Below, piece after piece: positions 1 to 64,000 of a DNA stretch of 64,000 bases. The DNA is from Escherichia phage SmurfNell. Location of the stretch: the sequence record OR896824.1; one strand, 5' to 3'. The notes beneath the pieces are model-generated. The model was not told where the DNA came from. It searched no databases and saw only the letters and a list, made by a program, of their open reading frames with translations. The position numbers were made by a program, and so were the translations under genes. How positions within the stretch are numbered: the stretch's first letter is position 1; the number at the start of each line of letters is the position of its first letter.

Positions 1-2196
1 AACCAACATGACGATCTTCATCTCTTTTCCTAGACCCAGGGACAGGATTTCTTCATCAGCATCAATAGCACCTAACAGGAGACTGTCAGAAGATGCAGAC
101 TGAATGATTGCGTTAAATCCAGAACGGATTTCTTCACCCTGAACACCACGATCTTCAGAATGGATATTGTGCAGACGACGCTTACGACCAAAGTGACTGT
201 AGATGAATCCAAAGTTCTTGATCTGATCGTGGCACTTATCAATCCAACGCTTAAGCTGAGGGAATTGACCGAAGTAAGTTTCGATATAGTCCTTCGCATC
301 TGCAACGGTACATTCAACAAACGGTTCGCCTGTCTTAGCGGCCTGTTCCAGAAGAGCTTCATTAACAGAATGAGCAACTTTAGCTGGGCCAGAACCATAC
401 AAAATACCGAAGGTAATTGCCTTAGCAGCCTGACGCAGAGCTGGGAACAGCTTCTTAACATCACGTGGCTCACAGGTCAGTTTAAATACCATGTGTGCGA
501 TGTTAGAGTGGAAGTCAGGGTATTTATCCGGCTCATTCTTCATGTTGATAAATACTTGTTGCATGTTTCTGTCACCAGACAGTACAGCAGCGTAATAAAC
601 TTCCGCAGTTGTTAAGTCCCATGCGATTACACGGTATCCAGGAGGAGCTACTACACAACCCTTGATAATAGATTCATCACGTGGTAACTGTTGCAGGTTC
701 AGCTTACCAGAAGAACTCAGACGACCAGAAGTAGTCATATGTTCATGGAAACCAGTACGAATGCAACCATCTGCATCAATGCTCAGAAGAATCTTCTCAA
801 CATAAGTAGAGATCAGCTTAGTCAGCTTACGAATCTCTAGCAGAGTCTTAGCAATTGGATGCTGAGTAGCCAGTTCGTTCAGAGCTTCTGCGTTTGTAGA
901 ATCTGCACCTGTATCCGTCAGTTTACCAGTTGGAGTCAAACCAACATAATCAAACAGAAGAACACGGAGTTGCTTAACAGAGTTCGGGTTAAACGCTTCG
1001 TTCTGATCCTTCTCCAGCTGAACGACTTCTGGATAAGTATACAGCTTCTCACGAGCCTTGTTCAGGTTGTGAGTTAACTGATACTGAGCTTCTTTCAAGC
1101 GATCAACAGAAATTGGTACACCACGATCTTCAACACGTTGCAGGAATACGCAACCAGGCATCAGAACATCATAGTATAGACTGCGAAGTTTTTCATTCTT
1201 CTCAATTTTCGGTAAGAAGAAGTTATGCAGACGCAGAGTAGCATCGGTATCTTTTGCAGCATAAGGCCACATAATATCAAATGGAATCAGATCATAGCTG
1301 AAATCTTCTTTCTTGATTTTATGTGCTTTGCAATAATCATCCTTGAACTTATCCAGTTCAAAGTCGTAATCGCCCATGTCAGTATACTTCATAGCCAGAG
1401 ATTTCAAGCCGTGAGTACCACGACGTTCATCGAGAACATAGTGTTGTAACATGGTATCATGAAGTCTACGCTCTTTATGTGCTTTCTCGAAGGAAAGTCC
1501 TAGATGATAGGAGTAAAAGTGCATATCAAACTTCAAGTTATGAAAAACGATCTGATGATTCTTGCTATCCAGAATTTTCTGGAGATAATGTACAGCTACT
1601 TCGGTGATACTGTCAGAGTCAATATAGACACCCTGATACTCTTGGTGAGACATAGAAACACCAAGCAGATAACCATCACGAGCATACAGAGCCGAGGTTT
1701 CGGAGTCGAATGCGATAGGCCCGATAACCATGTTATACACCATCTTGATGTATTCTTCAGCTTCATCTGGATCAGTAATAGGACGATAGTCACCGGCTTT
1801 TGCAATCTTCTCGCGACCATTAATAATGTCGTGAATACTTTCTACAGTTGCTTCAAAGACCGGTTTCATTTCAGGCTTAAAGTGTAGCTGAGCTGGACTG
1901 ATACTTGCAATCCAGTTGGCGTAGCCACCATGCTCTACACGTTTACCAGTATAATCACCGATACCTTTCTTACCTGCGAAATACAGGAAAGGTTCAGCAC
2001 CAACTAGTACCACAAAATCGTAATCGTTCGGATCGAACGGGTTATCTGGAGTTCCGATTGTAATATGCTTTTTCAGCAAACGACCAGATAACTTCTCGTT
2101 ACACATATGGAATACATCAACTTCCTCACCATAAAGCTGGAAGTGTTTATCATAACGAGTGTTATTTAGAGCTTTATCAACTACTGCAATTTTCAA
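1..2196 (-). CDS. DNA polymerase, family A with 3'-5' exonuclease domain (N-terminal part; C-terminus lies beyond window start)
   Basis: Minus-strand reading frame open from 2196 to the window edge; N-terminus MKIAVVDKALNNTRYDK... matches the T5 DNA polymerase as I recall it; TTG start at 2196 with GGAGA RBS 7 nt upstream. Not in ORF track because it lacks an in-window stop. Confidence 0.85.
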   Translation of the reverse strand, partial: MKIAVVDKALNNTRYDKHFQLYGEEVDVFHMCNEKLSGRLLKKHITIGTPDNPFDPNDYDFVVLVGAEPFLYFAGKKGIGDYTGKRVEHGGYANWIASISPAQLHFKPEMKPVFEATVESIHDIINGREKIAKAGDYRPITDPDEAEEYIKMVYNMVIGPIAFDSETSALYARDGYLLGVSMSHQEYQGVYIDSDSITEVAVHYLQKILDSKNHQIVFHNLKFDMHFYSYHLGLSFEKAHKERRLHDTMLQHYVLDERRGTHGLKSLAMKYTDMGDYDFELDKFKDDYCKAHKIKKEDFSYDLIPFDIMWPYAAKDTDATLRLHNFFLPKIEKNEKLRSLYYDVLMPGCVFLQRVEDRGVPISVDRLKEAQYQLTHNLNKAREKLYTYPEVVQLEKDQNEAFNPNSVKQLRVLLFDYVGLTPTGKLTDTGADSTNAEALNELATQHPIAKTLLEIRKLTKLISTYVEKILLSIDADGCIRTGFHEHMTTSGRLSSSGKLNLQQLPRDESIIKGCVVAPPGYRVIAWDLTTAEVYYAAVLSGDRNMQQVFINMKNEPDKYPDFHSNIAHMVFKLTCEPRDVKKLFPALRQAAKAITFGILYGSGPAKVAHSVNEALLEQAAKTGEPFVECTVADAKDYIETYFGQFPQLKRWIDKCHDQIKNFGFIYSHFGRKRRLHNIHSEDRGVQGEEIRSGFNAIIQSASSDSLLLGAIDADEEILSLGLGKEMKIVMLV

Positions 2197-2258
2197 ATTT
2201 AGTCTCCTTTTGGTAAGTAAGTATAACTTCAGTGTTTCTTCTCTAACTTACCAATATA

Positions 2259-3149
2259 TTATACCAAATCTTTGAGCGATTCGGCAACTAAAATTTCAAT
2301 ACGTTGAGCCAACATATCGATCTCTTCTTTATTTAAATCACCCGGGTCTTTACCTTCTGGAAGAAGGAAGTTACCAATTACAGGTGTTAAACGTGTTTTT
2401 GTACGAATTAGCTTCGCCAATGCTTGCGCAGCTTTATTACCAGAAGCATCGTTATCTAGCAAGATAACTACTACTCTTACTCCAGCAATAATGTAAGGAC
2501 TGAACTTATCGGCAATGTTATCAGATGTAAACTGATGTGTACCAAAGCAGCAAGAAGCATAATCCACACCGTTATCTTCTAGATTTAACATATCAAAGAT
2601 ACCTTCAACTAGAACAAGAACTGGTGTATTATATCGTACAGGGAAAATCGGTGGTGAAACTTGTTTTGGTTTTACTAAGTATTTAGGAGGGGCAGAACTG
2701 TTTATAGAACGTCCCAGGAATAGGATATTGCGTCCAACAGCATCTGTTATTGGGAATACAATTCTGCCTTCCCAGTCTGCTTGATGTTGGAAAGCAAAAT
2801 ATTTCTTCAAGGTCTTAGAACTGATACCTCGGAAATCACCTTCGAAAAGGTAAGCAGATTCAGGAATTGCAAGATTCGTAGATCCATTCCTAATCTCTGA
2901 AATCTTTTTACGTACTTGTGACAATCTTGGGGACTGTCTGTACTGAGTCTCATTAAAATAATGGTAAATGCTCGGTATTCCTCTACCGAAGCCACAGCTC
3001 AAGCAATGCATAATACCTGATTCAGGATCAATACGCAAGCTTGGGTGTTTATCATCATGATCTGGATTGAGACAACAGATGAGGATGTCCCCACCTGTGT
3101 CTTTGTATTCAATGCCTTTCAGATCAAGTAGTTCTGTTATTCTACTCAT
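2259..3149 (-). CDS. DNA primase (DnaG-like, zinc-binding N-term plus TOPRIM)
   Basis: CxxH...CxxC zinc motif (CCLNPDHDDKHPSLRID...CLSCGFGRG) and TOPRIM-like VLVLVEGIFDM; sits between helicase and polymerase. Confidence 0.75.
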   Translation of the reverse strand: MSRITELLDLKGIEYKDTGGDILICCLNPDHDDKHPSLRIDPESGIMHCLSCGFGRGIPSIYHYFNETQYRQSPRLSQVRKKISEIRNGSTNLAIPESAYLFEGDFRGISSKTLKKYFAFQHQADWEGRIVFPITDAVGRNILFLGRSINSSAPPKYLVKPKQVSPPIFPVRYNTPVLVLVEGIFDMLNLEDNGVDYASCCFGTHQFTSDNIADKFSPYIIAGVRVVVILLDNDASGNKAAQALAKLIRTKTRLTPVIGNFLLPEGKDPGDLNKEEIDMLAQRIEILVAESLKDLV

Positions 3150-4618
3150 ATATCGCTGGCCTGTTCACCTGTTGAATTTTCAGCTTTGTCTTTCTTAGCA
3201 CGTTTAGGTTGAGCTGGTTTATCCTTTTCAATAGGAATAACGAACTCAGCTTCCATTTGCGCAATATCTTCCATTGCTAGGTTGGTAGTGTTATCCATTC
3301 GCAGAGTTTCCCAGTTCATCTTAGGCATAAACTTCACACTATCAGAGGAACGAGTCTTAACGAAGTCAAACATAATAGCACCTTGACCATTATCAGCTTT
3401 TGCAGCATTAAGATTAGCAGCCATATCTGCGGAATCAAGAATCCCTTTAGACATACGCGTTCTACCATCTTGGTCAATCTGGTAAGGAGCAACACCAGCC
3501 ACGTTATGTTTCTGGCAGATAGATTTGAAAGACGAACTAACAACCATCTGTTCTTTCCAGTCATACATGTCAATGGTCTTTGAATCTGGAAGTCTTGTTT
3601 GGTTAATATAGTCTAGAAGAGCTACAGTAACCTTATCACCATACTTAGCAACTAGTTTATTTAATTCTACGTCAACCGTCGTAATAGACAGTTCAGGATC
3701 GTAAACGATGATCATAGGAGTGTGAAGCTCATAGCCTTCAAGGAGTTTACTTTCCATATCATAGAAGTCACTCATTTTAGCCATAGTGTATTGCTTAACG
3801 AAGTTATCGAAAAGCTCTTCACCACCATTAAACATCCTAGCCCTAGTTCTAGCTAATCTCAACAGAGCAGCACCTTCAAGAGTGTTATTACGCATTGCTA
3901 ATGCAGATACTCCAGCTAACATAGCCAGATTACGTCTAAACACTTCGTGCTCTTTCATCTCAATTGAGAAATATGGAGCAATGTCTCCATTCAAATATTG
4001 CTGAACCTGTATGTTTGAACAGATAATGGATTTACCAGTACCACGCCAACCACCAAGCAGTAACGTTTCTGTGCGAGCTAAACCAATTTGAGCGTCGAAC
4101 TCATTACAAATACCAAGAGCGATCAAGTTCAGTTTGGTATCTTCTTCTCTCTGGAAAATACGCATTGTGTCTGCGTTGAATACCTTTCCAGTATTCGTTA
4201 CTTTCTCTTCTAATTTTAAGTGAAGGGAGGCAACTCGGTTGAGAATTTCTCCCTGATCCAGCATTGTTAAATCTTGAAGCACGTCTGTTTCTAGAAGTTT
4301 CAGGAATAGATCCTGTGTATATTCGGCTTCTAGGACTTCAAGCGCCTGTTCCATGCTCACTTCTGGAATTTGAGTGTTAGCTAAGACGACAAGAGCTTGA
4401 GAAAGGCGGGCGTTCCTATTGGCCTCAAGCATCAGTGCGTCAATGGACGGCATTGCGTTATATTTCTTATAATAATTCTGGACGGCTTGGTAAATTGAGG
4501 AGAAAGCGTCATTAAAATGATCTTTATGCAGTTTTGAGAATGTTTCCAATGCTTCTTGCTTCTGTTCAGAAGCAAGAAGCATCTTCAACACTACAGCTTG
4601 CACGTTAAACAAGGTCAT
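3146..4618 (-). CDS. Replicative DNA helicase (DnaB-like); start uncertain (ORF extends to 4669)
   Basis: Walker A GGWRGTGKS and DnaB-like architecture; ATG at 4618 has an AAGGAG RBS, whereas the ORF-track start at 4669 lies inside the upstream terminator hairpin. Confidence 0.75.
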   Translation of the reverse strand: MTLFNVQAVVLKMLLASEQKQEALETFSKLHKDHFNDAFSSIYQAVQNYYKKYNAMPSIDALMLEANRNARLSQALVVLANTQIPEVSMEQALEVLEAEYTQDLFLKLLETDVLQDLTMLDQGEILNRVASLHLKLEEKVTNTGKVFNADTMRIFQREEDTKLNLIALGICNEFDAQIGLARTETLLLGGWRGTGKSIICSNIQVQQYLNGDIAPYFSIEMKEHEVFRRNLAMLAGVSALAMRNNTLEGAALLRLARTRARMFNGGEELFDNFVKQYTMAKMSDFYDMESKLLEGYELHTPMIIVYDPELSITTVDVELNKLVAKYGDKVTVALLDYINQTRLPDSKTIDMYDWKEQMVVSSSFKSICQKHNVAGVAPYQIDQDGRTRMSKGILDSADMAANLNAAKADNGQGAIMFDFVKTRSSDSVKFMPKMNWETLRMDNTTNLAMEDIAQMEAEFVIPIEKDKPAQPKRAKKDKAENSTGEQASDI

Positions 4619-4650
4619 TCTCCTTTGCACGCTTTCGTGCCTTCTAAATG

Positions 4651-4682
4651 CAAAAAGGGGAAGGAGCATAGCCCCCTCCCCT
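4651..4682 (-). terminator. rho-independent terminator (minus strand)
   Basis: GC-rich hairpin GGGGAGG...CCTTCCCC followed by U-run on the minus-strand transcript, just after the stop of gene 4701-5468. Confidence 0.5.
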
Positions 4683-4700
4683 TAGGTTTAATTTACCAGA

Positions 4701-5468
4701 TTATTCAGCAGCCGCAGCTTTTGCATCCAGTTTAGCACGCTTAGCGGCACCATCATAGTCCTTAGCAACCAGACCACGACGAGACAGCATAGATTTAACA
4801 CCGCGCTCAGACTTACCAGTTTTCTCAGCGATCTCAGCAACAGTCATGTTAGCCAGATCCAGACCTTCTAACAGATCTTCACGAGTTTTAGCACTTGAAG
4901 TTTCCTGTACCGGCATAGCAGCGATACGACCTTCACGAAGCAGACTCAGAGCTTTACCACGGATCTGCTTAATATTGCGACCGAAGTGAGCAGCGATAGC
5001 TTCAATAGTAGCACCAGCAACAACCTGATTAACGAAATCAGTTTCTTCGTCAGGAGTGAAGGAACGAACAGCAGCAGCTTTTTCGGTTGGCTTAACAGAA
5101 GCAGTCATTTCCAGACTCAGGATCTTACCCTGTACCTGCTTAGCACCGAACTGACCACCAGCTACAGCAGCAGCGATTTCAGCGTAAGTATACTGACCAG
5201 CATGAGCGTTCAGGAAATCAACCAGTTCAGCTTCCTGCTCAGGAGTCCACGGGGATTTCTGTACTTCGTTAGCTTTCTGTACTTCGAAACCTTCTTTACG
5301 CAGCTTAGATCCAACAGAGCGAGCGGTAACGTCTTTACCAGTCTCGGTAGCCAGTTCAGCAGCGATAGCAGCTACTTGTTCTTGAGAGATTACAGCAACA
5401 CCCAGAGCAGTGGCTTTTGCTTTCAGAGACTCGGTTACACCTTCTACGTTCCAGTTCAGTTTAGACAT
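4701..5468 (-). CDS. Ala-rich putative DNA-binding protein with three HTH-like repeats
   Basis: 255-aa ORF with three repeated HTH-like modules (YAEIAAAVAGG, IEAIAAHFGRN, VAEIAEKTGKS); codon usage resembles highly expressed E. coli genes. Confidence 0.6.
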   Translation of the reverse strand: MSKLNWNVEGVTESLKAKATALGVAVISQEQVAAIAAELATETGKDVTARSVGSKLRKEGFEVQKANEVQKSPWTPEQEAELVDFLNAHAGQYTYAEIAAAVAGGQFGAKQVQGKILSLEMTASVKPTEKAAAVRSFTPDEETDFVNQVVAGATIEAIAAHFGRNIKQIRGKALSLLREGRIAAMPVQETSSAKTREDLLEGLDLANMTVAEIAEKTGKSERGVKSMLSRRGLVAKDYDGAAKRAKLDAKAAAAE

Positions 5469-6243
5469 TATTATTTTTCTCCAATAGTTCTTTAATCGAC
5501 AGGATTTCTATCCCATTCGTTTCGGCTTTCTTATAAGATGAGGAAGAACGTTTTGATTCATCCTCACAGATTAGGTATTTGACGTCTTTGGTAACGGACT
5601 TCTTAACCGTATATCCTAGACTTTCTAAATAGTTTGTTGCATCCGTTCGATTTGCAAAATCTTGCAAAGATCCGGTAATACAGACCGTGATTCCATTTGG
5701 CTGGGCAACTAAATCATCTGTAATGATGATATCCGCTTTAGCACCTCGAATACCCGTTGAGAATTTCCACGGTAATTCAATAACATCCTTGCCTTGTGGG
5801 GAATTTAGCCAGGTTTTGTAATTTTCTCCAGCCTTGCCGTCAGCCTTCACATCGTGGAAGCTAGTGCAATTTTGGGACAGTTTCTTTGCTGCAACCTCTC
5901 CAATAAGAGGAATTCCTAAAGAACCGAGAACTGAACCAAAGTCAATGTCTCCGCGAACCTTAGTATTTAACTCGCTAATCAATTTAGCGGCAACCTTGCT
6001 ACCCACAGCTCCGACCAAATCTTCTTCGGTCAGGTAAAACAGTTCTGAGATCTTAGTCAGCTCCAGCTTCTCAATAGTTTTCGGGCCAAAGCCCTTTAAC
6101 TTCATTTTTGTGCAGAAGTTCTCGATTAACTTACTTGATTGCGCTGGACAGTTGGACTTATTCCTACAGAATAATTGCCCGTTGACAAGATCTAGCTTAG
6201 AACCACAAGAGGGACATTGTGTTGGAATTTCGATTTTCATCAA
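5461..6243 (-). CDS. ligB: NAD-dependent DNA ligase, C-terminal subunit (Zn finger, HhH, BRCT)
   Basis: CPSCGSKLDLVNGQLFCRNKSNCPAQ zinc finger and BRCT-like C-terminus typical of the LigA C-terminal half; own promoter and RBS upstream. Confidence 0.75.
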   Translation of the reverse strand: MMKIEIPTQCPSCGSKLDLVNGQLFCRNKSNCPAQSSKLIENFCTKMKLKGFGPKTIEKLELTKISELFYLTEEDLVGAVGSKVAAKLISELNTKVRGDIDFGSVLGSLGIPLIGEVAAKKLSQNCTSFHDVKADGKAGENYKTWLNSPQGKDVIELPWKFSTGIRGAKADIIITDDLVAQPNGITVCITGSLQDFANRTDATNYLESLGYTVKKSVTKDVKYLICEDESKRSSSSYKKAETNGIEILSIKELLEKNNNV

Positions 6244-6270
6244 ATTTCTTCCTTATCAATTTATATAAAT

Positions 6271-6299
6271 ATTATAGCAAGTATTTAAGCATTTAGCAA
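6271..6299 (-). promoter_or_regulatory. T5-type sigma70 promoter upstream of ligB (minus strand)
   Basis: Reverse complement reads TTGCTA-17 nt-TATAAT; lies in the gap between ligA and ligB. Confidence 0.6.
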
Positions 6300-6442
6300 C
6301 TACAATTTTAACTAACTTTGCTTACCCTCGCCATAACTTTCTATCCCTCAACTGAATGATAATAGTATATACCTAAGCGGCGAAAATGTCAATAACCACT
6401 TTATAATTCCGACATGGTAAACGGGTAGCAAAGGGTTACGAA

Positions 6443-7414
6443 TTAGTCGTATACTCGCTCTACTATACAAGGGATTACACCACCAGCACGAATCACTCGA
6501 ATCTGGCAACCGATCTCTAAATCGAGAGCGTTAATATAATCAACGTTATTAAGAGTTGCTTTAACAATTGTGGCATCATCAATAATCACCGGCTCGAAAT
6601 AACCAACTGGAGTTACTTTACCAGAAGCCCCTACTTGCCATTCAACTTTAACAAGTGTGGTAATTTCGCCTTCTTCATCCTCTTTAATAGCAAATGCACC
6701 ACGAGGAAATTTATTAGTCCAACCTTCGCGATAGAATTTGTTGTTGTCATTAATACGAACAACTTTACCATCCGTCGGAATCCACTTAAAGAAGGAACGC
6801 ACGTTAACAACTGTTAAGAAGTTCTCATTCTCTAACCAAAGCATATCTTTTAAATAGGCTTCTGTAATACCGACTGTTTCCGCTGAACACTGGATACCAT
6901 ATGCAACGAAGATTAACCCACCTTCACCAATACGTTGCATGAAATCATCACTGTCTTTCAGGTTAATAGCACCAGAAGCGTAGTTACGCTTGTTCTCTAC
7001 TTCTTTAGTAATGAGAACTTCACCAGTGATTTGAGTTGGTACTTTTTGGGAAATAGTTTTGGGGATGTTCAGCATTTTAACATTATTCGTTACATCATTC
7101 CCTAGAATACCGTTACCACGAGTTAACGCTTGAACAAATTCACCATTAATGTATAATAGAGAAATCGCACAACCATCTAACTTATCAGTTTCAACCTGAC
7201 CTAATGGATTAAACGGAGCTTTATCACCACGATCGTAATAGACTTTCTGTAAAGAATACATACGATACAAATGAGGAATATCACCTTTCGGCCCGATTTC
7301 TTCCTCTAACGGGAATCTTTTAATCAGACGATCATATTCTTCATCGGAAATAAGACTCATTCCCTGGTAGTACGCTTCTTGACAACGTTTGATAAAGTCT
7401 TTTACATTATTCAT
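6443..7414 (-). CDS. ligA: NAD-dependent DNA ligase, N-terminal adenylation/OB subunit
   Basis: KxDG adenylation motif (ETDKLDGCAIS) and N-terminal Ia-like region (YYQGMSLISDEEYD); encoded separately from the C-terminal half. Confidence 0.75.
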   Translation of the reverse strand: MNNVKDFIKRCQEAYYQGMSLISDEEYDRLIKRFPLEEEIGPKGDIPHLYRMYSLQKVYYDRGDKAPFNPLGQVETDKLDGCAISLLYINGEFVQALTRGNGILGNDVTNNVKMLNIPKTISQKVPTQITGEVLITKEVENKRNYASGAINLKDSDDFMQRIGEGGLIFVAYGIQCSAETVGITEAYLKDMLWLENENFLTVVNVRSFFKWIPTDGKVVRINDNNKFYREGWTNKFPRGAFAIKEDEEGEITTLVKVEWQVGASGKVTPVGYFEPVIIDDATIVKATLNNVDYINALDLEIGCQIRVIRAGGVIPCIVERVYD

Positions 7415-7625
7415 CGTCTGCTATTTCCATTTTGAGTTCTTTATTATACTGAGCAGCCATACCAGCTAAATCAGCAGCTTCTTTCAACCACGCATCTTTG
7501 TACGCTTTCTGGTTTGGAGTGCCGATACTATCCTGGTAATTGATTCTTGCTATGGAGAGCAAATTAAGTTTTGCTTGAATCTTTGGAAGTGTTATTGTCA
7601 TTGCCATAATTGATCCTCTCATCAA
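7407..7625 (-). CDS. hypothetical protein (72 aa)
   Basis: ORF directly downstream of a minus-strand T5-type promoter at 7637-7665. Confidence 0.5.
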   Translation of the reverse strand: MMRGSIMAMTITLPKIQAKLNLLSIARINYQDSIGTPNQKAYKDAWLKEAADLAGMAAQYNKELKMEIADDE

Positions 7626-7636
7626 TTTATATAAAT

Positions 7637-7665
7637 ATTATATATGAAAACTGAGTCGAAAGCAA
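7637..7665 (-). promoter_or_regulatory. T5-type sigma70 promoter (minus strand)
   Basis: Reverse complement reads TTGCTT-17-TATAAT followed by the conserved ATTTATATAAATTGATG leader. Confidence 0.6.
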
Positions 7666-7692
7666 GTACATTTATAAAGAAAAAGCCAAGAA

Positions 7693-8001
7693 CTAGGCAT
7701 TCTTGGCTTTGAGTTCTTCAGCTCGTTTCTGTACTTCATGCAAGACCTCGGATTCACTGAGGATTTGCGTAAAAGCGTAGAATAGCTGTGATGTAGTTTC
7801 TAGGGTATAAGGAAAAGAGAAGCCGGATTTCGTTGGAAACCACTCTCCAGTAATATCTTGGAGCCAGTAACGAATTCCCATGTATAGATTCCCACGAAAT
7901 TCAGATACGGTTAGTCTTACTTGTTCCCCCTCCTTCTCCCAAAGCATGATGGACTGGTCGTCAACGTGTCCTTCATAGTTTTGATTTACCTGATCGCTCA
8001 T
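7693..8001 (-). CDS. hypothetical protein (102 aa)
   Basis: ORF in the minus-strand operon; a minus-strand terminator follows at 8021-8042. Confidence 0.5.
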   Translation of the reverse strand: MSDQVNQNYEGHVDDQSIMLWEKEGEQVRLTVSEFRGNLYMGIRYWLQDITGEWFPTKSGFSFPYTLETTSQLFYAFTQILSESEVLHEVQKRAEELKAKNA

Positions 8002-8020
8002 TTACATATCCCAAATACAC

Positions 8021-8042
8021 AAAAAGCCCCCTATAGGGGGCT
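8021..8042 (-). terminator. rho-independent terminator (minus strand)
   Basis: AGCCCCC-TATA-GGGGGCT hairpin followed by UUUUU on the minus-strand transcript. Confidence 0.65.
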
Positions 8043-8052
8043 AATTGGTTTC

Positions 8053-8349
8053 TTATCGGCCTACTGGAGAAGCACGATCTAACTCTGACTGGAGGCTCGT
8101 CACACGGCGAACTTTCGCAACAGGAATGAAACGGAAGCTATCGTTAGTACGAGAGAAAACGAGGATTTCATCTTCTTTCGGCTTACGGATGCGCTCACGT
8201 TTAATACGCTCAGCCAGGTATTTATCCTGAGCTGGATCAAATTCCATAGTACCCTGAAGGTATGTAGTTCCTTTCTGACGAAGTTTTTCGTAATGAAGAT
8301 AAAACTCACCAAATTTTTCGCATTGAGCAATAATTTCAGCTTTATTCAT
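8053..8349 (-). CDS. hypothetical protein (98 aa)
   Basis: ORF in the compact minus-strand early operon. Confidence 0.5.
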   Translation of the reverse strand: MNKAEIIAQCEKFGEFYLHYEKLRQKGTTYLQGTMEFDPAQDKYLAERIKRERIRKPKEDEILVFSRTNDSFRFIPVAKVRRVTSLQSELDRASPVGR

Positions 8350-8385
8350 AACTGTATTCCTTGTGTTGGTGGATTTATCTAAGAA

Positions 8386-8796
8386 TTACTTAGTGATAGC
8401 TCGGATAGCTTCTGCCAGATGAGCAGCTGCTTTACCGGTCAGCTTGTCGATGATTGCGTCGTCCAGGAAGTCCGGTGCTAAGCCAGCATCAGAGAATGCA
8501 GAGCGAAGATCGGAGTGAGCCTGAGCTTTGGAAGTACGAGAACCACCAGAAGCTTTTTCTCCAGTAGATGCGTTTGATTTAGAAGTAGAGCCAGCAGCTT
8601 TCTTGATATACAGACCTGCTTTGGTCAGCTTCATACGGAAACCGTTCGGAGTTACACCATTTTCCTGAGCAATTTCGCTAACAATTTCCATGCTAACGCC
8701 CGGACGCTCATCTTCTGGGAATTGCTCCATACGAGCAACGTAGTCGGAAGACATTTTTTCGAACAGTTCATCAGTCCACTGAGTTGGAGTAGTCAT
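8386..8796 (-). CDS. hypothetical Ala/Ser-rich protein (136 aa)
   Basis: ORF downstream of minus-strand promoter at 8855-8883; host-like codon usage. Confidence 0.55.
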   Translation of the reverse strand: MTTPTQWTDELFEKMSSDYVARMEQFPEDERPGVSMEIVSEIAQENGVTPNGFRMKLTKAGLYIKKAAGSTSKSNASTGEKASGGSRTSKAQAHSDLRSAFSDAGLAPDFLDDAIIDKLTGKAAAHLAEAIRAITK

Positions 8797-8854
8797 ATTT
8801 TTCGATTTCCTTAATTAAGAATTAAACAGAATAGTTCTTTCAAACTATGAGAAT

Positions 8855-8883
8855 ATTATATCAAGAATTACAGGATTAAGCAA
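8855..8883 (-). promoter_or_regulatory. T5-type sigma70 promoter (minus strand)
   Basis: Reverse complement reads TTGCTT-17-TATAAT. Confidence 0.6.
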
Positions 8884-8903
8884 CTGAAATTTTTCAGTAA
8901 CTG

Positions 8904-9158
8904 CTACACATCTAGTTCAACGATCTCCCAATCGTCGGCCAGAGCTTCGTCTAGAGTTAGCTCAGTGGTTTTCCACGATGCATCGTCTAGCGTGAGTTTA
9001 GTACGCCCATCTTTAGACCACCACCAAGTAAATTCTATAATGTCGTTATTATCAACATCTACTTTGATGATAGTGGTAGAATAAGTATTATTTTCCCAGC
9101 TATCTCGCTGGAGATATTTTACGTCTCCAGCTTTTAACAGACCAGTTAGTTTACTCAC
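8904..9158 (-). CDS. hypothetical protein (84 aa)
   Basis: ORF overlapping the upstream gene by 8 nt (translational coupling). Confidence 0.5.
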   Translation of the reverse strand: MSKLTGLLKAGDVKYLQRDSWENNTYSTTIIKVDVDNNDIIEFTWWWSKDGRTKLTLDDASWKTTELTLDEALADDWEIVELDV

Positions 9159-9855
9159 GGCGTTTTCCTTTCTCTTTATCGAGTTTCAAGGCAGCTTTAA
9201 CAGCTTCATTAACCAATGTGATAACTTCTTCACGGCTCCACTTAAAGCCCAGAGCCTTAACATCAACTCCCAGCTTTTCCAGATGTTTAACAGAAGCTAA
9301 TTCGTAGTGCATATAGTGAACGTTCTGTTGTTTACCTTCTGATAACAACCAAACACGATAGCAACCAACTGGGTTAGTCATTGCTTTCTTGATTTCACCA
9401 ATACACTGATAGCCAGGAACCCAAACAAGTTCACCAACTTCAAATTCCTCTGCCATTGCATCATCAGGAATCAATGGAGGATTCAATGGATCAACAATAT
9501 CATTTAAACGAAGCAGAGCACCGTAACGTTCCAGGACAGATTTAATCATCGCTACAGAACGATAATTACGATCAGCAATTTCTTCAAAAGAATCACCAGA
9601 AAGATACTGTTCAATTACGTTTGCAAGCTCAACACCTTCAATCAGTGTTCCACGCTTCTTCTTTTTCATTTCCGCAACTTGAACCTGACGATCTCTCCAT
9701 TCCTCGATCATTCGTTCCATAGTTGGGTTAGAAGAAACACCGAGCATTTCACATGCTACTTTCTTAGTACCACCATTCTCCAGATGTTCAATGACCTTTT
9801 TAAAGGTTTCATCAGGGATTTCATGGATAAGTTTCTTTCTACGAGAACCAGCCAT
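9151..9855 (-). CDS. putative HTH DNA-binding protein (234 aa)
   Basis: N-terminal HTH-like segment (GGTKKVACEMLGVSSNPTMERMIEEW); first gene downstream of the P_N25-like promoter. Confidence 0.55.
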   Translation of the reverse strand: MAGSRRKKLIHEIPDETFKKVIEHLENGGTKKVACEMLGVSSNPTMERMIEEWRDRQVQVAEMKKKKRGTLIEGVELANVIEQYLSGDSFEEIADRNYRSVAMIKSVLERYGALLRLNDIVDPLNPPLIPDDAMAEEFEVGELVWVPGYQCIGEIKKAMTNPVGCYRVWLLSEGKQQNVHYMHYELASVKHLEKLGVDVKALGFKWSREEVITLVNEAVKAALKLDKEKGKRRE

Positions 9856-9886
9856 ATTTAAACTCCTCTCTCAAATTTATGAATCT

Positions 9887-9915
9887 ATTATACAGAAAAT
9901 TTTTCCTGAAAGCAA
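9887..9915 (-). promoter_or_regulatory. T5 P_N25-like early promoter (minus strand)
   Basis: Reverse complement AAAATTTATTTGCTTTCAGGAAAATTTTTCTGTATAATAGATTCATAAATTTGAGAGAGGAG matches the classic T5 P_N25 sequence as I recall it. Confidence 0.8.
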
Positions 9916-9923
9916 ATAAATTT

Positions 9924-10382
9924 TTAAGCTGGATATAGCTCGGCTTTGAAAGCAGCTCTAACTTCTATTGCCTCTTCTAACGAATTGCATTGTTGGTACT
10001 TACGAGTATTTCCTTTTTGCATAAGTACACAGTATTTTTCACCGCGCATATAGATATTAGATTCTCCTAACTTATTGTCCTTTCTCACATCTATATTATG
10101 CATTTGATCAGATCTATTGGAATCTTCTAGATTCTCTATGAAATTACAATCCTTAATTCTGTTCTTGTGGTCTATCTCCTCAGGAATATATCCTTTATGA
10201 TACAGAAAGACTAACTGATGTTCTCCCCATTTCTTGCCTTTGAAACCAATCCTGATATACCCTTTGTGCTTCCCACCCGCAAACTGCCCTATTAACCTCT
10301 TTTGGTTAGTTTTCCTCCATTTGAGGTGGCCAGTTTCTGGATCATATTCAAAGGCTTCTCTAACCTCTTCTTGAGTTATCAT
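9924..10382 (-). CDS. HNH homing endonuclease
   Basis: N-terminal EYDPETGHLKWR motif shared with the other HNH ORFs in this window, plus YHKGYIPEEIDHKNRIKDCN HNH core. Confidence 0.7.
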   Translation of the reverse strand: MITQEEVREAFEYDPETGHLKWRKTNQKRLIGQFAGGKHKGYIRIGFKGKKWGEHQLVFLYHKGYIPEEIDHKNRIKDCNFIENLEDSNRSDQMHNIDVRKDNKLGESNIYMRGEKYCVLMQKGNTRKYQQCNSLEEAIEVRAAFKAELYPA

Positions 10383-10611
10383 CTTCTTTAATTAATTCTC
10401 CTAATTCCTTATAAACACGTTCTAACTCAAAAGGGATACGTAAGGATACTCGTACCTTACGTTGTTTTAATAGCCATATAGATACGTTCGGAATACCAGC
10501 CAATCTGGGAGGGACCACTCGGCATAGTTTCTCCGCAGTATCGTAAACAGAAGTTTTACGTTCTTTTACGTAAAACTTCCTTGTTTCCCACTTTTTATTC
10601 TTCGCTGTCAT
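10360..10611 (-). CDS. hypothetical basic protein (about 83 aa)
   Basis: Small ORF between the HNH gene and the 929-aa gene; start at 10611 chosen to minimise overlap, uncertain. Confidence 0.35.
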   Translation of the reverse strand: MTAKNKKWETRKFYVKERKTSVYDTAEKLCRVVPPRLAGIPNVSIWLLKQRKVRVSLRIPFELERVYKELGELIKEDDNSRRG

Positions 10612-13384
10612 TTCTAGCCCCCAATTCAGCAAGAGCTTCCTCATGCATCTGACGTTCTTCATCTGTCATAAACTTAACTGGAATCGGCATACATTCGATC
10701 TTACAGTAAGTTCTGTACCAGTCCACAATCTTTTCCGTATCCAGATCTTTACCGATACCCATCATGCCAAGATACATACGAGCATATTTTGGGTTAGCGC
10801 TCTGACCTGTCTTAAGGAAGAAATCCTTCTTCTTATTCTTAAGAGCTTCGATAAACGGTTTGATTGTTACGTTTGAACACTTTTTAATATCTTCCCAGAA
10901 CATGTCGTGCATCTTATGGAAGAATGCAGCTCTATCGTTTGGTTTATCCTTGATATACTGTTCAACGTGTTCCACTGTTACATCTTTAATAGAATCCAGA
11001 TGATAATAGCGAACCAGAAGCAATTTAGCTTCATAGGCATCTGCATGACGTGGTGCGCAATATTCAGGAGTTGAGTGCAAAATAGCTTTGATTCGCTCTT
11101 CTGTATACTCTTTGCCTGCACCTTCGATAGTTCCCCAGCTTTCACTGAAAATATCAATAGTTGCACCCTGATCAAGCAGATAATAACGCAAAGTACTAGT
11201 ATAGTTTCTGGACTCCAGTTCACGACGACGTGCATACAGCTGCTGAGCTAACTCAACCCAACCCTCATCAATATTATATTGCTCGGAACCCGCAGAAAAT
11301 CCACTCGTAGATTTATCAATAAAATAATAAATGTTCTGAGCACCACGGTCGCGCCTGATTGCTTGGAAACGCATGTTTGGCGCTTGGTTTGAGGTTCTAG
11401 TGATAACAAATACGTTATCAAAATAGTTAAAGTCAACGCCACTCGTTACAGATGGACTACATAACAAACAATCAATCTGTTGATCAATTAGCTCATTAGT
11501 AGTGTAATCCAGAATACGTCGGATATCTACATCAGACGTAGAGTTTGAGTGAATTTCTTTAACTAACGCACCAGTGTTACGACGTAACGCCATCCCCTTT
11601 TCATTCAGTTCATCTGGCCCACAGTCAGATACTAGGATTGATTTCTCCCCCATCTCTAGTGAAGTCTGGAGTGCGACCCAAATACTGGATTCATCAGGGA
11701 ACTCATATGCATGAGCTTTTGCCAGCATTTTACGGTGATGATTATAGAACGCGACCGGTTTATCAAAATCAATCAAAGAACCATAGGCTTCAATCGTTTC
11801 TGCACTGATATCACCATCAGATAAGATAACCGTTTTTGCAGTAATAAGAATATCGCGAAGAACCTGAATACATTCACGACGGTTTTTAACAACCGGGGCG
11901 AATAACAGATCATTCATTACTGCGTCACATTCATCAATAAAGATCGTATCAATCTGACCCACAAAGCTCTTGAACTTATGGATAGAGTGAATAGTTGAAG
12001 ACATACGATCAATAGCACCACGTTTGAAGTTCAGCATATCAACTGACTTATCATACTGACCAGCACCGAATTTCTTCGCGTTTGAAGATACAAGTGCCCT
12101 AGTATTCGTGATTGCAATAAAGTTTCCTGGAAGAACACCTGCATCTAGCCACTTAGTTACTGCTGTGGTTTTACCTGTACCAAGACTTGCCTTAACAAAT
12201 GTTAAATGTCCTTTTGGGGGTACAATGTTAATCTTCAAGTATGGAACTTCTGGCGGTGAATCTGTGTCCAGACGCTTTAGTGGTACACCTTTTAAGTTGG
12301 GTGGAATCTCACGTTTGGAGTTATTCACAAAGGCTTTTAGAGCCTGCTTACGACCGTTATTAAAGTAATCTTGAATATTACGACTATTATCTTTAGTTGC
12401 AATATATTCAGATAAAGCTGGTTTAATCTCACGTTCTAACCACGTAAAGTCAACACCATCTTCTAACGCTCTGTGATAAAGTTTTGGGATAATACGCAGG
12501 TACACCCCATCCTCAGCTTCTTCTAGTTCGCTGATGGTTTCTTCCACTTTATCAGATGCAGCCTTCTTGCCTTTAATTTGGTCAAGTAAGGAGTAGAATT
12601 CTTCTTTAAACTCACCTCTAGTTGTTTCAAAGTCAACTAGGTTATTGGGTAGATTCACTTTCGAACCCTTAACATACACAAGACGTGGTTTATTCTCCGC
12701 TTTAAACGGATCGACTATACCATCATCAAATAAGGGATCTGCGAAATAGTGAAGCTGAACAGAAGAATAATAAGCTAAGTCAGCAATATCAAAGCCATAC
12801 TTTTGCTTACTACTGTCATTGATGGATGTAAATAAGAATTTTAATTGCCCCTGCGTTACCTTGACATTAGATTCTAGCATTAAGTGCATTCGGATACCTG
12901 GTTTTAATCCAGCCGAAGACGATGCATGAGCAATAAACCCTGCATCAAGAGGAAACATATCCTCACTAATACTATTCAACATCTTAATAATATGACGTGC
13001 CATGCCAACAAGATTAAACTTGTCATAGCCACCAGTATCTACAATACCATCCACGTCCATAGCAATAATATGACTAGGATTGGATACGTTAAAGTTTCCC
13101 CTGGTACGACGCACATTATCTTTTGGAGCTAAACATTTACCACGAATAGCTACAATATGCGGGTCTTTGGTAAGACGACGCATGATAGGTAACATTTCAG
13201 CAAGGTTTTGCGGGTCAAGTTCTTCAAGTACATCAAATTTGAAGGGCATGGAAGCTGGTTTACCTTCTGGATGCTCTTTAGAGAATCGCTTTGCAAAGGT
13301 GTAATCTTCCACTTTGATCTCTTTCCAGATGCCAGTGGCTTTATCTCTGGAAAATCCTGCGTGACCTTGTAGGATTGAGAACAC
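10595..13384 (-). CDS. putative replication origin-binding / helicase-like protein (929 aa from GTG 13384)
   Basis: Walker A LGTGKTT and Walker B FIDECD in the central region; GTG start at 13384 has an AGGAG RBS 8 nt upstream, while the ORF-track ATG at 13507 adds an implausible Cys-rich N-terminus. Confidence 0.65.
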   Translation of the reverse strand: MFSILQGHAGFSRDKATGIWKEIKVEDYTFAKRFSKEHPEGKPASMPFKFDVLEELDPQNLAEMLPIMRRLTKDPHIVAIRGKCLAPKDNVRRTRGNFNVSNPSHIIAMDVDGIVDTGGYDKFNLVGMARHIIKMLNSISEDMFPLDAGFIAHASSSAGLKPGIRMHLMLESNVKVTQGQLKFLFTSINDSSKQKYGFDIADLAYYSSVQLHYFADPLFDDGIVDPFKAENKPRLVYVKGSKVNLPNNLVDFETTRGEFKEEFYSLLDQIKGKKAASDKVEETISELEEAEDGVYLRIIPKLYHRALEDGVDFTWLEREIKPALSEYIATKDNSRNIQDYFNNGRKQALKAFVNNSKREIPPNLKGVPLKRLDTDSPPEVPYLKINIVPPKGHLTFVKASLGTGKTTAVTKWLDAGVLPGNFIAITNTRALVSSNAKKFGAGQYDKSVDMLNFKRGAIDRMSSTIHSIHKFKSFVGQIDTIFIDECDAVMNDLLFAPVVKNRRECIQVLRDILITAKTVILSDGDISAETIEAYGSLIDFDKPVAFYNHHRKMLAKAHAYEFPDESSIWVALQTSLEMGEKSILVSDCGPDELNEKGMALRRNTGALVKEIHSNSTSDVDIRRILDYTTNELIDQQIDCLLCSPSVTSGVDFNYFDNVFVITRTSNQAPNMRFQAIRRDRGAQNIYYFIDKSTSGFSAGSEQYNIDEGWVELAQQLYARRRELESRNYTSTLRYYLLDQGATIDIFSESWGTIEGAGKEYTEERIKAILHSTPEYCAPRHADAYEAKLLLVRYYHLDSIKDVTVEHVEQYIKDKPNDRAAFFHKMHDMFWEDIKKCSNVTIKPFIEALKNKKKDFFLKTGQSANPKYARMYLGMMGIGKDLDTEKIVDWYRTYCKIECMPIPVKFMTDEERQMHEEALAELGARNDSEE

Positions 13385-13880
13385 AACAATACTCCTATGT
13401 TGGTTATTCGGATATCTTTCTTTAGGACTATTCAAAAGAATAGAACAACTATTACTACCATTTACACAAACATTAATCATCATCAAGCAGTATGAATAAG
13501 TTATCATACCTCAGTGCTGCGCTCTCTTAACTCTTATCCAGATCAGAACCTAGGTCATTGGCCGCTAAGCCGATTCTGATTGCCCTCACTATCCTATTGG
13601 TAGGTGGCTACTGGACGTGTCACCATTCGCTGCTCTTTTCGTTCGCACCCCCATATAAAGCTCTGCCTATATAACGAGCTAAATATGCACGGTTTGGATT
13701 TACCTTTCCGAATTCAGGGTACGCAGATCACTTAATTGATAATTAACTAATGCAGTATAAACACTAGTAATAGTTAAAACAACCCTTAATGGGGCAGCCT
13801 AACTGTTCCGTATTGCGGATTGTAAACAAGAAAAATTAGCAAAATCAATTTTTACTAATGTCTCTCAATTCAATATAAAT
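13385..13880 (-). other. long ORF-free leader / possible structured RNA upstream of the 929-aa helicase-like gene
   Basis: About 500 nt between minus-strand promoter 13881-13909 and the GTG start at 13384 with no ORF of 60 aa or more on either strand; locally GC-rich segment at 13540-13660. Confidence 0.3.
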
Positions 13881-13909
13881 ATTATATCAAGATTTTGAGC
13901 ATCCTGCAA
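13881..13909 (-). promoter_or_regulatory. T5-type sigma70 promoter with ~500-nt leader (minus strand)
   Basis: Reverse complement reads TTGCAG-17-TATAAT; nearest downstream start is the GTG at 13384. Confidence 0.5.
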
Positions 13910-14000
13910 GTAAAATTTTTCCGAAGGTGCTATCAGTGTCCTTGAGCACAGAGAAAACCGAGTCATTTTGACTCGGTAATCAGGATTGAGCTAATGAAAA

Positions 14001-14396
14001 TCAATCATCATTTAGGCCTGGGACATAGATTCCAATGCGATTTAATTGACCTTTAGCTTCTTCGAGAATATCTTCGGTGTACTCCCAAATATCATCTTCT
14101 ACTTGCAAAAGATAAGGGGATTCACCAGTTTCGGGGTCACGTGTAATGGCTAAGCCACGTGGATGGAATATAGAGAAGTTGAGGGCAACAATCAAGCCCA
14201 TGCTGGACAATTCATTCCAGTCAGCTTCCCAACCATCATCTTCATCTTCGTCCACAAAGACACCTACACTAGGGTCTGTTACAGAAGTAAACGGAAATGT
14301 TACACTAACCTTGTCAACCCCCAACCAACGTGCAAGGAGCCCTTCAGCACGCTCTACCAAACTAGGATCTATCTGACGCCAAAATACTTGTTCCAT
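14001..14396 (-). CDS. hypothetical protein, paralog A (131 aa)
   Basis: Shares conserved segments with the adjacent 142-aa ORF (W.EL..MGL..ALN...F.P....I.....TGE.P). Confidence 0.55.
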   Translation of the reverse strand: MEQVFWRQIDPSLVERAEGLLARWLGVDKVSVTFPFTSVTDPSVGVFVDEDEDDGWEADWNELSSMGLIVALNFSIFHPRGLAITRDPETGESPYLLQVEDDIWEYTEDILEEAKGQLNRIGIYVPGLNDD

Positions 14397-14405
14397 TCTG
14401 CCTCC

Positions 14406-14834
14406 TTAAGCAGTTAAACCTGGGATCATATACCCGAAACGACGAAGTTTCTGAATCCCCTCATTTACTTCTTCGGGCGAATATGACCAGCCCTCACGTT
14501 CATTTACCTGGAAAGCAGGAGCTTCACCAGTGCGATAGTTTACAATAAGACGGTGATTTGCAGGCATAAACAGCTTATGGTTCAAGGCAAAAACCAGACC
14601 CATTTCATCTAGTTCTTTCCAGTCTACAATTTCTTCTACTCTCTCACCTAAATCCACGCTAACTCCAATACATGGAGCTTCCTCTAGTGGGCCTTTAAAG
14701 GATAGGAAGATATCGTTATTCTCACACCAAATCTTAAGCAGATTGATGGTTTCATTATACATACCATTAGGGAGAGAACGCCAGAAGTTGAGGAGCATAG
14801 GGTTTACCTCTTTCATGAAAAGATTATCGAACAT
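14406..14834 (-). CDS. hypothetical protein, paralog B (142 aa)
   Basis: Tandem paralog of 14001-14396. Confidence 0.55.
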   Translation of the reverse strand: MFDNLFMKEVNPMLLNFWRSLPNGMYNETINLLKIWCENNDIFLSFKGPLEEAPCIGVSVDLGERVEEIVDWKELDEMGLVFALNHKLFMPANHRLIVNYRTGEAPAFQVNEREGWSYSPEEVNEGIQKLRRFGYMIPGLTA

Positions 14835-14836
14835 AT

Positions 14837-15376
14837 TTACACCTTAAGTTTCTGAAGAGCCTTACACATTTCAAGATCTGGACTAAACTCCAGCATATAG
14901 CTGATAGCATTTAAATCTTGAAGGTTTATTCCAGTCCTGCCATTTACAATAACAGTAGGGAATTGGTACATCATAGCACCAGCATCATCTAGGACACACC
15001 AATGCTTGAGCTTATATTTTTCGACGAAACGTAAAACAGAATTACCCCGAGATAAACCACCTCCAGTAAAATCTGTTGTACCAAGGAAACGATCGATCAA
15101 ACCGAGCCCGGTCATAATCTGAACGTTCTCCATCTCATTTCGTACAGAAAACCATGAAGATACCCCAACAATCATTATTGGGGATGGCTTAAGAAAGTTC
15201 TGAAAAGCCTGGAGTAATGGCTTGTAAACCCAATCACCACCAAAGAATAGCTTCTCACTATCTGGAGCATGATGGTGAGAGATGCTCGAATTGAGCACCC
15301 CATCAATATCCAGGAAAATCACAGGAGTATTACTTATTTCCACCAGTAGCATCCCACGTCCAGACTTTAACTTCAT
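14837..15376 (-). CDS. HAD-superfamily-like hydrolase (putative nucleotidase/phosphatase)
   Basis: HAD motif I FLDIDGVLN near the N-terminus and conserved downstream Asp (WCVLDD). Confidence 0.55.
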   Translation of the reverse strand: MKLKSGRGMLLVEISNTPVIFLDIDGVLNSSISHHHAPDSEKLFFGGDWVYKPLLQAFQNFLKPSPIMIVGVSSWFSVRNEMENVQIMTGLGLIDRFLGTTDFTGGGLSRGNSVLRFVEKYKLKHWCVLDDAGAMMYQFPTVIVNGRTGINLQDLNAISYMLEFSPDLEMCKALQKLKV

Positions 15377-15515
15377 CAGTAAAAGGAACTGGAACCTTCA
15401 ATTCACCTTTACCCCACATAACAGATAGGAACAGAGAATAAATGGTAATCATACCGATTAGGTTGACAAACCATACTAGACCTTTCCAGATACCCTTAAA
15501 AATCTTCTTCACCAT
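15330..15515 (-). CDS. small membrane protein (about 61 aa)
   Basis: Internal ATG of ORF 15330-15638 yields a hydrophobic peptide (LVWFVNLIGMITIYSLFLSVMW); fits the gap between Sir2 and the HAD gene. Confidence 0.35.
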   Translation of the reverse strand: MVKKIFKGIWKGLVWFVNLIGMITIYSLFLSVMWGKGELKVPVPFTDEVKVWTWDATGGNK

Positions 15516-15663
15516 ATTCTCCCTCCTTAATAAGGAACTCTTTCCATTCTGCTGTATCCTCATAGATAACGCAGAAATCATCACTCTTCCATGAGAAGTC
15601 ATCAGTAGCAAATTCGAAACGGTAGCACCAACTACCATCTGGCCATACTAAAAGATCACACAT
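15496..15663 (-). CDS. small acidic protein (about 55 aa)
   Basis: ATG at 15663 overlaps the Sir2 stop (ATGTGTGA arrangement). Confidence 0.35.
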   Translation of the reverse strand: MCDLLVWPDGSWCYRFEFATDDFSWKSDDFCVIYEDTAEWKEFLIKEGEYGEEDF

Positions 15664-16507
15664 GCTTTTCTGGGACATAAATATTTCCCTCCATAAAAGC
15701 TTCAACTTGATCAATAAAGTGTTTATTACCAAAAACTTCGGCAGCTCCAGCACGCCATACAGTAACACCACGTTTCTCATACTCAAGCTGTTCGTCATAA
15801 CGAACTTGTGGGTTAACAACCATCATCTTAGTTCCACGACATACAGCAGGAAATAATTCCCAGTTGAAGTTGATAACTTGGTTACTACAACCCACCACAA
15901 TAACCATGTCATTGCTAGTAAGAGTATCAAACAGGTTGATTTGACCCATGTACCACGGAGCTGTCTCACCAAAGAACACCACGTTTGGTTTTACCCATTC
16001 GTAATCTTCAGGGGCAATCGCAGTATACCCAACATCTTCGATGATTTGATTGCGACCCTGATGATAGATCACCTCTTTCAAGTACCCGTGAGCGTGAATG
16101 ATTTCATCACGAGGGATACCAGCACGTTCCAGAAGGTCATCAACGTTAGTAGTGAAGTTCTTCACGCTACCCGCATCATAACGCTGGAACCATTCTGCAA
16201 TTCGCAGATGGGCAATGTTAGGCTCAACAGTCTGTAGTTCCTGACGACGCATGTTGTAGAACTCATGAGTCTTGAGATACAGATCGTTACCATCTTCATC
16301 AATGCCAGGGAAACGAGCGCTGAAGTAGTTAGGATCATCTTCACCACAGAAGCGACGGAAGCCAGCTTCAAAGTTAGGCAAGCTACATACTTCCTCTAGA
16401 TCGTACTCATCCCACAAAGATTTTCCACTAGCAGTATCAGTACGGAAAGCACGAACACCACTATCTACACTCAAACCTGCACCACTAACAACAATTAGTC
16501 TACGCAT
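15656..16507 (-). CDS. Sir2-family (sirtuin-like) NAD-dependent protein
   Basis: Sirtuin signature GAGLSVDSGVRAFR near the N-terminus and TNVDDLLERAG...HG central motif. Confidence 0.7.
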   Translation of the reverse strand: MRRLIVVSGAGLSVDSGVRAFRTDTASGKSLWDEYDLEEVCSLPNFEAGFRRFCGEDDPNYFSARFPGIDEDGNDLYLKTHEFYNMRRQELQTVEPNIAHLRIAEWFQRYDAGSVKNFTTNVDDLLERAGIPRDEIIHAHGYLKEVIYHQGRNQIIEDVGYTAIAPEDYEWVKPNVVFFGETAPWYMGQINLFDTLTSNDMVIVVGCSNQVINFNWELFPAVCRGTKMMVVNPQVRYDEQLEYEKRGVTVWRAGAAEVFGNKHFIDQVEAFMEGNIYVPEKHV

Positions 16508-16701
16508 TATACGATTCCTTGCTTGAATCCTTCGATGATATTTTGGAGCAGAATTGCTTCTTCTGGGCGAACCTTCTCTTGCTTAATAAGCATATCCAAA
16601 CCAGCAATACAGGTAGCTACTCCAGCATTATACCCAGCATTCCACTGCTCCATAAGCATATTTTCTAAATTACTTTTTAGATTCTGATTCAAGAAGTCCA
16701 T
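16507..16701 (-). CDS. hypothetical protein (64 aa)
   Basis: ATG at 16701 preceded by a strong GGAGG RBS. Confidence 0.45.
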   Translation of the reverse strand: MDFLNQNLKSNLENMLMEQWNAGYNAGVATCIAGLDMLIKQEKVRPEEAILLQNIIEGFKQGIV

Positions 16702-16873
16702 AAAGTTTTTCCTCCAATTCCATAATACGATTTTCGTAAGAAGCACGCAGCTTCTCGATGGACAAAGCACGAACTGTAACTTCATCTGAATTGATCGCTA
16801 GCTGAGCTAGATCTTCTGTTTCCATACGTCCGTTGTAAATTAAGCGATATTTAAGATGTTTTACGTTTTTCAT
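16670..16873 (-). CDS. hypothetical protein (67 aa)
   Basis: ORF with AAGGA RBS. Confidence 0.45.
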   Translation of the reverse strand: MKNVKHLKYRLIYNGRMETEDLAQLAINSDEVTVRALSIEKLRASYENRIMELEEKLYGLLESESKK

Positions 16874-16882
16874 TCTTGTTCC

Positions 16883-17164
16883 TTAGTTCTGTACTGTAAA
16901 TTCATTCTTATCACAGTGAGCATAATAATATCCATACATACGATAAATTTTCACAGCCTTAGTAGACCCCTTCGATTCTTCATAATCAATCCAGAGCCAC
17001 TTGTCTTTACCTACATAATGTACCCGAAACTTCTTAACTTTCTTATCATTCCATGTTGCAACAACACGACGATAATCAAATCCGCCCAACCAATCTAGAG
17101 CCTTACGTTCTTCACTAGGCTCTCCAAGATAGGAAACATCTACTTTCGGAAGCAATTCGCTCAT
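16883..17164 (-). CDS. hypothetical protein (93 aa)
   Basis: First ORF downstream of minus-strand promoter 17193-17221; GAGAGGAG RBS. Confidence 0.55.
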   Translation of the reverse strand: MSELLPKVDVSYLGEPSEERKALDWLGGFDYRRVVATWNDKKVKKFRVHYVGKDKWLWIDYEESKGSTKAVKIYRMYGYYYAHCDKNEFTVQN

Positions 17165-17192
17165 AGCTTTCTCCTCTCAAATTTATAAATCA

Positions 17193-17221
17193 ATTATACA
17201 TAAGTTTTAGCTCGAAAGCAA
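17193..17221 (-). promoter_or_regulatory. T5-type sigma70 promoter (minus strand)
   Basis: Reverse complement reads TTGCTT-17-TATAAT followed by TGATTTATAAATTTGAGAGGAG leader. Confidence 0.6.
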
Positions 17222-17256
17222 ATAAAATAAAAGCCAGGTCGACTAGCAACCTGGCT
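17221..17256 (-). terminator. rho-independent terminator downstream of nrdD (minus strand)
   Basis: AGCCAGGT...ACCTGGCT hairpin followed by UUUAUUUUAUU on the minus-strand transcript. Confidence 0.6.
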
Positions 17257-17262
17257 GATTCA

Positions 17263-19137
17263 TTATTTAGCGCGAATGTCCTGATGTTTCACTCGACCCA
17301 TAACCTCATGTTGTTTACCTGGGTTAAATGGACGAGCACCTGGATTTCCGAGATATCCACAAACTCGACGAGTTACCTCAAGAGTCTCAGGATCATGGTT
17401 GCCACAAATTGGGCATTTGAAACCATCCTCAGAAGCTATAGTTTCACCCAAGAACCCACATTCCCCACAAGAGTCTACTGGAGTATTAATACCAAAGTAA
17501 TGAACTTTACTTGCGGCATAGTTAATAACCCATTCCAGTGCATCTGGGAATCGTTTCATATCCGGCAATTCCACATAGGAAATGCATCCACCAGAAGCAA
17601 TTGGAGTAAAGTTAGACTCATAATCGAACTTCACGTTTGGAGCAACCTTACGTTCTACATCAAGGTGATGGGAATTAGTGTAATATCCTTTAGCCAGAAT
17701 ATCTTCATGCTCTGGAAAATACTCACGGTCTAGGCGACAGAAGCGATCACATAGAGATTCAGATGGTGTAGCATATAGACTATACCCTAATTGAGTCTCT
17801 TCCTTCTTCTGATCAGCACGATCACGCATGTATTGTAGCACACGTTGAACGAACTTGACACAAGACTCAGACATTGTATCTACATCTTTACCAAACATGA
17901 ACTGCAACATTTCGTGGCAGCCTATATATCCTAGAGATACAGAAGCACGCTTGTAGAAATGATCAAACACATATTCATCTGGCCCCAGACGTAATCCAAA
18001 GGCTCCTGACATATAGAGGATGGGTGCAGCTTTAGCTTGGATGTATTTTAAGCGATCAACCCTCCACTCCAATGCTTTTAACGCGGTATCCACACGCAGC
18101 TCAAGTAGATCGAAGAATAGATCAATATTTCCTTCCGCTTCGATAGCGATTCGAGGAAGGTTTACGGAAACAACACCTAAGTTATTACGGCCAGAAGTTT
18201 CACCATCTTCCGCAGCAGCTAGGAATGATCGACAGCCCATAGAGACTTTGTAGTCTCCCGTAACTTCTACAACCTTATCATAACTGATGTAGTCAGGATA
18301 CATACGTTCAGCAGTACATTTCATAGCTAACTTCTTGATATCATAGTTAACATCACCAGGTTTCATATTTACGCCATCACGCAAAACAAATACCAGTTTA
18401 GGGAAGATAGCTGTACGTTTATTGATACCCAAACCATCCATACGCACTTCTAAGATTGCTTTCTGTACAAGACGTGCTTCCCAGGAAGTTCCTAGACCAA
18501 AACCAAAGGTAATAAATGGACTCTGACCATTAGAGTTGAACATCGTATTGATTTCATACTCTAGACCTTGACAGGCATCGTAAACTTCTTTCTCAGTCAT
18601 TTCCGTAGCCATTACAGATGCTTTGGCTTCATCCTTAGTCCAACGCTTTGCAAACGCATGATTCTTATCATAAGACTTACGAACATAAGGAGCCAGTACT
18701 TCATCTAATCGGTCTACAGAAGTACCACCATATTGATGGGAGCTAACCTGAGTAATAATCTGAGCTGTAATAGCAGCCGCAGTAGTAATGGAGTTTGGCG
18801 TACTGATTTCAGCATTACCAACCTTCATACCGTTTTTCAACATATCTTCCAAAGCAACCAGGCAACAGTTAGTCATACCTAACACAGCGTAATCAGCATC
18901 ATGGAAGTGAATATCACCAATCATGTGAGCATTTCGAATCTGGATTGGCATTTCTTCCAGAATCAGATATTTACTCAATTCCCCTGCAAGCATGTCCCTT
19001 TGTGTAGGGAAACGTTCTGAGGGCTTATTGGCATTATTAAACAGCAGCTCTTCATCTGCTGACCCTTCGATAATCTCTTTGCAGTTTCTAATTAACGCCT
19101 GCATTTCTTTATACTTTAGTTCTTCATTGCGATTCAT
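17263..19137 (-). CDS. nrdD: anaerobic ribonucleoside-triphosphate reductase (class III RNR)
   Basis: C-terminal glycyl-radical motif RVCGYLG preceded by a Cys4 zinc ribbon (CGECGF...CPICG); 624 aa. Confidence 0.9.
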   Translation of the reverse strand: MNRNEELKYKEMQALIRNCKEIIEGSADEELLFNNANKPSERFPTQRDMLAGELSKYLILEEMPIQIRNAHMIGDIHFHDADYAVLGMTNCCLVALEDMLKNGMKVGNAEISTPNSITTAAAITAQIITQVSSHQYGGTSVDRLDEVLAPYVRKSYDKNHAFAKRWTKDEAKASVMATEMTEKEVYDACQGLEYEINTMFNSNGQSPFITFGFGLGTSWEARLVQKAILEVRMDGLGINKRTAIFPKLVFVLRDGVNMKPGDVNYDIKKLAMKCTAERMYPDYISYDKVVEVTGDYKVSMGCRSFLAAAEDGETSGRNNLGVVSVNLPRIAIEAEGNIDLFFDLLELRVDTALKALEWRVDRLKYIQAKAAPILYMSGAFGLRLGPDEYVFDHFYKRASVSLGYIGCHEMLQFMFGKDVDTMSESCVKFVQRVLQYMRDRADQKKEETQLGYSLYATPSESLCDRFCRLDREYFPEHEDILAKGYYTNSHHLDVERKVAPNVKFDYESNFTPIASGGCISYVELPDMKRFPDALEWVINYAASKVHYFGINTPVDSCGECGFLGETIASEDGFKCPICGNHDPETLEVTRRVCGYLGNPGARPFNPGKQHEVMGRVKHQDIRAK

Positions 19138-19166
19138 TATACTCTCCTTCTCTAACTAAGACTACT

Positions 19167-19195
19167 ATTATAACTCATTCGAGGGCGGATGTCAA
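19167..19195 (-). promoter_or_regulatory. consensus sigma70 promoter upstream of nrdD (minus strand)
   Basis: Reverse complement reads TTGACA-17-TATAAT, a perfect consensus. Confidence 0.6.
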
Positions 19196-19264
19196 TATAA
19201 TTTTTCTCTTAGACATTGTATTTTGATCTGTGCTAAGAAAATTGATCAGAATGTCAAAATTTTA

Positions 19265-19291
19265 TTGACACCACCATAACTTTTGTATAAG
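19265..19291 (+). promoter_or_regulatory. sigma70-like promoter upstream of the HNH gene at 19331
   Basis: TTGACA-15-TGTATAAG (extended -10). Confidence 0.45.
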
Positions 19292-19330
19292 ATATACACA
19301 TAACTTAAAAATTTTGACAAGGAAATAAAA

Positions 19331-19822
19331 ATGAATACTGAAATAACACAAGACCTACTAAGAACCTACTTTGACTATAAAGATGGAGAATTGTTTTACA
19401 AACCAACCTATAAAACCCCTGCGGGAAGAATATCCAAAAAAGCAGGTAAATCTGCCAGACTAACTCCGTGTAACGGGTACTATCGTATAAATGTACCAAG
19501 AATAGGTGTACAGAAAGAACATAGGATGATTTTCCTATATCATGAAGGATACCTACCAGAAGTAGTAGATCATATTGATAGGGATAAAGAAAATAATAGG
19601 ATAGAGAACCTTAGGGCATCTAATCTTCAGGATAACGCTATTAATCGCTCCATAAGTAAGAGTAATACCTCTGGTATTGTGGGTGTACATTATGATGAAT
19701 CATATGGTAAGTGGGTTGTAACGTATAGGGGTAAGTACTTTGGAAGATTCGATACTAAAGAAGAAGCTGCCGAAGTTAATGCTAATGTTCGTGCCCTTGA
19801 TCAAACCCGTATAAATAGTTGA
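19331..19822 (+). CDS. HNH homing endonuclease
   Basis: YLPEVVDHIDRDKENNRIENLR HNH core and N-terminal FDYKDGELFYKP motif; free-standing between nrdD and phoH. Confidence 0.7.
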   Translation: MNTEITQDLLRTYFDYKDGELFYKPTYKTPAGRISKKAGKSARLTPCNGYYRINVPRIGVQKEHRMIFLYHEGYLPEVVDHIDRDKENNRIENLRASNLQDNAINRSISKSNTSGIVGVHYDESYGKWVVTYRGKYFGRFDTKEEAAEVNANVRALDQTRINS

Positions 19823-19905
19823 GTATCTAGTACCACACATCTCCCAATAAAAGCAAGCAAATTTTTTATTTAAAAGCAATATCATAGGCTTATTTAAAAT
19901 TGTAG

Positions 19906-19934
19906 TTGCTTTCTCCCGTATATATTGGTATAAT
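19906..19934 (+). promoter_or_regulatory. T5-type sigma70 promoter upstream of phoH
   Basis: TTGCTT-17-TATAAT. Confidence 0.55.
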
Positions 19935-20007
19935 ATATTTGTAAGTTGATAAACAAGATCTTTTTGTTGATCCTCTGTTAGCGAAGTACACTATAGGAGT
20001 GTTATTT

Positions 20008-20760
20008 ATGGGAAAAGCACGTCAAAAAAGAGAGAACCGCAATGGTTCAAGAAAGCGTGGCAACAAGTACGAGAGCAACGTAATTCAAGCAGATTTCTCT
20101 GGTGATTACGCCAATCCAGTTGCTAAACCCCTAGTTGGTAAAAACCGTGAGCAAAAATCATATATCAATATGATCAAGAACAACACAGTGACTGTGGGTA
20201 TTGGTGAACCAGGTACTGGTAAAACCTTTATTCCATCCGTTCTTGCAGCTCAGGAACTCGTAGACATTCACTCAGATATTGAGCAAGTGATCCTCGTGCG
20301 TCCGAACGAACCTCTAGGTAAATCTCTTGGTATGCTCCCAGGTGATCTGGCAGAAAAGCTAGAGCCTTGGTTAGAGCCAATAGCTGATGGCATGAAATGG
20401 GCAATCGGTGATCACGCCTACAAAGGATATGTCGAACGTCAGAAAATTAAATTCCTGGCTATCGAACATGCCCGTGGCCGAACTTTCAACAACTCCTATG
20501 TAATTGTCGATGAAGCTCAGAATATCTCCGTTGAAGCAATGATCTGTCTCCTGACTCGTGTAGGACAAGATTGTCGTTTAATTATCTGTGGGGATATAGC
20601 GCAGAAAGACATCAAGGGTGATTCAGGTCTAGCACTTCTTATGGAAGTCTATGAGAAGTATGAAAACTCTCCTTTCTCTATGATCGAACTGATCGACAAC
20701 GTTCGCTCACCAGAGTCTAAAGCATTCTACGATATCTTTAAGGATATGGGGAAGGTGTAA
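20008..20760 (+). CDS. phoH: PhoH-like ATPase
   Basis: Walker A GEPGTGKTF and Walker B YVIVDEAQN; ATG 20008 with TAGGAG RBS. Confidence 0.85.
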   Translation: MGKARQKRENRNGSRKRGNKYESNVIQADFSGDYANPVAKPLVGKNREQKSYINMIKNNTVTVGIGEPGTGKTFIPSVLAAQELVDIHSDIEQVILVRPNEPLGKSLGMLPGDLAEKLEPWLEPIADGMKWAIGDHAYKGYVERQKIKFLAIEHARGRTFNNSYVIVDEAQNISVEAMICLLTRVGQDCRLIICGDIAQKDIKGDSGLALLMEVYEKYENSPFSMIELIDNVRSPESKAFYDIFKDMGKV

Positions 20761-20761
20761 T

Positions 20762-21004
20762 ATGGGAAACGTCGTACATCTGCACCGCAAAACTAAGATC
20801 CACCGTACTTCACTGAGTGCTGCTAATATGATTACACGTAAGGAAGGGGAAGAAAGTCCTAAGACTACCCTAGCGTGGAAAATTGTAGCCTCTAATCCAA
20901 ATCGGCCTTTTAATTATAATGAACTTTCAACATCAGTAGATATTCTTCTGAGGGCGAATGCGAAAGCAAAAGTAATTAATCAAGCCGAAAAACTAGACTG
21001 GTAA
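20762..21004 (+). CDS. hypothetical protein (80 aa)
   Basis: ORF immediately following phoH. Confidence 0.45.
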   Translation: MGNVVHLHRKTKIHRTSLSAANMITRKEGEESPKTTLAWKIVASNPNRPFNYNELSTSVDILLRANAKAKVINQAEKLDW

Positions 21005-21057
21005 TATAGAAGGCCTGGGTATGAAAATATCCGGGCTCTTTTTATCTGTAAAATTGT

Positions 21058-21086
21058 ACTTGCAAAATGACCCAAAACAAAGTAGA
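21058..21086 (+). promoter_or_regulatory. sigma70-like promoter upstream of nrdA
   Basis: TTGCAA-17-TAGAAT, about 40 nt upstream of the nrdA RBS. Confidence 0.45.
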
Positions 21087-21126
21087 ATATTTCCTAAATC
21101 CTGATAACTACAAAAAGGAAAGCCAA

Positions 21127-23457
21127 ATGAGCCATCGCATAGAAAAAGTAATTAAACGTGACGGTACTGTAGAAGACTTTGCTCCTGAAAAACTCAATGG
21201 TTGGGCAGTGTATGGCTGCAAAACAGTTGATGTAAGCTGGTCATCCATCACTATGGCTGCTCAAAAAACTCTACCTAAAGGTGTTGTAGACTCCGACACC
21301 CTAATGGATGCGTTAATTAAAGCCGCTGAAGGTCTTATCAAAGATAACCCAGCATATGACGTGCCGGCTAAGGAATTACGTCTTGCGCAGATGCGTAAAC
21401 GTCTATATGATTCCTTCGAGCCTCCTTCTCTGCGTTTCTTCCACGATCATATGGTTAGTGTTGGAGCTTGGGAAGACATGAGTGCATGGATTACTGATGA
21501 ACAATTTGAAGCTCTGAATCAAGTTATCGACCATGATCGTGATCGTTTATTCACCAGTGGTGGACTGAAACAGTTCTTCGACAAGTATTCCCGTCGTAAT
21601 ATTGCAACTGGTGAAATTTATGAAACTCCGCAGTTTGCCTACATGGGTATGGCAATGGCGATGCTATCTCAACCTAACTGGACAATTCTAGATGCAATCG
21701 ACCTCTACAATGCAATGTCGCTCCACAAAATCAACGTTCCTACGCCGCCACTGGTTGGCCTGCGCTCTAGTGACCGTGGATTTGCTAGTTGCTGCCTCGT
21801 GGATTCCACTGACACGCTGGATTCAATCGACACAGCCGAGCACATCGTCTTCAAAATGGTCGCAGCCAGAGCGGGAATCGGGTATCATCTTGAAAGCCGA
21901 TCAATTGCTGATCCGGTGCGAAATGGGGCATTCCCGCATTCCGGAAAACTGCCATATTATAGACACATTGACCGATCAGTAAAAGCTAACACTCAGCAAA
22001 CCCGTGGTGGTTCTGCTACTGTGTCTTACCCATACTTCGATCCTGAAATCATTCAGTTGATGCAGGTTAAACAGCAACGTGCTACAGACGAGAATAAAAT
22101 CGATAAGATGGATTACTCTCTGAGCTTTAACAACCTTCTGTTAAAACGTTACCTGAAAAACGAAGATATTACGCTAATGTCCTACTTCTACGCACCAGAA
22201 GTTCATAAAGCGTTTTATGGTGAAGATGAGGCTAAGTTTGAAGAAATCTACGTGGCAGCGGAGAAACGTGTGGCATCTCTTACAAAGATCGACCACGAAG
22301 GAAAAACAATTCCAGCAGCTCCTAGAATCTCTGCAAAAGAAATCCTAGATACTTGGTTACGTATCCGTATGGAAACAGGGCGTATGTATGCTCATCACAT
22401 TGGTGAATCTAACCGTCATGGTAACTTCCTTGACCCGATTCGTATGACCAACCTTTGTGTTGAAATTACTCAGCCAACCCGTCCATTCCATCACATTACG
22501 GAACTGTATAAGACCCAAGATCAGTTAGACGATATGCGTCCAGAAGATATTGGTGAAGTATCTTTGTGTAACTTAGGTGGTGTTGTACTAGGTCGCATGG
22601 AATCTCTAGCTGAATGGGAGAAAACTTGCTACATCCTTCTGAAATTCGTTGATACAATCATCGAGATTCAGGACTACCCATTCCCAACCATGGAATACAC
22701 GGCTAAGAAACGTCGTAACGTTGGTATTGGTCTGATGAACGCGGCAGGTGCAATGGCAGCAGAAGGTTTGGCTTACGAAGGTGTTGAAGCCCGTAACTGG
22801 ATTCACCGTGAAGCTGAAAAGCTGTCCTACTTCCTGCACAAAGCCTCTGTACGTCTGGCTAAAGAACAAGGTGCATGTGACTGGTTTAATCGTACTAAAC
22901 CATCCAAAGGAACTCTGGTAATCGACACGTACAAGAAAACTGTTGATGAACTGGTAACTGTAGGTCTAGAAATGGATTGGGAATCTCTGCGTGCAGATAT
23001 TCTGAAATATGGTATGCGCAACTCTGTTCTGACTGCTCAGATGCCGGGAGAAAGTTCCTCTGTACTGCTAGGTGTTACTAACTCTATCGAGCCGCCTCGT
23101 AAGATTGTATCTATCAAGGGTAGTGCAGTGAATAAAGTAATTGCAATTGCTCCAGGTGCAACCGATTGGGATACATTAATGAGTTATAAACTGGCTTATG
23201 ATGTAGATCGTATCGAGTGGATCAAATGGGTAGCAACCATGCAGAAATTCTTCAGTCAGTCTATCAGTACGAATATGTACTATGACTACACCAAGTTTGA
23301 GAATGAAATCATTCCTGGTCCAGTAGTAGTTCGTGATTTCATGACTGCTGTTAAGTACGGCTGGAAAACTTGGTACTACGCTAACTTCAACACTGAAAAT
23401 GGTGGTGGAGCTGGTGAAGAAGCAGCAGGTTGTGCATCAGGTGGTTGTACTATTTAA
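21127..23457 (+). CDS. nrdA: ribonucleoside-diphosphate reductase alpha subunit (class Ia)
   Basis: ATP-cone N-terminus (IEKVIKRDGTVEDF) and long RNR catalytic body; start 21127 has AAAGGAAAG RBS, while the ORF-track ATG at 21067 falls inside the promoter. Confidence 0.85.
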   Translation: MSHRIEKVIKRDGTVEDFAPEKLNGWAVYGCKTVDVSWSSITMAAQKTLPKGVVDSDTLMDALIKAAEGLIKDNPAYDVPAKELRLAQMRKRLYDSFEPPSLRFFHDHMVSVGAWEDMSAWITDEQFEALNQVIDHDRDRLFTSGGLKQFFDKYSRRNIATGEIYETPQFAYMGMAMAMLSQPNWTILDAIDLYNAMSLHKINVPTPPLVGLRSSDRGFASCCLVDSTDTLDSIDTAEHIVFKMVAARAGIGYHLESRSIADPVRNGAFPHSGKLPYYRHIDRSVKANTQQTRGGSATVSYPYFDPEIIQLMQVKQQRATDENKIDKMDYSLSFNNLLLKRYLKNEDITLMSYFYAPEVHKAFYGEDEAKFEEIYVAAEKRVASLTKIDHEGKTIPAAPRISAKEILDTWLRIRMETGRMYAHHIGESNRHGNFLDPIRMTNLCVEITQPTRPFHHITELYKTQDQLDDMRPEDIGEVSLCNLGGVVLGRMESLAEWEKTCYILLKFVDTIIEIQDYPFPTMEYTAKKRRNVGIGLMNAAGAMAAEGLAYEGVEARNWIHREAEKLSYFLHKASVRLAKEQGACDWFNRTKPSKGTLVIDTYKKTVDELVTVGLEMDWESLRADILKYGMRNSVLTAQMPGESSSVLLGVTNSIEPPRKIVSIKGSAVNKVIAIAPGATDWDTLMSYKLAYDVDRIEWIKWVATMQKFFSQSISTNMYYDYTKFENEIIPGPVVVRDFMTAVKYGWKTWYYANFNTENGGGAGEEAAGCASGGCTI

Positions 23458-23465
23458 TAAAAACA

Positions 23466-23492
23466 AGGAGATCTTCGGGTCTCCTTTTTCTT
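23466..23492 (+). terminator. rho-independent terminator downstream of nrdA
   Basis: GGAGATC-TTCG-GGTCTCC hairpin followed by TTTTTCTTT. Confidence 0.7.
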
Positions 23493-23502
23493 TGAAATTT
23501 TA

Positions 23503-23531
23503 CTTGCTAATCGCTACCAGATTTGCTATAA
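23503..23531 (+). promoter_or_regulatory. T5-type sigma70 promoter abutting the nrdA/nrdB intergenic HNH gene
   Basis: TTGCTA-17-TGCTATAAT; the HNH ATG lies 8 nt after the -10. Confidence 0.55.
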
Positions 23532-23538
23532 TATCTAT

Positions 23539-24036
23539 ATGAAATTAACACAGAGTAGATTAAAAGAGCTAATCTCCTATGACCCTGAAACTGGCGAATT
23601 TACCTGGCTCCCAAGAAAAACTTTAGCAAAGCATTTATGGAACGCTAAAGCAGGAACCTATGATAAATTAGGGTATCTTCGTATAAAAGTTGAAGGAGTT
23701 CAATATTTAGCTCATCGCCTAGCCTTCTTGTATATGACTGGAGAAATACCAGAAGGAAAAATTGACCATAAAGATACTAATCCGTCTAATTGCGCCTGGG
23801 ATAATCTCCGTGAAGCCACGAGTTCTCAAAATTCTATGAACTCGTGTGCAAGATCGGATAACCAGCTTGGAATGAAAAATATTCGTGTAAAAGGCACTTC
23901 ATTTCAGGTTAGGATAGGCAAAGACGGCAAATCTTATACAAAAACTTTTAAAACCCTAGAAGAAGCTATAGAATGGAGAGACACCAAACTACTAGAACTT
24001 CATGGGGACTTTGCAAACAACGGAGAAGCTAAATGA
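23539..24036 (+). CDS. HNH homing endonuclease (inserted between nrdA and nrdB)
   Basis: N-terminal ELISYDPETGEFTWL motif and EGKIDHKDTNPSNCAWDNLR HNH core. Confidence 0.7.
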   Translation: MKLTQSRLKELISYDPETGEFTWLPRKTLAKHLWNAKAGTYDKLGYLRIKVEGVQYLAHRLAFLYMTGEIPEGKIDHKDTNPSNCAWDNLREATSSQNSMNSCARSDNQLGMKNIRVKGTSFQVRIGKDGKSYTKTFKTLEEAIEWRDTKLLELHGDFANNGEAK

Positions 24037-25178
24037 CTACTTTACTTAACTTAGAATGGGAACATACTAACGCTGATCTTTTCCTCGGTGATTCTTTGGG
24101 TATCGCAGATTATGTGCGTGTGGCACACCCCGAACTAGAGCGATTAGCTCTGTTGCAGCGTTCCCAGTTCTGGACTGAAACTGAAATTAGTCTTGAAGCT
24201 GATAAAAAGCAGTGGGGTAATCTCCCGCGTGATATTCAGGAAATTACTCTCCTGAACTTAGCATGGCAAACCCAAACAGATTCTTTCATTAGTCGTGCTC
24301 CTGAAGCAGCTATTATGCCACTTGTAAGCCGTCCTGAACTGGAAGGTATGCTCAAGCAGTGGAGCTACTTCGAAGATCTGCACAGCCGTGCGTATAGTAA
24401 TATTATTCGTAACGTTCTGACTGATCCAGCAGAATTTATTGATTCTGTAACTAAAAACCAAGAAGCATTTGCACGTATCGCAGATTCTGTTGAACTGTTT
24501 GATGAATTGTATCTGTTAGGTCAGTATTTCCTTGCAGTACGTGATCATCGTGGTGATAATACTTATCCAGAAACTGAGTTCCCTGAAGTTAAACGTGAAA
24601 CTCAGGCTAAGCTGTTAGATGCTTACTTTGCAATCTACGGTCTGGAAGCAATGCAGTTCTACGCATCCTTTGCATGTACCTTTGCTCTAGCAGAGAACGA
24701 TATTCTGCAAGGTATTGCCAAGAACCTGCAACTAATTGCTAAAGATGAAGCTCTGCACACTCAAATGTCTAAAGCTATCATCCAGATTATGTTTCAGCAA
24801 TTTGATAAAGATCTGGTAGATGAAGCATTAGCTAAAGCACCAGCACAACTCCTAAAAACTCTGAAAACTGAGATTGAATGGGGTCACTTTATCTTTAAAG
24901 GCCGTAGTCTGATTGGTTTGAACGCAGAACTGCTTGAAGAATATCTTTACTTTGTAGGACGTAACGCATTTATGCACATTGGTGTAGAATGGCCAAGCCA
25001 CTTACCTGTAATTACTAAGAACCCTATTCCGTGGATTATGAACTGGTTGGATACTACATCTTTACAACCTGCTCCGCAAGAGATTCAGATTGGTGCAGCA
25101 TATCGTGTAGGTCAGGTAACTGAAACCTCTGCTGATACTCTGAAAGATCTTGGCAACGAATTTGAGGGTATGTTCTAA
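24033..25178 (+). CDS. nrdB: ribonucleoside-diphosphate reductase beta subunit
   Basis: Di-iron ligand motifs (YFEDLHSRAYS; EALHTQ) typical of R2 proteins. Confidence 0.8.
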   Translation: MTTLLNLEWEHTNADLFLGDSLGIADYVRVAHPELERLALLQRSQFWTETEISLEADKKQWGNLPRDIQEITLLNLAWQTQTDSFISRAPEAAIMPLVSRPELEGMLKQWSYFEDLHSRAYSNIIRNVLTDPAEFIDSVTKNQEAFARIADSVELFDELYLLGQYFLAVRDHRGDNTYPETEFPEVKRETQAKLLDAYFAIYGLEAMQFYASFACTFALAENDILQGIAKNLQLIAKDEALHTQMSKAIIQIMFQQFDKDLVDEALAKAPAQLLKTLKTEIEWGHFIFKGRSLIGLNAELLEEYLYFVGRNAFMHIGVEWPSHLPVITKNPIPWIMNWLDTTSLQPAPQEIQIGAAYRVGQVTETSADTLKDLGNEFEGMF

Positions 25179-25708
25179 TGATAGCAGCAATCTATGCAAC
25201 TGGGCCGAATGGGGAGTTCGGCCTCAATGGTAAACTCCCTTGGGGTTCTTTCAAAGAAGAACTAGATATCTTCTATGCTACTTTGGATTCTCTAGCACCT
25301 GACAATATTATTGTAGGAGCAGGAACTTGGTTAGCATTCCCTGAGACTCTGCAAAAAAGAATACTAGGAGATTCTGACCTATTTATTTATGCAAATAGAC
25401 CACTACCTAACTCTGTAGGATCAGCCACACGCATAAGTAACATTGGATACAGTCTACCTGATTTCCTCAAGGAAGAAGTAACTGTAGTATTAGGGGGAGC
25501 AACTCTGCTTCTTGAAATGTATGTCAAAAATCATCTAGATATGGCGTATATCTCTACTATTACTTCAGCTACACCATTATCTGCTGATGTACATCTGCAT
25601 CATCACATTACTTTAACTAATTCAATGGCAACTAGAATGGACTATGTGGCAGGACAGAATGCAGATAAAACGCTTTCATTCTTACAAGAATTGGTGATAT
25701 TTAAATGA
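25178..25708 (+). CDS. dihydrofolate reductase
   Basis: N-terminal [22 protein letters not shown] is DHFR-like; located between nrdB and thyA. Confidence 0.75.
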
Positions 25709-26559
25709 AGCAATATATTGAAACTGGAAAACGTATTCTTGAAGAGGGTGTATGGGTAACGAATCCTAGAACAGGGGTTCGTTGCCTAACCATTATTGAT
25801 GCAGACTTTACCTTTAACGTAGGAGCAGGAGAACTGCCGCTAGTAACTACTCGTAAAGCATTTGCTAAACAAGCAATAATGGAAATGATCGGATATCTCC
25901 GTGGGTACGACTCAGCAGCACAATTCCGCGCTATTGGTGTTAATACATGGAATGCTAATGCAAATGAAAATATTGCCTGGCTAGGTAATCCATTCCGTAA
26001 AGGCGAGGATGATATGGGACGAGTCTATGGTGTTCAAGGACGTCATTGGACTAATTCTGATGGTATGGTATTTGATCAGTTAGCCAAAGTCTATCATAAT
26101 TTGAAAAGAGGGATTGACGATCGTGGAGAAATTTTAACTTTTTGGAACCCTGGGGAATTTCGTAGAGGATGCCTACGTCCGTGTATGCATACCCATCAAT
26201 TCTCTATTTTAGGTGATACACTATACCTAAACTCTTTCCAGAGGTCTAATGATTTCTTGCTGGGCCAAGTATTTAATATGGTGCAATGCTATGCACTTCT
26301 AGCTATTATGGCACAGATTACAGGTCTTAAGCCAGGTATTGCTCGTCAAAAGATTATTAATCTTCATATCTATGAAGATCAGTATAATGTTCTGATGGAG
26401 CACAAGCAATTCGATCGTGAACCTTTTGCACCTCCTACTTTAGAAATCAATCCAAATATTAGAACTTTGGATGATGTATTAACGTGGGTAAGTAAGGATG
26501 ATTTTACTGTTCGTGGCTATGAACACCATCCTGCTATTGCATACCCATTCACAGTCTAA
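25705..26559 (+). CDS. thyA: thymidylate synthase
   Basis: ThyA-like N-terminus ([15 protein letters not shown]), PLVTTRK motif and catalytic-Cys region ([10 protein letters not shown]); overlaps DHFR stop (ATGA). Confidence 0.8.
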
Positions 26560-26565
26560 TTCAAA

Positions 26566-26590
26566 TAGCCCTTCGGGGCTATTATATTTA
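26566..26590 (+). terminator. putative terminator downstream of thyA
   Basis: TAGCCC-TTCG-GGGCTA hairpin followed by an interrupted T-run (TTATATTTA). Confidence 0.45.
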
Positions 26591-26598
26591 AATTTCAT

Positions 26599-26627
26599 TT
26601 GCTTACTGAGTGAAATTCAAATATAAT
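26599..26627 (+). promoter_or_regulatory. T5-type sigma70 promoter
   Basis: TTGCTT-17-TATAAT. Confidence 0.55.
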
Positions 26628-26657
26628 ATACTTCTAATTTGACAGAAGGATTTAATA

Positions 26658-27236
26658 ATGACAGCCATAGTAGCATTTAAATATAAAGATAAAGTATACT
26701 TAGCTGGTGATCGTATGGGTTCTAATGGCTATACGAAACTGCTGGTTAAAAATCCGAAAGTATTCAAAATCTCTGATGATTTGTACTTCGGATACACTAG
26801 TTCCTTCTACATGGGACAATTACTAGAGCATAGCTTTACTGTACCACCACGTTTAGCAGATATTTCCGATGATAAATATTTATATACGGAAATAGTACCT
26901 AAATTACGTGATATGTTTAACCAGAAAGACTTTGGCGAAAAGAAAAATGAAAAATATGCTGAACCTAATCTGGGACAATTTATTATGCTCTACAAAGGAA
27001 GAATCTTTATTTTCCAATCTAATGCTTCTATTCTAGAAGTTGAATATGCCGGTGTAGGCTGTGGAGGAGAAGATGTACTTTCCAGTATTCGTACAGGTTT
27101 AGCTATTGCGGATTGTCGAGCCACAGATTTAGATGTAGATGATATATTTGAAATCATTGATCTGGCTTTTACGCATTGTGCAGATTATATGTGTGGTGTA
27201 TCTTCCCAACATGATGTTTTAGTAATTGGAGAATAA
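26658..27236 (+). CDS. HslV/proteasome-beta-like Ntn-hydrolase protein
   Basis: N-terminus MTAIVAFKYKDKVYLAGDRMGSNG aligns by eye with HslV ([23 protein letters not shown]), including Thr1 after Met removal. Confidence 0.5.
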   Translation: MTAIVAFKYKDKVYLAGDRMGSNGYTKLLVKNPKVFKISDDLYFGYTSSFYMGQLLEHSFTVPPRLADISDDKYLYTEIVPKLRDMFNQKDFGEKKNEKYAEPNLGQFIMLYKGRIFIFQSNASILEVEYAGVGCGGEDVLSSIRTGLAIADCRATDLDVDDIFEIIDLAFTHCADYMCGVSSQHDVLVIGE

Positions 27237-27238
27237 AT

Positions 27239-27508
27239 ATGTCTATTCTTTTATCTGCTTTAGAAGCAAAACAAAATACTATTGCTAGTATTAAAAAGGA
27301 AGTAATTGACTTAGAGTCACTTATTGCCGTAGAGATTGACAAAGCCATCAAAGATAAAGAATTTAATTGCCACATCCAGGGACTGACTGAATACTCAGAA
27401 AACGCTAGAAATAGCGTTATGCAAAAACTTAGCAAACTAGGTTATGTTGTGGAAGCTAAGTATGAACAGCGTGAAGGTTTTTGGCTTGAAATTGATTGGA
27501 GCAAATAA
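27239..27508 (+). CDS. hypothetical protein (89 aa)
   Basis: ORF tightly packed between the HslV-like gene and rnh. Confidence 0.45.
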   Translation: MSILLSALEAKQNTIASIKKEVIDLESLIAVEIDKAIKDKEFNCHIQGLTEYSENARNSVMQKLSKLGYVVEAKYEQREGFWLEIDWSK

Positions 27509-27984
27509 TGTCGGTTTTCCACATATATACAGATGGTGCATGTAAAGGCAATCCTGGTTTAGGTGCGTGGGGATTCGTTGTCTATAATGATAATGATGAT
27601 CGTATTGGCTCTAAATCTGGCTTCAGCCCTAAAACTACTAATAACGAAATGGAACTTACTGCAATTGTAGAAGTTCTTCGTTGGTCTACTAAGAAAGATA
27701 ATCGTCCAGTAATTATCTACACTGATTCTGCTTACTGCAAAAATGGTATGGAAAGCTGGATGTGGTCTTGGCAGAAGAAAGGCTGGAAGAAGGGAGATGG
27801 TGAAACTCCTCTTAATCTAGAACTCTGGCAAGAAGCATTTAAACTAACTCAACAGTATATTAACTTCCATGATACCAATCCAACCTTTGTTAAGGTTAAA
27901 GGTCACTCAGGTATTCGTGGTAATGAAGAAGTTGATGCTCTATGCAATACTGTAATTACTGAGCAAGAACTTGCTGAGATGTAA
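27496..27984 (+). CDS. rnhA: ribonuclease H (RNase HI family)
   Basis: IYTDGACKGNPGLGAWG, TNNEMELTAIVEVL and IIYTDSAY motifs of RNase HI. Confidence 0.85.
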   Translation: MEQIMSVFHIYTDGACKGNPGLGAWGFVVYNDNDDRIGSKSGFSPKTTNNEMELTAIVEVLRWSTKKDNRPVIIYTDSAYCKNGMESWMWSWQKKGWKKGDGETPLNLELWQEAFKLTQQYINFHDTNPTFVKVKGHSGIRGNEEVDALCNTVITEQELAEM

Positions 27985-28004
27985 TAAATAATTTAAAAAT
28001 TCAC

Positions 28005-28033
28005 TTACTTAAAGCCCTCGAATTTAGTATAAT
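28005..28033 (+). promoter_or_regulatory. T5-type sigma70 promoter
   Basis: TTACTT-17-TATAAT with upstream A-tract. Confidence 0.5.
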
Positions 28034-28060
28034 ATTCGTATTGAAAGTGAGGAGGGCTTT

Positions 28061-28339
28061 ATGCGAATTTACAACTCAAATTCATTAGGATTTAAACCTT
28101 TGAGAAAACGCGCACAATCTCCGCGTCAGATCAGAAAGGCAAATATTGGTGAGCCAGAAACTAGGCTTCCACCACCTCCGGAGCAGCGTCTAGTTTATCT
28201 AGATGAAGAATTAGCCGAAAGGGAACGCAAAGCTCAAGAAGAAATTGAGCGTAAGAAACTGTGTACTGCTCCTGCATATAACAAGGGTGGTTATCAGTAC
28301 GTTTCCAGTGAGGAACAAGCTAAGATGATCGGCAGATAA
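28061..28339 (+). CDS. hypothetical protein (92 aa)
   Basis: First ORF after promoter 28005-28033. Confidence 0.5.
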   Translation: MRIYNSNSLGFKPLRKRAQSPRQIRKANIGEPETRLPPPPEQRLVYLDEELAERERKAQEEIERKKLCTAPAYNKGGYQYVSSEEQAKMIGR

Positions 28340-28355
28340 TTTTTAAAAAATTCAT

Positions 28356-28384
28356 TTGCTAAACGCTTCAAAATTTCGTATAAT
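28356..28384 (+). promoter_or_regulatory. T5-type sigma70 promoter
   Basis: AAAAATTCATTTGCTA-17-CGTATAATAT plus conserved CATAAATTGAT leader. Confidence 0.65.
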
Positions 28385-28422
28385 ATATCTCATAAATTGA
28401 TCAACAAAAAGGAAAACAAATA

Positions 28423-28938
28423 ATGGCTAAGCAGAAAAACGCAAAAACTCAGGCAGCTCCGGCAGTTAAAACTTTCGCTCAGACCGAAGCCAATCGTAAG
28501 GCTCGTCTGGAACGTCATCTGCGTAAGCATCCTACTGATGCTCAGGCTCAGACTGCCCTGAAGTCTGCGGCTCCGGTTCGCCAGAAGCCGAAGGCCAAGA
28601 ACTCTACTCGCGCAACTGCTAAGCAGGTTGTGTTCATCAAGGGTGAAGGTCATAAGTCTGTACCGGTAACTCTGAGCTTTAACGGCGGTGCTGAGATGTT
28701 CGCCCGCAACGGTATGGCTCTGAAAGACTACGAAAAAGCAGTCAATCAGAAGCGTAAGCCAATGGCTGACGTAATGCGTGAATCCCGTGGACAGTTTGGC
28801 TCCGTTAAACCGAATATTTTCGGTGTAGAGTATAGCCGTGACAACGTTCGCGCTCTGTGCTACGGTATCGGTATTAAGTTTACTGGTGCTTCTGATCGTA
28901 AATCCGCTAAACCTACTCGTAAGCGTAAAGCGAAGTAA
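28423..28938 (+). CDS. hypothetical highly basic protein (171 aa)
   Basis: Downstream of promoter 28356-28384; Lys/Arg-rich with markedly host-like optimal codons (CGT, CTG, GCT). Confidence 0.6.
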   Translation: MAKQKNAKTQAAPAVKTFAQTEANRKARLERHLRKHPTDAQAQTALKSAAPVRQKPKAKNSTRATAKQVVFIKGEGHKSVPVTLSFNGGAEMFARNGMALKDYEKAVNQKRKPMADVMRESRGQFGSVKPNIFGVEYSRDNVRALCYGIGIKFTGASDRKSAKPTRKRKAK

Positions 28939-28999
28939 TGATTGATGGGGCGAAAGCCCCATATACTAACTCTTTCTCTGACTAATTAAGGATATTTTT

Positions 29000-29215
29000 A
29001 TGTTCTCTAAGAAACCACGTTCCGTTACTGAAATCGTTGCTTCCTTTACCACTATTACTGATGAACTTCAAGCTCGTATTGAAGCTGACCAGAAAACTGC
29101 TGCTGATATTCAGAAACAGCAGGAAGAACTCGCTCTGAAACTGGCTGAAACCAATAAGAGTGAAAAATCTGCTCAAACTATTAAGGAAAATATCCTTAAA
29201 CTGCTGGGCAAGTAA
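29000..29215 (+). CDS. hypothetical coiled-coil protein (71 aa)
   Basis: ORF with RBS, followed by a terminator hairpin at 29224-29247. Confidence 0.5.
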   Translation: MFSKKPRSVTEIVASFTTITDELQARIEADQKTAADIQKQQEELALKLAETNKSEKSAQTIKENILKLLGK

Positions 29216-29223
29216 TTTAAATC

Positions 29224-29247
29224 AGGGGGCGAAAGCCCCTCTTATTT
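29224..29247 (+). terminator. putative terminator
   Basis: AGGGGGC-GAAA-GCCCCT hairpin followed by CTTATTT; a similar GGGGC-GAAA-GCCCC hairpin at 28947-28960 lacks a T-run. Confidence 0.45.
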
Positions 29248-29256
29248 GGAGAAACT

Positions 29257-29469
29257 ATGCGTAACTTCGTTGCAAAGAATGATTTTAACCGTGCTAGCAC
29301 TCACAAGTCTGCTAGAGACTACACTCGTCTTTCTAAACATGAGCTTCTAGAAGAAATCATGGAAGAAAACTGGGATGTTAGTGAAAATGGAACAGACCTG
29401 TTTGAAGAAGAGGAACTTCCTCTGAAAGACCCCAAACAGTGGGAGTCTATTAAAGAGACAGCTCTTTAA
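29257..29469 (+). CDS. hypothetical acidic protein (70 aa)
   Basis: ORF with GGAGA RBS. Confidence 0.5.
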   Translation: MRNFVAKNDFNRASTHKSARDYTRLSKHELLEEIMEENWDVSENGTDLFEEEELPLKDPKQWESIKETAL

Positions 29470-29499
29470 TAGTTTTCTACAACAATAAAGGACATAATT

Positions 29500-30201
29500 A
29501 TGAAATTCAAGCCCTTTGGTATGCTGGACATTGAATCTCTAGGTACTCCAGGAAATTGCGGTACTACTCATATTGCAATGCCTTCTTTCGCTTTTGTAGC
29601 GATGCACGGAATTGATAAAGATCCTGATCTGGTATTCGTTACTCTAGACGTTCAAGATCAGCTTAATGCGGGTGCTAAGGTAACTGCCTCTACTATTGCA
29701 TTCTGGATGGATCAAGCTAAAAACAGTCCATCTGCGCTCCATATTATGGAGGCTCTAAATGGTCGTAATCCTAAGCTGATTGCCTTCCGTGATGGTAAGC
29801 ATCACTGCACTAATGACGTAGGCTCTAATTATGCTGCCTTCTCTATGGCTCAGAACATTATGGAATTGTCTCTAGGAGATAATGCTCTGTATTACGGCAA
29901 TGGCCCAGAGTTTGATATGACAATCTACTCTGCAAATACGTTCCATGCCGGAACCCATGAAGAAATAGTTCCGTGGAAATTCTGGAACTTAGGTAACGTT
30001 CGATCTTTCCGTAATCAGTGGATGCAAGCTGGTTATAGCTATAAAGATCTAGAAGCCGAAGGTGCTAGCTGGGCAAAAGCTAAAATGGAAAAGATGGACA
30101 CCATTCGTTATGGAATCTATCCTGTGAAGCATGATCCAGCATTCGATGCTTTAGTTGAAAGTTATTGTGTAGCCGTCATGATCGAAAAAATCAAAATTTG
30201 A
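29500..30201 (+). CDS. putative DEDD-type 3'-5' exonuclease
   Basis: Exo I-like MLDIESLGT, Exo II-like GPEFDM and Exo III-like HDPAFDALVESY motifs. Confidence 0.5.
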   Translation: MKFKPFGMLDIESLGTPGNCGTTHIAMPSFAFVAMHGIDKDPDLVFVTLDVQDQLNAGAKVTASTIAFWMDQAKNSPSALHIMEALNGRNPKLIAFRDGKHHCTNDVGSNYAAFSMAQNIMELSLGDNALYYGNGPEFDMTIYSANTFHAGTHEEIVPWKFWNLGNVRSFRNQWMQAGYSYKDLEAEGASWAKAKMEKMDTIRYGIYPVKHDPAFDALVESYCVAVMIEKIKI

Positions 30202-30202
30202 T

Positions 30203-30231
30203 TTGCTTTCAGCTCCAAAATTCTGTATAAT
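30203..30231 (+). promoter_or_regulatory. T5-type sigma70 promoter
   Basis: TTGCTT-17-TGTATAATAT plus ATTCATAAATTTGAGAGAA leader. Confidence 0.65.
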
Positions 30232-30271
30232 ATATTCATAAATTTGAGAGAACAACAAAAGGAAAATAATT

Positions 30272-30454
30272 ATGCCAGTATCTAAAAACGTCCGTAAAAA
30301 TGGTAAAGTAGCAAAACGTAACCTGGGTCTGCGTCGTATGGCTGAGCGTCAGTCCGGCATCCAGAAAATCTTTAATGTACTGAATCGCGCCAACCCGAAT
30401 ATTGATAACAGTTCTGATACTGTTCTGCGCACTCTGCTGGCAATCGGTCTGTAA
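30272..30454 (+). CDS. hypothetical basic protein (60 aa)
   Basis: ORF after promoter 30203-30231; host-like codon usage. Confidence 0.5.
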   Translation: MPVSKNVRKNGKVAKRNLGLRRMAERQSGIQKIFNVLNRANPNIDNSSDTVLRTLLAIGL

Positions 30455-30508
30455 TAGGCCGTTTTTAAAACAAATTCAAATCTCAAACTTCATATAAGGA
30501 AGCAAATA

Positions 30509-31147
30509 ATGACTACTCGTATCTCTAAAACTCGTGCTCTGGCAACTATCAAGTCTCTGGAAGCTAAAATCCGTAAAGCTACTGAACAACAGCTTTTGAT
30601 CGCTGTTGGTGAAGGTAAGGACAAGAACCAAGTTGTCGTTGGCGCTGCAATCGAAGTAGATGCTCTGTCTACTCGTATTAAGACTGATTTCCAGTCTCTG
30701 CTGGATATGATGTCCCAGCGTGATCAGCTGAAAGCTGCGCTGATCAAGAGCAATGCTGAAACTGTTGTAGAGATCGGTTCTCGCTCTATGACTGTTGCGG
30801 AAGCAATCGAAGCTAAGCGTTCTATGGAACTCAAAGCTCAGTTGCTGGCTAACATGCGTAAGCAGTTCCATGCTGCTACTGTTAAGTTTAACACTCAGAA
30901 GGCTCAGTTTGACGCCAAGTATGAGCGTCTGCAGGATACCATGGCTACCCGCGACAAGAAGACTTCCGAGGATGAAGTTAAGATGCAGCTTAACCTGCTG
31001 GAACTCAAGAACACTCCGTTCCTGATCGATCCGCTGGAGCTAGAAAAGCTGATCAAGCAACACGACGAAGAATACCAGGACTTTGCAACTAACGTTGACT
31101 TTGTTCTGTCTGAGTCCAACGCCTCTACTTTCATCGAAGTAGAGTAA
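30509..31147 (+). CDS. hypothetical coiled-coil protein (212 aa)
   Basis: Long ORF with host-like optimal codon usage and AAGGAAG RBS. Confidence 0.6.
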   Translation: MTTRISKTRALATIKSLEAKIRKATEQQLLIAVGEGKDKNQVVVGAAIEVDALSTRIKTDFQSLLDMMSQRDQLKAALIKSNAETVVEIGSRSMTVAEAIEAKRSMELKAQLLANMRKQFHAATVKFNTQKAQFDAKYERLQDTMATRDKKTSEDEVKMQLNLLELKNTPFLIDPLELEKLIKQHDEEYQDFATNVDFVLSESNASTFIEVE

Positions 31148-31527
31148 TAATTTAAAAGACTAGTAAATCGGTAGACGAAAGCCCAAGCATCTTACCTCGC
31201 AGCAGCGGTTGAAATACGAGGTTAAATAAGACCGCTGACCATACTATAAAGTATAATCTATTGGAGATTATGTTTATTACACCAGCCTCTTAAGCTGAAC
31301 TGTAAAAACGGTCGTTGGTAGTACCAACACAACTTCAAAGATCAACGCTCAAGTATGAAAGCTGAAAAGTTAAAAGAACTCAAACTTCTAACCTTCTAAA
31401 GCTAAAAGATGCAAAGTATTCGTTGATGATTCAAACCCTAGATCAAAGGTACATGGCTCATAAGATATGGCCTGTGGCGCCTCTAGGCTGTTTATCGGTT
31501 CACTAGTCTCTCAATTTAAAAATGTAT

Positions 31528-31556
31528 TTGCTAATTAGTTTAGTTTTCTATATAAT
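31528..31556 (+). promoter_or_regulatory. T5-type sigma70 promoter
   Basis: TTGCTA-17-TATAATAT plus TTTTTAAATTGATGAGACGAGG leader. Confidence 0.65.
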
Positions 31557-31586
31557 ATATTTTTAAATTGATGAGACGAGGCTATT

Positions 31587-31904
31587 ATGATTTTTCATAT
31601 TCTGATTGATGATGTTCGTGACCTGCATGGGATGGATATTATCATTCGAACCCCCGAAGCCGCTATTGAGTTTCTGAATACAACCGATACCACCGGACAT
31701 TTCGTTTATATGGATAATGATCTGGCTGTAGATGGTATGGAAGGTTATCAAATTCTTCGTTTACTCCTAGAATTTGGACAGAGACCCAAGAAAGTGGTAC
31801 TAGTAACCTCGAACCCTGTAGCTAAGCAGAACATGCGTAATGATTTGCTTGACGAAGGGTATCAAGAAAGCCCTAATCGTATTGAGTACGATTGGCCGGA
31901 GTAA
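31587..31904 (+). CDS. hypothetical protein with receiver-domain-like features (105 aa)
   Basis: Downstream of promoter 31528-31556; ILIDDVRD ... YMDNDLAVDGMEG ... VVLVTS pattern resembles a CheY-like receiver fold. Confidence 0.4.
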   Translation: MIFHILIDDVRDLHGMDIIIRTPEAAIEFLNTTDTTGHFVYMDNDLAVDGMEGYQILRLLLEFGQRPKKVVLVTSNPVAKQNMRNDLLDEGYQESPNRIEYDWPE

Positions 31905-31909
31905 ATAAA

Positions 31910-32359
31910 ATGAAGGCAGCTTTGCTTCTAATAGCTGCCCTAACCTATAGCTTCAATAGTCATGCTACCTACGACTCAAAGCAGATTGATTGCATTGCAA
32001 AAAATATCTACTTCGAAGCACGAGGTGATGGCACAAAGGGAATGATTGCAGTTGCACAGGTTACTAAAAACCGTGTAAACTCCGGTAAATTCCCTGATTC
32101 TTACTGTAAAGTAGTATATCAGTCTAACCAATTCAGCTGGACAGCTAAAAAACCTAGGGTTGATAAAACAGATGAGACTTGGCAAGTTGCTAAGAACTTA
32201 GCTAGAGTGATATACTACGTTGATTTACCACAAGATCCAACACAGGGGGCGTTATACTTCCATAGCGGTAAAGATAAACCGTACTGGACAAAGAAGTTTA
32301 AGAAAACAACGAAGATTCAAGGCCATACGTTCTACAAGCCTGTGGTTAAGAAAACTTAA
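31910..32359 (+). CDS. secreted cell-wall hydrolase (SleB-like)
   Basis: Signal peptide MKAALLLIAALTYSFNSHA followed by IDCIAKNIYFEARGDG...AVAQVTKNRV, typical of SleB-type hydrolases; ATG 31910 has GGAG RBS. Confidence 0.65.
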   Translation: MKAALLLIAALTYSFNSHATYDSKQIDCIAKNIYFEARGDGTKGMIAVAQVTKNRVNSGKFPDSYCKVVYQSNQFSWTAKKPRVDKTDETWQVAKNLARVIYYVDLPQDPTQGALYFHSGKDKPYWTKKFKKTTKIQGHTFYKPVVKKT

Positions 32360-32367
32360 AAATTCGA

Positions 32368-32396
32368 TTGCTTAAAGACTTAAATTTCTGTATAAT
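32368..32396 (+). promoter_or_regulatory. T5-type sigma70 promoter
   Basis: TTGCTT-17-TGTATAATAC plus TTTCATAAATTAATGAGAGGAAG leader. Confidence 0.65.
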
Positions 32397-32427
32397 ACTT
32401 TCATAAATTAATGAGAGGAAGCGAAAT

Positions 32428-32598
32428 ATGAAATCAGTTGTAATTATTGGTGTTAATACCCGTGGTATCCGTACTACGAAAACAGTTAAAACTACTAACG
32501 TTGCTGAAATTACTACAAACCCTAAGAAGTTTGATTTCGCCAAAGTCTCGGCAGTTATGACAGAACAATCTTTTAACCAAGCACTGGGAATTAAATAA
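32428..32598 (+). CDS. hypothetical small protein (56 aa)
   Basis: Below ORF-track cutoff; GAGAGGAAG RBS directly downstream of promoter 32368-32396. Confidence 0.45.
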   Translation: MKSVVIIGVNTRGIRTTKTVKTTNVAEITTNPKKFDFAKVSAVMTEQSFNQALGIK

Positions 32599-33041
32599 TG
32601 GAAGAAAATATTCTAAATGTTTTGCGTAGGGCTTTGCAGGAATCTAAGATTGATGGCTCTGATAAAGAGGTAGCTAAAAGCTACCAGACCATAATCGAAG
32701 ATCTTCAGCGTGTTGATAAAGACTTCATTACTTCTGAACAGTTTGTGTCTTATCTCAAAGCTCAGCTGAAAAGCATTAATCAGACGAAAGCTAAACTTCA
32801 TGGTCAAGACCTTGATAATTATAGCTTGCAGTCTGCTCAGTATGAATATATACTGAACAAATGGCTACAACAGTATCTGCCGCCTCAGCTTTCTGATTCT
32901 GAGATTCGCAAATACTTTGCAGAATTAGTTAAGTTGAACCCTGGGATTACGAAGAGTATGCTGATGAAAGCGATTAAGGAAGAATTCCCTGGTCGTTATG
33001 ACGGTGGCATCGCTGCTCAGGTTGCTGGCGAATTTAACTAA
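32598..33041 (+). CDS. hypothetical protein (147 aa)
   Basis: ORF overlapping the preceding stop (ATAATGG). Confidence 0.55.
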   Translation: MEENILNVLRRALQESKIDGSDKEVAKSYQTIIEDLQRVDKDFITSEQFVSYLKAQLKSINQTKAKLHGQDLDNYSLQSAQYEYILNKWLQQYLPPQLSDSEIRKYFAELVKLNPGITKSMLMKAIKEEFPGRYDGGIAAQVAGEFN

Positions 33042-33049
33042 AAATTGAT

Positions 33050-33078
33050 TTGCTAAACGCTTCAAAATTCTGTATAAT
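33050..33078 (+). promoter_or_regulatory. T5-type sigma70 promoter driving the ORF-free 33.1-33.9 kb region and tRNA-Arg
   Basis: TTGCTA-17-TGTATAATAG plus ATTCATAAATTAGAGAACAG leader; no ORF for about 950 nt downstream. Confidence 0.65.
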
Positions 33079-33084
33079 AGATTC

Positions 33085-33937
33085 ATAAATTAGAGAACAG
33101 CGAGCCGATTACGCTGAGTGAGTTTAGTGATTCCTACTAGGATAGCTACTCCACTGAATAGAGTCGGTGAGTTGGAGACTAGTAAGTACTCTGAGAGAGG
33201 CTACGAGCTAACGCTTATTGCTATTGATAGGGAACTGAAAATCTGCGGAAAACTCGGGAGCTGTCCCGAAATCTCGTAAACTCTTCTCTAGTTTATGTTA
33301 GTGGGGTGTCGAACTGACTTATGTGATAACACTGCCGTCCTAGTATAAACGGTAATATCAAACCGTAACTGGTGGAAGATGCAGGTTCGAATCCTGCGGT
33401 CGGAAAGAATCAGATAACTCGGGCTTATACCGGATAAGCATTCGCTGCTGTAGTACATACTATGACGGTTCAGGAGGTACGCCTCCTGATCAGTATTAGG
33501 TTAGAATCGAAACAGCTAAACCACGAGGAAACCTGACGGCCTCAACCAAACTCGGAACTCGGGATCACTGCCTAGTGTGTACCCCGTTTAACCTGAGACT
33601 AGGCATCCAGCTTCGCATCGAAAATCGGAGGTGCGATTCTAACAGACCGCGTGAATATGAGAGTGGGAAACGCTGACATGAGAGATGTCACTAATGGTGC
33701 CCAATAGTACAGGTAATTCGCGATAATTCCTGTTGAGCGGCAGCAGTAGGCTGGGAGTCATGACCTAAGCCTAACCGAGTTCTTCACATACGGAGAACAT
33801 AACCACAAAGTCACCCTGACTTAAACTGGAAGATATTGTCTGACGGAAGGGCTGCAGAGCTTAATCTGAGGGGGCTGACCCTACCTACCGTCGGGTATCT
33901 TTAAGAGCTTTTATAAGAGTTCTTAAAAATACCTAAA
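33085..33937 (+). other. ORF-free transcribed region (putative ncRNA / tRNA precursor leader) containing a degenerate tRNA-like element
   Basis: About 850 nt downstream of promoter 33050-33078 with no ORF of 60 aa or more on either strand; ends at tRNA-Arg(TCT); contains several hairpins (e.g. CAGGAGG-TACG-CCTCCTG at 33487-33504). Confidence 0.35.
33346..33417 (+). other. degenerate tRNA-like element (canonical T-arm, 8-nt putative anticodon loop, imperfect acceptor stem)
   Basis: GCAGG-TTCGAAT-CCTGC T-arm and ACGGT/ACCGT hairpin with 8-nt loop; acceptor pairing has a U-U mismatch and no CCA. Confidence 0.25.
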
Positions 33938-34012
33938 CGGGGTGTAGTCTAAGGGATAGGCAGGAGTCTTCTAAATTCCTTTATGCAGGTTCGAATCCTG
34001 TCACCTCGGCCA
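33938..34012 (+). tRNA. tRNA-Arg (anticodon TCT)
   Basis: Hand-folded cloverleaf: acceptor CGGGGTG/CACCTCG, anticodon loop CTTCTAA, T-loop TTCGAAT, encoded CCA. Confidence 0.7.
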
Positions 34013-34038
34013 ATTTTATTAACTGCTAGGAAAATAAA

Positions 34039-34239
34039 GTGAAAACACGATATATAGTAAAAGTAGTAGGTGAACATTCACAAGTAAATACCACCGATGT
34101 TACAGCGCTAGCATTTGAAGTAGTCTCCGGTATAGTCATATTTCATAACGGAGATATCAAAGCTCCTGAATTTGCTGTGGATGCTAGCCTGTTTATTTCT
34201 GCAACTAAAGTAACTGTAGTAGCTAACCCTTCTAAATAA
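34039..34239 (+). CDS. hypothetical protein (66 aa, GTG start)
   Basis: ORF immediately after tRNA-Arg with AGGAAA RBS. Confidence 0.4.
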   Translation: MKTRYIVKVVGEHSQVNTTDVTALAFEVVSGIVIFHNGDIKAPEFAVDASLFISATKVTVVANPSK

Positions 34240-34250
34240 TAAGGAAATAT

Positions 34251-35195
34251 ATGTTTACTAAAAACACTAAAGAACTGACTTCCGATCAAAAAGTAATTCG
34301 TACTATTAAACGTTGGGGCGTTGGTGCTGTAGTTGGTCTTGGCGCTCTTATTCTGGCTCTCAATTCCTATACAGTTGTTCAGGACGGTACGGTTAAAACT
34401 CAGACTTTCCTGGGTAAAGTTAGTCCTAATCCTGTATTGCCGGGGTTCCATATTGTCAACCCATTCGCCTCTTTTGATACTTTTAGTACGAAAGATATTT
34501 CTATGAAACTGGATAAACTTCAGGTTCCTAGCCAGGATAAGTTTAAGTCCACTGTTGACATTACCGTTATGTTGCAGTTTGATGGTGCTAAAGCTCCTAT
34601 GAACCGTGTTAACGCAGGTACTCAGGATCAAGCTCTGAACAAGTACGTTGAAGAGAAGATGCTATCTACGATTCGTGAGTTTGGTAAGTCTGTACCAAAA
34701 GCACAAGATCTGTTCGACGCTAAGATTCAGGCTCAACTGCAAACTGCTATTCAGCAAGAAGTAGAAGAGTACGCGCGTCCTTATGGTTACACGGTTAAGC
34801 AAGTATTCCTTCAGGATATTACTCTGCCACCTGTAATCATGGAACAGGTACAAAACACAAAAGTTCGTGAAGAACAAGTTAACGCCGCTAAAGCTGAATT
34901 GGCTCGTGTTGAACAAGAAGCACAGCAGAAAGTTAAGCAAGCTGAAGCTGATCGTTCTGCTCGTGAAAACATGGCAGTAGCTAACGAACGTGACGCAGAT
35001 GCTAAACTGTACGCAGCTAAGAAAGAAGCTGAAGCTAACGCCGCGCTGCAACGTACCATTACTCCTGAAATGATTCGTTGGAAGCAGCTGGAAGTTGAAA
35101 TGCTTCGTGCTGAAAAATACCAAGGTGGTGTACCGCAGACTATTGTTGGTACTGGCTACGATGGTCAAATGATCATGGATATGCGTAACAAGTAA
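34251..35195 (+). CDS. SPFH/band-7 (prohibitin/HflKC-like) membrane protein
   Basis: N-terminal transmembrane helix (WGVGAVVGLGALILAL) followed by an SPFH-like domain and a long coiled coil; terminator at 35219-35260. Confidence 0.65.
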   Translation: MFTKNTKELTSDQKVIRTIKRWGVGAVVGLGALILALNSYTVVQDGTVKTQTFLGKVSPNPVLPGFHIVNPFASFDTFSTKDISMKLDKLQVPSQDKFKSTVDITVMLQFDGAKAPMNRVNAGTQDQALNKYVEEKMLSTIREFGKSVPKAQDLFDAKIQAQLQTAIQQEVEEYARPYGYTVKQVFLQDITLPPVIMEQVQNTKVREEQVNAAKAELARVEQEAQQKVKQAEADRSARENMAVANERDADAKLYAAKKEAEANAALQRTITPEMIRWKQLEVEMLRAEKYQGGVPQTIVGTGYDGQMIMDMRNK

Positions 35196-35218
35196 TAGTT
35201 ACACGTAATCTTCGAACC

Positions 35219-35260
35219 AAGCCCGCGTTTCCTCCGAGAGCGCGGGCTTTTCTGTATTTA
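35219..35260 (+). terminator. rho-independent terminator downstream of the SPFH gene
   Basis: AAGCCCGCG...CGCGGGCTT stem followed by TTCTGTATTT. Confidence 0.6.
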
Positions 35261-35407
35261 AGGCAAAAGAAAAGCCCATAAGTTATTCAACTAAGGTCTT
35301 TAGTATTTAATTCTTTAATTCTTTAGAATCATATACTATTATTGTAGCAACAACGTGCTACCACTAAATGCCTTGAGATTTTTCCACTAAAAAGTTTAAA
35401 AATTCGA

Positions 35408-35436
35408 TTGCTTGAACGCTAAATTCTCTGTATAAT
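35408..35436 (+). promoter_or_regulatory. T5-type sigma70 promoter upstream of nadR-pnuC
   Basis: TTGCTT-17-TGTATAATAT plus ATTTATAAATTTGAGAGAGGAATCAAAT leader. Confidence 0.7.
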
Positions 35437-35466
35437 ATATTTATAAATTTGAGAGAGGAATCAAAT

Positions 35467-36522
35467 ATGATTAAGACTGGTCTAGTAATTGGTAAGTTCG
35501 CGCCATTAACGCGTGGTCATATTAACCTAATAAACACAGCAGCAACTATGTGTGAACGAGTTATTGTTGTAGTTAGTCATGATAATCGTTGGCTGGATAA
35601 GCAGAACACACGTGATCAGGAAGTATTACAGTTAAAGAATCGACTTCGTTGGTTAGAACAAACTTACGCGGATATTGAGCACATTTCGGTAGAGTACATT
35701 ATTGAAGATGATATTCCTGAATATCCGAATGGTTGGCCGGAATATGCTAGAATCCTTAATGAAAATTACGGACATTTGCCTGAGATCACCGTTTTCTCTA
35801 GCGAACTAGACTATGATGCAGAATATAAGAAATATCTGCCGAAGTTTGGTCATTATATTGTAGATTCTGATCGGACTCGTGTTCCAATCTCAGCTACAAT
35901 GATTCGTAATGATCTTATGAAGTATTGGGAGTTTCTTCCTAGCGTAGTTCGTAAAGATTACGTGCGTAAGGTTGTAATCATTGGGACTGAAAGCTCGGGA
36001 AAGACTACTTTAACAAAATACCTTGCGAAGCTATACAACACTTCGTGGGTAGAAGAATATGGCCGAACGTATTGTGAAGTTGATCTAGTTGGTAACGAAA
36101 ATCTACTTATCAGTGAAGATTACAGTAAAATTGCGTTCAGACACAAAGAGCTAGAGTTTGAGGCAGAACGTACTGCAAATAAGATCATGTTTGTAGACAC
36201 AAATGCTTTTATTACTGAGTTCTACCACAGACTTTATGAACATCGTAAGAATCCTGTGGTTACAGCAATTGCAAAAGAAGAACATTACGATTTAGTAATT
36301 GTTCTAGCGCCTACTGTTAAGTGGGTAGATGATGGTTTACGTATTAACTCCGATCGTTCAATTACTTCTGAACTGTTCGAGCAGATGAAGAAAGAATTTC
36401 CAAATCAGTTCCCTGAAGGGCGTACTGTTTACATCGACTCCCCGGACTACAAAGTTCGTATGGACGAAGCAGTAAACGCAGTAGACTGGCTGATTCATCA
36501 CTTTAACGTTGGAGAGTTTTAA
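35467..36522 (+). CDS. nadR: NadR-like bifunctional NMN adenylyltransferase / ribosylnicotinamide kinase
   Basis: Cytidylyltransferase (H/T)xGH motif region (GKFAPLTRGHINLI) followed by a P-loop kinase domain (VVIIGTESSGKTTL); start 35467 after GAGAGAGGAA RBS. Confidence 0.75.
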   Translation: MIKTGLVIGKFAPLTRGHINLINTAATMCERVIVVVSHDNRWLDKQNTRDQEVLQLKNRLRWLEQTYADIEHISVEYIIEDDIPEYPNGWPEYARILNENYGHLPEITVFSSELDYDAEYKKYLPKFGHYIVDSDRTRVPISATMIRNDLMKYWEFLPSVVRKDYVRKVVIIGTESSGKTTLTKYLAKLYNTSWVEEYGRTYCEVDLVGNENLLISEDYSKIAFRHKELEFEAERTANKIMFVDTNAFITEFYHRLYEHRKNPVVTAIAKEEHYDLVIVLAPTVKWVDDGLRINSDRSITSELFEQMKKEFPNQFPEGRTVYIDSPDYKVRMDEAVNAVDWLIHHFNVGEF

Positions 36523-36523
36523 T

Positions 36524-37201
36524 ATGACTAACTATCTTGTAAATGACTTTAAAAACTGGAAACCTTTGGAATATCTGTGGCTGTTTATAGCAGTCGCCTT
36601 TATTAGTTTAGCAAACTATAATGGTACAGCTCTAGATTGGGCTACTGCAATAACCAATGTGGTTTGTGTTATTCTGGTTGCAAAAGGACGTGTTTCCAAC
36701 TATATTTGGGGCTTAGTGGGTGTTCTTACATATGGTATTACAGCTTTAAACGCAGATCTTTATGGTAACGCTGCACTAAACCTGCTATACTACGTTCCTA
36801 TGCAGTTTTATGGAATGTACTTATGGCATAAAAATAAGCCAAGTAATCTGCCAGATGTTCCAACTAAGTTTCTGACTAAAGCCCAAGCTCTGCTGACTCT
36901 AGGGATTCTAGCAGTAGCCACGTTAGGGTATGGTAGTTTCTTAGCTACTACAGCTGATCCATTCCCAATGCTCGATGCATTTACTGCGGTTGGTAGTGTG
37001 ATCGCTATGTGGCTTATGGTTAAGCAGTATGCCGAGCAGTGGCTGATCTGGATTGCTATTAACATTGGTACTGTGTACATTTGGCTTGTAACTGCTCAAT
37101 CTACAGGTGCATCTTATGCAATCCTAGCAATGTGGCTAGTATTCTTAGGTAACTCTATTATGGGAGCCTATAAAGGATACTTTGTACGCGTTAACAAATA
37201 A
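36524..37201 (+). CDS. pnuC: PnuC-like nicotinamide riboside transporter
   Basis: About 225-aa polytopic membrane protein with Trp/Tyr-rich motifs (NYIWGLVGVLTYG, LYYVPMQFYGMYLW) typical of PnuC; overlaps nadR stop. Confidence 0.7.
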   Translation: MTNYLVNDFKNWKPLEYLWLFIAVAFISLANYNGTALDWATAITNVVCVILVAKGRVSNYIWGLVGVLTYGITALNADLYGNAALNLLYYVPMQFYGMYLWHKNKPSNLPDVPTKFLTKAQALLTLGILAVATLGYGSFLATTADPFPMLDAFTAVGSVIAMWLMVKQYAEQWLIWIAINIGTVYIWLVTAQSTGASYAILAMWLVFLGNSIMGAYKGYFVRVNK

Positions 37202-37207
37202 AGTAGT

Positions 37208-37236
37208 TATAGCCCTCGCTTAGAGGGCTATTATAC
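37208..37236 (+). terminator. putative terminator downstream of pnuC
   Basis: TAGCCCTC-GCTTA-GAGGGCTA hairpin followed by a weak T-run. Confidence 0.4.
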
Positions 37237-37248
37237 AGAAATTTTCAC

Positions 37249-37277
37249 TTGCTTAATATAGAAAATTTCTGTATAAT
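37249..37277 (+). promoter_or_regulatory. T5-type sigma70 promoter
   Basis: TTGCTT-17-TGTATAATAT plus ATTTATAAATTCGAGAGAGGAATCAAAC leader. Confidence 0.7.
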
Positions 37278-37307
37278 ATATTTATAAATTCGAGAGAGGA
37301 ATCAAAC

Positions 37308-37604
37308 ATGAAACGCATTGTACTTGCATTGACTCTAGTATCTACTTCTGTATTTGCTGCTCCGCAACAGGAACTTTGTCAAGTTCAGGTTTGTAATAAG
37401 CTAGAACGATTTACTCTAAACATTTGGTCCCATATTAAAGATAATATGGGTGAACAGTGTTTTGATATTGTTCTGCCAAAAGAACAGGCTATTCCTGGTG
37501 CTGTTCTTAGCTCAGAATCACGTTGGTGGCAGGGTTCTTCTATCAATCCAACTAAGAAGTCAGTGACACGTATCAAACAAGTATATCAGTGCAAGGTTCA
37601 GTAA
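37308..37604 (+). CDS. secreted hypothetical protein (98 aa)
   Basis: Signal peptide MKRIVLALTLVSTSVFAAP; downstream of promoter 37249-37277. Confidence 0.55.
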   Translation: MKRIVLALTLVSTSVFAAPQQELCQVQVCNKLERFTLNIWSHIKDNMGEQCFDIVLPKEQAIPGAVLSSESRWWQGSSINPTKKSVTRIKQVYQCKVQ

Positions 37605-37612
37605 AATTTCAC

Positions 37613-37641
37613 TTGCTTAATGTCGAAATTTTCTGTATAAT
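37613..37641 (+). promoter_or_regulatory. T5-type sigma70 promoter driving the first tRNA block
   Basis: TTGCTT-17-TGTATAATAT; tRNA-Ser starts 15 nt after the -10. Confidence 0.65.
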
Positions 37642-37655
37642 ATATTCATAAATTC

Positions 37656-37749
37656 GGAAGATTAACCCTAATGGTAAGGGAGCTGTTTGCTAAACAGCCA
37701 GTAGCTGTGGAGACACGGTGTGCCAGTTCGAATCTGGCATCTTCCTCCA
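37656..37749 (+). tRNA. tRNA-Ser (anticodon GCT), type II
   Basis: Acceptor GGAAGAT/ATCTTCC, anticodon stem-loop GCTGT-TTGCTAA-ACAGC, long variable arm, T-arm GCCAG-TTCGAAT-CTGGC, CCA. Confidence 0.7.
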
Positions 37750-37754
37750 GATTT

Positions 37755-37832
37755 GGTTCTCAAGCTCATTTGGTATGAGCCGTCGCCTCATAAGCGAAAG
37801 GTAGGTAGGTTCGAATCCTCCGGGAGCCACCA
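37755..37832 (+). tRNA. tRNA with CAT anticodon (Met or Ile2)
   Basis: Acceptor GGTTCTC/GGGAGCC with G-U pairs, D-stem GCTC/GAGC, anticodon loop CTCATAA, CCA; one mismatch in T-stem. Confidence 0.55.
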
Positions 37833-37849
37833 ATTAATTAGGAGACTAT

Positions 37850-38035
37850 ATGTCACGCTTTCGAGAAATTGCTCAAGAGCTAGAAGAATGTGCCTGCCCA
37901 AAATGCTTCGGAGCAGGTGAATGGAACGATGCTGAACCTGGTGATACATGGTATAATACATACGTTTGTACACATTGTAATAGTTCTGGTATTAATCCTG
38001 AATGCGGTATTTCTCTAGATATTGAGCGAGGCTAA
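37850..38035 (+). CDS. small Cys-rich zinc-ribbon protein (61 aa)
   Basis: CxxC...CxxC (CACPKCFGAG...CTHCNSSG); GGAG RBS. Confidence 0.5.
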   Translation: MSRFREIAQELEECACPKCFGAGEWNDAEPGDTWYNTYVCTHCNSSGINPECGISLDIERG

Positions 38036-38369
38036 GATGGATATCTACACTACACCAGCAGTAAACCTGATTGGCTCTTGCCTTGTGCATTTCCGCTTCT
38101 TCCAAACGGATGATAGCAAAGAGGAGTATACCTATCCTCTGATGGATTTTCAGATTGAGGACTTCTTCCGTGAAGTGCGTAATATCTCTGAGAACTTCTA
38201 TTATGGCATGGATAAGGAAGACTTTGACATTAAGTTCCCTATAATCTCTCGTTATTTCCTAGAGCAGTCCGATGCTCGGTTTGAGAAGATTGAACACATG
38301 GAAGTAGCCTGGGCTATCCAGTTCGAAATTACTGGCTTTGCTCGATACATTCAAGGTTACGAACTATGA
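38022..38369 (+). CDS. hypothetical protein (115 aa)
   Basis: ORF overlapping the upstream gene. Confidence 0.5.
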   Translation: MSEAKMDIYTTPAVNLIGSCLVHFRFFQTDDSKEEYTYPLMDFQIEDFFREVRNISENFYYGMDKEDFDIKFPIISRYFLEQSDARFEKIEHMEVAWAIQFEITGFARYIQGYEL

Positions 38370-38461
38370 AATTAAAAGATTATTATATTGGTTGGTTTGT
38401 AGGACTAATAGTAGGATTTTCACTGGGCTACAACTTGTATCAACTGATAAACTGATTACAT

Positions 38462-38538
38462 GGGGGTGTAATCGAATTGGCATAGGTACTGGACTTAAAA
38501 TTCAGGTTTTGTGGGTTCGAATCCCACCACCCCTACCA
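38462..38538 (+). tRNA. tRNA with TAA anticodon (Leu-type) but short variable loop
   Basis: Acceptor GGGGGTG/CACCCCT, anticodon stem-loop CTGGA-CTTAAAA-TTCAG, T-arm GTGGG-TTCGAAT-CCCAC, A73, CCA; D-arm pairing weak. Confidence 0.5.
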
Positions 38539-38554
38539 AATTAAGGAAATAAAA

Positions 38555-38677
38555 ATGAAAGCTATTAAGAAAGCACTACGTAAATTTATGTACTGTCGTT
38601 TTCATAGCATCAAGTCTTCGACTAATGGTACGACTTATGATCGCTATGATCCTAAGTTTGGCTTACATTCTAAATAA
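38555..38677 (+). CDS. hypothetical small protein (40 aa)
   Basis: Short ORF with AAGGAAAT RBS right after tRNA 38462-38538. Confidence 0.3.
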   Translation: MKAIKKALRKFMYCRFHSIKSSTNGTTYDRYDPKFGLHSK

Positions 38678-38690
38678 CTGGAGAAAACAA

Positions 38691-38897
38691 ATGGCTAATC
38701 CTGAAATTACAGCACAACGCTTTATGCTGAAAGGAATTATTGCTGAAGCAGGCATGACAGAAGAAGTTGCAGATTTTCAAAAGCAATTCCTCAATATTCT
38801 CACTCAAGCCAAAGAGCTAGGAGAGAAAGAACATGACGCAGCTGTTATGGCAATCACGTTGGTTGGGCTTGATCTGGCAGAAGAATCAGGAGTTTAA
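38691..38897 (+). CDS. hypothetical protein (68 aa)
   Basis: ATG 38691 with GGAG RBS; the ORF-track start 38625 gives an unlikely hydrophobic extension. Confidence 0.45.
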   Translation: MANPEITAQRFMLKGIIAEAGMTEEVADFQKQFLNILTQAKELGEKEHDAAVMAITLVGLDLAEESGV

Positions 38898-38926
38898 CTC
38901 CTCCAAGCAGAAATTTTAAAAATGTA

Positions 38927-38956
38927 CTTGCTTTTTACTTAAGATTTCTGCTATAA
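38927..38956 (+). promoter_or_regulatory. T5-type sigma70 promoter
   Basis: TTGCTT-18-TGCTATAATAG plus TTATATAAATTGATGAAGGAG leader. Confidence 0.6.
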
Positions 38957-38987
38957 TAGTTATATAAATTGATGAAGGAGTTAACGA

Positions 38988-39263
38988 ATGTCAAAACGTG
39001 TTACTGCAACTGGTGTTGAAAGTGCTGTTTGTAAATCCTGGGGTGGCTGGGAAGGTGAGATTGAATGGCTTTATTTCTACGACGTAGAACTTCTGCCGGA
39101 AGTCAAAGCTAAATGTGTGGAAGCCGGTATGGCTCCTGATGCAAAGGCTGATATCGAAATCACCATGCCTAAGCTAGAAGGTCGTGTAATTACGCTCAAT
39201 GATGATTATGAAGAAGTGTTCGAGCTTCCCTTCAAACTGAGTGTCACTCCTAGCTTCGAGTAA
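38988..39263 (+). CDS. hypothetical protein (91 aa)
   Basis: Downstream of promoter 38927-38956; GAAGGAG RBS. Confidence 0.55.
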   Translation: MSKRVTATGVESAVCKSWGGWEGEIEWLYFYDVELLPEVKAKCVEAGMAPDAKADIEITMPKLEGRVITLNDDYEEVFELPFKLSVTPSFE

Positions 39264-39299
39264 CTGATATAGCACTGAGCAAGTTCTTTAAAATTTGAC

Positions 39300-39328
39300 T
39301 TGCTCAGTCCTTCAAATCTTGATATAAT
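39300..39328 (+). promoter_or_regulatory. T5-type sigma70 promoter upstream of the tRNA-Tyr block
   Basis: TTGACTTGCTC ... GATATAATAG; -35 either TTGACT or TTGCTC at 17-nt spacing. Confidence 0.55.
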
Positions 39329-39391
39329 AGTTATCTAATTTGGAAACATATTTAAAAGTGTTTAAACTAGTATTTGAATATTTCTAAATAT

Positions 39392-39482
39392 GTTGGATTA
39401 GTATCGTAGAGGTAGCGAAGCAGACTGTAAATCTGCCGACTCGGAAGGGTCTCGGGTGGTTCGACTCCATCATCCAACACCA
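39392..39482 (+). tRNA. tRNA-Tyr (anticodon GTA), type II
   Basis: Anticodon arm GCAGACTGTAAATCTGC identical to E. coli tRNA-Tyr as recalled; perfect acceptor GTTGGAT/ATCCAAC; long variable arm; CCA. Confidence 0.8.
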
Positions 39483-39489
39483 AATTTAA

Positions 39490-39566
39490 GTCCTGTTAGA
39501 CAAACTGGTAAAGTCACTACCCTTTCAAGGTAGGATTTGCGGGTTCGATCCCCGCACAGGACGCCA
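39490..39566 (+). tRNA. tRNA-Glu (anticodon TTC)
   Basis: Acceptor GTCCTGT/ACAGGAC, anticodon stem-loop CTACC-CTTTCAA-GGTAG, T-arm GCGGG-TTCGATC-CCCGC, CCA. Confidence 0.75.
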
Positions 39567-39573
39567 ATTTCTG

Positions 39574-39651
39574 CATTCCTAGAGTGTTACTGGACAGCAT
39601 GTCGGTCTCCAAAACCGTACGGTCTAGGTTCGAGTCCTAGTAGGTTTGCCA
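39574..39651 (+). tRNA. candidate tRNA-Trp (anticodon CCA); acceptor stem imperfect
   Basis: T-arm CTAGG-TTCGAGT-CCTAG and anticodon hairpin CGGT-CTCCAAA-ACCG are clear, but 5'/3' acceptor pairing has two U-U mismatches. Confidence 0.3.
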
Positions 39652-39657
39652 ATATTT

Positions 39658-39732
39658 GCGACTTTAGCTGAGATGGATTAGCGTCTCCCTGAAAAGGAGA
39701 AGAGGTACGATCGTTACGTACAGGTTGCACCA
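39658..39732 (+). tRNA. tRNA-Phe (anticodon GAA)
   Basis: Acceptor GCGACTT/AGGTTGC, anticodon stem-loop TCTCC-CTGAAAA-GGAGA, CCA; unusual T-loop ATCGTTA. Confidence 0.65.
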
Positions 39733-39749
39733 ATTTGAAGGAGATGCTG

Positions 39750-40022
39750 ATGCATCCTGAAAACTTCTTTATTTACTGTGCGGATAAGTCATTAAAACGC
39801 AGAATTAACAAAGTCTACCATTATCGTGCTAGTCAACAGCCTTATGTTTATGCTTTTGATGGAGAAACCATTCCACTAAAGCAGTTGGCATGTGATTACA
39901 TGGTCTTGAAGAACTTTGATGAGACAAAGATCTCAAGCGTTCATAATCGACAGAATCCATTAACGTGGAAGTATAAGAAGAAAAAGAAAGGCATCAAATT
40001 TCTGAAAAATGTAGTTGCTTAA
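39750..40022 (+). CDS. hypothetical protein (about 90 aa)
   Basis: ORF after tRNA-Phe; AAGGAG RBS. Confidence 0.45.
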   Translation: MHPENFFIYCADKSLKRRINKVYHYRASQQPYVYAFDGETIPLKQLACDYMVLKNFDETKISSVHNRQNPLTWKYKKKKKGIKFLKNVVA

Positions 40023-40043
40023 ATCCTTAAAGTTCTGTATAAT
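40015..40043 (+). promoter_or_regulatory. T5-type sigma70 promoter
   Basis: TTGCTT-17-TGTATAATTA plus TTACATAAATTGAACTGGAG leader. Confidence 0.6.
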
Positions 40044-40072
40044 TATTACATAAATTGAACTGGAGAAGCAAC

Positions 40073-40297
40073 ATGACAGAACAAGAATTAAAAGAACGTA
40101 AGCTGGTAATGCTTCGCTTACTAAACATTTTCTCTGGTATGGATGGTGGTATTGACTTCGTTCAACTACGCACTTTTGTAGAAGAAGCTGAAGGCGAATC
40201 TATTACTAAAATCCTTAAACATATGGGTTTATTACTAGACGCTGCTAATGTAGCTACTGAATATAAATTAGAAGATCTACCGGAGCGTGTTTCATGA
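40073..40297 (+). CDS. hypothetical protein (74 aa)
   Basis: Downstream of promoter 40015-40043; CTGGAGAAG RBS. Confidence 0.5.
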   Translation: MTEQELKERKLVMLRLLNIFSGMDGGIDFVQLRTFVEEAEGESITKILKHMGLLLDAANVATEYKLEDLPERVS

Positions 40298-40485
40298 AAA
40301 TGTTAGTTAAATTTAAGTGTTGTGGTTCTGAACATATTTTCACTCGTTATAGAGAGTTTAAGATGTGTGAGTGTGGTAAGTCAGGCTATGATGCTGGAGA
40401 TGGCTATTATGCTAGATCTATAGGACATTCTAAAGATCTAGAGTTTACTAATCTCGAAAAGCAAGATAAATCGACCGTTGGCTGA
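40294..40485 (+). CDS. small Cys-rich protein (63 aa)
   Basis: CCGSEH...CECGKSG zinc-ribbon-like; overlaps previous stop; 3' end overlaps tRNA-Cys by 14 nt. Confidence 0.45.
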   Translation: MKMLVKFKCCGSEHIFTRYREFKMCECGKSGYDAGDGYYARSIGHSKDLEFTNLEKQDKSTVG

Positions 40486-40547
40486 ATGGCTTAGGCGGAG
40501 GCCTGCAAAACCTCCTTATGTGAGTTCGAATCTCATGCGGTCGTCCA
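40472..40547 (+). tRNA. tRNA-Cys (anticodon GCA)
   Basis: Acceptor CGACCGT/GCGGTCG, anticodon loop CTGCAAA, U73 discriminator as in bacterial tRNA-Cys, CCA. Confidence 0.65.
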
Positions 40548-40554
40548 AATTTTA

Positions 40555-40637
40555 GGGTCGTTAGCCAAGCGGTTTGGCGGTGGACTGTTAATCCATGTCG
40601 AAAGACAACGTAGGTTCGAATCCTACACGGCCCGCCA
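40555..40637 (+). tRNA. tRNA with GTT anticodon (Asn-type) carrying a 13-nt variable arm
   Basis: Acceptor GGGTCGT/ACGGCCC, D-arm GCCA-AGCGGTT-TGGC, anticodon stem-loop GTGGA-CTGTTAA-TCCAT, variable arm GTCGAAAGACAAC, T-arm GTAGG-TTCGAAT-CCTAC, CCA. Confidence 0.6.
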
Positions 40638-40739
40638 TATTCTGTGTAGAGTTAAGTAAACCGGTAGCCAACCAGCTATCATTACTGATATTGAATTCAG
40701 TCACAGATACCATTTTCATTAATAACTGAGGAAATAGAT

Positions 40740-40925
40740 ATGACAACTCGTGCAATTGCTCGACTAGAAGCTGATCGTGATAGTCTGATTAATAATATTA
40801 AGGTTTGGGATCAAGAAATTGAAAACCAAAAACTGACATTAATTCAAGATATGCAGCAACAGAATGCCCGTCGTGAAGCTCTAAAAGAGGTTGAGGAAGC
40901 TATCGAAAAACTCAAAACTGAGTAA
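40740..40925 (+). CDS. hypothetical coiled-coil protein (61 aa)
   Basis: ORF with GAGGAAA RBS between tRNA genes. Confidence 0.45.
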   Translation: MTTRAIARLEADRDSLINNIKVWDQEIENQKLTLIQDMQQQNARREALKEVEEAIEKLKTE

Positions 40926-40933
40926 ATAAATTA

Positions 40934-41010
40934 TGCGATCGGGGCTGGCTTGGTAATGGTACTCCCCTGTCACGGGAGAAAATGTGGGTTCGAATCCCAT
41001 CGGTCGCGCC
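40934..41010 (+). tRNA. tRNA-Asp (anticodon GTC)
   Basis: Acceptor GCGATCG/CGGTCGC, anticodon stem-loop CTCCC-CTGTCAC-GGGAG, T-loop TTCGAAT, G73, CCA. Confidence 0.7.
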
Positions 41011-41087
41011 AATTTTTGCAGGACGCTGGTATAGATAACCACCGCGTGGGAAGTGTCTATATTTAGAGCACTGCAAAACATAATAAT

Positions 41088-41163
41088 ACATCCATAGCTC
41101 AATGGTTAGAGCTACCGCCTCTTAAGCGGAGGGTTCTAGGTTCAAGTCCTAGTGGGTGTACCA
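41088..41163 (+). tRNA. tRNA-Lys (anticodon CTT)
   Basis: Acceptor ACATCCA/TGGGTGT, D-arm GCTC-AATGGTTA-GAGC, anticodon loop CTCTTAA, T-arm CTAGG-TTCAAGT-CCTAG, CCA. Confidence 0.65.
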
Positions 41164-41169
41164 AACATC

Positions 41170-41370
41170 AGAGTAGCGTGATGTACTGCAAAGACCCAAA
41201 GTCCGGGGTGGACTTCTTGATTCAAAGGAGCAGGCATTAATTATCATTCTAGCGTGGTGGAGAGGGGACACCAGCTTGCCGAGGGTAGAAGCTCGTTCGA
41301 TTCGAGTGAAAGAATGGTTCTCGTAAATCCGCACAAGTGATAGCAGGTTCAAGTCCTGCCTAGATTGACT
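41170..41370 (+). other. unresolved tRNA-like / structured RNA region between tRNA-Lys(CTT) and tRNA-Gly(GCC)
   Basis: Contains two T-arm-like hairpins (CTCG-TTCGATT-CGAG; GCAGG-TTCAAGT-CCTGC) and a TGGTG...CACCA hairpin, but no cloverleaf could be folded by hand. Confidence 0.3.
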
Positions 41371-41376
41371 TATTAT

Positions 41377-41450
41377 GCGTTCGTAGTTAAAAGGTATAAT
41401 TTTTGGTTGCCAACCAGAAGTTGAGGGTTCGATTCCCTCCGACCGCACCA
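41377..41450 (+). tRNA. tRNA-Gly (anticodon GCC)
   Basis: Acceptor GCGTTCG/CGACCGC (one U-C mismatch), anticodon stem-loop TTTGG-TTGCCAA-CCAGA, T-arm GAGGG-TTCGATT-CCCTC, CCA. Confidence 0.65.
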
Positions 41451-41698
41451 AATTTAGGTTTCTGCTTCCTAGAGAACTGACGCCTAGATAAACAAGGCGA
41501 TGAGTTTCCGGCCGGTTCTAGTCGCTGAAAATCCTCCCGACCAGGTAGGTGTAAGTAAACGAAAGTTTACTTATTAAGTAAGTCCGACACATCGGCGGGT
41601 GTGTTCTAGTACTTAAAGAAGGTCTCGCAAACTTTCTCGCTAGCATGAGTTGATAGCTCGGTGACTTACCTAATAAGTAAATTTATTAAAAAATGTAG

Positions 41699-41727
41699 TT
41701 GCTATTTAGCTTAATTCTCTGTATAAT
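41699..41727 (+). promoter_or_regulatory. T5-type sigma70 promoter upstream of the tRNA-Pro block
   Basis: TTGCTA-17-TGTATAATAT. Confidence 0.65.
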
Positions 41728-41759
41728 ATATTTTATAAAGTGAGTTAACAAAGAATATT

Positions 41760-41837
41760 CTCCGTGTAGCTCAGTTTGGCCAGAGCGTTTCGTTTGGGGC
41801 GATAGGGTCGGGGGTTCAAATCCTCCCACGGAGACCA
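41760..41837 (+). tRNA. tRNA-Pro (anticodon TGG)
   Basis: Acceptor CTCCGTG/CACGGAG, D-arm GCTC...GAGC, anticodon loop TTTGGGG, T-loop TTCAAAT, CCA; begins about 33 nt downstream of promoter -10. Confidence 0.6.
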
Positions 41838-41843
41838 AACAAT

Positions 41844-41921
41844 TGCGGGTTAGATCTCTGGTAGAGATCGCTAGTCTCATAAGCTAGAAAGAGGTAGGTT
41901 CGATTCCTGCACCCGCTTCCA
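41844..41921 (+). tRNA. tRNA with CAT anticodon (Met or Ile2), U1-U72 mismatch
   Basis: Palindromic D-stem GATC/GATC, anticodon stem-loop CTAGT-CTCATAA-GCTAG, T-loop TTCGATT, CCA; terminal acceptor pair unpaired. Confidence 0.55.
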
Positions 41922-41942
41922 ATTTAATAGAAGGATTTCTAA

Positions 41943-42107
41943 ATGAAATTGTTTCGTTTAAAAGTAAGTGATATACGTTCTAGTAAAGATCGTAAGAAGT
42001 ATCCACTAGCTCACTACGGTAAAGATGAAAACGAAGTGATGGCGGAATTTGGTATTAATCATCCTTACTTGAAAATATACTCTATCAAAGAAGTATACAT
42101 GTATTAA
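41943..42107 (+). CDS. hypothetical small protein (54 aa)
   Basis: Short ORF between two tRNAs, below track cutoff. Confidence 0.3.
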   Translation: MKLFRLKVSDIRSSKDRKKYPLAHYGKDENEVMAEFGINHPYLKIYSIKEVYMY

Positions 42108-42109
42108 AT

Positions 42110-42188
42110 AGATCGCTAGCTCAATTGGTTTAGCAGCACCCGGCTTTTAACCGGAAGGTTCTGGGTTCGAGTCCCAGGCGGTCTACCA
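42110..42188 (+). tRNA. tRNA-Lys (anticodon TTT)
   Basis: Acceptor AGATCGC/GCGGTCT, anticodon hairpin CCGG-CTTTTAA-CCGG, T-arm CTGGG-TTCGAGT-CCCAG, CCA. Confidence 0.65.
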
Positions 42189-42205
42189 ATTTAAAGGAAT
42201 TTGTT

Positions 42206-42523
42206 ATGAATATTAACAAAGTTCTAGAAACAATATCAGAAATGTCTGGTAGAGCTGGAAAACGCTTTACTGAACTATGTATTAAAAATCAAAAAATACC
42301 AGAACATCAATGTCATTATTGTCGAGACTGTGAACAATACCATGAAATGTGTGTGGTTGAAGATTGGATCTGGGATCAGATAAGAAAAGAACAATCCAAA
42401 GATATTGTTCTATGTTTTACTTGTATGGAACGACGTTTAGGACGTAAAATTACTCTTAAAGATCTTAAACATGTTCCCTGTAACGCTCCTTACTTCATTG
42501 GTTTTAGAATGGAGAGATTTTGA
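42206..42523 (+). CDS. Cys-rich putative zinc-binding protein (105 aa)
   Basis: CHYCRDCEQYHEMC...CFTCMERR; AAGGAA RBS. Confidence 0.5.
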   Translation: MNINKVLETISEMSGRAGKRFTELCIKNQKIPEHQCHYCRDCEQYHEMCVVEDWIWDQIRKEQSKDIVLCFTCMERRLGRKITLKDLKHVPCNAPYFIGFRMERF

Positions 42524-42666
42524 TGATAATCTGGTTTTACTTAATGAAACAAAAAGTCAAGCAGTACAACGTATTTTCTGCTGATTTTACTATTGGAATG
42601 TTCTTAGCAGGATTATGTGAGTTTCTGTTTGAAGCATTCTTAATCGGAAGTCTTTTGCTCGGTTAG
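42523..42666 (+). CDS. small hydrophobic protein (47 aa)
   Basis: ATGA overlap with upstream gene; predicted single TM; 3' end overlaps tRNA-Val. Confidence 0.3.
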   Translation: MIIWFYLMKQKVKQYNVFSADFTIGMFLAGLCEFLFEAFLIGSLLLG

Positions 42667-42730
42667 TTTAATGGGAGAACCCCGTCTTTACACGGCGGTT
42701 GCGATAGTTCGATTCTATCACCGAGTACCA
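42657..42730 (+). tRNA. tRNA-Val (anticodon TAC)
   Basis: Acceptor GCTCGGT/ACCGAGT, D-stem GTTT/GAAC, anticodon stem-loop CCGTC-TTTACAC-GGCGG, T-arm GATAG-TTCGATT-CTATC, CCA. Confidence 0.7.
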
Positions 42731-42749
42731 ATTAACTCAAAATAAGGAA

Positions 42750-43109
42750 TTGCAAATGCAATTATCAAGCAAGGTTCAAGGCTACTTCGGTCATGTAACA
42801 ATGGAGTTCGCTATCTCTAAAGGTTGGGACTTCGAACAAGATTTAGCTGAGTTCTACAAAGATATTGATCTGAACGTACCGTACATGGGACTCTCTACTG
42901 GTCAGGAAATCACAGAAGCCGATGTATTCAAGGCAAGTCAAGGTGAGATAACACCTAGTTTTGCCGAGTTCTGGTTAGGAATTACTCTGAAAGATGATGC
43001 ACCGGATGGTGGTGTGGTTATGCAGAGTATGCACTCTGGAAGCTCTGATTACCTTTTCGTTAGCGACGTTAAGGAAATACAAGAAATCTGCAAAAATGTA
43101 CTTGCTTGA
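42750..43109 (+). CDS. hypothetical protein (119 aa)
   Basis: ORF with AAGGAA RBS after tRNA-Val. Confidence 0.55.
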   Translation: MQMQLSSKVQGYFGHVTMEFAISKGWDFEQDLAEFYKDIDLNVPYMGLSTGQEITEADVFKASQGEITPSFAEFWLGITLKDDAPDGGVVMQSMHSGSSDYLFVSDVKEIQEICKNVLA

Positions 43110-43131
43110 TACTTAATTTCTTGTTATAATA
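43103..43131 (+). promoter_or_regulatory. T5-type sigma70 promoter upstream of an ORF-free region and the tRNA-Ala pair
   Basis: TTGCTT-17-TGTTATAATAT plus TTATATAAATTGATGAGGAG leader. Confidence 0.65.
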
Positions 43132-43392
43132 TTTATATAAATTGATGAGGAGAAATCCTCATCAAAGTTCACTAAGGTATTAGCTCGACCTAGGACTGGC
43201 TGCCAAAAAGCACGGTTGCAATTAGACCCCTAATGGCGGGGGATACTTTGCAAGAAGTTCTAGATTAGTCCACTAGATTCAGCGGCAACTGAATAGTGTA
43301 TCGGGTTTGTGAAGAGCGGTTATCCTCTACTGGCTAATGTCTGAGGGTAATACGCACGCCGAGCTAATAGCCTTAGTAAACTTAAAGATTTT

Positions 43393-43466
43393 GGGGATAT
43401 AGTTTAATGGTAGAACATCTGCTTTGCACGCAGAAGACGAGGGTTCAACTCCCCCTTTCTCCACCA
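43393..43466 (+). tRNA. tRNA-Ala (anticodon TGC)
   Basis: Anticodon arm TCTGC-TTTGCAC-GCAGA as in E. coli tRNA-Ala; G3-U70 identity pair; CCA. Confidence 0.7.
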
Positions 43467-43472
43467 AAATTT

Positions 43473-43548
43473 GGGGTCATAGGTTATTTGGTTAAACTTA
43501 CTGCCTTGCAAGCAGTGGAACTCAGTTCAATTCTGAGTGACTCCACCA
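43473..43548 (+). tRNA. tRNA-Ala (anticodon TGC), second copy
   Basis: Acceptor GGGGTCA/TGACTCC with G3-U70, D-stem GGTT/AACT, anticodon stem-loop ACTGC-CTTGCAA-GCAGT, T-arm CTCAG-TTCAATT-CTGAG, CCA. Confidence 0.65.
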
Positions 43549-43561
43549 AATTAGAGGAAGC

Positions 43562-44023
43562 ATGGCTAGAACAGATATATTGGAAAGAAAGGATGAAATT
43601 CTTCTCTGGATAGAAGAAAATCAACCCAAAGCTGAAATTGCTAGAAGATTACGCTGCAAAGTTGATACACTGAATACTTATCTGAAAAAGATGGGAATAC
43701 AATATTCAGGTAACTCTGCTAGAAAAGGTTTTATACGTTCTGAGATACAGGATGGGTATATTCCGGCAGTGAATTACTTTTACAAAAATAGCCCAATATC
43801 TTCTAGTCAGCTTAGAATAAAGATACTACGTGATGGCTTAAAACCTCACAAATGTGAAAATTGTAATTTATCTGAATGGATGGGAGTTCCAATCCCCTTA
43901 GAGTTAGAGCATAAAGATGGTGATCATTATAATAATGAGTGGGATAATTTAGCTTTATTATGTCCCAACTGTCATACACTAACAGATACACATTCAGGTA
44001 AGAATAAAGGAACATACGCGTGA
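43562..44023 (+). CDS. HNH homing endonuclease (inside tRNA cluster)
   Basis: HNH core LELEHKDGDHYNNEWDNLALLCPNCH; flanked by tRNA genes on both sides. Confidence 0.7.
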   Translation: MARTDILERKDEILLWIEENQPKAEIARRLRCKVDTLNTYLKKMGIQYSGNSARKGFIRSEIQDGYIPAVNYFYKNSPISSSQLRIKILRDGLKPHKCENCNLSEWMGVPIPLELEHKDGDHYNNEWDNLALLCPNCHTLTDTHSGKNKGTYA

Positions 44024-44094
44024 TTGATGGAATTGGCATACATACCGTCCTTAGAAGTCGGGTTTTGAGGGTTCGAATCCCTTGTCACGCACCA
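44018..44094 (+). tRNA. tRNA with TAG anticodon (Leu-type) but short variable loop
   Basis: Acceptor GCGTGAT/GTCACGC, anticodon stem-loop CCGTC-CTTAGAA-GTCGG (one U-U), T-arm GAGGG-TTCGAAT-CCCTT, CCA; overlaps the HNH stop codon. Confidence 0.45.
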
Positions 44095-44111
44095 ATTTTG
44101 TAGTAAACAAC

Positions 44112-44203
44112 GGAAGAGCAAATCGATAGGTGACGAAAACCGCTTGGAAAGTGGCTGACTTGTGAAAGCAGGCTTGAGAGTTCGAATCTCTCTTCTTCCG
44201 CCA
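44112..44203 (+). tRNA. tRNA-Ser (anticodon GGA), type II
   Basis: Acceptor GGAAGAG/TTCTTCC, anticodon hairpin CCGC-TTGGAAA-GTGG, long variable arm, T-arm GAGAG-TTCGAAT-CTCTC, G73, CCA. Confidence 0.6.
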
Positions 44204-44209
44204 AACAAT

Positions 44210-44299
44210 AGAAGATAGGACGTAGTGGTACGTAACCGGTCTTGAAAACCGGCCCGCTGTAGTGATACGGTGATGGTTCGACTCCATTATCTTCTGCCA
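44210..44299 (+). tRNA. tRNA-Ser (anticodon TGA), type II
   Basis: Perfect acceptor AGAAGAT/ATCTTCT, anticodon stem-loop CCGGT-CTTGAAA-ACCGG, long variable arm, G73, CCA. Confidence 0.75.
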
Positions 44300-44450
44300 A
44301 ATCTTGAAGTATGCCGGAATCGGTAGACGGGGCTTCCTAAAGGGCGTAAGAGGAACATCCACTCCTCATAAGATACCCGAAAACGAGGCTGAGATAAATG
44401 GTCTATCTCGTGAAGGTTCAAGTCCTTCTGCTTCTTGATATTCAATGGCT
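44300..44450 (+). other. unresolved tRNA-like element (canonical T-arm GAAGG-TTCAAGT-CCTTC, no assignable acceptor stem)
   Basis: Perfect T-arm plus upstream 6-bp hairpin GAGATA-AATGGTC-TATCTC; about 130 nt between flanking tRNAs with no ORF. Confidence 0.3.
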
Positions 44451-44519
44451 CAAAGAGTAACGGTGCACCTTTCTAGAGAATTTTCTGGGCGAGAATCCAG
44501 AAGTAATCAACTAGTTGTT

Positions 44520-44626
44520 AGTGTGATGAGTTTCGGAGAGCCGCCACAATTGAAGTCTTTAGAATGGGTATCGCCCTTTAGCCCCTCCGAAAGGGATAAC
44601 TAGAGATTTCAATTGTGGCTATATCA
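44520..44626 (+). repeat. long-range inverted repeat (GCCACAATTGAA ... TTCAATTGTGGC) enclosing a hairpin and overlapping the 5' end of tRNA-His
   Basis: 12-bp perfect inverted repeat with arms around 44548-44559 and 44609-44620; internal hairpin CCCTTT...AAAGGG. Confidence 0.45.
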
Positions 44627-44691
44627 TAATTGGTTAATGATCCTGATTGTGAATCAGGCCTATGTGGATTCGAATTCCACTAGCCACCCCA
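44615..44691 (+). tRNA. tRNA-His (anticodon GTG)
   Basis: Acceptor GTGGCTA/TAGCCAC, D-stem TCAT/ATGA, anticodon stem-loop CCTGA-TTGTGAA-TCAGG, T-arm GTGGA-TTCGAAT-TCCAC, C73, CCA. Confidence 0.75.
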
Positions 44692-44697
44692 AATATT

Positions 44698-44772
44698 GCG
44701 TCCTTATTTCAATGGAAAGAATGTAAAGCTACGAACTTTACGATCGGGGTTCGATTCCCTGAGGATGCACCA
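44698..44772 (+). tRNA. tRNA-Arg (anticodon ACG)
   Basis: Acceptor GCGTCCT/AGGATGC, anticodon stem-loop TAAAG-CTACGAA-CTTTA, T-arm CGGGG-TTCGATT-CCCTG, CCA. Confidence 0.7.
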
Positions 44773-44796
44773 ATTAACTTATATAGGAAATAAAAT

Positions 44797-44997
44797 ATGG
44801 CTGATTTCTGCAAAGAATGCTCTATCGATATGTGGGGCAAAGATACTGGTGATCTTTCTGGTCTGATTACAGAAGCCGAAGTTAAAGAAGGCTATGGTGC
44901 TGTTGTAATCTGTGAAGGTTGTGGTATTATTCGTGTTGATCATAATGGTAAACGTCTAGAAGAACCAGATCCAATTGCCACGGTTCCTGTAGAATAA
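44797..44997 (+). CDS. small Cys-rich zinc-ribbon protein (66 aa)
   Basis: CKEC...CEGCG motifs; AGGAAA RBS. Confidence 0.5.
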   Translation: MADFCKECSIDMWGKDTGDLSGLITEAEVKEGYGAVVICEGCGIIRVDHNGKRLEEPDPIATVPVE

Positions 44998-45004
44998 AAA
45001 TTAT

Positions 45005-45080
45005 TGGGATGTAGATCAATTGGCAGATCGTCGGCCTCTGACTCCGAAGGTTCCACGTTCGATCCGTGGCATCCCAGCCA
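45005..45080 (+). tRNA. tRNA-Gln (anticodon CTG)
   Basis: U1-A72 and G73 as in E. coli tRNA-Gln; D-arm GATC-AATTGGCA-GATC; anticodon loop CTCTGAC; T-arm CCACG-TTCGATC-CGTGG; CCA. Confidence 0.7.
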
Positions 45081-45086
45081 AATACT

Positions 45087-45162
45087 TGGAGAGTAGTGTA
45101 ACGGTTAGCACAACGGCCTTTGACTCCGTTAATGGTAGGTTCGATTCCTCCTTCTCCAGCCA
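45087..45162 (+). tRNA. tRNA-Gln (anticodon TTG)
   Basis: U1-A72, G73; anticodon loop CTTTGAC; CCA; one mismatch in T-stem. Confidence 0.65.
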
Positions 45163-45168
45163 ATTTAT

Positions 45169-45243
45169 GCGTGATTAGTTCAGTGGCTAGAATAACTGGC
45201 TTCCAACCAGTAGACACGAGTTCGACTCTCGTATCCCGCACCA
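45169..45243 (+). tRNA. tRNA-Gly (anticodon TCC)
   Basis: Acceptor GCGTGAT/ATCCCGC (U4-C69 mismatch), D-arm GTTC-AGTGGCTA-GAAT, anticodon stem-loop ACTGG-CTTCCAA-CCAGT, T-arm ACGAG-TTCGACT-CTCGT, CCA. Confidence 0.65.
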
Positions 45244-45259
45244 AATATAAGAAAACGTT

Positions 45260-45481
45260 ATGGACGTTTTTGAGTTTCGTAATAAAAACCCTAGTAGACG
45301 AGTTTTAATTATTGGTGAAACATATCGAGCTTATGAGCAAGAAGATGGTTCGGTTTTATTAAATGATGAAAAGCAAGGCTATAGTTTTCATCCAGAAGAA
45401 ACATATGAGGAATTTCGTACTAAGTTTCTTTTACCAGACTGGCTAGCAATAGCTGAGCAAAGAGAACCCGAAGATGGCTGA
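45260..45481 (+). CDS. hypothetical acidic protein (73 aa)
   Basis: ORF after tRNA-Gly. Confidence 0.45.
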   Translation: MDVFEFRNKNPSRRVLIIGETYRAYEQEDGSVLLNDEKQGYSFHPEETYEEFRTKFLLPDWLAIAEQREPEDG

Positions 45482-45510
45482 TAATCTAAAGCTAAAGGTA
45501 GATAAACAAA

Positions 45511-45639
45511 TGAAGTGCGTTGAGGTTGAGTTGGGTGAAGAACGTTTAAAACTCTCCTTCGAATTCTTACAACAGTTGGCTATGACAGTAATGTCTGATA
45601 AGTCTCCTGTATTTGAAAAAGAAATTCCGTTGAAATAAC
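45511..45639 (+). CDS. hypothetical small protein (42 aa)
   Basis: Short ORF ending just before tRNA-Thr. Confidence 0.3.
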
Positions 45640-45647
45640 GGGTTTAT

Positions 45648-45722
45648 TGCTCCTAAAGCATTGCTGGCGATGCAGTTGCCTTGTAAGCATCTGAACCGGG
45701 TTCGATTCCTGGTGGGAGCACC
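45648..45722 (+). tRNA. tRNA-Thr (anticodon TGT)
   Basis: Acceptor GCTCCTA/TGGGAGC, D-arm GCAT-TGCTGGCG-ATGC, anticodon loop CTTGTAA, T-arm CCGGG-TTCGATT-CCTGG, CCA. Confidence 0.7.
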
Positions 45723-45737
45723 AAATTTAAAAATTCA

Positions 45738-45766
45738 TTTGCCTTCTCTCTTATTTCTTGTTATAA
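45738..45766 (+). promoter_or_regulatory. T5-type sigma70 promoter
   Basis: TTGCCT-17-TGTTATAATAT plus TTATATAAATTAATGAGAGGG leader. Confidence 0.6.
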
Positions 45767-45797
45767 TATTTATATAAATTAATGAGAGGGAAACCAA

Positions 45798-46091
45798 ATG
45801 AAACGTTATCTTTCTGTCGTGTTCCAAACTGGTGGTCAACGCTACACTTATGAATTTCCTGAGTCCTGGAAAATTAAAGAAGGTGATCAAGTTGTTGTAT
45901 TAACACCTCGTGAAGGCTTCAAAGTAGTAACGGTTAAACAAGTATTTCCAAAAGATCACGAACCATCTAAGTCTATTCAGTACAAGATGATTCATGGTCT
46001 AGTTCGTAAAGTACCACGAACTGAGGTAGAAGTAGATAAGACTGGTGAAGCTAAATACCAGTATACTTCTTACTTAGATGAAATGATGTAA
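45798..46091 (+). CDS. hypothetical protein (97 aa)
   Basis: Downstream of promoter 45738-45766; GAGAGGGAAA RBS. Confidence 0.55.
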   Translation: MKRYLSVVFQTGGQRYTYEFPESWKIKEGDQVVVLTPREGFKVVTVKQVFPKDHEPSKSIQYKMIHGLVRKVPRTEVEVDKTGEAKYQYTSYLDEMM

Positions 46092-46092
46092 T

Positions 46093-46168
46093 GCTCTGAT
46101 AGTTCAACAGGTTAGAACAGGCGACCGATAATCGTCAAATCTTGGTTCGATCCCAAGTCGGAGTACCA
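46093..46168 (+). tRNA. tRNA-Ile (anticodon GAT)
   Basis: Acceptor GCTCTGA/TCGGAGT, D-arm GTTC-AACAGGTTA-GAAC, anticodon stem-loop GGCGA-CCGATAA-TCGTC (C at position 33), T-arm CTTGG-TTCGATC-CCAAG, CCA. Confidence 0.6.
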
Positions 46169-46174
46169 AATTAT

Positions 46175-46247
46175 AGTTAGTTGGCAGAGCGGTTATGCAC
46201 CTCCTTCATACGGAGCGACTACAGTGGTTCAAATCCACTACTAACTA
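46175..46247 (+). tRNA. tRNA with CAT anticodon (Met-type), CCA not encoded
   Basis: Perfect acceptor AGTTAGT/ACTAACT, anticodon hairpin CTCC-TTCATAC-GGAG, T-arm AGTGG-TTCAAAT-CCACT; 3' end followed by CTA rather than CCA. Confidence 0.55.
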
Positions 46248-46619
46248 CTAAACAGAGGATCAGGTAATTGTACCAGATCCTGCTGAGAAGAGAGTCCACA
46301 TTCTATAAATGGCCGGGCGTGACAGCAGGAAGTAGACTGCAACTCCATGCTATCCAGGAGTATAAATGTAGAAGCTAAGACTTTAGATAGCCATTGTCTT
46401 AGCGTGAGCAATCACGTAGTTGCAACAGACCTGGAAGATCGCAACGTTAAAATCAAAGTTCCAGTGCTTATTTATCTAATCGAGACCATCAATCTCACCG
46501 GAATGCTAGCACCCCAACAGTAGCTAGTGATTAGATAATAAGCAAGCCTGCCTTCCAGTTTTTATCTTGCTTCTGGGTTAACAAAAAGCTGAGCCAAATT
46601 CTAACATCAGGGAGATCTA

Positions 46620-46988
46620 ATGAAAGCATATCAAAGTCTTAAGTCTGGCGTAATTAACATTGTTCATAACAATCAGATCATTCAACTATACTCTAAAGAT
46701 GGTGAACTTAAACAGAAAGTTCTAGTTGAAGATCTAGAAGGTATCACACCTCACTTTGACCCTGAGGCCTTTCGCATTGTAGATGTGGAAGTGGTTCCCC
46801 AAGTCGAGGGTGGTCAGCACCTAAATGTCAATGTGTTAAGCCGTGATCAGCTTTTGGATGCGCAGAAACATCCTGAAAAATATCCTCAGTTGACCATCCG
46901 TGTCTCTGGCTATGCTGTTCGATTTAACGCATTGACGCGTGAACAACAGAACGACGTTATTAGTCGTACATTTACTCAGGCGATATAA
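46620..46988 (+). CDS. grcA: autonomous glycyl radical cofactor (GrcA/YfiD-like)
   Basis: C-terminal [57 protein letters not shown] is near-identical to E. coli GrcA as I recall it, including the RVSGYAV glycyl-radical motif. Confidence 0.85.
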
Positions 46989-47069
46989 TGGGGTTTGGAT
47001 ACGATTTCTCCCAGCTACGCAAGGTAGTCGAGCAAACTCCATTTATCTCCCAAGTTTTAGGAGAAATGT

Positions 47070-47363
47070 GTGGATCGAGCATTAAGACGCCATCACTGGC
47101 AACGTGTGAAAAACAACCGAAAGAAGTATTGGACAGTATTCCCTCATGAAGAAAGTCCTAAGCGGTTAGGCATTATTACTACCACGCCTTGCATCTGTTC
47201 TTGTTGGATGTGTGGGAATCCTCGCAAATACTATAAGAATAGTAAAGCAGGTATGAAAATCTCGGAGATTAAAAAGATGGATGCAATGATCTTAGGTATC
47301 GGATACGGCGAAGGTATTTCAAATGATGAATTTGATGGCTTCGTAGGTTTCGGTGAAGGTTAA
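47070..47363 (+). CDS. hypothetical Cys-containing protein (97 aa)
   Basis: ORF (probable GTG start) followed by a terminator at 47372-47410. Confidence 0.45.
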   Translation: MDRALRRHHWQRVKNNRKKYWTVFPHEESPKRLGIITTTPCICSCWMCGNPRKYYKNSKAGMKISEIKKMDAMILGIGYGEGISNDEFDGFVGFGEG

Positions 47364-47371
47364 TTAATAAT

Positions 47372-47410
47372 AAACCCCGGCTATTGAATAAGTAGTCTGG
47401 GGTTTTCTTG
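47372..47410 (+). terminator. rho-independent terminator
   Basis: AAACCCCGG...CTGGGGTTT stem followed by TCTTG. Confidence 0.55.
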
Positions 47411-47427
47411 TATATAGGATTTTCGAA

Positions 47428-47613
47428 ATGAAAATTTTTAAAGTGAACTATAGCGGCCTGTGGTTAGGTGGTACAGCTATTGTTGTTGCGGAAACTGCAG
47501 AAGAAGCAATCGAACTGGCTAGAAATCATAGAAGTTCTATAGAATTCGAGAATGTGACAGTAGAAGAACTCCCTAGCAGTGGGGTAGTATACAACGACAA
47601 CGGAGATTACTAA
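47428..47613 (+). CDS. hypothetical protein (61 aa)
   Basis: ORF after terminator. Confidence 0.4.
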   Translation: MKIFKVNYSGLWLGGTAIVVAETAEEAIELARNHRSSIEFENVTVEELPSSGVVYNDNGDY

Positions 47614-47671
47614 TGTTATATTTTGAAGTTCGTCCACATTAAGTTAATTTAAAAGACTTAATGGAGGTAAT

Positions 47672-48067
47672 ATGAGCCGTACATATCGTAAACAATCTGG
47701 TGATCGTCACTGGCGTGATGCACATCGTTCTACTTATAATTTTCATAGCACTAATATCCGTATTCCGTATATCTACACGGATAGGGATGGTAAGCAGTGG
47801 AAATATTATCAAGTTCGATCCAATGAAGCATGGGCTAAAACTTGGGATGAAATTGAGAAGGAGATTCAGGAAAATATCATTCGTAACGAGAAGAAAGATG
47901 GGCACTGGTGGGATTCTATTAGTAGAAGTGTTAAGTGGCATTCTAACAAAATGGTTCGTCAGGGAAACCGTCGTGAACTTCACCGTGTGATGAAAGATCC
48001 AGAAAATTACGACTATAATCGTGATCATGACCTGCGTAAGCGTGGGTTATGGTGGGTTTACGACTAA
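47672..48067 (+). CDS. hypothetical basic protein (131 aa)
   Basis: ORF with GGAGG RBS. Confidence 0.55.
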   Translation: MSRTYRKQSGDRHWRDAHRSTYNFHSTNIRIPYIYTDRDGKQWKYYQVRSNEAWAKTWDEIEKEIQENIIRNEKKDGHWWDSISRSVKWHSNKMVRQGNRRELHRVMKDPENYDYNRDHDLRKRGLWWVYD

Positions 48068-48084
48068 TTTCATAAATAATTCAT

Positions 48085-48113
48085 TTGCTAAAACCCTCTC
48101 CTTTTGATATAAT
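48085..48113 (+). promoter_or_regulatory. T5-type sigma70 promoter
   Basis: TTGCTA-17-GATATAATAT plus TTATATAAATTGATGAGAGGG leader. Confidence 0.65.
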
Positions 48114-48143
48114 ATTTATATAAATTGATGAGAGGGCTTTGAA

Positions 48144-48416
48144 ATGAAAGAAGCAGAAATTAATGAAATGGCTAGAATATTCATCGTTTCCTATATGCAA
48201 GGCAGTTGCAATAGTTTATTCGAGTCTGCTATAGTATTTCAGGAAATGTTAGCCGAGAAAGGCGTACATATGGAAGATACTGAAATTGAAGATCTTCTAA
48301 TGGAAACTTGTAGTAGTGCTGAAGTCTTCCAGTGTGGTAACTGTAATTGGTGGTGTCCAGAGCATGATCGTTCTGAAGAAGGTTCCTACTGTTCCGATTG
48401 TGAAGGAGAAGAATAA
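48144..48416 (+). CDS. Cys-rich putative zinc-binding protein (90 aa)
   Basis: Downstream of promoter 48085-48113; CGNCNWWC...CSDC. Confidence 0.55.
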   Translation: MKEAEINEMARIFIVSYMQGSCNSLFESAIVFQEMLAEKGVHMEDTEIEDLLMETCSSAEVFQCGNCNWWCPEHDRSEEGSYCSDCEGEE

Positions 48417-48715
48417 TGAATAAGTTTATTATTGCTCTAGTAATTTCAGCAGTTAGTTTCGGTTCTCTGGCATCTACCAAAGTTTCTATGAAAAATGGTA
48501 ATGTTAAAGTTCAGCAGAATGGCATTACCACCGAATATGGTAAAGTACGTGATGTAAAAGAACGTAATGGCAAAGTAGAAATATATACTAATAAAAACTT
48601 CTCTACTCCGGCTGTTACTGTTAGTAAACGTGGTGAAATCACTACTCAACGTACTAATAGTTCTGATTCTTTTACTTGCCGTTATGACTGCGGCTTTGAA
48701 GGTGAAGATGAGTAA
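48416..48715 (+). CDS. secreted hypothetical protein (99 aa)
   Basis: Signal peptide MNKFIIALVISAVSFGSLAS. Confidence 0.55.
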   Translation: MNKFIIALVISAVSFGSLASTKVSMKNGNVKVQQNGITTEYGKVRDVKERNGKVEIYTNKNFSTPAVTVSKRGEITTQRTNSSDSFTCRYDCGFEGEDE

Positions 48716-49127
48716 TTTAGACCCTAGAATTAAACATGCAGTTGAAGAAATCCAAGATCAAATCGATGAGGATTTCACTGTTTGGTCAAGATTTGGTAAT
48801 GGTGAAGGTTGTCAGCTTTATAGCATGAAAATGGGTATCTCGATTGAACTTAGTATCAATCCCGAGGGTAACGTAGAAGCCCAACCCATGTTCAGTGTTC
48901 CAGGCTTCTCTGGATTTGTTATGGGCATGAAACTATGTCTACCAAATAAACATCTTTACCGTGTTATCTGTCAGCTAGAAACAATTAAACATTTCTTGCC
49001 AGAAGATAACATTAATGACTACTATCATGAAGTTGTAGCAGCTTACATGATGAAAGAACGCAAACGTCGGAGAGCAGAACGTGAAAGAGCTAAATCTCAA
49101 CAGTCTAGTACAGATTCCAGCAACTGA
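48708..49127 (+). CDS. hypothetical protein (about 139 aa)
   Basis: ATG 48708 overlapping previous stop; the ORF-track start 48630 would overlap the upstream gene extensively. Confidence 0.45.
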   Translation: MSNLDPRIKHAVEEIQDQIDEDFTVWSRFGNGEGCQLYSMKMGISIELSINPEGNVEAQPMFSVPGFSGFVMGMKLCLPNKHLYRVICQLETIKHFLPEDNINDYYHEVVAAYMMKERKRRRAERERAKSQQSSTDSSN

Positions 49128-49377
49128 TGCTGTACTAGACTTCCTCAAGCAGGAACATATTAAGTTCTGGACTAACTATGCAGAACAGTACGAAGAAACT
49201 TCTAGTGCAATAACATTCGCGGATAAACGAATAGCTGAGTATACAGATCCTAGAGTTAAAAATGGTATGATTACCTTACCACTTTGGGATGTAATGGAAA
49301 AGTTTGGTAAAGATTTGTGCCCAGGTTGTATACCATTGTTTGTTACTATTCTAATTGACGAAAAGGATCTTAAATGA
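49081..49377 (+). CDS. hypothetical protein (98 aa, start uncertain)
   Basis: ORF with GTG start overlapping the previous gene by 47 nt. Confidence 0.35.
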   Translation: MKELNLNSLVQIPATDAVLDFLKQEHIKFWTNYAEQYEETSSAITFADKRIAEYTDPRVKNGMITLPLWDVMEKFGKDLCPGCIPLFVTILIDEKDLK

Positions 49378-49658
49378 TTATCTCTCCATTTGCTTTGTGG
49401 TTTGTTATTGGTGCAGTTGTCGCGATTTACAGTCTGATTGATGATCTGTATATCTCTAAAAATAAAGATGTTATTCTTTATGTTATAAACAAATATCGTC
49501 CGCCAGAATTAGCAGAATTTGACGATGAAAAGATGTTCAAATTCATTATGTCAGGTATGCTTATTATGGACACCTTGTTCGGGCCAGTAGCTACTTACTT
49601 CTTCTTCCGTAAAACTCGTAAGATGAAAAAGTTTCGCGCTGAAATGCAGAGCAAGTAA
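49374..49658 (+). CDS. small membrane protein (94 aa)
   Basis: Two predicted TM segments; ATGA overlap with the upstream gene. Confidence 0.5.
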   Translation: MIISPFALWFVIGAVVAIYSLIDDLYISKNKDVILYVINKYRPPELAEFDDEKMFKFIMSGMLIMDTLFGPVATYFFFRKTRKMKKFRAEMQSK

Positions 49659-49774
49659 AGAACTCGCGTAGGACCGAGTTGCGTCACCTGCAACTGTTAC
49701 GGATAAGGGAGTCGTGCCCCTTAGTGCGGTAAGTGGTGAGTTGGTCGCTGACCTCAACTTTAACTGGAGATATC

Positions 49775-50125
49775 ATGAGCTTTATTTTATTCATTGTAGC
49801 AGCATGGTTTATTATTGGTTTAGGCTATGCTATTGCAGTTATTCGTCATCTGGATGAATATTCTGCTGAATGGTTTATTAAGTACCTACGTTTAGACGAT
49901 CAAGAACACGAGTTCGACAGTGCTGAGGAAAGACAGGCTGTCCAGTCAATGACTCCCAAAGAATGCTTGCTATACATGCGTGTTATTGGCTTCTTTGGTT
50001 TACTGGTTCTAGGGCCGATCGGTTCCACCATCGCCCCATACAAAGAAACAGTTGCCGACATTAAATTATGGAGAACTGCCGGGTCGCTACGTCGTGCTAG
50101 AGAATTGAGTACCAAAGAAGATTGA
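49775..50125 (+). CDS. membrane protein (about 116 aa)
   Basis: ATG 49775 with GGAG RBS; two hydrophobic segments. Confidence 0.5.
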   Translation: MSFILFIVAAWFIIGLGYAIAVIRHLDEYSAEWFIKYLRLDDQEHEFDSAEERQAVQSMTPKECLLYMRVIGFFGLLVLGPIGSTIAPYKETVADIKLWRTAGSLRRARELSTKED

Positions 50126-50161
50126 CATCAAGTCAACTTACTAGCAAAATAATAATGACAA

Positions 50162-50197
50162 AGCCCAGCCTGCACTTTTGCGACTGGGCTATTTTTG
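50162..50197 (+). terminator. rho-independent terminator
   Basis: AGCCCAG...CTGGGCT stem followed by ATTTTTG. Confidence 0.55.
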
Positions 50198-50211
50198 TAA
50201 TAAAATTTTAG

Positions 50212-50240
50212 TTGCATAGATGCCCAAACTTTTGTATAAT
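50212..50240 (+). promoter_or_regulatory. T5-type sigma70 promoter
   Basis: TTGCAT-17-TGTATAATAT. Confidence 0.6.
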
Positions 50241-50271
50241 ATGTTTATAGATTGAGGCAAGAGGATTAAAT

Positions 50272-50970
50272 ATGAGAATCATTTCTAAATTCGCCGATGT
50301 GTATGACTTGCAGAACAGTTTATTCGACCCCGATCGTGTGTGGGAGCGTAAAACTGAAGAGTTACTGGTAAAAGTAACTGATGATGCAGAAAAGAACATT
50401 GTGCATAATCGCCAAGTATTTCGTGATGGTTCACTATCTTTCCGTGGCGACTTCGAATACTTTGTAAACCCACTGTTTGTTGCAGGTGAAGTTTACTGGT
50501 TACATGAGCTATACTGCTGGCATCCAGCATTTAGTTTCAAAACGTTCAACCTCGACGCTATGTTCGATAAAATGGAAGAGATGGGATTACATGCTCGCTC
50601 TTACCTACTGGATAAGAGTCGTGTGGATGTTCGTGAAACAATGCGTGATTTGCTTGTTGAAGCAAAACCTAAAGCAGAACGTATCTTGTCCGAGCTGCGT
50701 GTACCGATTGCATATGTGAAAGGTATTAAGAAGAACGATAACGACGATGTTCGTAACTTCGTGATTCAGACTAACATTCGTTTCCATCAGTCCGGTATTC
50801 CGTGGCAGGAAATTGAAAGTAACTTATACCGTTTACACCAAGTTCTCGAACAGTATATCTTCGGTGTACTAGGAACTGGTGAGCCTGATATGATTAAAGT
50901 ATCAGATAAAGACAGGTTAGCAGCACATGGATTTGATACAAAAACTTCTTTCAGGAATATGGCAAGGTAA
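50272..50970 (+). CDS. hypothetical protein (232 aa)
   Basis: Downstream of promoter 50212-50240; AAGAGGA RBS. Confidence 0.6.
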   Translation: MRIISKFADVYDLQNSLFDPDRVWERKTEELLVKVTDDAEKNIVHNRQVFRDGSLSFRGDFEYFVNPLFVAGEVYWLHELYCWHPAFSFKTFNLDAMFDKMEEMGLHARSYLLDKSRVDVRETMRDLLVEAKPKAERILSELRVPIAYVKGIKKNDNDDVRNFVIQTNIRFHQSGIPWQEIESNLYRLHQVLEQYIFGVLGTGEPDMIKVSDKDRLAAHGFDTKTSFRNMAR

Positions 50971-51376
50971 GTGGTATATCCTGGGAGCAGGTATAGCGAT
51001 AGGCATCGGATTCGGTGCTTATCACTTAGTAAATAAGGTAGAAACTCTAGCAGGTGATCTTGCAGTAGCTACTAAAAAGATCTCTTCTCTAGAGACTTCT
51101 CTTAATAATGTGAAAGCTGAGAGCGAACTTCGTGAGACTCGTATGAATCAGTATTTCACAATGAATAATGTTTCCCAAGCAGATCTAGACAAGAAAATTA
51201 GTCAGCTTGATAAAGCGCTTAGTCGTCAAGACATTATAGCTGCAAAGCCTGGATTGGTTACATTAATTGCTAAAAAGCAGAGTAAGGAGTTCGAGGAAAG
51301 ATTAGCATGTTTAACTGGAAACTTGGAGTACTGCTCGCAGCCGCAATCACAATCACAGGCTGTGCAGAAGAAATAA
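50927..51376 (+). CDS. putative i-spanin-like membrane protein (N-terminal TM plus coiled coil)
   Basis: N-terminal TM (WYILGAGIAIGIGFGAY) followed by coiled coil; overlaps the downstream lipoprotein gene in another frame. Confidence 0.45.
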   Translation: MDLIQKLLSGIWQGKWYILGAGIAIGIGFGAYHLVNKVETLAGDLAVATKKISSLETSLNNVKAESELRETRMNQYFTMNNVSQADLDKKISQLDKALSRQDIIAAKPGLVTLIAKKQSKEFEERLACLTGNLEYCSQPQSQSQAVQKK

Positions 51377-51660
51377 AACCAGAGCCTTCACATGAGTTAA
51401 AGCAAGCTCATGTTGACTGGCCCAAAGGACTTCAGCCGTGTAGCTTTGATTTCAAATTCGAAAAGAAATTAGCTACAAATGGTGAAGATGGCGTAGTAGT
51501 TGTTGTACCATACAAAGATTGGAATGCAAAAGCAAAATGCGAGGAAGCAGTTTACTCTTACATTTCACGGCTGACTAGTATGGTTTGCTTCTACCGCCAA
51601 GATTTACAAGAAAAACGTTGCTTAGTTTACTATCCACCCATTACAAATAGGAAAGATTAA
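51307..51660 (+). CDS. putative o-spanin-like lipoprotein
   Basis: Lipobox signal peptide (LLAAAITITGC); embedded/overlapping arrangement with the upstream membrane protein. Confidence 0.45.
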   Translation: MFNWKLGVLLAAAITITGCAEEIKPEPSHELKQAHVDWPKGLQPCSFDFKFEKKLATNGEDGVVVVVPYKDWNAKAKCEEAVYSYISRLTSMVCFYRQDLQEKRCLVYYPPITNRKD

Positions 51661-52409
51661 TGTCAGTATTAGTCGGTTTACATGGTGAGGCTGGTGCAGG
51701 GAAAGATACCGTTGCAAAATTAATGATTGACTGGTGCAATGACACGTATCCAACGTGTTTATCCCGTCGTTACAGTTTTGCTAAACCCGTTTACGAACTT
51801 GCATCCGTAATCCTCGGGGTAACTCCAGAGTTTCTGGGAGAGCGCAGGGGAAAAGAGATTAGTCAATGGTTTACAGTGACTCAATCTCAATTGGAGCGAG
51901 CTAGAGACGTATGGTTTAAGTACGGTATTGATAAGTTTGAGGACTTCTCGTACATTTGGCCGATTTTTGAAGGAAAATACCTTGATCCTCAGCAATTGAT
52001 TGGACAAGAAGATGATGCACTCTATAGTGTGTTTATCTCCCCAAGAAAGATGCTACAGCTTGTAGGTACTGAGTTAGGAAGGCAGCTGGTGCATGAACGC
52101 ATTTGGCTCATAATTCTGGAGCAATCCATCGCTAAAGACGACCCAGACGTCGCAATAGTTACAGATGTGAGATTCCCTAATGAAGGAGAGTTAATCCGAG
52201 AAACCAATCATCTAGATATGGATTCTTTGTTGATAAATGTAGTACCAGCAGAGCAGGAATACACTATTAAGACAGATCATCCGTCTGAAAAAGGTATCCC
52301 AGCTAAATACATAATCCATGAACTGGTGAATCCGTTCATCGGTATGGATAACCTTAAACTAGAAGTGTATAACTTCTGTGACTTAGAGCTAGAACCACTA
52401 GTTGGATAA
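51660..52409 (+). CDS. dnk: deoxynucleoside monophosphate kinase
   Basis: N-terminal P-loop GLHGEAGAGKDTVAK typical of phage dNMP kinases. Confidence 0.65.
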   Translation: MSVLVGLHGEAGAGKDTVAKLMIDWCNDTYPTCLSRRYSFAKPVYELASVILGVTPEFLGERRGKEISQWFTVTQSQLERARDVWFKYGIDKFEDFSYIWPIFEGKYLDPQQLIGQEDDALYSVFISPRKMLQLVGTELGRQLVHERIWLIILEQSIAKDDPDVAIVTDVRFPNEGELIRETNHLDMDSLLINVVPAEQEYTIKTDHPSEKGIPAKYIIHELVNPFIGMDNLKLEVYNFCDLELEPLVG

Positions 52410-52421
52410 TTAAGGATCACT

Positions 52422-53021
52422 ATGACTAATAAGAAAGAAGAAAAGACTAACCTGTTCCACTCCGTTCACCAATCTAACGAGTATACTTTTTTCTTTGACG
52501 AGGAACTCGGGCCAGCAGATGAGTATCGTGACTTATCTATGATCCTGGTGCAGGCTAATGAAGGAGATGTCATTAATCTGATGATTAATGGGCCTGGTGG
52601 TTATGTTGATACTGCTGCACAGCTATCTAACCTGATCGCTAACTGTCGTGGAACGGTTATTGGACACCTGCTCGGTCCTAGTGCTTCTGCTTACTGCACA
52701 ATCTTCCTGTCTTGCCACGGTTGGGTTGTTCATCCACACTCTACGCTTATGGGACATACGTTCTCTGGCGGATTCTGTGAGAAGGGTCAAGAAATCAAGA
52801 AAGCCTATGAATCTTACAATCAGTTTGTAGAAGATATGATGCTCGATATCTACTTCCCGTTCTTCTCCATCGAAGAAATTGAGGATATGGTAAAAGAGAA
52901 CAAGAATATCTATCTCAACAGCAAGGAAATCAATAAGCGTATTGAGAAATTGGCAGCATACCGCGAGGAGCAATTCAGCAAAGCTCAATGTCCTCACCCT
53001 GAGGAACATGGAGAAGTGTAA
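52422..53021 (+). CDS. ClpP-like serine peptidase
   Basis: INGPGG, GPSASA (Ser) and VVHPHSTLMGH (His) segments resemble the ClpP catalytic motifs. Confidence 0.5.
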   Translation: MTNKKEEKTNLFHSVHQSNEYTFFFDEELGPADEYRDLSMILVQANEGDVINLMINGPGGYVDTAAQLSNLIANCRGTVIGHLLGPSASAYCTIFLSCHGWVVHPHSTLMGHTFSGGFCEKGQEIKKAYESYNQFVEDMMLDIYFPFFSIEEIEDMVKENKNIYLNSKEINKRIEKLAAYREEQFSKAQCPHPEEHGEV

Positions 53022-53031
53022 GTAGTTTTAA

Positions 53032-53063
53032 GCCAGAGTTTAACGACTCTGGCTTTTCTTTTG
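53032..53063 (+). terminator. rho-independent terminator downstream of the ClpP-like gene
   Basis: AGCCAGAG-TTTAACGA-CTCTGGCT hairpin followed by TTTCTTTT. Confidence 0.7.
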
Positions 53064-53177
53064 CCTAAAATTCTTCTTGACAACGACAAAATTTTGTGCT
53101 CCAGAAGTGATCTTTAAAAACACGTTGTAATTTTCCTCTAGAATTAGTATAATGGTAATGGTTAGAGGAGGTTACAA

Positions 53178-53834
53178 GTGGAAAAGTTTCTACAACTATT
53201 AACGGTACTGCTCCAAGAAGCGAAAGATCCAGCATCGCTTCTTAAACGTCTGCTAACTATCTTAGTTGCTGTCATTATTTTCTTATTTGTTAGTAATACT
53301 AGCGAGGTGATGTCGTTCTTAAAGACTTTCTCCACGTCTGCGGTTTTACAGGATGTTCAAACCCAAAGGATAGATAACTTTCCTAATATAGCGAGAGAAA
53401 AGAGCATGGTTCTTTTCTCCCAGACGGGTGCGGATGCTGTTTTTGTAGTCAAGTATAAACCCGATGCTATCAATGATTATTCCAACATTATTGCATGGGA
53501 AAGCAATGCGCAATTAGATAGGGCTGACTTGGCCGATAAAGCAGTAAATAAGACGTCTGAGATGTATAGACGTCACCTAGAAGGTTTTAACTACGCTTCG
53601 GATTTAACTGTAAAGATTAATAAATACATGGGGGCAAATATCCCTTCGTTTAAAAACGTAACATTTAATTATATTTACACGTGTCCGTACTTCAACCTAA
53701 ACAACATCTATGCTGGATATATTGGTGTTGCTTGGAAGGATAAACCCGTAGATAATGCCGACTCGGAACAATTTAACGAGTACTTAACAAAGCTCTGTTC
53801 ACCACAGCAGAGATCATTAGGTAGATCAATATGA
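53178..53834 (+). CDS. holin (T5-type, 218 aa)
   Basis: Single TM (LLTILVAVIIFLFV); immediately upstream of and overlapping the endolysin gene; length matches the T5 holin as I recall it. Confidence 0.6.
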   Translation: MEKFLQLLTVLLQEAKDPASLLKRLLTILVAVIIFLFVSNTSEVMSFLKTFSTSAVLQDVQTQRIDNFPNIAREKSMVLFSQTGADAVFVVKYKPDAINDYSNIIAWESNAQLDRADLADKAVNKTSEMYRRHLEGFNYASDLTVKINKYMGANIPSFKNVTFNYIYTCPYFNLNNIYAGYIGVAWKDKPVDNADSEQFNEYLTKLCSPQQRSLGRSI

Positions 53835-54244
53835 GTTTTAAATTTGGTAAAAATAGTGAAAAACAATTAGCTACTGTTAAGCCTGAGCTACAAAAAGTAG
53901 CTCGTAGGGCTTTAGAACTATCTCCGTATGACTTCACAATCGTACAAGGTATTCGTACAGTAGCACAAAGTGCCCAAAACATTGCTAACGGTACTTCATT
54001 CTTGAAAGACCCTAGCAAGAGTAAGCATGTGACTGGAAATGCCCTCGATTTCGCACCATATATTAATGGTAAGATTGACTGGAAAGATCTAGAAGCATTT
54101 TGGGCAGTTAAGAAGGCTTTTGAACAAGCTGGAAAAGAACTTGGTATCAAACTTCGTTTTGGTGCTGACTGGAATGCCTCAGGGGATTATCATGACGAAA
54201 TCGATCGTGGTACCTATGACGGCGGTCATGTAGAATTGGTTTAA
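53831..54244 (+). CDS. endolysin (L-alanyl-D-glutamate peptidase, T5-type)
   Basis: 137 aa; H...D...H zinc-peptidase arrangement (SKHVTGNALDF...DGGHVEL); terminator at 54256-54278. Confidence 0.75.
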   Translation: MSFKFGKNSEKQLATVKPELQKVARRALELSPYDFTIVQGIRTVAQSAQNIANGTSFLKDPSKSKHVTGNALDFAPYINGKIDWKDLEAFWAVKKAFEQAGKELGIKLRFGADWNASGDYHDEIDRGTYDGGHVELV

Positions 54245-54255
54245 ATAGTAAGTTA

Positions 54256-54278
54256 AGGCGGGCTTGTCCCGCCTTTTA
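54256..54278 (+). terminator. rho-independent terminator downstream of endolysin
   Basis: AGGCGGG-CTTGT-CCCGCCT hairpin followed by TTTT. Confidence 0.7.
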
Positions 54279-54319
54279 AAGCAAAGGGGGCTTTAAAAAC
54301 TTAATGATAGGAGAAAGCC

Positions 54320-54736
54320 ATGTTTGCAGAACTATTCACCATGATATTACTAGGAGTATGGAAAATAAGCCTAGTAGTTTTCATCTTAATGATAATTCTC
54401 ACTGTTGTCGCACTAGTTACCCAAAATGATACATTAAAGAAAGTCGTTCATGGGCTAGAGTATATAATTATGGGCACATTCGGCGTTTGCAAATGCAACT
54501 GCCAGAGGAATACGAAATATTGTTGGCTTTGGATGGAGTTAGAGAACTGCATCACAGTAGCCCTGGCTGTCTCATTCGGTATGATTCTTATGGCCCTTAC
54601 TCTAGCATTGATACCACTAATGTTAGCTGGGGGAGTCACGGCTTATTTCACCCTTTTCTCCCCTATACTTATGTATTCAATATATCCAATAACTATGTAC
54701 TTAGTTAGGAAGAGATTCCCACATCAAGCACACTAA
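54320..54736 (+). CDS. polytopic membrane protein (138 aa)
   Basis: Three to four hydrophobic helices. Confidence 0.5.
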   Translation: MFAELFTMILLGVWKISLVVFILMIILTVVALVTQNDTLKKVVHGLEYIIMGTFGVCKCNCQRNTKYCWLWMELENCITVALAVSFGMILMALTLALIPLMLAGGVTAYFTLFSPILMYSIYPITMYLVRKRFPHQAH

Positions 54737-54749
54737 TATAAAAAAGTAG

Positions 54750-54778
54750 TTGACTTTCCACTGAAATTTTTATATAAT
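54750..54778 (+). promoter_or_regulatory. T5-type sigma70 promoter
   Basis: TTGACT-17-TATATAATAT plus TTGTATAAATTGAATCAGAGGAG leader. Confidence 0.65.
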
Positions 54779-54811
54779 ATTTGTATAAATTGAATCAGAG
54801 GAGTTTCACAA

Positions 54812-55222
54812 ATGTCAGATCGTTACTATACTCAGATGGCTAACCATTACAATATGGCTCCGTATGAATTGAACATCGCATTACGTGACCTCGATTCACC
54901 AGAGCGTGCAAAACTTGAGAAAAAGGCGGGAATTCGTATGTCTAGCAAGGGCAAGAAACTTACTCGTATTGACTTAAATACCATGCTAATGGAAGAGCTT
55001 GGCGTGAATATTGAAGGTCAGAAGTTGCCTCTCAATGTTCTTGAAACGATGCTGGATAAAGTCAAAAAGAAAACCTATAAGAAAGTACAAGTACCGGAAG
55101 GCAGGCTAAAAGCCCCTTATCAGGCTGCTGTATCTGAGTGCTTAGGTGCTACCTTAGATCTTAGCACTGCAACTGTTAAAGTGATGAAGGCATTTTTGGA
55201 GGCCATTAATAAACATGAGTAA
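54812..55222 (+). CDS. hypothetical protein (136 aa)
   Basis: Downstream of promoter 54750-54778; CAGAGGAG RBS. Confidence 0.55.
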   Translation: MSDRYYTQMANHYNMAPYELNIALRDLDSPERAKLEKKAGIRMSSKGKKLTRIDLNTMLMEELGVNIEGQKLPLNVLETMLDKVKKKTYKKVQVPEGRLKAPYQAAVSECLGATLDLSTATVKVMKAFLEAINKHE

Positions 55223-55505
55223 ATTAGTATATCTACTGAAGGGATCTACCTGCAATCCTTGTAAACTTTTCGAGCCTGTATTCGATAAAGTAGTACAGGA
55301 CTACAGTCTAGAAGTTCATAAAGAGACTGATAACACAGAACTTATGCAGAAATTTGGCGTTCGTCAGGTTCCTGTAGTAGTTCTAGCAGATCGTCTCCCT
55401 AATGGTCGTGTGGAAGCCAACCACATTCTGATTGGTCGTCAACTTCGTAAAGAAACTATGCATGACGCAATAAAAAACTTCCTGGAAGATAATCCAGAAG
55501 ATTAA
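55215..55505 (+). CDS. thioredoxin/glutaredoxin-like protein
   Basis: CxxC active-site motif (STCNPCK) near the N-terminus in a 96-aa protein; terminator at 55515-55542. Confidence 0.55.
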   Translation: MSKLVYLLKGSTCNPCKLFEPVFDKVVQDYSLEVHKETDNTELMQKFGVRQVPVVVLADRLPNGRVEANHILIGRQLRKETMHDAIKNFLEDNPED

Positions 55506-55514
55506 TAAATCTAA

Positions 55515-55542
55515 CCCAGATCTTAGCTGATCTGGGTTTTTT
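55515..55542 (+). terminator. rho-independent terminator
   Basis: CCCAGATC-TTAGCT-GATCTGGG hairpin followed by TTTTTT. Confidence 0.75.
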
Positions 55543-55547
55543 ATTAC

Positions 55548-55576
55548 TTGCTTTCTGCTAAAAATTTTGATATAAT
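55548..55576 (+). promoter_or_regulatory. T5-type sigma70 promoter
   Basis: TTGCTT-17-GATATAATAT plus ATGTATAAATTGATGAGAGGAG leader. Confidence 0.65.
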
Positions 55577-55607
55577 ATATGTATAAATTGATGAGAGGAG
55601 TATCACA

Positions 55608-55988
55608 TTGAATTACGCATATCTTATAATACATAACAACGTGGTCTGTGGTACTCGTGCTGTAGAGATGGGAATCACAGAAGAAAAGTATAACTCTTTG
55701 TCTAAATCGGAGCAAGAATACTATGTTGAACAGGCTGCTTGGGAATATGCTGAGGCTTATCCCGAAGAACGTGAAGGCCGTGTTACTATTGTTGTTACTT
55801 TGGGGCTGGTGGGCTGTGATACCGAAGTTGATACAGATCTAGAAACACTTGAAGAATGGGAAGAATTGGATATTGCAGAACAAAATGCTATCATCCGTCA
55901 ATCTTTCTGGGAAGCAGTAGACTGTCACGTTGTCTTTGAGCCAAATGATACAGAAGCTGAAAAACACACTAATTGGATGACTCGATAA
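55608..55988 (+). CDS. hypothetical acidic protein (126 aa, TTG start)
   Basis: Downstream of promoter 55548-55576. Confidence 0.5.
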   Translation: MNYAYLIIHNNVVCGTRAVEMGITEEKYNSLSKSEQEYYVEQAAWEYAEAYPEEREGRVTIVVTLGLVGCDTEVDTDLETLEEWEELDIAEQNAIIRQSFWEAVDCHVVFEPNDTEAEKHTNWMTR

Positions 55989-56851
55989 TGAAAAAAGAAT
56001 TTAACCTGCACGAAATGTTAGTAGTACCAGACGATGTTAACCTGTTCTTCGTAGGAGATATTCACGGCTGTAATGATATGCTGGAAGATGCTCTTAAACT
56101 AGCAGGATATAAAGAAAAGCGTGACTATGTTGTCTGTGTTGGCGACTTAATTGACCGTGGCCCGCAGAACTTACAGGTTCTAGCCAAATTCTTATATAAC
56201 CCACGCTTCCGCAGCGTTCGTGGCAACCATGATCAGTTTATGATTGCTGGTGACTACGCCAACTGGATGTATAATGGTGGAATGTGGGCAATGAATGATC
56301 TGGATACCGATACAATTAAAGGTATCGCAGAAGATATGGCAGTTAAAATGCCAGTATTCATGACTGTACTCCATCGTGGCAAGAAATACGGTGTTGTTCA
56401 TGGTGGAATACCATTCCAATATAAAGATGCGGGATTCGATGTACATACACCTAATTGGGACGATATTATTGATCATATCGCTGCAAGTGAAAATGATCAT
56501 AATGATCATCCTAGTTATTACATTGAGCCATATCTATGGGATCGTGATGTAATTCAGGAAATTGGTTTTCATCTGTCTAAGCAAGGTGCAGAGCACCCCT
56601 ATTTCCAGCGTTATGCAGGATTTAAAGATGAACTGACTGTGGAAGTGCCAGAAGTTGAAAGTGTAGATTTCGTATTCCATGGTCACACTGGTGTTCCTTA
56701 CCCAATTCTGTACAAGAACCGTGTTTATCTCGATACTGGCGGTGTTTTCAACGGGCAGTTGACGGTTGCGCAAGTTAATGATGAAGCCGGTAAAATCATG
56801 ACATTTACCACAGATAAAAATGATAGCTGTGGTGTACAGAGGATTCTATAA
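55973..56851 (+). CDS. Ser/Thr protein phosphatase (PPP-family metallophosphoesterase)
   Basis: GDIHGC, GDLIDRG and RGNHD metallophosphatase motifs. Confidence 0.8.
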   Translation: MDDSIMKKEFNLHEMLVVPDDVNLFFVGDIHGCNDMLEDALKLAGYKEKRDYVVCVGDLIDRGPQNLQVLAKFLYNPRFRSVRGNHDQFMIAGDYANWMYNGGMWAMNDLDTDTIKGIAEDMAVKMPVFMTVLHRGKKYGVVHGGIPFQYKDAGFDVHTPNWDDIIDHIAASENDHNDHPSYYIEPYLWDRDVIQEIGFHLSKQGAEHPYFQRYAGFKDELTVEVPEVESVDFVFHGHTGVPYPILYKNRVYLDTGGVFNGQLTVAQVNDEAGKIMTFTTDKNDSCGVQRIL

Positions 56852-57219
56852 TGGAACGTGAAGAACGTTATGTAGTTATAAAGCTATCTGATATTGAGAA
56901 AGCCATAGAATTAGGGCATATCACTCAAAGTAACTTTACTACTTTGGAGCATATCTTGTCCAAACTATGGTATAGTCGAGCACAACGTGGTAAAGAGGAT
57001 CTTAAAACAGTCGTAGTAGAGCATGATTGGCCAGAGTACGAAGAAGTCTGGAAGATGCTAGAGAATCGTGTTGAATTTGAACAAGCACGACAGGAAGAGG
57101 TTGACAAAGGCTACCAAGAAGCGAAAGAGCACCATGAGGTTTATGATGAAATATTCAAACTTCGTGGTATTAGTAGTTATTGTCAGGGTTGGAATAAATA
57201 TGCGGAGGAAGTTCTGTAA
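56851..57219 (+). CDS. hypothetical protein (122 aa)
   Basis: ORF overlapping the previous stop (ATAATGG). Confidence 0.5.
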   Translation: MEREERYVVIKLSDIEKAIELGHITQSNFTTLEHILSKLWYSRAQRGKEDLKTVVVEHDWPEYEEVWKMLENRVEFEQARQEEVDKGYQEAKEHHEVYDEIFKLRGISSYCQGWNKYAEEVL

Positions 57220-57425
57220 TGAAGAGATTACTACTATTATCAGTACTAATACTAGCTGGATGTGATTCCTACGACGATAATATGAGATTTACTGCAGAAG
57301 ATACAAAACACTTATGTGATGTAGCTGGAGGTGAGCTAGATTATTCCAGTATTCAAATTGGACTCACAAAAGGTATATTCTACGATAGTTATACTATTAC
57401 ATCCACATGTGTAAGGAATAAATAA
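57219..57425 (+). CDS. small lipoprotein (68 aa)
   Basis: Lipobox signal peptide MKRLLLLSVLILAGC. Confidence 0.5.
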   Translation: MKRLLLLSVLILAGCDSYDDNMRFTAEDTKHLCDVAGGELDYSSIQIGLTKGIFYDSYTITSTCVRNK

Positions 57426-58009
57426 TGAAAGTTAAATTCTGGAGTGAACTCCACTTAGACCACCCAGGGATTCTTCGTTTTCGCCCCTGGTTTAAGAACA
57501 TGAAAGAGCACGATGAGTATATCCTAGATACTTTGTCCAAGCACATTGGCAAGCGTACAAAACTTGTGCTGCTAGGAGATAGTGCCGTGGGGCGAGAAGG
57601 GTTGGCCAAGTTGAAGTCGGTTATCCACAACGTGCCTAACCAACTAATTATGGGAAACCACGATGCTGAGCGTCAGGGTCTGCATATTAAAGATCTTGTA
57701 GACGTTTATGATGATATTCAGGCTCTAGGTAAGCAAACAGGTGGTGGCAAGAAGTTTTGGCTGTCACATTGTCCATTGCACGAAGCAGAACTTCGTGGTA
57801 GGCTAAACATTCACGGACATGTGCACACCAATTCTGTACGTGACCAACGCTATATCAACGTCTCCTTTGAAATGAGTAAGACACCTATTTCCTTGGAAGA
57901 TATCGTATCTGGCAAGTTTCAGACGTGGAACAAGATTGTTGATCCAGTAACTGGTGTTGTATCTGAAATTGATGCTGGCGATTTGGCGATGGGAGTATAC
58001 GATGTTTGA
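57425..58009 (+). CDS. calcineurin-like metallophosphoesterase
   Basis: LLGDS, GNHD and GHVH motifs. Confidence 0.65.
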   Translation: MKVKFWSELHLDHPGILRFRPWFKNMKEHDEYILDTLSKHIGKRTKLVLLGDSAVGREGLAKLKSVIHNVPNQLIMGNHDAERQGLHIKDLVDVYDDIQALGKQTGGGKKFWLSHCPLHEAELRGRLNIHGHVHTNSVRDQRYINVSFEMSKTPISLEDIVSGKFQTWNKIVDPVTGVVSEIDAGDLAMGVYDV

Positions 58010-58111
58010 TTTTGATGGAATGACTCGTGATATAGTTGTAGCAGCAGCAATAATTGTTGTTGTTTCTTTCTTACTTGGCGTAGGAATAGGTATTTTATTA
58101 TAAAAATTCAG

Positions 58112-58140
58112 TTGCTAAAATACCTTAATTTCTGTATAAT
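58112..58140 (+). promoter_or_regulatory. T5-type sigma70 promoter
   Basis: TTGCTA-17-TGTATAATTA plus CTTTATAAATTGATGAGAAGG leader. Confidence 0.65.
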
Positions 58141-58170
58141 TACTTTATAAATTGATGAGAAGGAATCAAA

Positions 58171-58602
58171 ATGCAAAAGATTGATAAAGCACTTTTAATC
58201 GCAACAGCAGATAAGTTTGAGCAAGTTAAAGCTACTTTTAAGGCAGTCTTTCAGTCCTATGTTCAAGACAAATCTAACCCTATTTCTGAGCGTTTGATGA
58301 TGTGGGAATGTTTTGCTTGCAATGCTCTGCTAATTTCCGATTATAATGGAGAAGTATCTGAGGAATTGCATGAGATCTTTATTAATGAGGATACTCCACG
58401 CTATCAGTTAGTGAACTTCCAAGATCTAGCTGAGCAAGTTATTCCTGATGATCTTTGGGACAAGTATTACGGTGATCCTGAAGAAGATGGTATGGAACCT
58501 GAGAAGTGCATCGAACTGATCTGTAAGGATCACATTGAAATTGCTGAGAAATTTGAGCTAGTATTTGCTTCTGAGTTCTCAGGTTTCGTTAACGATTGGT
58601 AA
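58171..58602 (+). CDS. hypothetical acidic protein (143 aa)
   Basis: Downstream of promoter 58112-58140; GAAGGAA RBS. Confidence 0.55.
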   Translation: MQKIDKALLIATADKFEQVKATFKAVFQSYVQDKSNPISERLMMWECFACNALLISDYNGEVSEELHEIFINEDTPRYQLVNFQDLAEQVIPDDLWDKYYGDPEEDGMEPEKCIELICKDHIEIAEKFELVFASEFSGFVNDW

Positions 58603-58619
58603 GTAAATAAAAAATTCAG

Positions 58620-58648
58620 TTGCTTCTAGCTTTAAAATTCTGTATAAT
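58620..58648 (+). promoter_or_regulatory. T5-type sigma70 promoter
   Basis: TTGCTT-17-TGTATAATAA plus GTTCATAAATTAATGAGAGAGG leader. Confidence 0.65.
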
Positions 58649-58680
58649 AAGTTCATAAATTAATGAGAGAGGAAATTCTA

Positions 58681-58932
58681 ATGGAAAACATGACTAAAAC
58701 TGAAATGGCTAACGTTCTGGCAATTCTCCTCGATATGCAGGGTTTTGAAGGTCAGCTCATGAAGATGTCTATTCCGGCAATGAAAAAGATGTATGATTCT
58801 CTGAACAAGAATGCTATGGCATTCAACCTTGCGAAACAAGAAGCACGTTTTGCGAAAGAGCATCAGGCAACTGCCGAACGTCGTGCAGCATCTTTTGAGC
58901 GTGAAGTTAAGCAACTGAAAGGTAAGAAATAA
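58681..58932 (+). CDS. hypothetical protein (83 aa)
   Basis: Downstream of promoter 58620-58648; ATG 58681 after GAGAGAGG RBS. Confidence 0.5.
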   Translation: MENMTKTEMANVLAILLDMQGFEGQLMKMSIPAMKKMYDSLNKNAMAFNLAKQEARFAKEHQATAERRAASFEREVKQLKGKK

Positions 58933-59330
58933 TGACTAACGGAAAATTCTTACTTGTACTAGGGCTGAATGCCCTAGTCTCCCTAGCTATCACACTCGGT
59001 GTTAGTGACTTTATGCTTAATCAGCATGAGAAGAAAGAAGCTCTTGAACAAGTATACATTAGCCCGGAAGTCAAAGAACAAGCAAAACGTAATAAAATGC
59101 TCGCAGAAGCAAACCTTGTGCTTAATCAAGCAGAGTTTGATATAGCTCTCTCAAAATATTCCGGTGCTAAAGTAAAAGATGCACACGTTATGAAAGACTT
59201 GGAAGAAATAAAGCATCAAATTGAAGAGGCCAAAAGATTTTGTAAATCAATTGACCAATCTTTAGAAAAAATCACGTTTTATAGAACTATAAGCCCATAT
59301 ATTGAATGTGGCAACGGAGTATTTAAATGA
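58932..59330 (+). CDS. membrane-anchored protein (132 aa)
   Basis: N-terminal TM; overlaps previous stop. Confidence 0.5.
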   Translation: MTNGKFLLVLGLNALVSLAITLGVSDFMLNQHEKKEALEQVYISPEVKEQAKRNKMLAEANLVLNQAEFDIALSKYSGAKVKDAHVMKDLEEIKHQIEEAKRFCKSIDQSLEKITFYRTISPYIECGNGVFK

Positions 59331-59608
59331 TTACAGAAATTTTAATTGGATTGCTGGTTCTCACGACTTTAGCAGCAATTGGTGGAATCATTGGCATTCT
59401 TAATGCTAATAAAAATATGGAGAGGATGCGCCTCACCAATGATGGGCTAGTTAAACGCCTTGTCGAACAGGAAGAAGATATCGAATTAGCCCAAAGACGT
59501 TCAGATCTCCTTAAAGAAAAGCTAATGAATATTGAAACTCTTGTTGGTAACACTAAACTTCCTATTAAAGTCCTGCGCGCTCAGGTAATCACGGAGATTA
59601 AGAAATGA
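59327..59608 (+). CDS. membrane-anchored coiled-coil protein (93 aa)
   Basis: N-terminal TM; ATGA overlap. Confidence 0.5.
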   Translation: MITEILIGLLVLTTLAAIGGIIGILNANKNMERMRLTNDGLVKRLVEQEEDIELAQRRSDLLKEKLMNIETLVGNTKLPIKVLRAQVITEIKK

Positions 59609-59850
59609 TGTTAATTATCTTAGCTTTTTATCTGGTTATTGTTGGTGTTCTGGTTACTAAGTATCATACCTGGACCCCGAAGAACGTTGGTAAAGTAGCA
59701 CTGTTTGTTCTGCCAGTTCCTATCATCATCGTTGCAATGCTGTTCACGATGTTGGCTGGTAAAGTGACAAAAACTGACGTTAAACGCATTGTAGACGAAC
59801 TACAGCAATCTTCTGACATGATCGAGGATATTCTGAAAGATGAAGCTTAA
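59605..59850 (+). CDS. small membrane protein (81 aa)
   Basis: Two TM helices; ATGA overlap. Confidence 0.5.
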   Translation: MMLIILAFYLVIVGVLVTKYHTWTPKNVGKVALFVLPVPIIIVAMLFTMLAGKVTKTDVKRIVDELQQSSDMIEDILKDEA

Positions 59851-60172
59851 TTTTAGTGAATTAACCCTGCTGGACGAGTTTCTAGGTTTTGTTACTGAAC
59901 GTGGGTTTATTAATGTAGATCCTCAGACACTAGAAGTCTTGCAATCCATCCAGAATAAAACTAAAACAGATCTGGAAGACTTATGGCGACCACTTTCTGA
60001 GCTAACTCCTCTTAATATGAAAGTGATTGTTAAAAATATTGAAACTGGTGAAGAACGTGAGATGGTTCGTAAAGAACTGGCTAATAGTTATTCTCCAGAG
60101 TCCCTAGTGATGCATCATGACGATGAACCAGAAACACTTTGGACAGCCCATTATATGTGGCGTCTGCCTTGA
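59840..60172 (+). CDS. hypothetical protein (110 aa)
   Basis: Overlapping ORF in a tightly packed operon. Confidence 0.5.
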   Translation: MKLNFSELTLLDEFLGFVTERGFINVDPQTLEVLQSIQNKTKTDLEDLWRPLSELTPLNMKVIVKNIETGEEREMVRKELANSYSPESLVMHHDDEPETLWTAHYMWRLP

Positions 60173-60272
60173 TTGATTTAACAACTGTTACGGCAATCCT
60201 AATCTTCGGTTTAGTGGTTGCCGTTTTCATAATCGTTGAGCAGGCCAAAGTAATACGGAGACTTAAAAATAG

Positions 60273-60473
60273 ATGATTAATTTTTATAACCCTAACTTGC
60301 AGAAAGCAACGTGGGATTACTTTATAATTCTACCAGCTTTTATGTTAAGTTGTGCAATCATTAACATTATGTATCAAGAAGCTGGTTGGACAGTCCAAGA
60401 TTTCCACATTTCACAAGTTCTTCCTTTCATGTATGAAGGCGTTATCGCAGCAATAAATGGAGTTCGTAAATGA
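60273..60473 (+). CDS. small membrane protein (66 aa)
   Basis: Hydrophobic ORF. Confidence 0.4.
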   Translation: MINFYNPNLQKATWDYFIILPAFMLSCAIINIMYQEAGWTVQDFHISQVLPFMYEGVIAAINGVRK

Positions 60474-60937
60474 CAGCACTGCAAAGATTACAGAATTACT
60501 GGTTTGATGGCCAATTTAATGATTTATTCATCCAGTTGTTTGTCGAAACGAACGGACGTTTTAATTACCGCTTCTTTAATACTTTCCATGAAACGAAGTT
60601 CTCGCATACAGAGATTAACGCAGCGATTCAAGATCTCACTGGTTCTAAGGTAATTCCTTATCGTGATGTAGATTTTGCACCTGACTGTTTTGGTTTTGAA
60701 CTGTTTAAGAAAGCATATAAGTTCGGTAAGTTCGAAGATGCACGACATTGGGTTCATGACTTCTGGTATAATACCGATATCGTCCCTAGCCGTGTACTGA
60801 TCCTCAACTGGATTGCTAAACAACATCCGCCGAAGGCACAATCGGCATTCCTTCCAACTGATACAGGAAATCTTTACCATGACACAAAAGAAAAATCCAG
60901 TGCTAGAGCAGATGAAGCAGTTGGAGAAGCAGATTGA
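60470..60937 (+). CDS. hypothetical protein (155 aa)
   Basis: ATGA overlap with upstream ORF. Confidence 0.5.
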   Translation: MTALQRLQNYWFDGQFNDLFIQLFVETNGRFNYRFFNTFHETKFSHTEINAAIQDLTGSKVIPYRDVDFAPDCFGFELFKKAYKFGKFEDARHWVHDFWYNTDIVPSRVLILNWIAKQHPPKAQSAFLPTDTGNLYHDTKEKSSARADEAVGEAD

Positions 60938-61262
60938 GGAAGGAAGCGTTGATGGACAGTCAATTGTCAATCATGCTTTTGATCTTACAGTAGGATGTGC
61001 TAATCCGCTGGTGGCAGGTGAAACAGCAGATATTCTTGGGCTTTTAATGGCAGTTGGCCAGTTAATCGAGATTACCCAAGAAGAGCTAGACAATGATGAA
61101 GAAGTAACTGTTCATGATGTTCTTGGTGCTCTAGATCTGATTGTTAATGCTTATGCCTATAAACGCCGCCACTCAATTGATGAATATCTAGTTTCTCGTG
61201 AGATTACCGAATCTCTTCTGGAAACTGCTGATATGGCCTTAAACGGCAAGCAACTTCACTAA
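60879..61262 (+). CDS. hypothetical acidic protein (about 127 aa)
   Basis: Internal ATG of ORF 60813-61262 chosen to reduce overlap; weak terminator hairpin follows at 61271-61298. Confidence 0.4.
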   Translation: MTQKKNPVLEQMKQLEKQIEEGSVDGQSIVNHAFDLTVGCANPLVAGETADILGLLMAVGQLIEITQEELDNDEEVTVHDVLGALDLIVNAYAYKRRHSIDEYLVSREITESLLETADMALNGKQLH

Positions 61263-61282
61263 TCCTAGAGGCCAGGACTTAA

Positions 61283-61825
61283 TTGTTCTGGCCTTTCGTG
61301 TATACTATGAGAGATAAAATAAACGAATTACTTTATGAGGAAGCATTACAGTTTCCCATAAATAGATTCACTAAATCAGATGGATCTATTAATAGAATTA
61401 AACTCAAACAACTTCATCCAGACTTCCAGCAAGATGCACTTAATCTAATCTTTATCAGGAGAGCTGTAGAAGCACATGGTAAGTTCTTTGGATATGAAAG
61501 AGTTAAGTATAGAACTATGCAACAGCAGGTTGAGATCTATTGCCCAGATCACGATGGTTACTTCTTACAAACTGCACGGTCTCACTTAGAAGGACATGGT
61601 TGCCGATTATGTGCTCATAAAGTTGTAACACGCTTAACAGAATATGGAGTGTATACCGTACCAGCACCTTTCCACAAATTTGTAGTTGACGGTGAGCACA
61701 TAATTTGGTATAATAAAGATCAAAAGTTAAAACAGGAGTTAAAGAAAGATGGAGTACGTAGTCTGGTCAAACCCCTTAGCTCTACTCTCCCACAAACTGT
61801 TCAAGACGACGTGGGGAAGGAATGA
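61283..61825 (+). CDS. hypothetical protein (180 aa)
   Basis: ORF containing a His/Cys cluster (CPDHDGY...HLEGHGCRLCAH). Confidence 0.5.
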   Translation: MFWPFVYTMRDKINELLYEEALQFPINRFTKSDGSINRIKLKQLHPDFQQDALNLIFIRRAVEAHGKFFGYERVKYRTMQQQVEIYCPDHDGYFLQTARSHLEGHGCRLCAHKVVTRLTEYGVYTVPAPFHKFVVDGEHIIWYNKDQKLKQELKKDGVRSLVKPLSSTLPQTVQDDVGKE

Positions 61826-62036
61826 GATAATTGTTAACGAGAGTCCTCTTAATCATCAACATCCTTTAGTTCCAGCTCTCTACAAGATTATTATAAATGG
61901 TACAGGATACCTAGTAGATGATTTCGGTAAAGAGTTTGTACAAAAAGCCATAGACAACAATAACATTTCTATGGGCGAATTAATTAATAGAGCATCTAAC
62001 TTTGATAAGAGTTGGATGTTAATTTGGAGTAACTAA
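61749..62036 (+). CDS. hypothetical protein (95 aa, start uncertain)
   Basis: Overlaps previous ORF by 77 nt; no alternative in-frame start found. Confidence 0.3.
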   Translation: MEYVVWSNPLALLSHKLFKTTWGRNEIIVNESPLNHQHPLVPALYKIIINGTGYLVDDFGKEFVQKAIDNNNISMGELINRASNFDKSWMLIWSN

Positions 62037-62269
62037 TGGAATATGTATTAATTATCTTAGCAATTGCATTAGTATTTGCTATTAACACTGCTGTGCATAA
62101 GACTCGTGAAGCCAATCAGGTTATTGACGATAACGTGAAGTTGCGTAGCAAAGTTACTAATCTCAAACAACAGCGTGAAGCTCTGAAGTTATTCGTGGCT
62201 CAAGGTAGCCTAGAGCATGCACCGGAAGACTTCATTGTTTATCTTAAACGTTACATGGGAATCAAATAA
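62036..62269 (+). CDS. membrane-anchored protein (77 aa)
   Basis: N-terminal TM; overlaps upstream stop. Confidence 0.45.
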   Translation: MEYVLIILAIALVFAINTAVHKTREANQVIDDNVKLRSKVTNLKQQREALKLFVAQGSLEHAPEDFIVYLKRYMGIK

Positions 62270-62454
62270 TGGAAACATTACTTCTTATATTACTGGGCGG
62301 TTCACTCTTAACCATTCTAGGCTTGATAATTGTATGTAGTCGCCTCAATGTTAAGAATCTAGAATTAGATAGTGAGAATCAGATTCTTAACCGAGAAATT
62401 AAACAACATAATATCGCAGCTCGTAAGCTGTTAGATAAACTGGAGAATAGATAA
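62269..62454 (+). CDS. small membrane protein (61 aa)
   Basis: N-terminal TM; overlapping stop/start. Confidence 0.45.
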   Translation: METLLLILLGGSLLTILGLIIVCSRLNVKNLELDSENQILNREIKQHNIAARKLLDKLENR

Positions 62455-63065
62455 TGTTTACACAACAAACCATTAAAGTAGTTGCAGATCATGAACTCGA
62501 CACATGGGATTACAGCTTTAAAGATCTGACTGCTACAGTACAGTTTAAATCTATGCAACTGTCGTTTTTGCACATTGATCTTCAGGCTTGCAAAGAGTTT
62601 CAGGCTAAGCTCATGAATGCTCGTAAGATCTTTGGCACGGCTCGCATCCCGGCTGATAATCTGATTAATGCACTAATCGATGCTGGATACAAACTCGTGA
62701 AGACTGAGGTGAACCGCCCGAGTACTCCAGTAACTATTCGAGATCCGTGGCAGTCAGGGCCAATCGCAATGCTGAATAATTCTGATAAAAGATTAATGTC
62801 GGATTTGCACAATGTTCCGTGTGGTGGCGTGGTAAGTAATACGCAATCATATAAGTTTGGGGAAGCATCTAGTGTAGACGAGTGGAATAAAGCTGGAGTT
62901 GCAATGATGAGTTTCGCAAAGGATCGCGGAGCACAGGAAGACTCCGGAGTTTCTAGGAATTCGTACACAATTCGTTTAAGCAATCCTAGCAAAGAAGGTG
63001 AGCTTGAAGAAATGTTAACGAAAGTATTCGAAGCTATTGATGCAGATAAGGCTAGAGGTCGTTAA
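62454..63065 (+). CDS. hypothetical protein (203 aa)
   Basis: ATAATG overlap with upstream ORF. Confidence 0.55.
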   Translation: MFTQQTIKVVADHELDTWDYSFKDLTATVQFKSMQLSFLHIDLQACKEFQAKLMNARKIFGTARIPADNLINALIDAGYKLVKTEVNRPSTPVTIRDPWQSGPIAMLNNSDKRLMSDLHNVPCGGVVSNTQSYKFGEASSVDEWNKAGVAMMSFAKDRGAQEDSGVSRNSYTIRLSNPSKEGELEEMLTKVFEAIDADKARGR

Positions 63066-63796
63066 TGAAAGATTTGGCAGTAAAATTTAAGAATATTCTA
63101 GCCCTCGCTAAGGGGGCTGATCATCGCTGTTTCTCTGATCTAACCGCTGGGGAGAAACATGCAGTAATGTTTGTTTGTGAGATGTTCCCTGCTAGATGGG
63201 AAGGTGGTAAGATTAAGTATGATAACAAAGCTGCAAAAGCTGACCTTGCTTACTCTTACGTTGATATGAATAAACTTCTCAAGTCTTTAGACCCAACTGC
63301 TAAAGGCCACATGGGAAACTATATTCACGTTATTATTGATGAACCTCTCCCAGCTTATAGAGAAACATCCGCTAGAGAAGCATTAGAAGCATATCCAGAA
63401 CAATTATACATTCCACCTAAGAAATGTAAGTTCGATCATCTTCCAACATTAGCATTTGAAACTAGCATCACATTTGAAGATATTTATAGAACGATTGGAG
63501 CTGTAGTAGCACGGATTGCAGTGGCACATTATCGTGATATAGAACTTACTACAGCGGAAGATTATATTCTATATGCTATTCATGATGAAAAGGATTCTTT
63601 CAAACGTTTAATGGATGCCCTAGGATTAGGTAGTCTCACTGCGCTTGTGCTTAACCAGGCTCCTAGAACCAAGCGTTATGCAAAAGGATCTATTACTCTC
63701 GAAGAAACAGGATCTACATCTTCATTCCTTGCTACATATATTTATCTAGCATCTAAAGGAATCTATCTAAAGGCTAGAAAGAATGTCACTATATAA
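63065..63796 (+). CDS. hypothetical protein (243 aa)
   Basis: Overlapping stop/start with upstream ORF. Confidence 0.55.
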   Translation: MKDLAVKFKNILALAKGADHRCFSDLTAGEKHAVMFVCEMFPARWEGGKIKYDNKAAKADLAYSYVDMNKLLKSLDPTAKGHMGNYIHVIIDEPLPAYRETSAREALEAYPEQLYIPPKKCKFDHLPTLAFETSITFEDIYRTIGAVVARIAVAHYRDIELTTAEDYILYAIHDEKDSFKRLMDALGLGSLTALVLNQAPRTKRYAKGSITLEETGSTSSFLATYIYLASKGIYLKARKNVTI

Positions 63797-63860
63797 AGTA
63801 TATATTCTTGCAAATAGGGATCTGACGAAGATCCCTAAGAGAACAAAGATCGGTATTAGT

Positions 63861-64000
63861 ATGAATCCACATAATAGGATTCAAACACTAAACTTAGATA
63901 AGATAGTTTATCGAGGTTTTGACGATCTATATGTGTATGGAATCTATGAAACCCACAATCCTAGAGATCTAGAAGCCGCTGCACATATCTACTTTAAGAA
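63861..64000 (+). CDS. hypothetical protein (N-terminal fragment, continues past window end)
   Basis: ATG 63861 opens a frame that stays open to the window edge. Confidence 0.3.
   Translation, partial: MNPHNRIQTLNLDKIVYRGFDDLYVYGIYETHNPRDLEAAAHIYFK

What the first reader, a model, noticed from the sequence alone, without database searches (positions are those of the whole stretch)
9924..44023. Family of free-standing HNH endonuclease genes inserted at intergenic sites
Four HNH ORFs (9924-10382 minus; 19331-19822; 23539-24036; 43562-44023) sit between conserved genes, including between nrdA and nrdB and in the middle of the tRNA cluster. Three share an N-terminal YDPETG-type motif. They are likely mobile homing endonucleases; the nrdA/nrdB copy has a promoter abutting its start codon (possible leaderless mRNA) and overlaps the nrdB start.
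Basis: partly seen in the sequence, partly recalled or inferred. Interest (0 to 1): 0.45.

Follow-up and report, generated by a model that had tools for sequence, protein, structure and literature searches.

The report
Mobile HNH endonuclease genes in T5-like phage
Four small nuclease genes in this T5-like phage genome are selfish "homing" genes, present in only a few percent of related phages and carrying short stretches of neighbouring genes with them; this is real but already well known for this phage group.

Summary
The window is a T5-like phage (Demerecviridae, closest to Salmonella phage gmork). All four ORFs exist at the stated coordinates. Three (9924-10382-, 19331-19822+, 23539-24036+) are paralogous HNH_3 nucleases with an AP2-like DNA-binding domain. 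The fourth (43562-44023+) is an unrelated zinc-finger HNH with an N-terminal HTH.

Each gene occurs in only 10-28 of about 440-530 related phage records, always at the same site. No record has more than two of them. Precise empty alleles exist for all four sites.

The genes are more conserved than their flanks. Two carry a sharply bounded, synonymously recoded piece of the neighbouring gene: the first ~200 nt of nrdB, and the last ~125-160 nt of the gene upstream of ORF1. This is the expected signature of homing with co-conversion.

The nrdA-nrdB copy sits exactly after the -10 box of the resident nrdB promoter. Its ATG is 7 nt downstream with no Shine-Dalgarno, so leaderless geometry is confirmed. 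It overlaps the nrdB start as ATGA.

However, homing genes as the main variable element of T5-like phages, the nrdA-nrdB site, and this gene's AKFV33 orthologue are already published. Nuclease activity and the transcription start were not tested. Interest is low.

The parts
9924..10382 (-). ORF1 (H1), 152 aa, HNH_3-type free-standing homing endonuclease gene. Its start overlaps the 3' end of the upstream small gene (10360-10662) by 23 nt.
   Evidence: ORF list. Pfam HNH_3 E = 1.4e-10. Present in 10 phage records only. The site is empty (90-nt gap) in 24 of 29 sampled relatives. pN 0.078 / pS 0.80 against its 87%-identical variant. Gln replaces the metal-ligand Asn.
10383..10522 (-). Recoded 3' part of the conserved small gene (10360-10662) that travels with ORF1. 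Putative immunised target or co-conversion tract.
   Evidence: Alignment to the closest empty alleles: about 99% identity upstream of ~10522, then a dense run of mostly synonymous differences. pS is 0.037 for the first 141 nt against 0.889 for the last 123 nt, with the protein largely conserved.
19238..19825 (+). ORF2 cassette. It has its own promoter-like site TTGACA-N17-TAAGAT (19265-19293), an SD (AAGGA) and ORF2 (19331-19822, 163 aa, HNH_3 plus a weak AP2 match). It replaces a segment of empty alleles that holds a resident promoter-like site.
   Evidence: Junctions against empty alleles. The site is empty in 17 of 21 sampled relatives. The gene is found in 11 phage records. No co-conversion into nrdD or phoH.
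23465..23486 (+). Intrinsic terminator of nrdA, shared by empty and occupied alleles.
   Evidence: Terminator scan. Identical in empty alleles.
23504..23532 (+). Resident nrdB promoter (TTGCTA-N17-TATAAT with an extended -10 TG), captured by ORF3. The insertion junction lies 2 nt after the -10 box.
   Evidence: Promoter scan. Same promoter in empty alleles, followed there by the native nrdB 5' UTR. A promoter is annotated at the equivalent position in T5 NC_005859.
23539..24036 (+). ORF3 (H3), 165 aa, HNH nuclease plus a C-terminal AP2-like DNA-binding domain. The ATG lies 7 nt after the -10 box with no SD (leaderless geometry). The 3' end supplies a GGAG for nrdB and overlaps its ATG (ATGA).
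24033..24233 (+). First ~200 nt of nrdB, linked to ORF3. Co-conversion tract or putative immunised target.
   Evidence: 97-100% identical to other ORF3-bearing phages but at most 82-88% to any empty allele. Beyond ~200 nt the pattern reverses. pS 0.022 against AKFV33 versus 0.64-0.68 against empty alleles. The tract clusters by endonuclease type across 29 genomes.
43473..43548 (+). tRNA-Ala(tgc), left border of the ORF4 insertion.
   Evidence: ARAGORN and Rfam. In empty alleles it is 5-9 nt from tRNA-Leu.
43562..44023 (+). ORF4 (H4), 153 aa, HTH plus zinc-finger HNH endonuclease with its own SD (GAGGA, 43554-43558). It is inserted in the short spacer between two tRNA genes. Its last sense codon and stop codon (GCG TGA) are the first 6 nt of tRNA-Leu.
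   Evidence: Found in 14 phage records. 57% identical to T5p073 HNH endonuclease. dN/dS 0.09 against the phage S124 copy.
44018..44094 (+). tRNA-Leu(tag), 77-nt allele linked to ORF4. The window's closest relatives without ORF4 carry a different 81-nt allele and an extra ~180-270 nt before tRNA-Ser.

Best explanation
The four ORFs are free-standing homing endonuclease genes of a T5-like phage.

Proposed mechanism (inferred, not shown). During mixed infection, each enzyme binds and cuts or nicks the allele of a co-infecting relative that lacks it, at or near its own insertion site. The break is repaired by recombination from the gene-bearing genome. This copies in the gene together with adjacent donor sequence, which also makes the converted allele resistant to further cutting.

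Domain make-up. ORF1-3 pair an I-HmuI-like HNH nuclease domain with a C-terminal AP2-like DNA-binding domain. ORF4 pairs an N-terminal HTH with a zinc-finger HNH.

Shown here: sporadic, site-specific, independently assorting distribution; precise empty sites; genes more conserved than flanks; purifying selection; sharply bounded recoded tracts in nrdB and in the small gene next to ORF1.

Expression, inferred from sequence:
- ORF3 has replaced the native nrdB 5' UTR. It is predicted to be transcribed from the resident nrdB promoter as a leaderless mRNA, with nrdB translated behind it from a GGAG inside the ORF3 3' end and an ATGA overlap.
- ORF2 brings its own promoter and SD.
- ORF1 overlaps the end of the upstream gene.
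- ORF4 has its own SD. Its stop codon would be removed when RNase P matures tRNA-Leu, which probably limits its expression, as proposed for T4 SegB.
For: Nuclease identity:
- Pfam HNH_3 E = 1e-10 to 1e-16.
- Catalytic D-H...N-L...N columns invariant in a 12-sequence alignment.
- ORF4 is 57% identical to T5p073, annotated LuxR HTH plus HNH.

Mobility:
- 10, 11, 28 and 14 records carry the genes, against 444-531 records carrying the flanks.
- Occupancy in about 28 genomes: site 1 empty in 24 of 29, site 2 empty in 17 of 21, site 3 empty in 15 of 28, site 4 empty in 12 of 16.
- ORF3 is 100% identical to the Sds2, PYC03 and PECP14 copies, while the 6.5-kb region is about 95% identical.
- ORF2 is 98.8% identical to the phiLLS copy, against 88-92% for its flanks.

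Co-conversion:
- nrdB nt 1-201 has pS 0.022 against AKFV33 (ORF3-bearing) but 0.64-0.68 against empty alleles. The rest of nrdB shows the reverse: 0.446 against 0.16-0.20.
- The first 200 nt of nrdB cluster by endonuclease type, about 94-95% within type and 75-79% between, while the rest of nrdB shows no clustering by type in the class-by-class matrix.
- The small gene next to ORF1 has pS 0.037, then 0.889, across a sharp boundary.

Selection: ORF4 dN/dS 0.09; ORF1 pN 0.078 / pS 0.80.

Hotspots:
- The nrdA-nrdB site holds at least five HNH_3 lineages at two sub-sites.
- The nrdD|phoH site holds a T5orf172 endonuclease gene in AKFV33.

Leaderless geometry.

Literature:
- PMC3326045 describes the ORF3 orthologue in AKFV33 and compares it to T4 mobE.
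- PMC10644984 states that homing endonuclease genes are the main difference among T5-like genomes.
- PMC2330249 describes stop-codon removal by tRNA processing for SegB and proposes the same for T5 F-Tfl enzymes.
- PMC10448857 reports that cognate homing genes of different lineages occupy the same locations in related phages.
Against: - No cleavage, nicking or homing was measured, and the target sites are only inferred from the recoded tracts.
- ORF1 and its 87% variant carry Gln where I-HmuI has the metal-ligand Asn96 and where all ten other aligned homologues have Asn. Its catalytic competence is therefore uncertain.
- ORF2 shows no co-conversion tract in the flanking genes.
- ORF4's Pfam HNH score is only just above threshold.
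- Foldseek against the PDB gave no significant match for the ORF3 model.
- T5-like genomes are highly mosaic anyway, so some of the identity patterns could arise from ordinary recombination.
- The transcription start of ORF3 is predicted from promoter spacing only.
Confidence: 0.85

Rival explanations
1. The ORFs are decaying or inactive relics of former homing endonuclease genes. They now spread, or are lost, only by the ordinary homologous recombination that makes T5-like genomes mosaic, with no nuclease-driven drive.
For: The genomes are strongly mosaic in every pairwise profile. ORF1 has Gln at the metal-ligand Asn position. ORF2 shows no flanking co-conversion tract. ORF4 is about 75 aa shorter than its T5 homologue T5p073.
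Against: All four ORFs are intact. Catalytic D-H and N residues are conserved in ORF2, ORF3 and ORF4. There is strong purifying selection: dN/dS 0.09 for ORF4, and pN/pS about 0.1 for ORF1. The genes are near-identical across backgrounds that differ by 5-10%. The sharply bounded linked tracts are more diverged (pS 0.64-0.89) than any background divergence in the sample.
Confidence: 0.1
2. The HNH proteins serve the phage itself, for example by making the T5-type genome nicks, degrading host DNA, aiding packaging, or regulating neighbouring genes through their DNA-binding domains. On this view they are not selfish mobile genes.
For: I-HmuI-type HNH enzymes are nickases (established knowledge), and T5-like genomes carry specific nicks (PMC10644984). 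ORF3 is wired into nrdB expression through a shared promoter and an ATGA overlap. AP2 and HTH domains are also used by transcription factors.
Against: Each gene is absent from more than 90% of close relatives, which share the same biology. Empty alleles keep a complete native promoter, UTR and nrdB arrangement. Other phages carry unrelated endonuclease lineages, or a T5orf172 gene, at the same sites.
Confidence: 0.04
3. The genes mainly act as weapons of interference competition (marker exclusion). They cut co-infecting relatives to bias inheritance of a larger linked region, and are kept because they benefit the carrier genome. Homing of the gene itself is secondary.
For: The linked tracts include parts of essential or conserved genes: nrdB, tRNA-Leu, and the small gene next to ORF1. 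Different lineages, each with a private nrdB 5' allele, compete for one site. SegB and SegG precedents exist in T4 (PMC2330249; the reference list of PMC10448857).
Against: This cannot be distinguished from plain homing with sequence data. The co-converted tracts are short (about 125-200 nt), so little beyond the gene itself is favoured.
Confidence: 0.2

Closest known systems
AKFV33 ORF96 / SPC35 'P-TflVIII-like' HNH endonuclease (T5-like phages)
   Same: Orthologue of ORF3: 98.4-98.8% nucleotide identity, same nrdA-nrdB site, and the same promoter-to-ATG junction. It was described in 2012 as a homing endonuclease between nrdA and nrdB (PMC3326045).
   Different: Nothing substantive. The published description did not report the leaderless geometry or the linked 200-nt nrdB tract.
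T5 hegH (T5.095, putative H-N-H endonuclease P-TflVIII)
   Same: It has the same insertion point right after the -10 box of the nrdB promoter (promoter annotated in NC_005859). It is also in the HNH_3 family, abuts the nrdB start, and has its own linked nrdB 5' allele.
   Different: It is only about 42% identical in protein to ORF3. It keeps a leader with an AAGGAG SD and a TTG start, whereas ORF3 has no leader and no SD.
T4 MobE (free-standing HNH endonuclease between nrdA and nrdB of T-even phages)
   Same: It occupies the same genomic niche, between the two ribonucleotide reductase subunit genes, and is the same kind of element (PMC3326045, citing Friedrich et al. 2007).
   Different: It belongs to an unrelated phage family. 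Sequence relatedness to ORF3 was not tested here. MobE's expression signals differ.
I-HmuI (Bacillus phage SPO1, PDB 1U3E)
   Different: I-HmuI is encoded in an intron and uses a different C-terminal DNA-binding region. ORF1-3 are free-standing and carry an AP2-like domain. ORF1 has Gln at the Asn96 position.
T5 tRNA-region HNH endonucleases (F-TflI, F-TflII, F-TflIV; T5p073)
   Same: ORF4 is 57% identical to T5p073 and has the same HTH plus zinc-finger HNH make-up. It also lies in the tRNA gene cluster. Site-specific activity of the F-Tfl enzymes was reported by Akulenko et al. 2004 (cited in PMC3326045 and PMC10644984).
   Different: ORF4 sits at a different spacer (tRNA-Ala|tRNA-Leu, against next to tRNA-Ile in T5) and is about 75 aa shorter. 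Which F-Tfl enzyme T5p073 corresponds to was not established here.
T4 SegB (GIY-YIG homing endonuclease in the T4 tRNA cluster)
   Same: It is a free-standing endonuclease gene whose 3' end runs into a tRNA gene, so that tRNA maturation cuts off the stop codon. This was proposed to keep expression low (PMC2330249). ORF4's GCG TGA forms nt 1-6 of tRNA-Leu.
   Different: It belongs to a different nuclease superfamily and a different phage.

Membership tests
HNH_3 / I-HmuI-like His-Me finger nucleases (ORF1-3) | Significant match to the family profile | tested here: met
   PF13392 at 41, 49.7 and 60.4 bits against a 24.8 cut-off. ORF3 matches I-HmuI 1U3E at E = 9e-4.
HNH_3 / I-HmuI-like His-Me finger nucleases (ORF1-3) | Catalytic Asp-His and the structural or metal-binding Asn residues are present | tested here: inconclusive
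   D-H, N-L and the last Asn are invariant in 12 sequences. ORF2 and ORF3 have all of them. ORF1 and its 87% variant have Gln at the position of I-HmuI Asn96.
HNH_3 / I-HmuI-like His-Me finger nucleases (ORF1-3) | Beta-beta-alpha-metal fold | tested here: met
HNH-AP2 endonucleases (HNH nuclease fused to an AP2/ERF-type DNA-binding domain) | C-terminal three-stranded sheet plus helix AP2-like domain | tested here: met
Classical HNH (PF01844) with zinc finger (ORF4) | Profile match and a CxxC...H...N...CxxCH motif | tested here: met
   21.7 bits against a 21.4 cut-off, which is marginal. The motif KCENC...LEHKDGDHYNNEWDNLALLCPNCH is read directly from the translation. 57% identity to T5p073 HNH endonuclease.
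Free-standing homing endonuclease gene | Not inside an intron or intein; occupies an intergenic position | tested here: met
   All four lie between genes. Junctions were mapped against empty alleles.
Free-standing homing endonuclease gene | Presence/absence polymorphism at one fixed site among close relatives | tested here: met
   10, 11, 28 and 14 records carry the genes, against 444-531 with the flanks. The neighbouring features are the same in every hit.
Free-standing homing endonuclease gene | Evidence of horizontal spread (gene more similar than its flanks, distribution incongruent with relatedness) | tested here: met
   ORF3 is 100% identical where flanks are about 95%. ORF2 is 98.8% where flanks are 88-92%. 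The four genes assort independently. For ORF4 the best match is only 96%, so this is weaker for that gene.
Free-standing homing endonuclease gene | Linked flanking tract (co-conversion or resistant target variant) | tested here: met
   Met for ORF3 (nrdB nt 1-200) and ORF1 (last ~125-160 nt of the upstream gene). Suggestive for ORF4, from the tRNA-Leu allele swap. Not seen for ORF2.
Free-standing homing endonuclease gene | Site-specific cleavage or nicking of the gene-less allele, and resistance of the gene-bearing allele | not testable with these tools
   Needs protein expression and in vitro cleavage mapping.
Free-standing homing endonuclease gene | Super-Mendelian inheritance in mixed infection | not testable with these tools
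   Needs phage crosses.
Leaderless mRNA (ORF3) | Promoter positioned so that transcription starts at or within a few nt of the start codon, with no Shine-Dalgarno | tested here: met
   The -10 box ends at 23532 and the ATG is at 23539. The intervening ATCTAT has no SD. The arrangement is identical in four ORF3-bearing genomes.
Leaderless mRNA (ORF3) | Mapped 5' end of the transcript at the AUG, and translation from it | not testable with these tools
   Needs 5'-RACE or dRNA-seq, and reporter or toeprint assays.

The most novel reading that the evidence does not exclude
At the nrdA-nrdB site, at least five HNH-AP2 lineages, each locked to a private recoded ~200-nt nrdB 5' allele, may behave as mutually incompatible 'alleles' that exclude each other during co-infection. 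The ORF3 lineage would have gone further. By deleting its own leader and the native nrdB 5' UTR, it became a leaderless first cistron on which nrdB translation now depends. Precise loss of the selfish gene would then cripple an important gene, which amounts to an addiction-like stabilisation.
Probability: 0.25. Interest if true: 0.45.

Novelty: already known. Interest (0 to 1): 0.2.

Why it matters
The result mainly helps annotation and interpretation of mosaicism in T5-like phages, many of which are therapy or biocontrol candidates. It shows which differences between isolates are selfish-gene traffic rather than adaptive change, and it marks short tracts of nrdB and tRNA genes that are dragged along.

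Three details are useful, testable refinements: promoter capture with a predicted leaderless start, a 200-nt co-conversion tract whose sharp end gives a candidate target region, and a Gln variant at the metal-ligand position that is kept under purifying selection. None changes the established picture of free-standing homing endonucleases in phages.

Tried and rejected
- The flank-BLAST approach located both borders of the tRNA site in only 4 loci, because the tRNA flanks are short and allelic. It was replaced by ARAGORN gene-order maps.
- In the class matrix, the values for class 'B2' are unreliable. An indel shifted the ungapped comparison, so they were ignored.
- Other homing endonuclease genes in the window were sought by phmmer with the four proteins against all 249 ORFs of at least 50 aa, and by Pfam scans of 17 ORFs, mostly at positions that vary against phage gmork. 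None was found, but not every ORF in the window was scanned.
- A co-conversion tract around ORF2 was sought and not found.
- The idea that presence/absence reflects simple deletions was rejected. The empty alleles contain sequence that the occupied alleles lack: the native nrdB 5' UTR, a promoter at the nrdD|phoH site, and the native 3' end of the small gene.
- One large protein search returned only 9 homologues of ORF1. That was enough for the motif check but too shallow for phylogeny.

Full report
**Identity of the window.** The sequence is a T5-like phage of the Demerecviridae, subfamily Markadamsvirinae. A 6.5-kb stretch around the nrd genes matches 531 phage records, mostly Salmonella and Escherichia phages. 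Positions 1-23540 are 98.6% identical and collinear with Salmonella phage gmork, an Epseptimavirus. No record in the collection carries more than two of the four genes discussed here, so this exact mosaic is not in that collection.

**The observation.** The four ORFs are in the mechanical ORF list at exactly the stated coordinates (translations).
- ORF1 (9924-10382, minus), ORF2 (19331-19822) and ORF3 (23539-24036) match Pfam HNH_3 at E = 1.4e-10, 2.7e-13 and 1.2e-16.
- These three are mutual paralogues: phmmer E = 1e-10 to 1e-24, 31-39% identity.
- ORF4 (43562-44023) has no detectable similarity to them. It is a different kind of HNH protein. It has a marginal PF01844 match (21.7 against 21.4 bits) and weak N-terminal HTH matches. 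It has an intact CxxC...EH...N...CxxCH motif. It is 57% identical to T5p073, annotated as LuxR-HTH plus HNH endonuclease in the T5 tRNA region.
- The literal YDPETG occurs in ORF1 and ORF3 only. ORF2 has FDYKDGELF in the aligned position.
- A phmmer search with all four proteins against every ORF of at least 50 aa found no further paralogues. Pfam scans of 17 ORFs, mostly at positions that vary against gmork, found no other nuclease.

**What the proteins are.**
- In a 12-sequence alignment of ORF1-3, remote homologues and the T5 and gmork nrdA-nrdB genes, the D-H, N-L and final Asn columns are invariant.
- ORF3 matches the SPO1 homing endonuclease I-HmuI (1U3E) by sequence at E = 9e-4. I-HmuI Asp74-His75 and Asn96 align to ORF3 residues.
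- ORF1-3 are therefore HNH nucleases fused to an AP2-like DNA-binding domain. From my own knowledge, this combination was described long ago for phage and cyanobacterial homing endonucleases (Magnani et al. 2004, not retrieved here).
- One oddity: ORF1 and its 87%-identical variant have Gln where I-HmuI has the metal ligand Asn96 and where all ten other aligned sequences have Asn.

**Presence/absence.** Megablast with each ORF alone finds 10, 11, 28 and 14 records. The annotated features under nearly every hit are the same neighbours: nrdB for ORF3, and tRNA-Leu in about half of the ORF4 hits.
- A 163-nt empty nrdA-nrdB allele matches 444 records. Of these, 287 reach at least 80% coverage. That figure includes the 28 ORF3 carriers, whose two pieces the tool joins, so about 58% of records are truly empty.
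- A 261-nt empty allele of the ORF1 site matches 488 records, 404 of them at 80% coverage or more.

I also fetched the four sites from 27-28 complete T5-like genomes in IMG/VR, plus gmork, and measured the distance between conserved flanks:

| Site | Empty | Occupied |
|---|---|---|
| ORF1 site | 24 of 29 (90 nt) | 5 |
| ORF2 site | 17 of 21 | 2 with ORF2; 2 with a 979-nt insert encoding a T5orf172 plus treble-clef zinc-finger protein, another endonuclease class |
| nrdA-nrdB | 15 of 28 (163 nt) | 2 with ORF3; 11 with other HNH_3 genes only 35-44% identical to ORF3 |
| tRNA site | 12 of 16 (tRNA-Ala and tRNA-Leu 5-9 nt apart) | 3 with ORF4; 1 with a different insert |

The four genes assort independently. 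Gmork has ORF1 and ORF2, Ob_P has ORF1 and ORF4, and CitS1 has ORF3 and ORF4.

**Junctions: nrdA-nrdB.** The empty allele reads, in order: nrdA stop, terminator hairpin, TTGCTA-N17-TATAAT, a 5' UTR holding the SD AAGAGGA, then the nrdB ATG.
- In the window the sequence is identical up to two bases past the -10 box. It then reads CTAT-ATG, and ORF3 follows.
- The native UTR is gone. ORF3 ends ...GGAGAAGCTAAATGA, which supplies a GGAG 9 nt before the nrdB ATG and overlaps that ATG.
- The promoter scan reports this promoter at 23504-23532 with an extended -10 TG.
- The ATG at 23539 is the seventh base after the -10 box, which is the canonical start distance, and there is no SD. The junction is identical in Sds2, AKFV33 and an SE11-type genome.
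- The gmork-type and T5-type genes share the same left junction (TATAATATCT) but keep a leader with AAGGAG and a GTG or TTG start. Two further lineages sit upstream of the promoter, directly after the nrdA stop.
- T5's reference annotation already names its copy hegH, 'putative H-N-H endonuclease P-TflVIII', with a promoter immediately upstream.

**Junctions: ORF1.** ORF1 ends exactly where the upstream small gene (10360-10662) ends in empty alleles, and its start overlaps that gene by 23 nt.

**Junctions: ORF2.** ORF2 brings its own TTGACA-N17-TAAGAT site and AAGGA SD. It replaces a segment of the empty alleles that holds a promoter-like site, and T5's annotation also places promoters in this phoH-upstream interval.

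**Junctions: ORF4.** ORF4 has a GAGGA SD 13 nt after tRNA-Ala. Its last sense codon and stop codon, GCG TGA, are the first six bases of tRNA-Leu. Both ARAGORN and Rfam start that tRNA at 44018.

**Linked tracts.**
- *nrdB and ORF3.* The first ~200 nt of the window's nrdB are 97-100% identical to other ORF3 carriers but at most 82-88% to any empty allele. Beyond ~200 nt the window is 98-100% identical to the best empty allele and about 90% to the ORF3 carriers.
  - In synonymous terms, nt 1-201 have pS 0.022 against AKFV33 but 0.64-0.68 against empty alleles. The rest of nrdB has 0.446 and 0.16-0.20 respectively.
  - Across all 29 genomes, the first 200 nt cluster by endonuclease type, about 94-95% within type against 75-79% between. 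In the class-by-class matrix the remainder shows no such structure.
  - No such linkage exists on the nrdA side.
- *ORF1.* The upstream small gene is nearly identical to the closest empty alleles for its first 141 nt (pS 0.037). It is saturated with mostly synonymous changes for its last 123 nt (pS 0.889), while the protein is largely unchanged.
- *ORF4.* It is linked to a 77-nt tRNA-Leu allele, where the closest ORF4-less relatives have an 81-nt allele plus an extra ~180-270 nt before tRNA-Ser.
- *ORF2.* It has no such tract.

The genes themselves are under purifying selection: ORF4 has dN/dS 0.09 and ORF1 has pN 0.078 against pS 0.80. They are more similar between phages than the flanks are. 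ORF3 is 100% identical to the copies in Sds2, PYC03 and PECP14, where the region as a whole is about 95%. ORF2 is 98.8% identical to the phiLLS copy, against 88-92% for its flanks.

**Mechanism.** The best-supported reading is classical intronless homing. The enzyme cuts or nicks the gene-less allele of a co-infecting relative near the insertion site. Repair from the gene-bearing genome copies in the gene plus adjacent sequence, and the recoded tract protects the carrier.
- Shown: everything about distribution, junctions, linkage and selection.
- Inferred: nuclease activity, target position, the leaderless start, translational coupling to nrdB, and loss of the ORF4 stop codon on tRNA maturation. 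That last device was described for T4 SegB and proposed for the T5 F-Tfl enzymes (PMC2330249).

Rival readings are less likely. They are inactive relics moved by ordinary recombination, a domesticated function for the phage, and primarily a competition weapon. The last of these cannot be separated from homing by sequence alone.

**Comparison with what is known.** All of this fits published knowledge.
- The ORF3 orthologue (AKFV33 ORF96) was described in 2012 as a homing endonuclease between nrdA and nrdB, 42% identical to the T5 gene. It was likened to T4 mobE, with the nrdA-nrdB region called a hotspot (PMC3326045).
- Site-specific HNH endonucleases F-TflI, II and IV of the T5 tRNA region were reported in 2004 (cited in PMC3326045 and PMC10644984).
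- A 2023 comparison states that homing endonuclease genes account for most differences among T5-like genomes (PMC10644984).
- The general rule that cognate sites hold different endonuclease lineages next to essential genes is also published (PMC10448857).
- Public records already annotate many copies of all four genes as HNH or homing endonucleases.

**Verdict.** The refinements added here are modest and testable:
- predicted leaderless promoter capture by ORF3;
- exact limits of the linked tracts in nrdB and next to ORF1;
- two sub-sites and at least five lineages at nrdA-nrdB;
- a T5orf172 gene as an alternative occupant of the ORF2 site;
- the Gln variant in ORF1.

Interest is 0.2.

Noticed in passing
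window 26658-27236 (+): A 192-aa ORF matches Pfam Proteasome subunit (PF00227, E = 1.2e-9, nearly full length). It lies in a segment that differs from phage gmork but is 100% identical to phage Sds2, so it is a variable, HslV/proteasome-beta-like gene downstream of thymidylate synthase.
   Followed up: partly
window 33041-33938 (+): About 0.9 kb with no ORF of 60 aa or more on either strand lies directly upstream of tRNA-Arg(tct). Patches are 79-88% identical to the region annotated as non-coding 'RNAX' in T5 record AY734508. Rfam gives a borderline tRNA hit at 33334-33405 (29.3 against 29 bits) that ARAGORN does not call. Gmork instead has two ORFs and an odd tRNA here.
   Followed up: partly
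window 10104-10106 (codon for Gln93 of ORF1): ORF1 and its 87%-identical variant carry Gln at the position of the I-HmuI metal-ligand Asn96, and all ten other aligned homologues have Asn. The substitution is old (pS 0.80 between the two variants) and is retained under purifying selection.
   Followed up: partly
window ~55209-55213; L124 9050-9577: Phage gmork has a further HNH-type 'homing endonuclease' (gmork_146) between a hypothetical gene and thioredoxin. The window has the precise empty site there. Gmork also has endonuclease-like ORFs (gmork_89, 101, 102, 108, 117) at positions that are empty in the window.
   Followed up: partly
L055 2185-2715 (phage T5, upstream of the small gene next to the ORF1 site): T5 carries yet another HNH protein with the same N-terminal motif (LRYDESTGDLIW), inserted between the replication-origin-binding protein gene and the small conserved gene. 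This is a separate insertion site only ~300 nt from the ORF1 site.
   Followed up: no
L003 and L025, nrdD|phoH intergenic region (979-nt insert): In AKFV33 and one other genome, the ORF2 site holds a minus-strand gene with two treble-clef zinc-finger repeats and a T5orf172 domain. The same intergenic site is thus used by two unrelated endonuclease classes.
   Followed up: yes
window 55608-55988 (+): A 126-aa ORF with a DUF7167 match (E = 1e-7) lies in a ~385-nt segment (55599-55984) that gmork lacks, between thioredoxin and the Ser/Thr phosphatase gene.
   Followed up: no
window 43393-43548 and 44018-44094: There are two tandem tRNA-Ala(tgc) genes, as in Epseptimavirus relatives. The adjacent tRNA-Leu(tag), however, is the 77-nt allele that is 100% identical to Tequintavirus genomes. 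This is an allele swap coincident with ORF4.
   Followed up: partly

What the first reader, a model, noticed from the sequence alone, without database searches (positions are those of the whole stretch)
13385..13909. About 500-nt untranslated leader with a GC-rich structured segment upstream of the 929-aa helicase-like gene
The nearest promoter (13881-13909, minus strand) lies about 500 nt upstream of the best start codon (GTG 13384). The intervening sequence has no ORF of 60 aa or more on either strand and includes an atypically GC-rich stretch (about 13540-13660) in an otherwise AT-rich genome. It might be a regulatory leader, a small RNA, or a replication origin (the downstream gene looks like an origin-binding helicase).
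Basis: seen in the sequence. Interest (0 to 1): 0.5.

Follow-up and report, generated by a model that had tools for sequence, protein, structure and literature searches.

The report
Structured leader RNA of T5-like phages
The ~490-base untranslated stretch in front of the D2 replication-helicase gene of this T5-like phage encodes a large folded RNA that is conserved across the phage family and matches no catalogued RNA family; its job is unknown, but the evidence points to an RNA-level element rather than a DNA replication origin.

Summary
A T5-type early promoter (13881-13909, minus strand) is followed by about 490 nt with no conserved ORF before GTG 13384 of the 929-aa D2 helicase gene. GC is 0.50 at 13540-13660 against 0.40 for the window.

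The interval encodes a conserved structured RNA, read in the D2 direction:
- The first ~97 nt are 99% identical between phages whose flanking genes are 72-86% identical.
- A ~40-bp AU-rich long-range rod (13736-13776 with 13446-13486) and a second helix close a GC-rich multi-helix core.
- The core contains an invariant CUUAGCGG hairpin motif.

Evidence for structure:
- The sense strand folds at -117 kcal/mol (z -4.0); the antisense strand at -87 (z -1.8).
- In 19 relatives, 46 of 86 predicted pairs show compensatory changes, against 9.8±2.4 in shuffles.
- The window's own allele shows six compensatory pairs.
- The core exists as two unalignable alleles with the same topology.

Rfam has no match, and the motif occurs only in T5-like phages. 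Origin signatures (iterons, skew switch) are absent.

Function is unproven. My best guess is an RNase III-processed leader or ncRNA tied to D2. I found no earlier description of it in the searched databases and papers.

The parts
13957..13977 (-). Intrinsic terminator closing the upstream operon (the DUF7415 gene ends at 14001).
   Evidence: 9-bp stem followed by a T-run. The homologous site is annotated as a terminator in T5 and Stitch.
13862..13909 (-). T5-type early promoter: -35 TTGCAG at 13904-13909, TG-extended -10 TATAAT at 13881-13886, and the downstream TTGAGAG box at 13862-13868. The inferred transcription start is near 13874.
   Evidence: Sequence. It is one of 5 TATAAT-N12-TTGAGAG sites in the window, with 0.07 expected by chance. 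A promoter is annotated at the homologous T5 position. Activity and the exact start were not measured.
13778..13874 (-). Ultraconserved 5' segment of the leader (RNA nt 1-97).
   Evidence: 99% identical to both T5 and the B-type phage HMD-P3 (L008), while D2 coding DNA is 83-86% and the upstream gene 72-74% identical. It is the only part of the leader still alignable to Pectobacterium phage DU_PP_V (about 74%).
13791..13809 (-). Conserved 5' hairpin HP5, GG-AA-CAGU-UAG-GCUG-CC, inside the motif ACGGAACAGUUAGGCUGCC.
   Evidence: Predicted in both alignments. There is an A-U to G-C swap in metagenome lineage L055 and a G-C to A-U swap of the outer pair in Klebsiella phages (sequence). The motif is unique in the window. 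In IMG/VR it occurs only on T5-like contigs.
13736..13776 (-). 5' arm of the long-range AU-rich rod P1 (RNA nt 99-139).
   Evidence: Pairs with 13446-13486. Duplex energy is -42 kcal/mol against -14.7±3.0 for shuffles, z -9. It appears in the MFE and centroid folds and in the consensus of 16 A-type sequences. It was found independently as inverted repeat I1.
13446..13486 (-). 3' arm of rod P1 (RNA nt 389-429).
   Evidence: As for the 5' arm. The rod is kept with different sequences in B-type phages, DU_PP_V and My1 (z -6 to -9) and is weaker in L055 and Klebsiella (z -2.2 to -2.6). Alignment A2 helix 2 has 8 compensatory pairs.
13716..13732 (-). 5' strand of closing helix P2 (AGUG-AU-CUGCG...).
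   Evidence: Pairs with 13513-13527. CUGCG/CGCAG here becomes CUGUG/CACAG in T5, CUACA/UGUAG in B, CUGUA/UACAG in L055 and CUAGA/UCUAG in Klebsiella.
13513..13527 (-). 3' strand of closing helix P2 (CGCAG-CACU).
   Evidence: Same evidence as for the 5' strand.
13528..13715 (-). GC-rich multi-helix core enclosed by P2.
   Evidence: GC 0.46-0.52. Within the A-type group there are compensatory pairs in three core helices: helix 10, the hairpin before P-d, and the P-d outer helix. The same topology with unalignable sequence (58% identity) is found in B-type phages.
13542..13580 (-). Hairpin P-d: outer helix AUCAGAAUC/GGUUCUGAU and inner GGC/GCC stem capped by UUAGCG. The invariant motif CUUAGCGG is at 13562-13569.
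   Evidence: TTAGCGG occurs exactly once in the 800 nt upstream of D2 in every lineage examined (the newly fetched representatives also show it). There are two compensatory pairs between the window and T5, 7 of 8 pairs are compensatory in the B-like set, and 8 different outer-helix sequences all pair.
13489..13510 (-). Hairpin P-f (GUAUGA-UAACUUAU-UCAUAC), between P2 and the 3' arm of the rod.
   Evidence: G-C to A-U swap between the window and T5. 4 of 5 pairs are compensatory in the B-like set. 8 distinct versions all pair.
13385..13445 (-). 3' tail of the leader: small hairpin CUAUUC-UUUU-GAAUAG (13428-13443) and Shine-Dalgarno AGGAG (13392-13396).
   Evidence: Sequence. 80-87% identical to B-type and T5. 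The Shine-Dalgarno sequence is predicted mostly unpaired here (0.78), and no partner is conserved across lineages.
10595..13384 (-). D2 gene (929 aa, GTG start): the bipolar SF2 helicase of T5, annotated 'replication origin binding protein'. It is the gene served by the leader.
   Evidence: ORF. PHROG 3712 over the full length; Pfam Herpes_ori_bp over residues 391-533 only. NCBIfam CyRepA1 over 392-713, below its cut-off. D2 biochemistry is in PMC3632103.

Best explanation
SHOWN: the interval is a gene-sized, evolutionarily conserved RNA structure. It would be transcribed on the minus strand from a T5-type early promoter (activity not measured) and has no terminator-like hairpin before D2, so it is presumably co-transcribed with D2.

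Its anatomy is as follows:
- a sequence-ultraconserved 5' segment (nt 1-97) with a small conserved hairpin;
- a ~40-bp AU-rich long-range rod (P1) stacked on a second helix (P2);
- these two helices together close a ~190-nt GC-rich core of several hairpins, one of which is capped by the invariant loop UUAGCG.

INFERRED (my committed mechanism): the element works as RNA, coupled to D2.
- The rod is the kind of long imperfect duplex that host RNase III cuts.
- Cutting it would sever the folded core from the D2 message.
- That cut would set the 5' end, and hence the stability and output, of the D2 mRNA.
- It would also release a compact core RNA of about 300 nt that binds a protein partner, D2 itself or a host factor, giving feedback or cofactor activity.
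- The sequence-invariant 5' segment and the UUAGCG loop are the most likely recognition sites.

I put about 0.9 on 'functional structured RNA under selection' and about 0.4 on this particular mechanism.
For: Structure:
- The sense strand folds at -117.2 kcal/mol, z -4.0, with 0 of 100 shuffles as good. The antisense strand gives -87.1, z -1.8.
- The P1 duplex is -42 kcal/mol against -14.7±3.0 in shuffles.
- In 19 B-like sequences from four lineages, aligned by MAFFT and not fitted to structure, 86 pairs are predicted and 97.1% of cells are paired. 46 pairs have double changes, against 9.8±2.4 in shuffles (0 of 500) and 8-16 when partners are slid.
- In the window's own A-type group, 126 pairs are predicted and 99.7% of cells are paired, against 33-51% when slid. 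Six pairs are compensatory against 0-1 when slid. Of 19 variable pairs, 14 keep pairing in every sequence.
- Six helices occur in 5-8 different sequence versions that pair with their own partner (92-100%) but not with partners from other lineages (47-72%).
- A covariance model built without Klebsiella phages finds their 3' domain at E 8e-4.

Coupling to D2:
- The gap is 590-800 nt, on the same strand and directly upstream of D2, in all eight enterobacterial lineages examined.
- No terminator-like hairpin was found between the RNA and D2 in the window, a Proteus phage and a Providencia phage.

Processing idea:
- P1 has 11-13 continuous base pairs within about 40 bp.
- The core is a swappable module between constant flanks: 99% identity, then 58%, then 80%.

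Not coding.
Against: - There are no transcript data of any kind. The transcription start, processing and stability are all inferred.
- RNase III cleavage is predicted from the shape of the rod only. The rod is weaker in Klebsiella phages and L055 (z -2.2 to -2.6).
- The ribosome-binding site is not consistently sequestered in predicted ensembles, so simple translational occlusion is not supported.
- In Proteus phages a perfect-consensus promoter lies between the structured region and D2. In Providencia and Proteus phages 230-400 extra nt separate them. There the RNA cannot be needed merely as D2's 5' UTR.
- The model built from B-type RNAs does not detect the window's A-type core, nor the Providencia, Proteus or Vibrio phages. 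Homology of the A-type core with the others rests on shared topology, anchors and short motifs.
- Within the A group the six compensatory pairs all separate the same two clades, and the shuffle control cannot distinguish them (6 against 5.8).
Confidence: 0.4

Rival explanations
1. It is a stand-alone trans-acting non-coding RNA. The folded domain is the product, and its position upstream of D2 reflects co-expression or partnership, not cis control. Possible roles are an RNP with the D2 helicase, or a decoy or sponge for a host factor or defence system.
For: - The domain is closed by its own long terminal rod, as excised stable RNAs are (own knowledge: rRNA precursor stems).
- The core is exchanged as a module between constant flanks.
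- Proteus phages have a separate 12/12 consensus promoter for D2 downstream of the RNA.
- The Shine-Dalgarno sequence is not sequestered.
- Size and complexity exceed those of typical cis leaders.
- Two deeply diverged alleles could reflect an arms race.
Against: - No terminator-like hairpin follows the domain in any lineage scanned.
- It is never found away from D2 in IMG/VR.
- No partner or target could be identified. GGA motifs are not enriched by eye, so a CsrA-type sponge is unlikely.
Confidence: 0.3
2. It is a replication origin or pre-primer RNA. Transcription from the early promoter through AT-rich DNA makes a structured RNA that forms an R-loop or primer, as at ColE1, T7 or the T4 oriF origin. 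It is used by the adjacent D2 initiator-like helicase.
For: - A strong promoter is followed by two very AT-rich segments (GC 0.21 and 0.27) flanking a GC-rich core.
- The adjacent gene resembles replication initiator helicases: Herpes_ori_bp and CyRepA1.
- In T5 the locus lies at about 48.5% of the genome.
- A folded pre-primer RNA such as ColE1 RNA II would also show covariation (own knowledge).
- The UL9 box core GTTCGCAC occurs once in the 64-kb window, inside this leader at 13641-13648 (the box sequence is recalled from memory).
Against: - There are no iterons or repeat arrays.
- There is no GC-skew inflection here.
- No antisense promoter-like site lies within the leader.
- The GTTCGCAC box is present only in the A-type allele (16 of 43 sequences), although D2 is conserved in all.
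- The 'origin-binding' similarity covers only the helicase core.
- Recombineering strand bias indicates dominant unidirectional T5 replication from one end (PMC10055335).
Confidence: 0.1
3. It is a promoter-proximal cis-acting RNA that modifies the transcribing RNA polymerase (processive antitermination, in the manner of HK022 put or EAR), or that times early transcription.
For: - It lies immediately downstream of an early promoter.
- The first 97 transcribed nt are 99% conserved, far above the neighbouring genes, as expected for an element read by the transcription machinery.
Against: - The transcription unit appears short: the next early-type promoter is at 9868-9892.
- No terminators lie between the RNA and D2.
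- The element is several times larger than known put or EAR RNAs, and none was matched in Rfam.
Confidence: 0.07
4. There is no specific function: the interval is a spacer or recombination scar whose apparent structure is chance or compositional.
For: - MFE z-scores are unimpressive in some lineages: L055 -0.7 and Klebsiella -1.5.
- HNH endonuclease genes and an 88-nt module insert into this intergenic region.
Against: - 46 of 86 pairs are compensatory, against about 10 in shuffles and 8-16 in slid controls.
- The 5' segment is 99% conserved next to genes at 72-86%.
- The length, position and CUUAGCGG motif are kept across eight lineages.
- The insertions fall upstream of the promoter or in the 5' segment, never in the rod or core.
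Confidence: 0.03

Closest known systems
RNase III-processed leaders and precursor stems (E. coli pnp and rnc leaders, T7 early mRNA R-sites, rRNA precursor stems). Own knowledge.
   Same: A long, imperfect, long-range duplex sits in a 5' untranslated region. Its cleavage would both define the mRNA 5' end and excise what it encloses.
   Different: Here the enclosed part is an elaborate, conserved ~190-nt multi-helix core with invariant loops, not a simple stem or a known stable RNA. Cleavage is untested.
Large structured non-coding RNAs of unknown function, some of them phage-borne (GOLLD, ROOL, HEARO, OLE, raiA)
   Same: Several hundred nucleotides, many covarying helices, invariant loop motifs, and (for GOLLD and ROOL) carried by phages.
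   Different: No Rfam model matches at E up to 1-10. It is embedded as the leader of a replication gene rather than standing alone near tRNAs, and it is confined to T5-like phages.
ColE1 RNA II pre-primer, and transcription-primed phage origins (T7 primary origin, T4 oriF/oriG). Own knowledge.
   Same: About 500 nt of untranslated, folded RNA from a strong promoter, next to replication functions, with AT-rich DNA nearby.
   Different: No antisense promoter-like site, no mapped origin, no repeat elements. The RNA runs straight into a coding gene, and published strand-bias data disfavour a central T5 origin.
Processive antitermination RNAs (HK022 put, EAR). Own knowledge.
   Same: A promoter-proximal cis RNA whose first ~100 nt are sequence-invariant.
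   Different: It is four to six times larger, it heads a short transcription unit, and there is no similarity to those families.
HSV oriS / UL9 origin-binding system
   Same: The downstream protein shares the UL9 helicase core. The A-type leader contains one copy of GTTCGCAC.
   Different: No similarity to the UL9 DNA-binding domain was detected. The box is absent from all non-A alleles. There is no palindromic origin architecture.

Membership tests
Any Rfam 15 family (4227 models, including RNase P RNA, tmRNA, 6S, riboswitches, GOLLD, ROOL, HEARO, group I/II introns) | A covariance-model match at or near the family's gathering score | tested here: not met
   Nothing lies in the leader at E<=1 in the window, at E<=10 in six related loci, or at E<=1 in four more. 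The only hits in or next to the intergenic regions overlie terminator hairpins or are weak (E 0.17-5), far below their gathering scores.
RNase P RNA (considered because ACAGAAC..GGCU and GGCUUAnCGG resemble the P4/J regions as I recall them) | P4 helix with conserved regions CR-I to CR-V, in the correct order | tested here: not met
   No RNase P model scored. The motifs lie in the wrong order, and GGC-UUAGCG-GCC forms a local hairpin with its own covariation.
Protein-coding gene or leader peptide | An open reading frame conserved in frame across relatives | tested here: not met
   The longest stop-free stretch is 47 codons. Similarity between close relatives appears in all frames, and frames shift through indels. 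No cross-lineage protein similarity exists beyond the nucleotide-conserved ends. A 20-codon UUG frame in the 5' segment is broken in DU_PP_V and by the 88-nt insert (sequence).
Iteron-type or initiator-box replication origin | Arrays of direct repeats or initiator-binding boxes | tested here: not met
   Only five two-copy 9-20-nt chance-level repeats were found and no array. The single long inverted repeat is rod P1.
Replication origin (any type) | Strand-compositional switch at the site | tested here: not met
   Cumulative GC skew falls steadily through 13.5 kb. The sign change is at about 19-20 kb.
Replication origin (any type) | AT-rich unwinding element | tested here: inconclusive
   Two segments with 0.21 and 0.27 GC exist, but they are the two arms of a covarying RNA helix.
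Replication origin (any type) | Initiation of DNA synthesis at the site, or autonomous replication with the initiator | not testable with these tools
   This needs marker-frequency or 2D-gel mapping, or a plasmid replication assay. Published strand-bias data argue for replication from one end (PMC10055335).
ColE1-type RNA II primer | An antisense regulator (RNA I) promoter within the first ~110 nt | tested here: not met
   No plus-strand promoter-like site lies between 13385 and 13909 in the consensus scan. This is a simple scan only.
Riboswitch or attenuator-type cis leader | An expression platform: a terminator, or a Shine-Dalgarno-sequestering helix alternative to the sensor fold | tested here: not met
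   There is no terminator-like hairpin between promoter and start codon. The predicted unpaired probability of the Shine-Dalgarno sequence is 0.78 here and varies from 0.02 to 0.63 in relatives, with no common partner. This is prediction only.
RNase III substrate | About two turns or more of mostly continuous double-stranded RNA | tested here: met
   P1 has 11-13 continuous base pairs within a ~40-bp rod of -42 kcal/mol. This is a predicted structure.
RNase III substrate | Cleavage in vivo or in vitro | not testable with these tools
   This needs wild-type versus rnc transcript mapping.
T5 early promoter class | TTGC-type -35, a 17-18-nt spacer, TATAAT, and the conserved transcribed-region box TTGAGAG | tested here: met
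   Sequence. Five such sites occur in the window against 0.07 expected. The consensus is quoted in the AKFV33 record. A promoter is annotated at the homologous position in T5.

The most novel reading that the evidence does not exclude
The folded core is cut out of the D2 leader as a stable RNA of about 300 nt. It is then an obligatory partner of the D2 helicase in starting T5 DNA replication, for example as a structured primer or origin-specifying RNA, or as the RNA subunit of a replication RNP. That would be a previously unknown class of phage replication RNA. The two deeply diverged alleles would reflect co-evolution with D2 or escape from host defences.
Probability: 0.12. Interest if true: 0.85.

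Novelty: new variant of a known kind. Interest (0 to 1): 0.6.

Why it matters
T5 is a classical model phage, and its relatives are widely used in phage therapy and biocontrol. Even so, how T5 starts and controls DNA replication is still unclear.

A gene-sized, covarying RNA sits directly in front of the D2 helicase gene in every enterobacterial member of the family examined. It has been left blank or filled with spurious 'hypothetical proteins' in several hundred deposited genomes. It is an obvious, testable candidate for a missing regulatory or mechanistic component.

For RNA biology, it adds a large structured RNA class of more than 300 nt with no Rfam relative. It also comes as two natural alleles that keep the fold while replacing the sequence, which is useful for structure determination and for dissecting function.

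Practically, genome annotators should stop calling ORFs here and should start D2 at the GTG.

Tried and rejected
- **Rfam.** Three searches at permissive E-values found nothing in the leader.
- **RNase P RNA.** I followed a by-eye resemblance of two motifs to RNase P RNA. It was rejected (see the membership test).
- **Joint alignment of all lineages.** A MAFFT alignment of A-type, B-type and Klebsiella 3' domains misaligned and gave no consensus. I therefore analysed the groups separately.
- **Covariance model R1.** Built from the B-like 3' domain, it recovered Klebsiella phages. It did not recover the window's A-type allele, Providencia, Proteus or Vibrio phages, even with filters off.
- **Pattern scans.**
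  - CTTAGCGG-N45-70-GTTGCCA was too unspecific and returned 120+ unrelated contigs.
  - The 5' motif scan of 596 Gb of bacterial genomes gave 40 scattered hits, at or below my chance estimate of about 140, so there is no host homologue.
- **Vibrio T5-like phages.** The long gap upstream of their D2 homologue exists, but it folds no better than shuffles (z -0.4). Extension to that clade is unproven.
- **Shine-Dalgarno sequestration.** No consistent partner was found.
- **Tertiary or kissing contacts.** I looked by eye at UUAGCG with UGCUAA, GGCUGC with GCGGCC, and the P-f loop with the GGUAAG loop. None covaried consistently.
- **UL9 box.** It is present only in the A allele.
- **CsrA-type GGA enrichment.** I counted about 5 by eye, which is about what is expected.
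- **D2 N-terminal domain.**
  - Pfam, PDB sequence and profile searches were negative.
  - The single-sequence AlphaFold model was unusable (pLDDT 35.6), so no fold search was run.
- **Python jobs.** Two timed out; only partial z-scores were obtained.
- **Literature.** Seven searches found no description of this RNA. The 1976 origin-mapping paper is not held.
Full report
**Context.** The window is a T5-like phage (Demerecviridae, genus Epseptimavirus). The 800 bases around the finding are 100% identical to Salmonella phages Sepoy, gmork and others, and about 92% identical to T5 itself. The window carries 30 tRNA genes. All features discussed here are on the minus strand. The finding is the intergenic region between a DUF7415 gene (the T5.107 homologue, stop at 14001) and the 929-aa gene starting at GTG 13384. 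That gene is T5 D2, a biochemically characterised bipolar SF2 helicase usually annotated 'replication origin binding protein'.

**Checking the observation.**
- The promoter (TTGCAG-17 nt-TG-n-TATAAT, 13881-13909) is present.
  - The generic consensus scan missed it because of its T5-type -35 hexamer.
  - It belongs to a set of five TATAAT-N12-TTGAGAG sites in the window, where 0.07 are expected by chance.
  - T5's RefSeq record annotates a terminator and a promoter at the homologous positions.
- The leader is about 490 nt.
- No ORF of 60 aa or more exists on either strand.
- The in-frame ATG at 13507 that some records use is put out of frame by a 1-nt indel in T5.
- 13540-13660 has GC 0.504 against 0.401 overall, in the top 2.6% of windows, and is flanked by segments of 0.21 and 0.27 GC.

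The GC enrichment is moderate.

**Conservation.** A non-coding gap of 590-800 nt lies directly upstream of D2, on the same strand, in every enterobacterial Demerecviridae lineage I looked at:
- A-type (this window, T5, Stitch);
- B-type (DT57C and many Tequintaviruses);
- Klebsiella Sugarlandvirus;
- Pectobacterium My1 and DU_PP_V;
- one metagenome lineage (L055);
- Providencia phages and Proteus phages.

Each carries exactly one TTAGCGG in the 800 nt upstream of D2 (the newly fetched representatives also show it).

The conservation profile is striking:

| Segment | Window vs B-type | Window vs T5 |
|---|---|---|
| Leader nt 1-97 | 99% | 99% |
| P1 5' arm, nt 98-145 | 65% | 88% |
| Core, nt 146-362 | 58% | 91% |
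| P-f + P1 3' arm, nt 363-430 | 59% | 84% |
| 3' tail, nt 431-490 | 80% | 87% |
| D2, first 900 nt | 83% | 86% |
| Upstream gene | 74% | 72% |

At 58-65% identity the middle ~330 nt is effectively unalignable between the A and B types.

**Evidence for RNA structure.**

*Thermodynamics.*
- The sense strand of 13440-13820 folds at -117.2 kcal/mol (z -4.0, 0 of 100 shuffles as good).
- The antisense strand gives -87.1 (z -1.8).
- The gap reflects the roughly 16% of predicted pairs that are G·U, which exist only in the sense RNA.

*Long-range rod.*
- RNA nt 99-139 pair with nt 389-429, that is 13736-13776 with 13446-13486.
- The duplex energy is -42 kcal/mol against -14.7±3.0 for shuffles.
- Equivalent rods of different sequence occur in T5, B-type, DU_PP_V and My1 (z -6 to -9). 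They are weaker in L055 and Klebsiella phages.
- The repeat finder saw the rod independently as the only long inverted repeat.

*Covariation in relatives.*
- I used a MAFFT alignment, not fitted to any structure, of 16 B-type sequences plus DU_PP_V, L055 and My1.
- RNAalifold predicts 86 pairs. 97.1% of cells are paired, and 46 pairs carry double (compensatory) changes.
- Shuffles give 9.8±2.4 such pairs (0 of 500 reach 46). Sliding the partners gives 8-16 such pairs and 37-46% pairing.

*Covariation in the window's own allele.*
- 16 A-type sequences give 126 pairs with 99.7% of cells paired, against 33-51% when slid.
- Six pairs are compensatory, against 0-1 when slid. They lie in P2, helix 10, the hairpin before P-d, the P-d outer helix (two pairs) and P-f.
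- Of 19 variable pairs, 14 keep pairing in every sequence.
- Caveat: those six changes all separate the same two clades, and the shuffle control cannot resolve them (6 against 5.8).

*Across lineages.*
- Six anchored helices exist in 5-8 sequence versions each. They pair 92-100% with their own partner and 47-72% with partners from other lineages. These helices were hand-picked, so some selection bias applies.
- A covariance model built without Klebsiella sequences finds their 3' domain at the right place (E 8e-4).
- It does not find the A-type allele or the Providencia, Proteus or Vibrio loci.
- The case that A and B are two alleles of one RNA therefore rests on identical flanks, identical topology (P1, P2, helix 10 enclosing a hairpin plus P-d, then P-f) and the shared CUUAGCGG loop. 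It does not rest on a single statistical model.

**Anatomy in window coordinates** (RNA nt n = 13875 - n):

| Feature | Coordinates |
|---|---|
| Transcription start (inferred) | about 13874 |
| Invariant 5' segment | 13778-13874 |
| Hairpin HP5 | 13791-13809 |
| Rod P1 | 13736-13776 with 13446-13486 |
| Helix P2 | 13716-13732 with 13513-13527 |
| GC-rich core | 13528-13715 |
| Hairpin P-d | 13542-13580 |
| CUUAGCGG motif | 13562-13569 |
| Hairpin P-f | 13489-13510 |
| Small 3' hairpin | 13428-13443 |
| Shine-Dalgarno AGGAG | 13392-13396 |
| GTG start | 13384 |

**What it is not.**
- It is not coding.
- It is not any Rfam family. This includes RNase P RNA, which two motifs superficially recalled.
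- It is not host-derived.
  - The HP5 motif occurs only on T5-like contigs in IMG/VR (32 loci).
  - Its 40 scattered hits in 596 Gb of bacterial genomes are at or below my chance estimate of about 140.
- I found no description of it in seven literature searches. The known 'long non-coding region' of T5 and BF23 is a different locus, at the FST/SST border.

**The origin hypothesis.**
- There are no iterons or repeat arrays.
- There is no GC-skew switch here; the sign change is at about 19-20 kb.
- No antisense promoter-like site lies within the leader.
- The Pfam 'origin binding' match covers only the helicase core of D2 (residues 391-533). An NCBIfam plasmid-replication helicase model also matches the core, below its cut-off.
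- The UL9 recognition core GTTCGCAC, recalled from memory, occurs once in the whole window, inside the leader at 13641-13648. It is confined to the A-type allele (16 of 43 sequences), so it is probably chance.

An RNA-primed origin is not excluded, since a pre-primer such as ColE1 RNA II would also covary. Nothing specific supports it, however.

**Mechanism.** Three things are shown:
- a structured RNA is under selection;
- it is on the D2 strand, with no terminator-like hairpin before D2;
- it has an invariant 5' segment and a structurally conserved but sequence-replaceable core.

My inference is that the rod is an RNase III-type processing site. Cleavage would separate the core from the D2 message, setting the message's 5' end and stability, and would release a compact core RNA that binds a protein. 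The invariant 5' segment and the UUAGCG loop would be the recognition elements.

Several observations argue against a simple cis switch:
- The Shine-Dalgarno sequence is not consistently sequestered in predicted ensembles.
- Proteus phages have a second 12/12 consensus promoter 37 nt before D2, downstream of the structured region.
- Providencia and Proteus phages have 230-400 extra nucleotides between the motif and D2.

These points raise the probability of a trans-acting, excised ncRNA. I therefore give about 0.9 to 'functional structured RNA', 0.4 to the processing/leader model, 0.3 to a stand-alone ncRNA, 0.1 to an origin or primer, 0.07 to an antitermination-type element and 0.03 to no function.

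**Comparison and novelty.**
- In how it may work, it most resembles RNase III-processed leaders.
- In form, it most resembles the large orphan structured RNAs (GOLLD, ROOL, OLE, HEARO).
- In context, it most resembles pre-primer RNAs.

It is not a member of any of these on any test I could run. It is best described as a new family of large structured RNA, specific to T5-like phages and tied to the D2 replication gene. Hundreds of deposited genomes leave the interval blank or fill it with spurious small ORFs.

**Limits.**
- There are no expression data.
- Only about eight independent lineages were available.
- The A-type core could not be placed in one statistical model with the others.
- The Vibrio clade is unresolved (z -0.4).
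- The function is inferred.

Noticed in passing
not in this window; L005 (DT57C) about 1174-1270, and L010 (atrejo), L029, L031, L047, between the equivalents of window 13835 and 13834: An optional module of about 88-96 nt, with its own hairpin (GGGAUUUACGG...CCGUAAAU), is inserted in the invariant 5' segment of the leader and flanked by the direct repeat TTTTTCTT. It is present once per genome, seemingly always at this locus, in 51 phage records of both A and B type. It splits the weak internal promoter-like site.
   Followed up: partly
L004 (S132) 1140-1592; L006 (AKFV33) 516-968; L009 (8sent1748) 516-968. This is the equivalent of window 13910-13950.: A free-standing HNH homing-endonuclease gene is inserted between the terminator and the leader promoter in some relatives. 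It brings its own replacement promoter, and the leader is intact from the GAGAGACAUUAG box onward.
   Followed up: partly
window 14837-15376 (-), 14406-14834 (-), 14001-14396 (-): The gene widely annotated 'Sir2 NAD-dependent deacetylase' (the T5.105 homologue) matches Pfam HAD_SAK_2, the HAD domain of 'Swiss Army Knife' RNA-repair proteins (E 8e-18). The two genes after it are DUF7415 paralogues that various records call 'tail tube' or 'RNA-binding' protein. A possible RNA-repair context lies right next to the structured RNA.
   Followed up: partly
window 12215-13384 (-), D2 residues 1-390: The N-terminal 390 residues of D2 match no Pfam, NCBIfam or PDB sequence. By eye they carry AEP/primase-polymerase-like motifs (AMDVDG, SSSAGLKPGIRMHL), and some records call the gene 'DNA primase'. 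A single-sequence AlphaFold model was unusable (pLDDT 35.6), so this is untested.
   Followed up: partly
window 13641-13648 (+): The only copy in the 64-kb window of GTTCGCAC lies inside the leader. This is the core of the herpesvirus UL9 origin box as I recall it. It is present in all 16 A-type sequences and in none of the 27 others.
   Followed up: yes
window 9868-9892 (-), 13862-13886 (-), 17174-17198 (-), 30226-30250 (+), 35431-35455 (+): There are five promoters of identical architecture, TATAAT-N12-TTGAGAG (0.07 expected by chance). This is the classical strong T5 early promoter type. Only the one at 13862-13886 was seen to be followed by a long untranslated leader; the others were not examined.
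   Followed up: partly
L045/L046 (Proteus phages) 705-733 and 1435-1464: Two perfect 12/12 sigma-70 consensus promoters bracket the ~730-nt structured region upstream of D2. The second is 37 nt before the D2 start codon.
   Followed up: partly
window about 19000-20000: The GC skew changes sign here (negative below, positive above). I assume this coincides with the switch from minus-strand to plus-strand genes.
   Followed up: no
window 33938-46248 (+): A cluster of 30 tRNA genes lies here, including three tRNA-Met and several tandem pairs.
   Followed up: no
GenBank MG065642.1 ('Campylobacter phage A148') and OR847565.1 ('Listeria phage LM 4-11-1'): These records are labelled as Campylobacter and Listeria phages. 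They are 100% and 98% identical to Salmonella/E. coli T5-like phages at this locus, so they are probably mislabelled or contaminant assemblies.
   Followed up: no
L002 (PMBT26), L007 (PMBT29), L016 (Vibrio phage D243): Automatic annotations place 29-60-aa 'hypothetical proteins' on both strands inside the leader, or start D2 at the non-conserved upstream ATG (970 aa). These calls are not supported by conservation.
   Followed up: yes
L015 760-1416 and L016 830-1500 (Vibrio T5-like phages): A gap of about 650-700 nt, largely ORF-free, also precedes the D2 homologue in Vibrio Demerecviridae. It has no sequence similarity to the enterobacterial RNA, no Rfam hit, and (tested for Quinn, L015, only) no better-than-shuffle folding (z -0.4).
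   Followed up: partly
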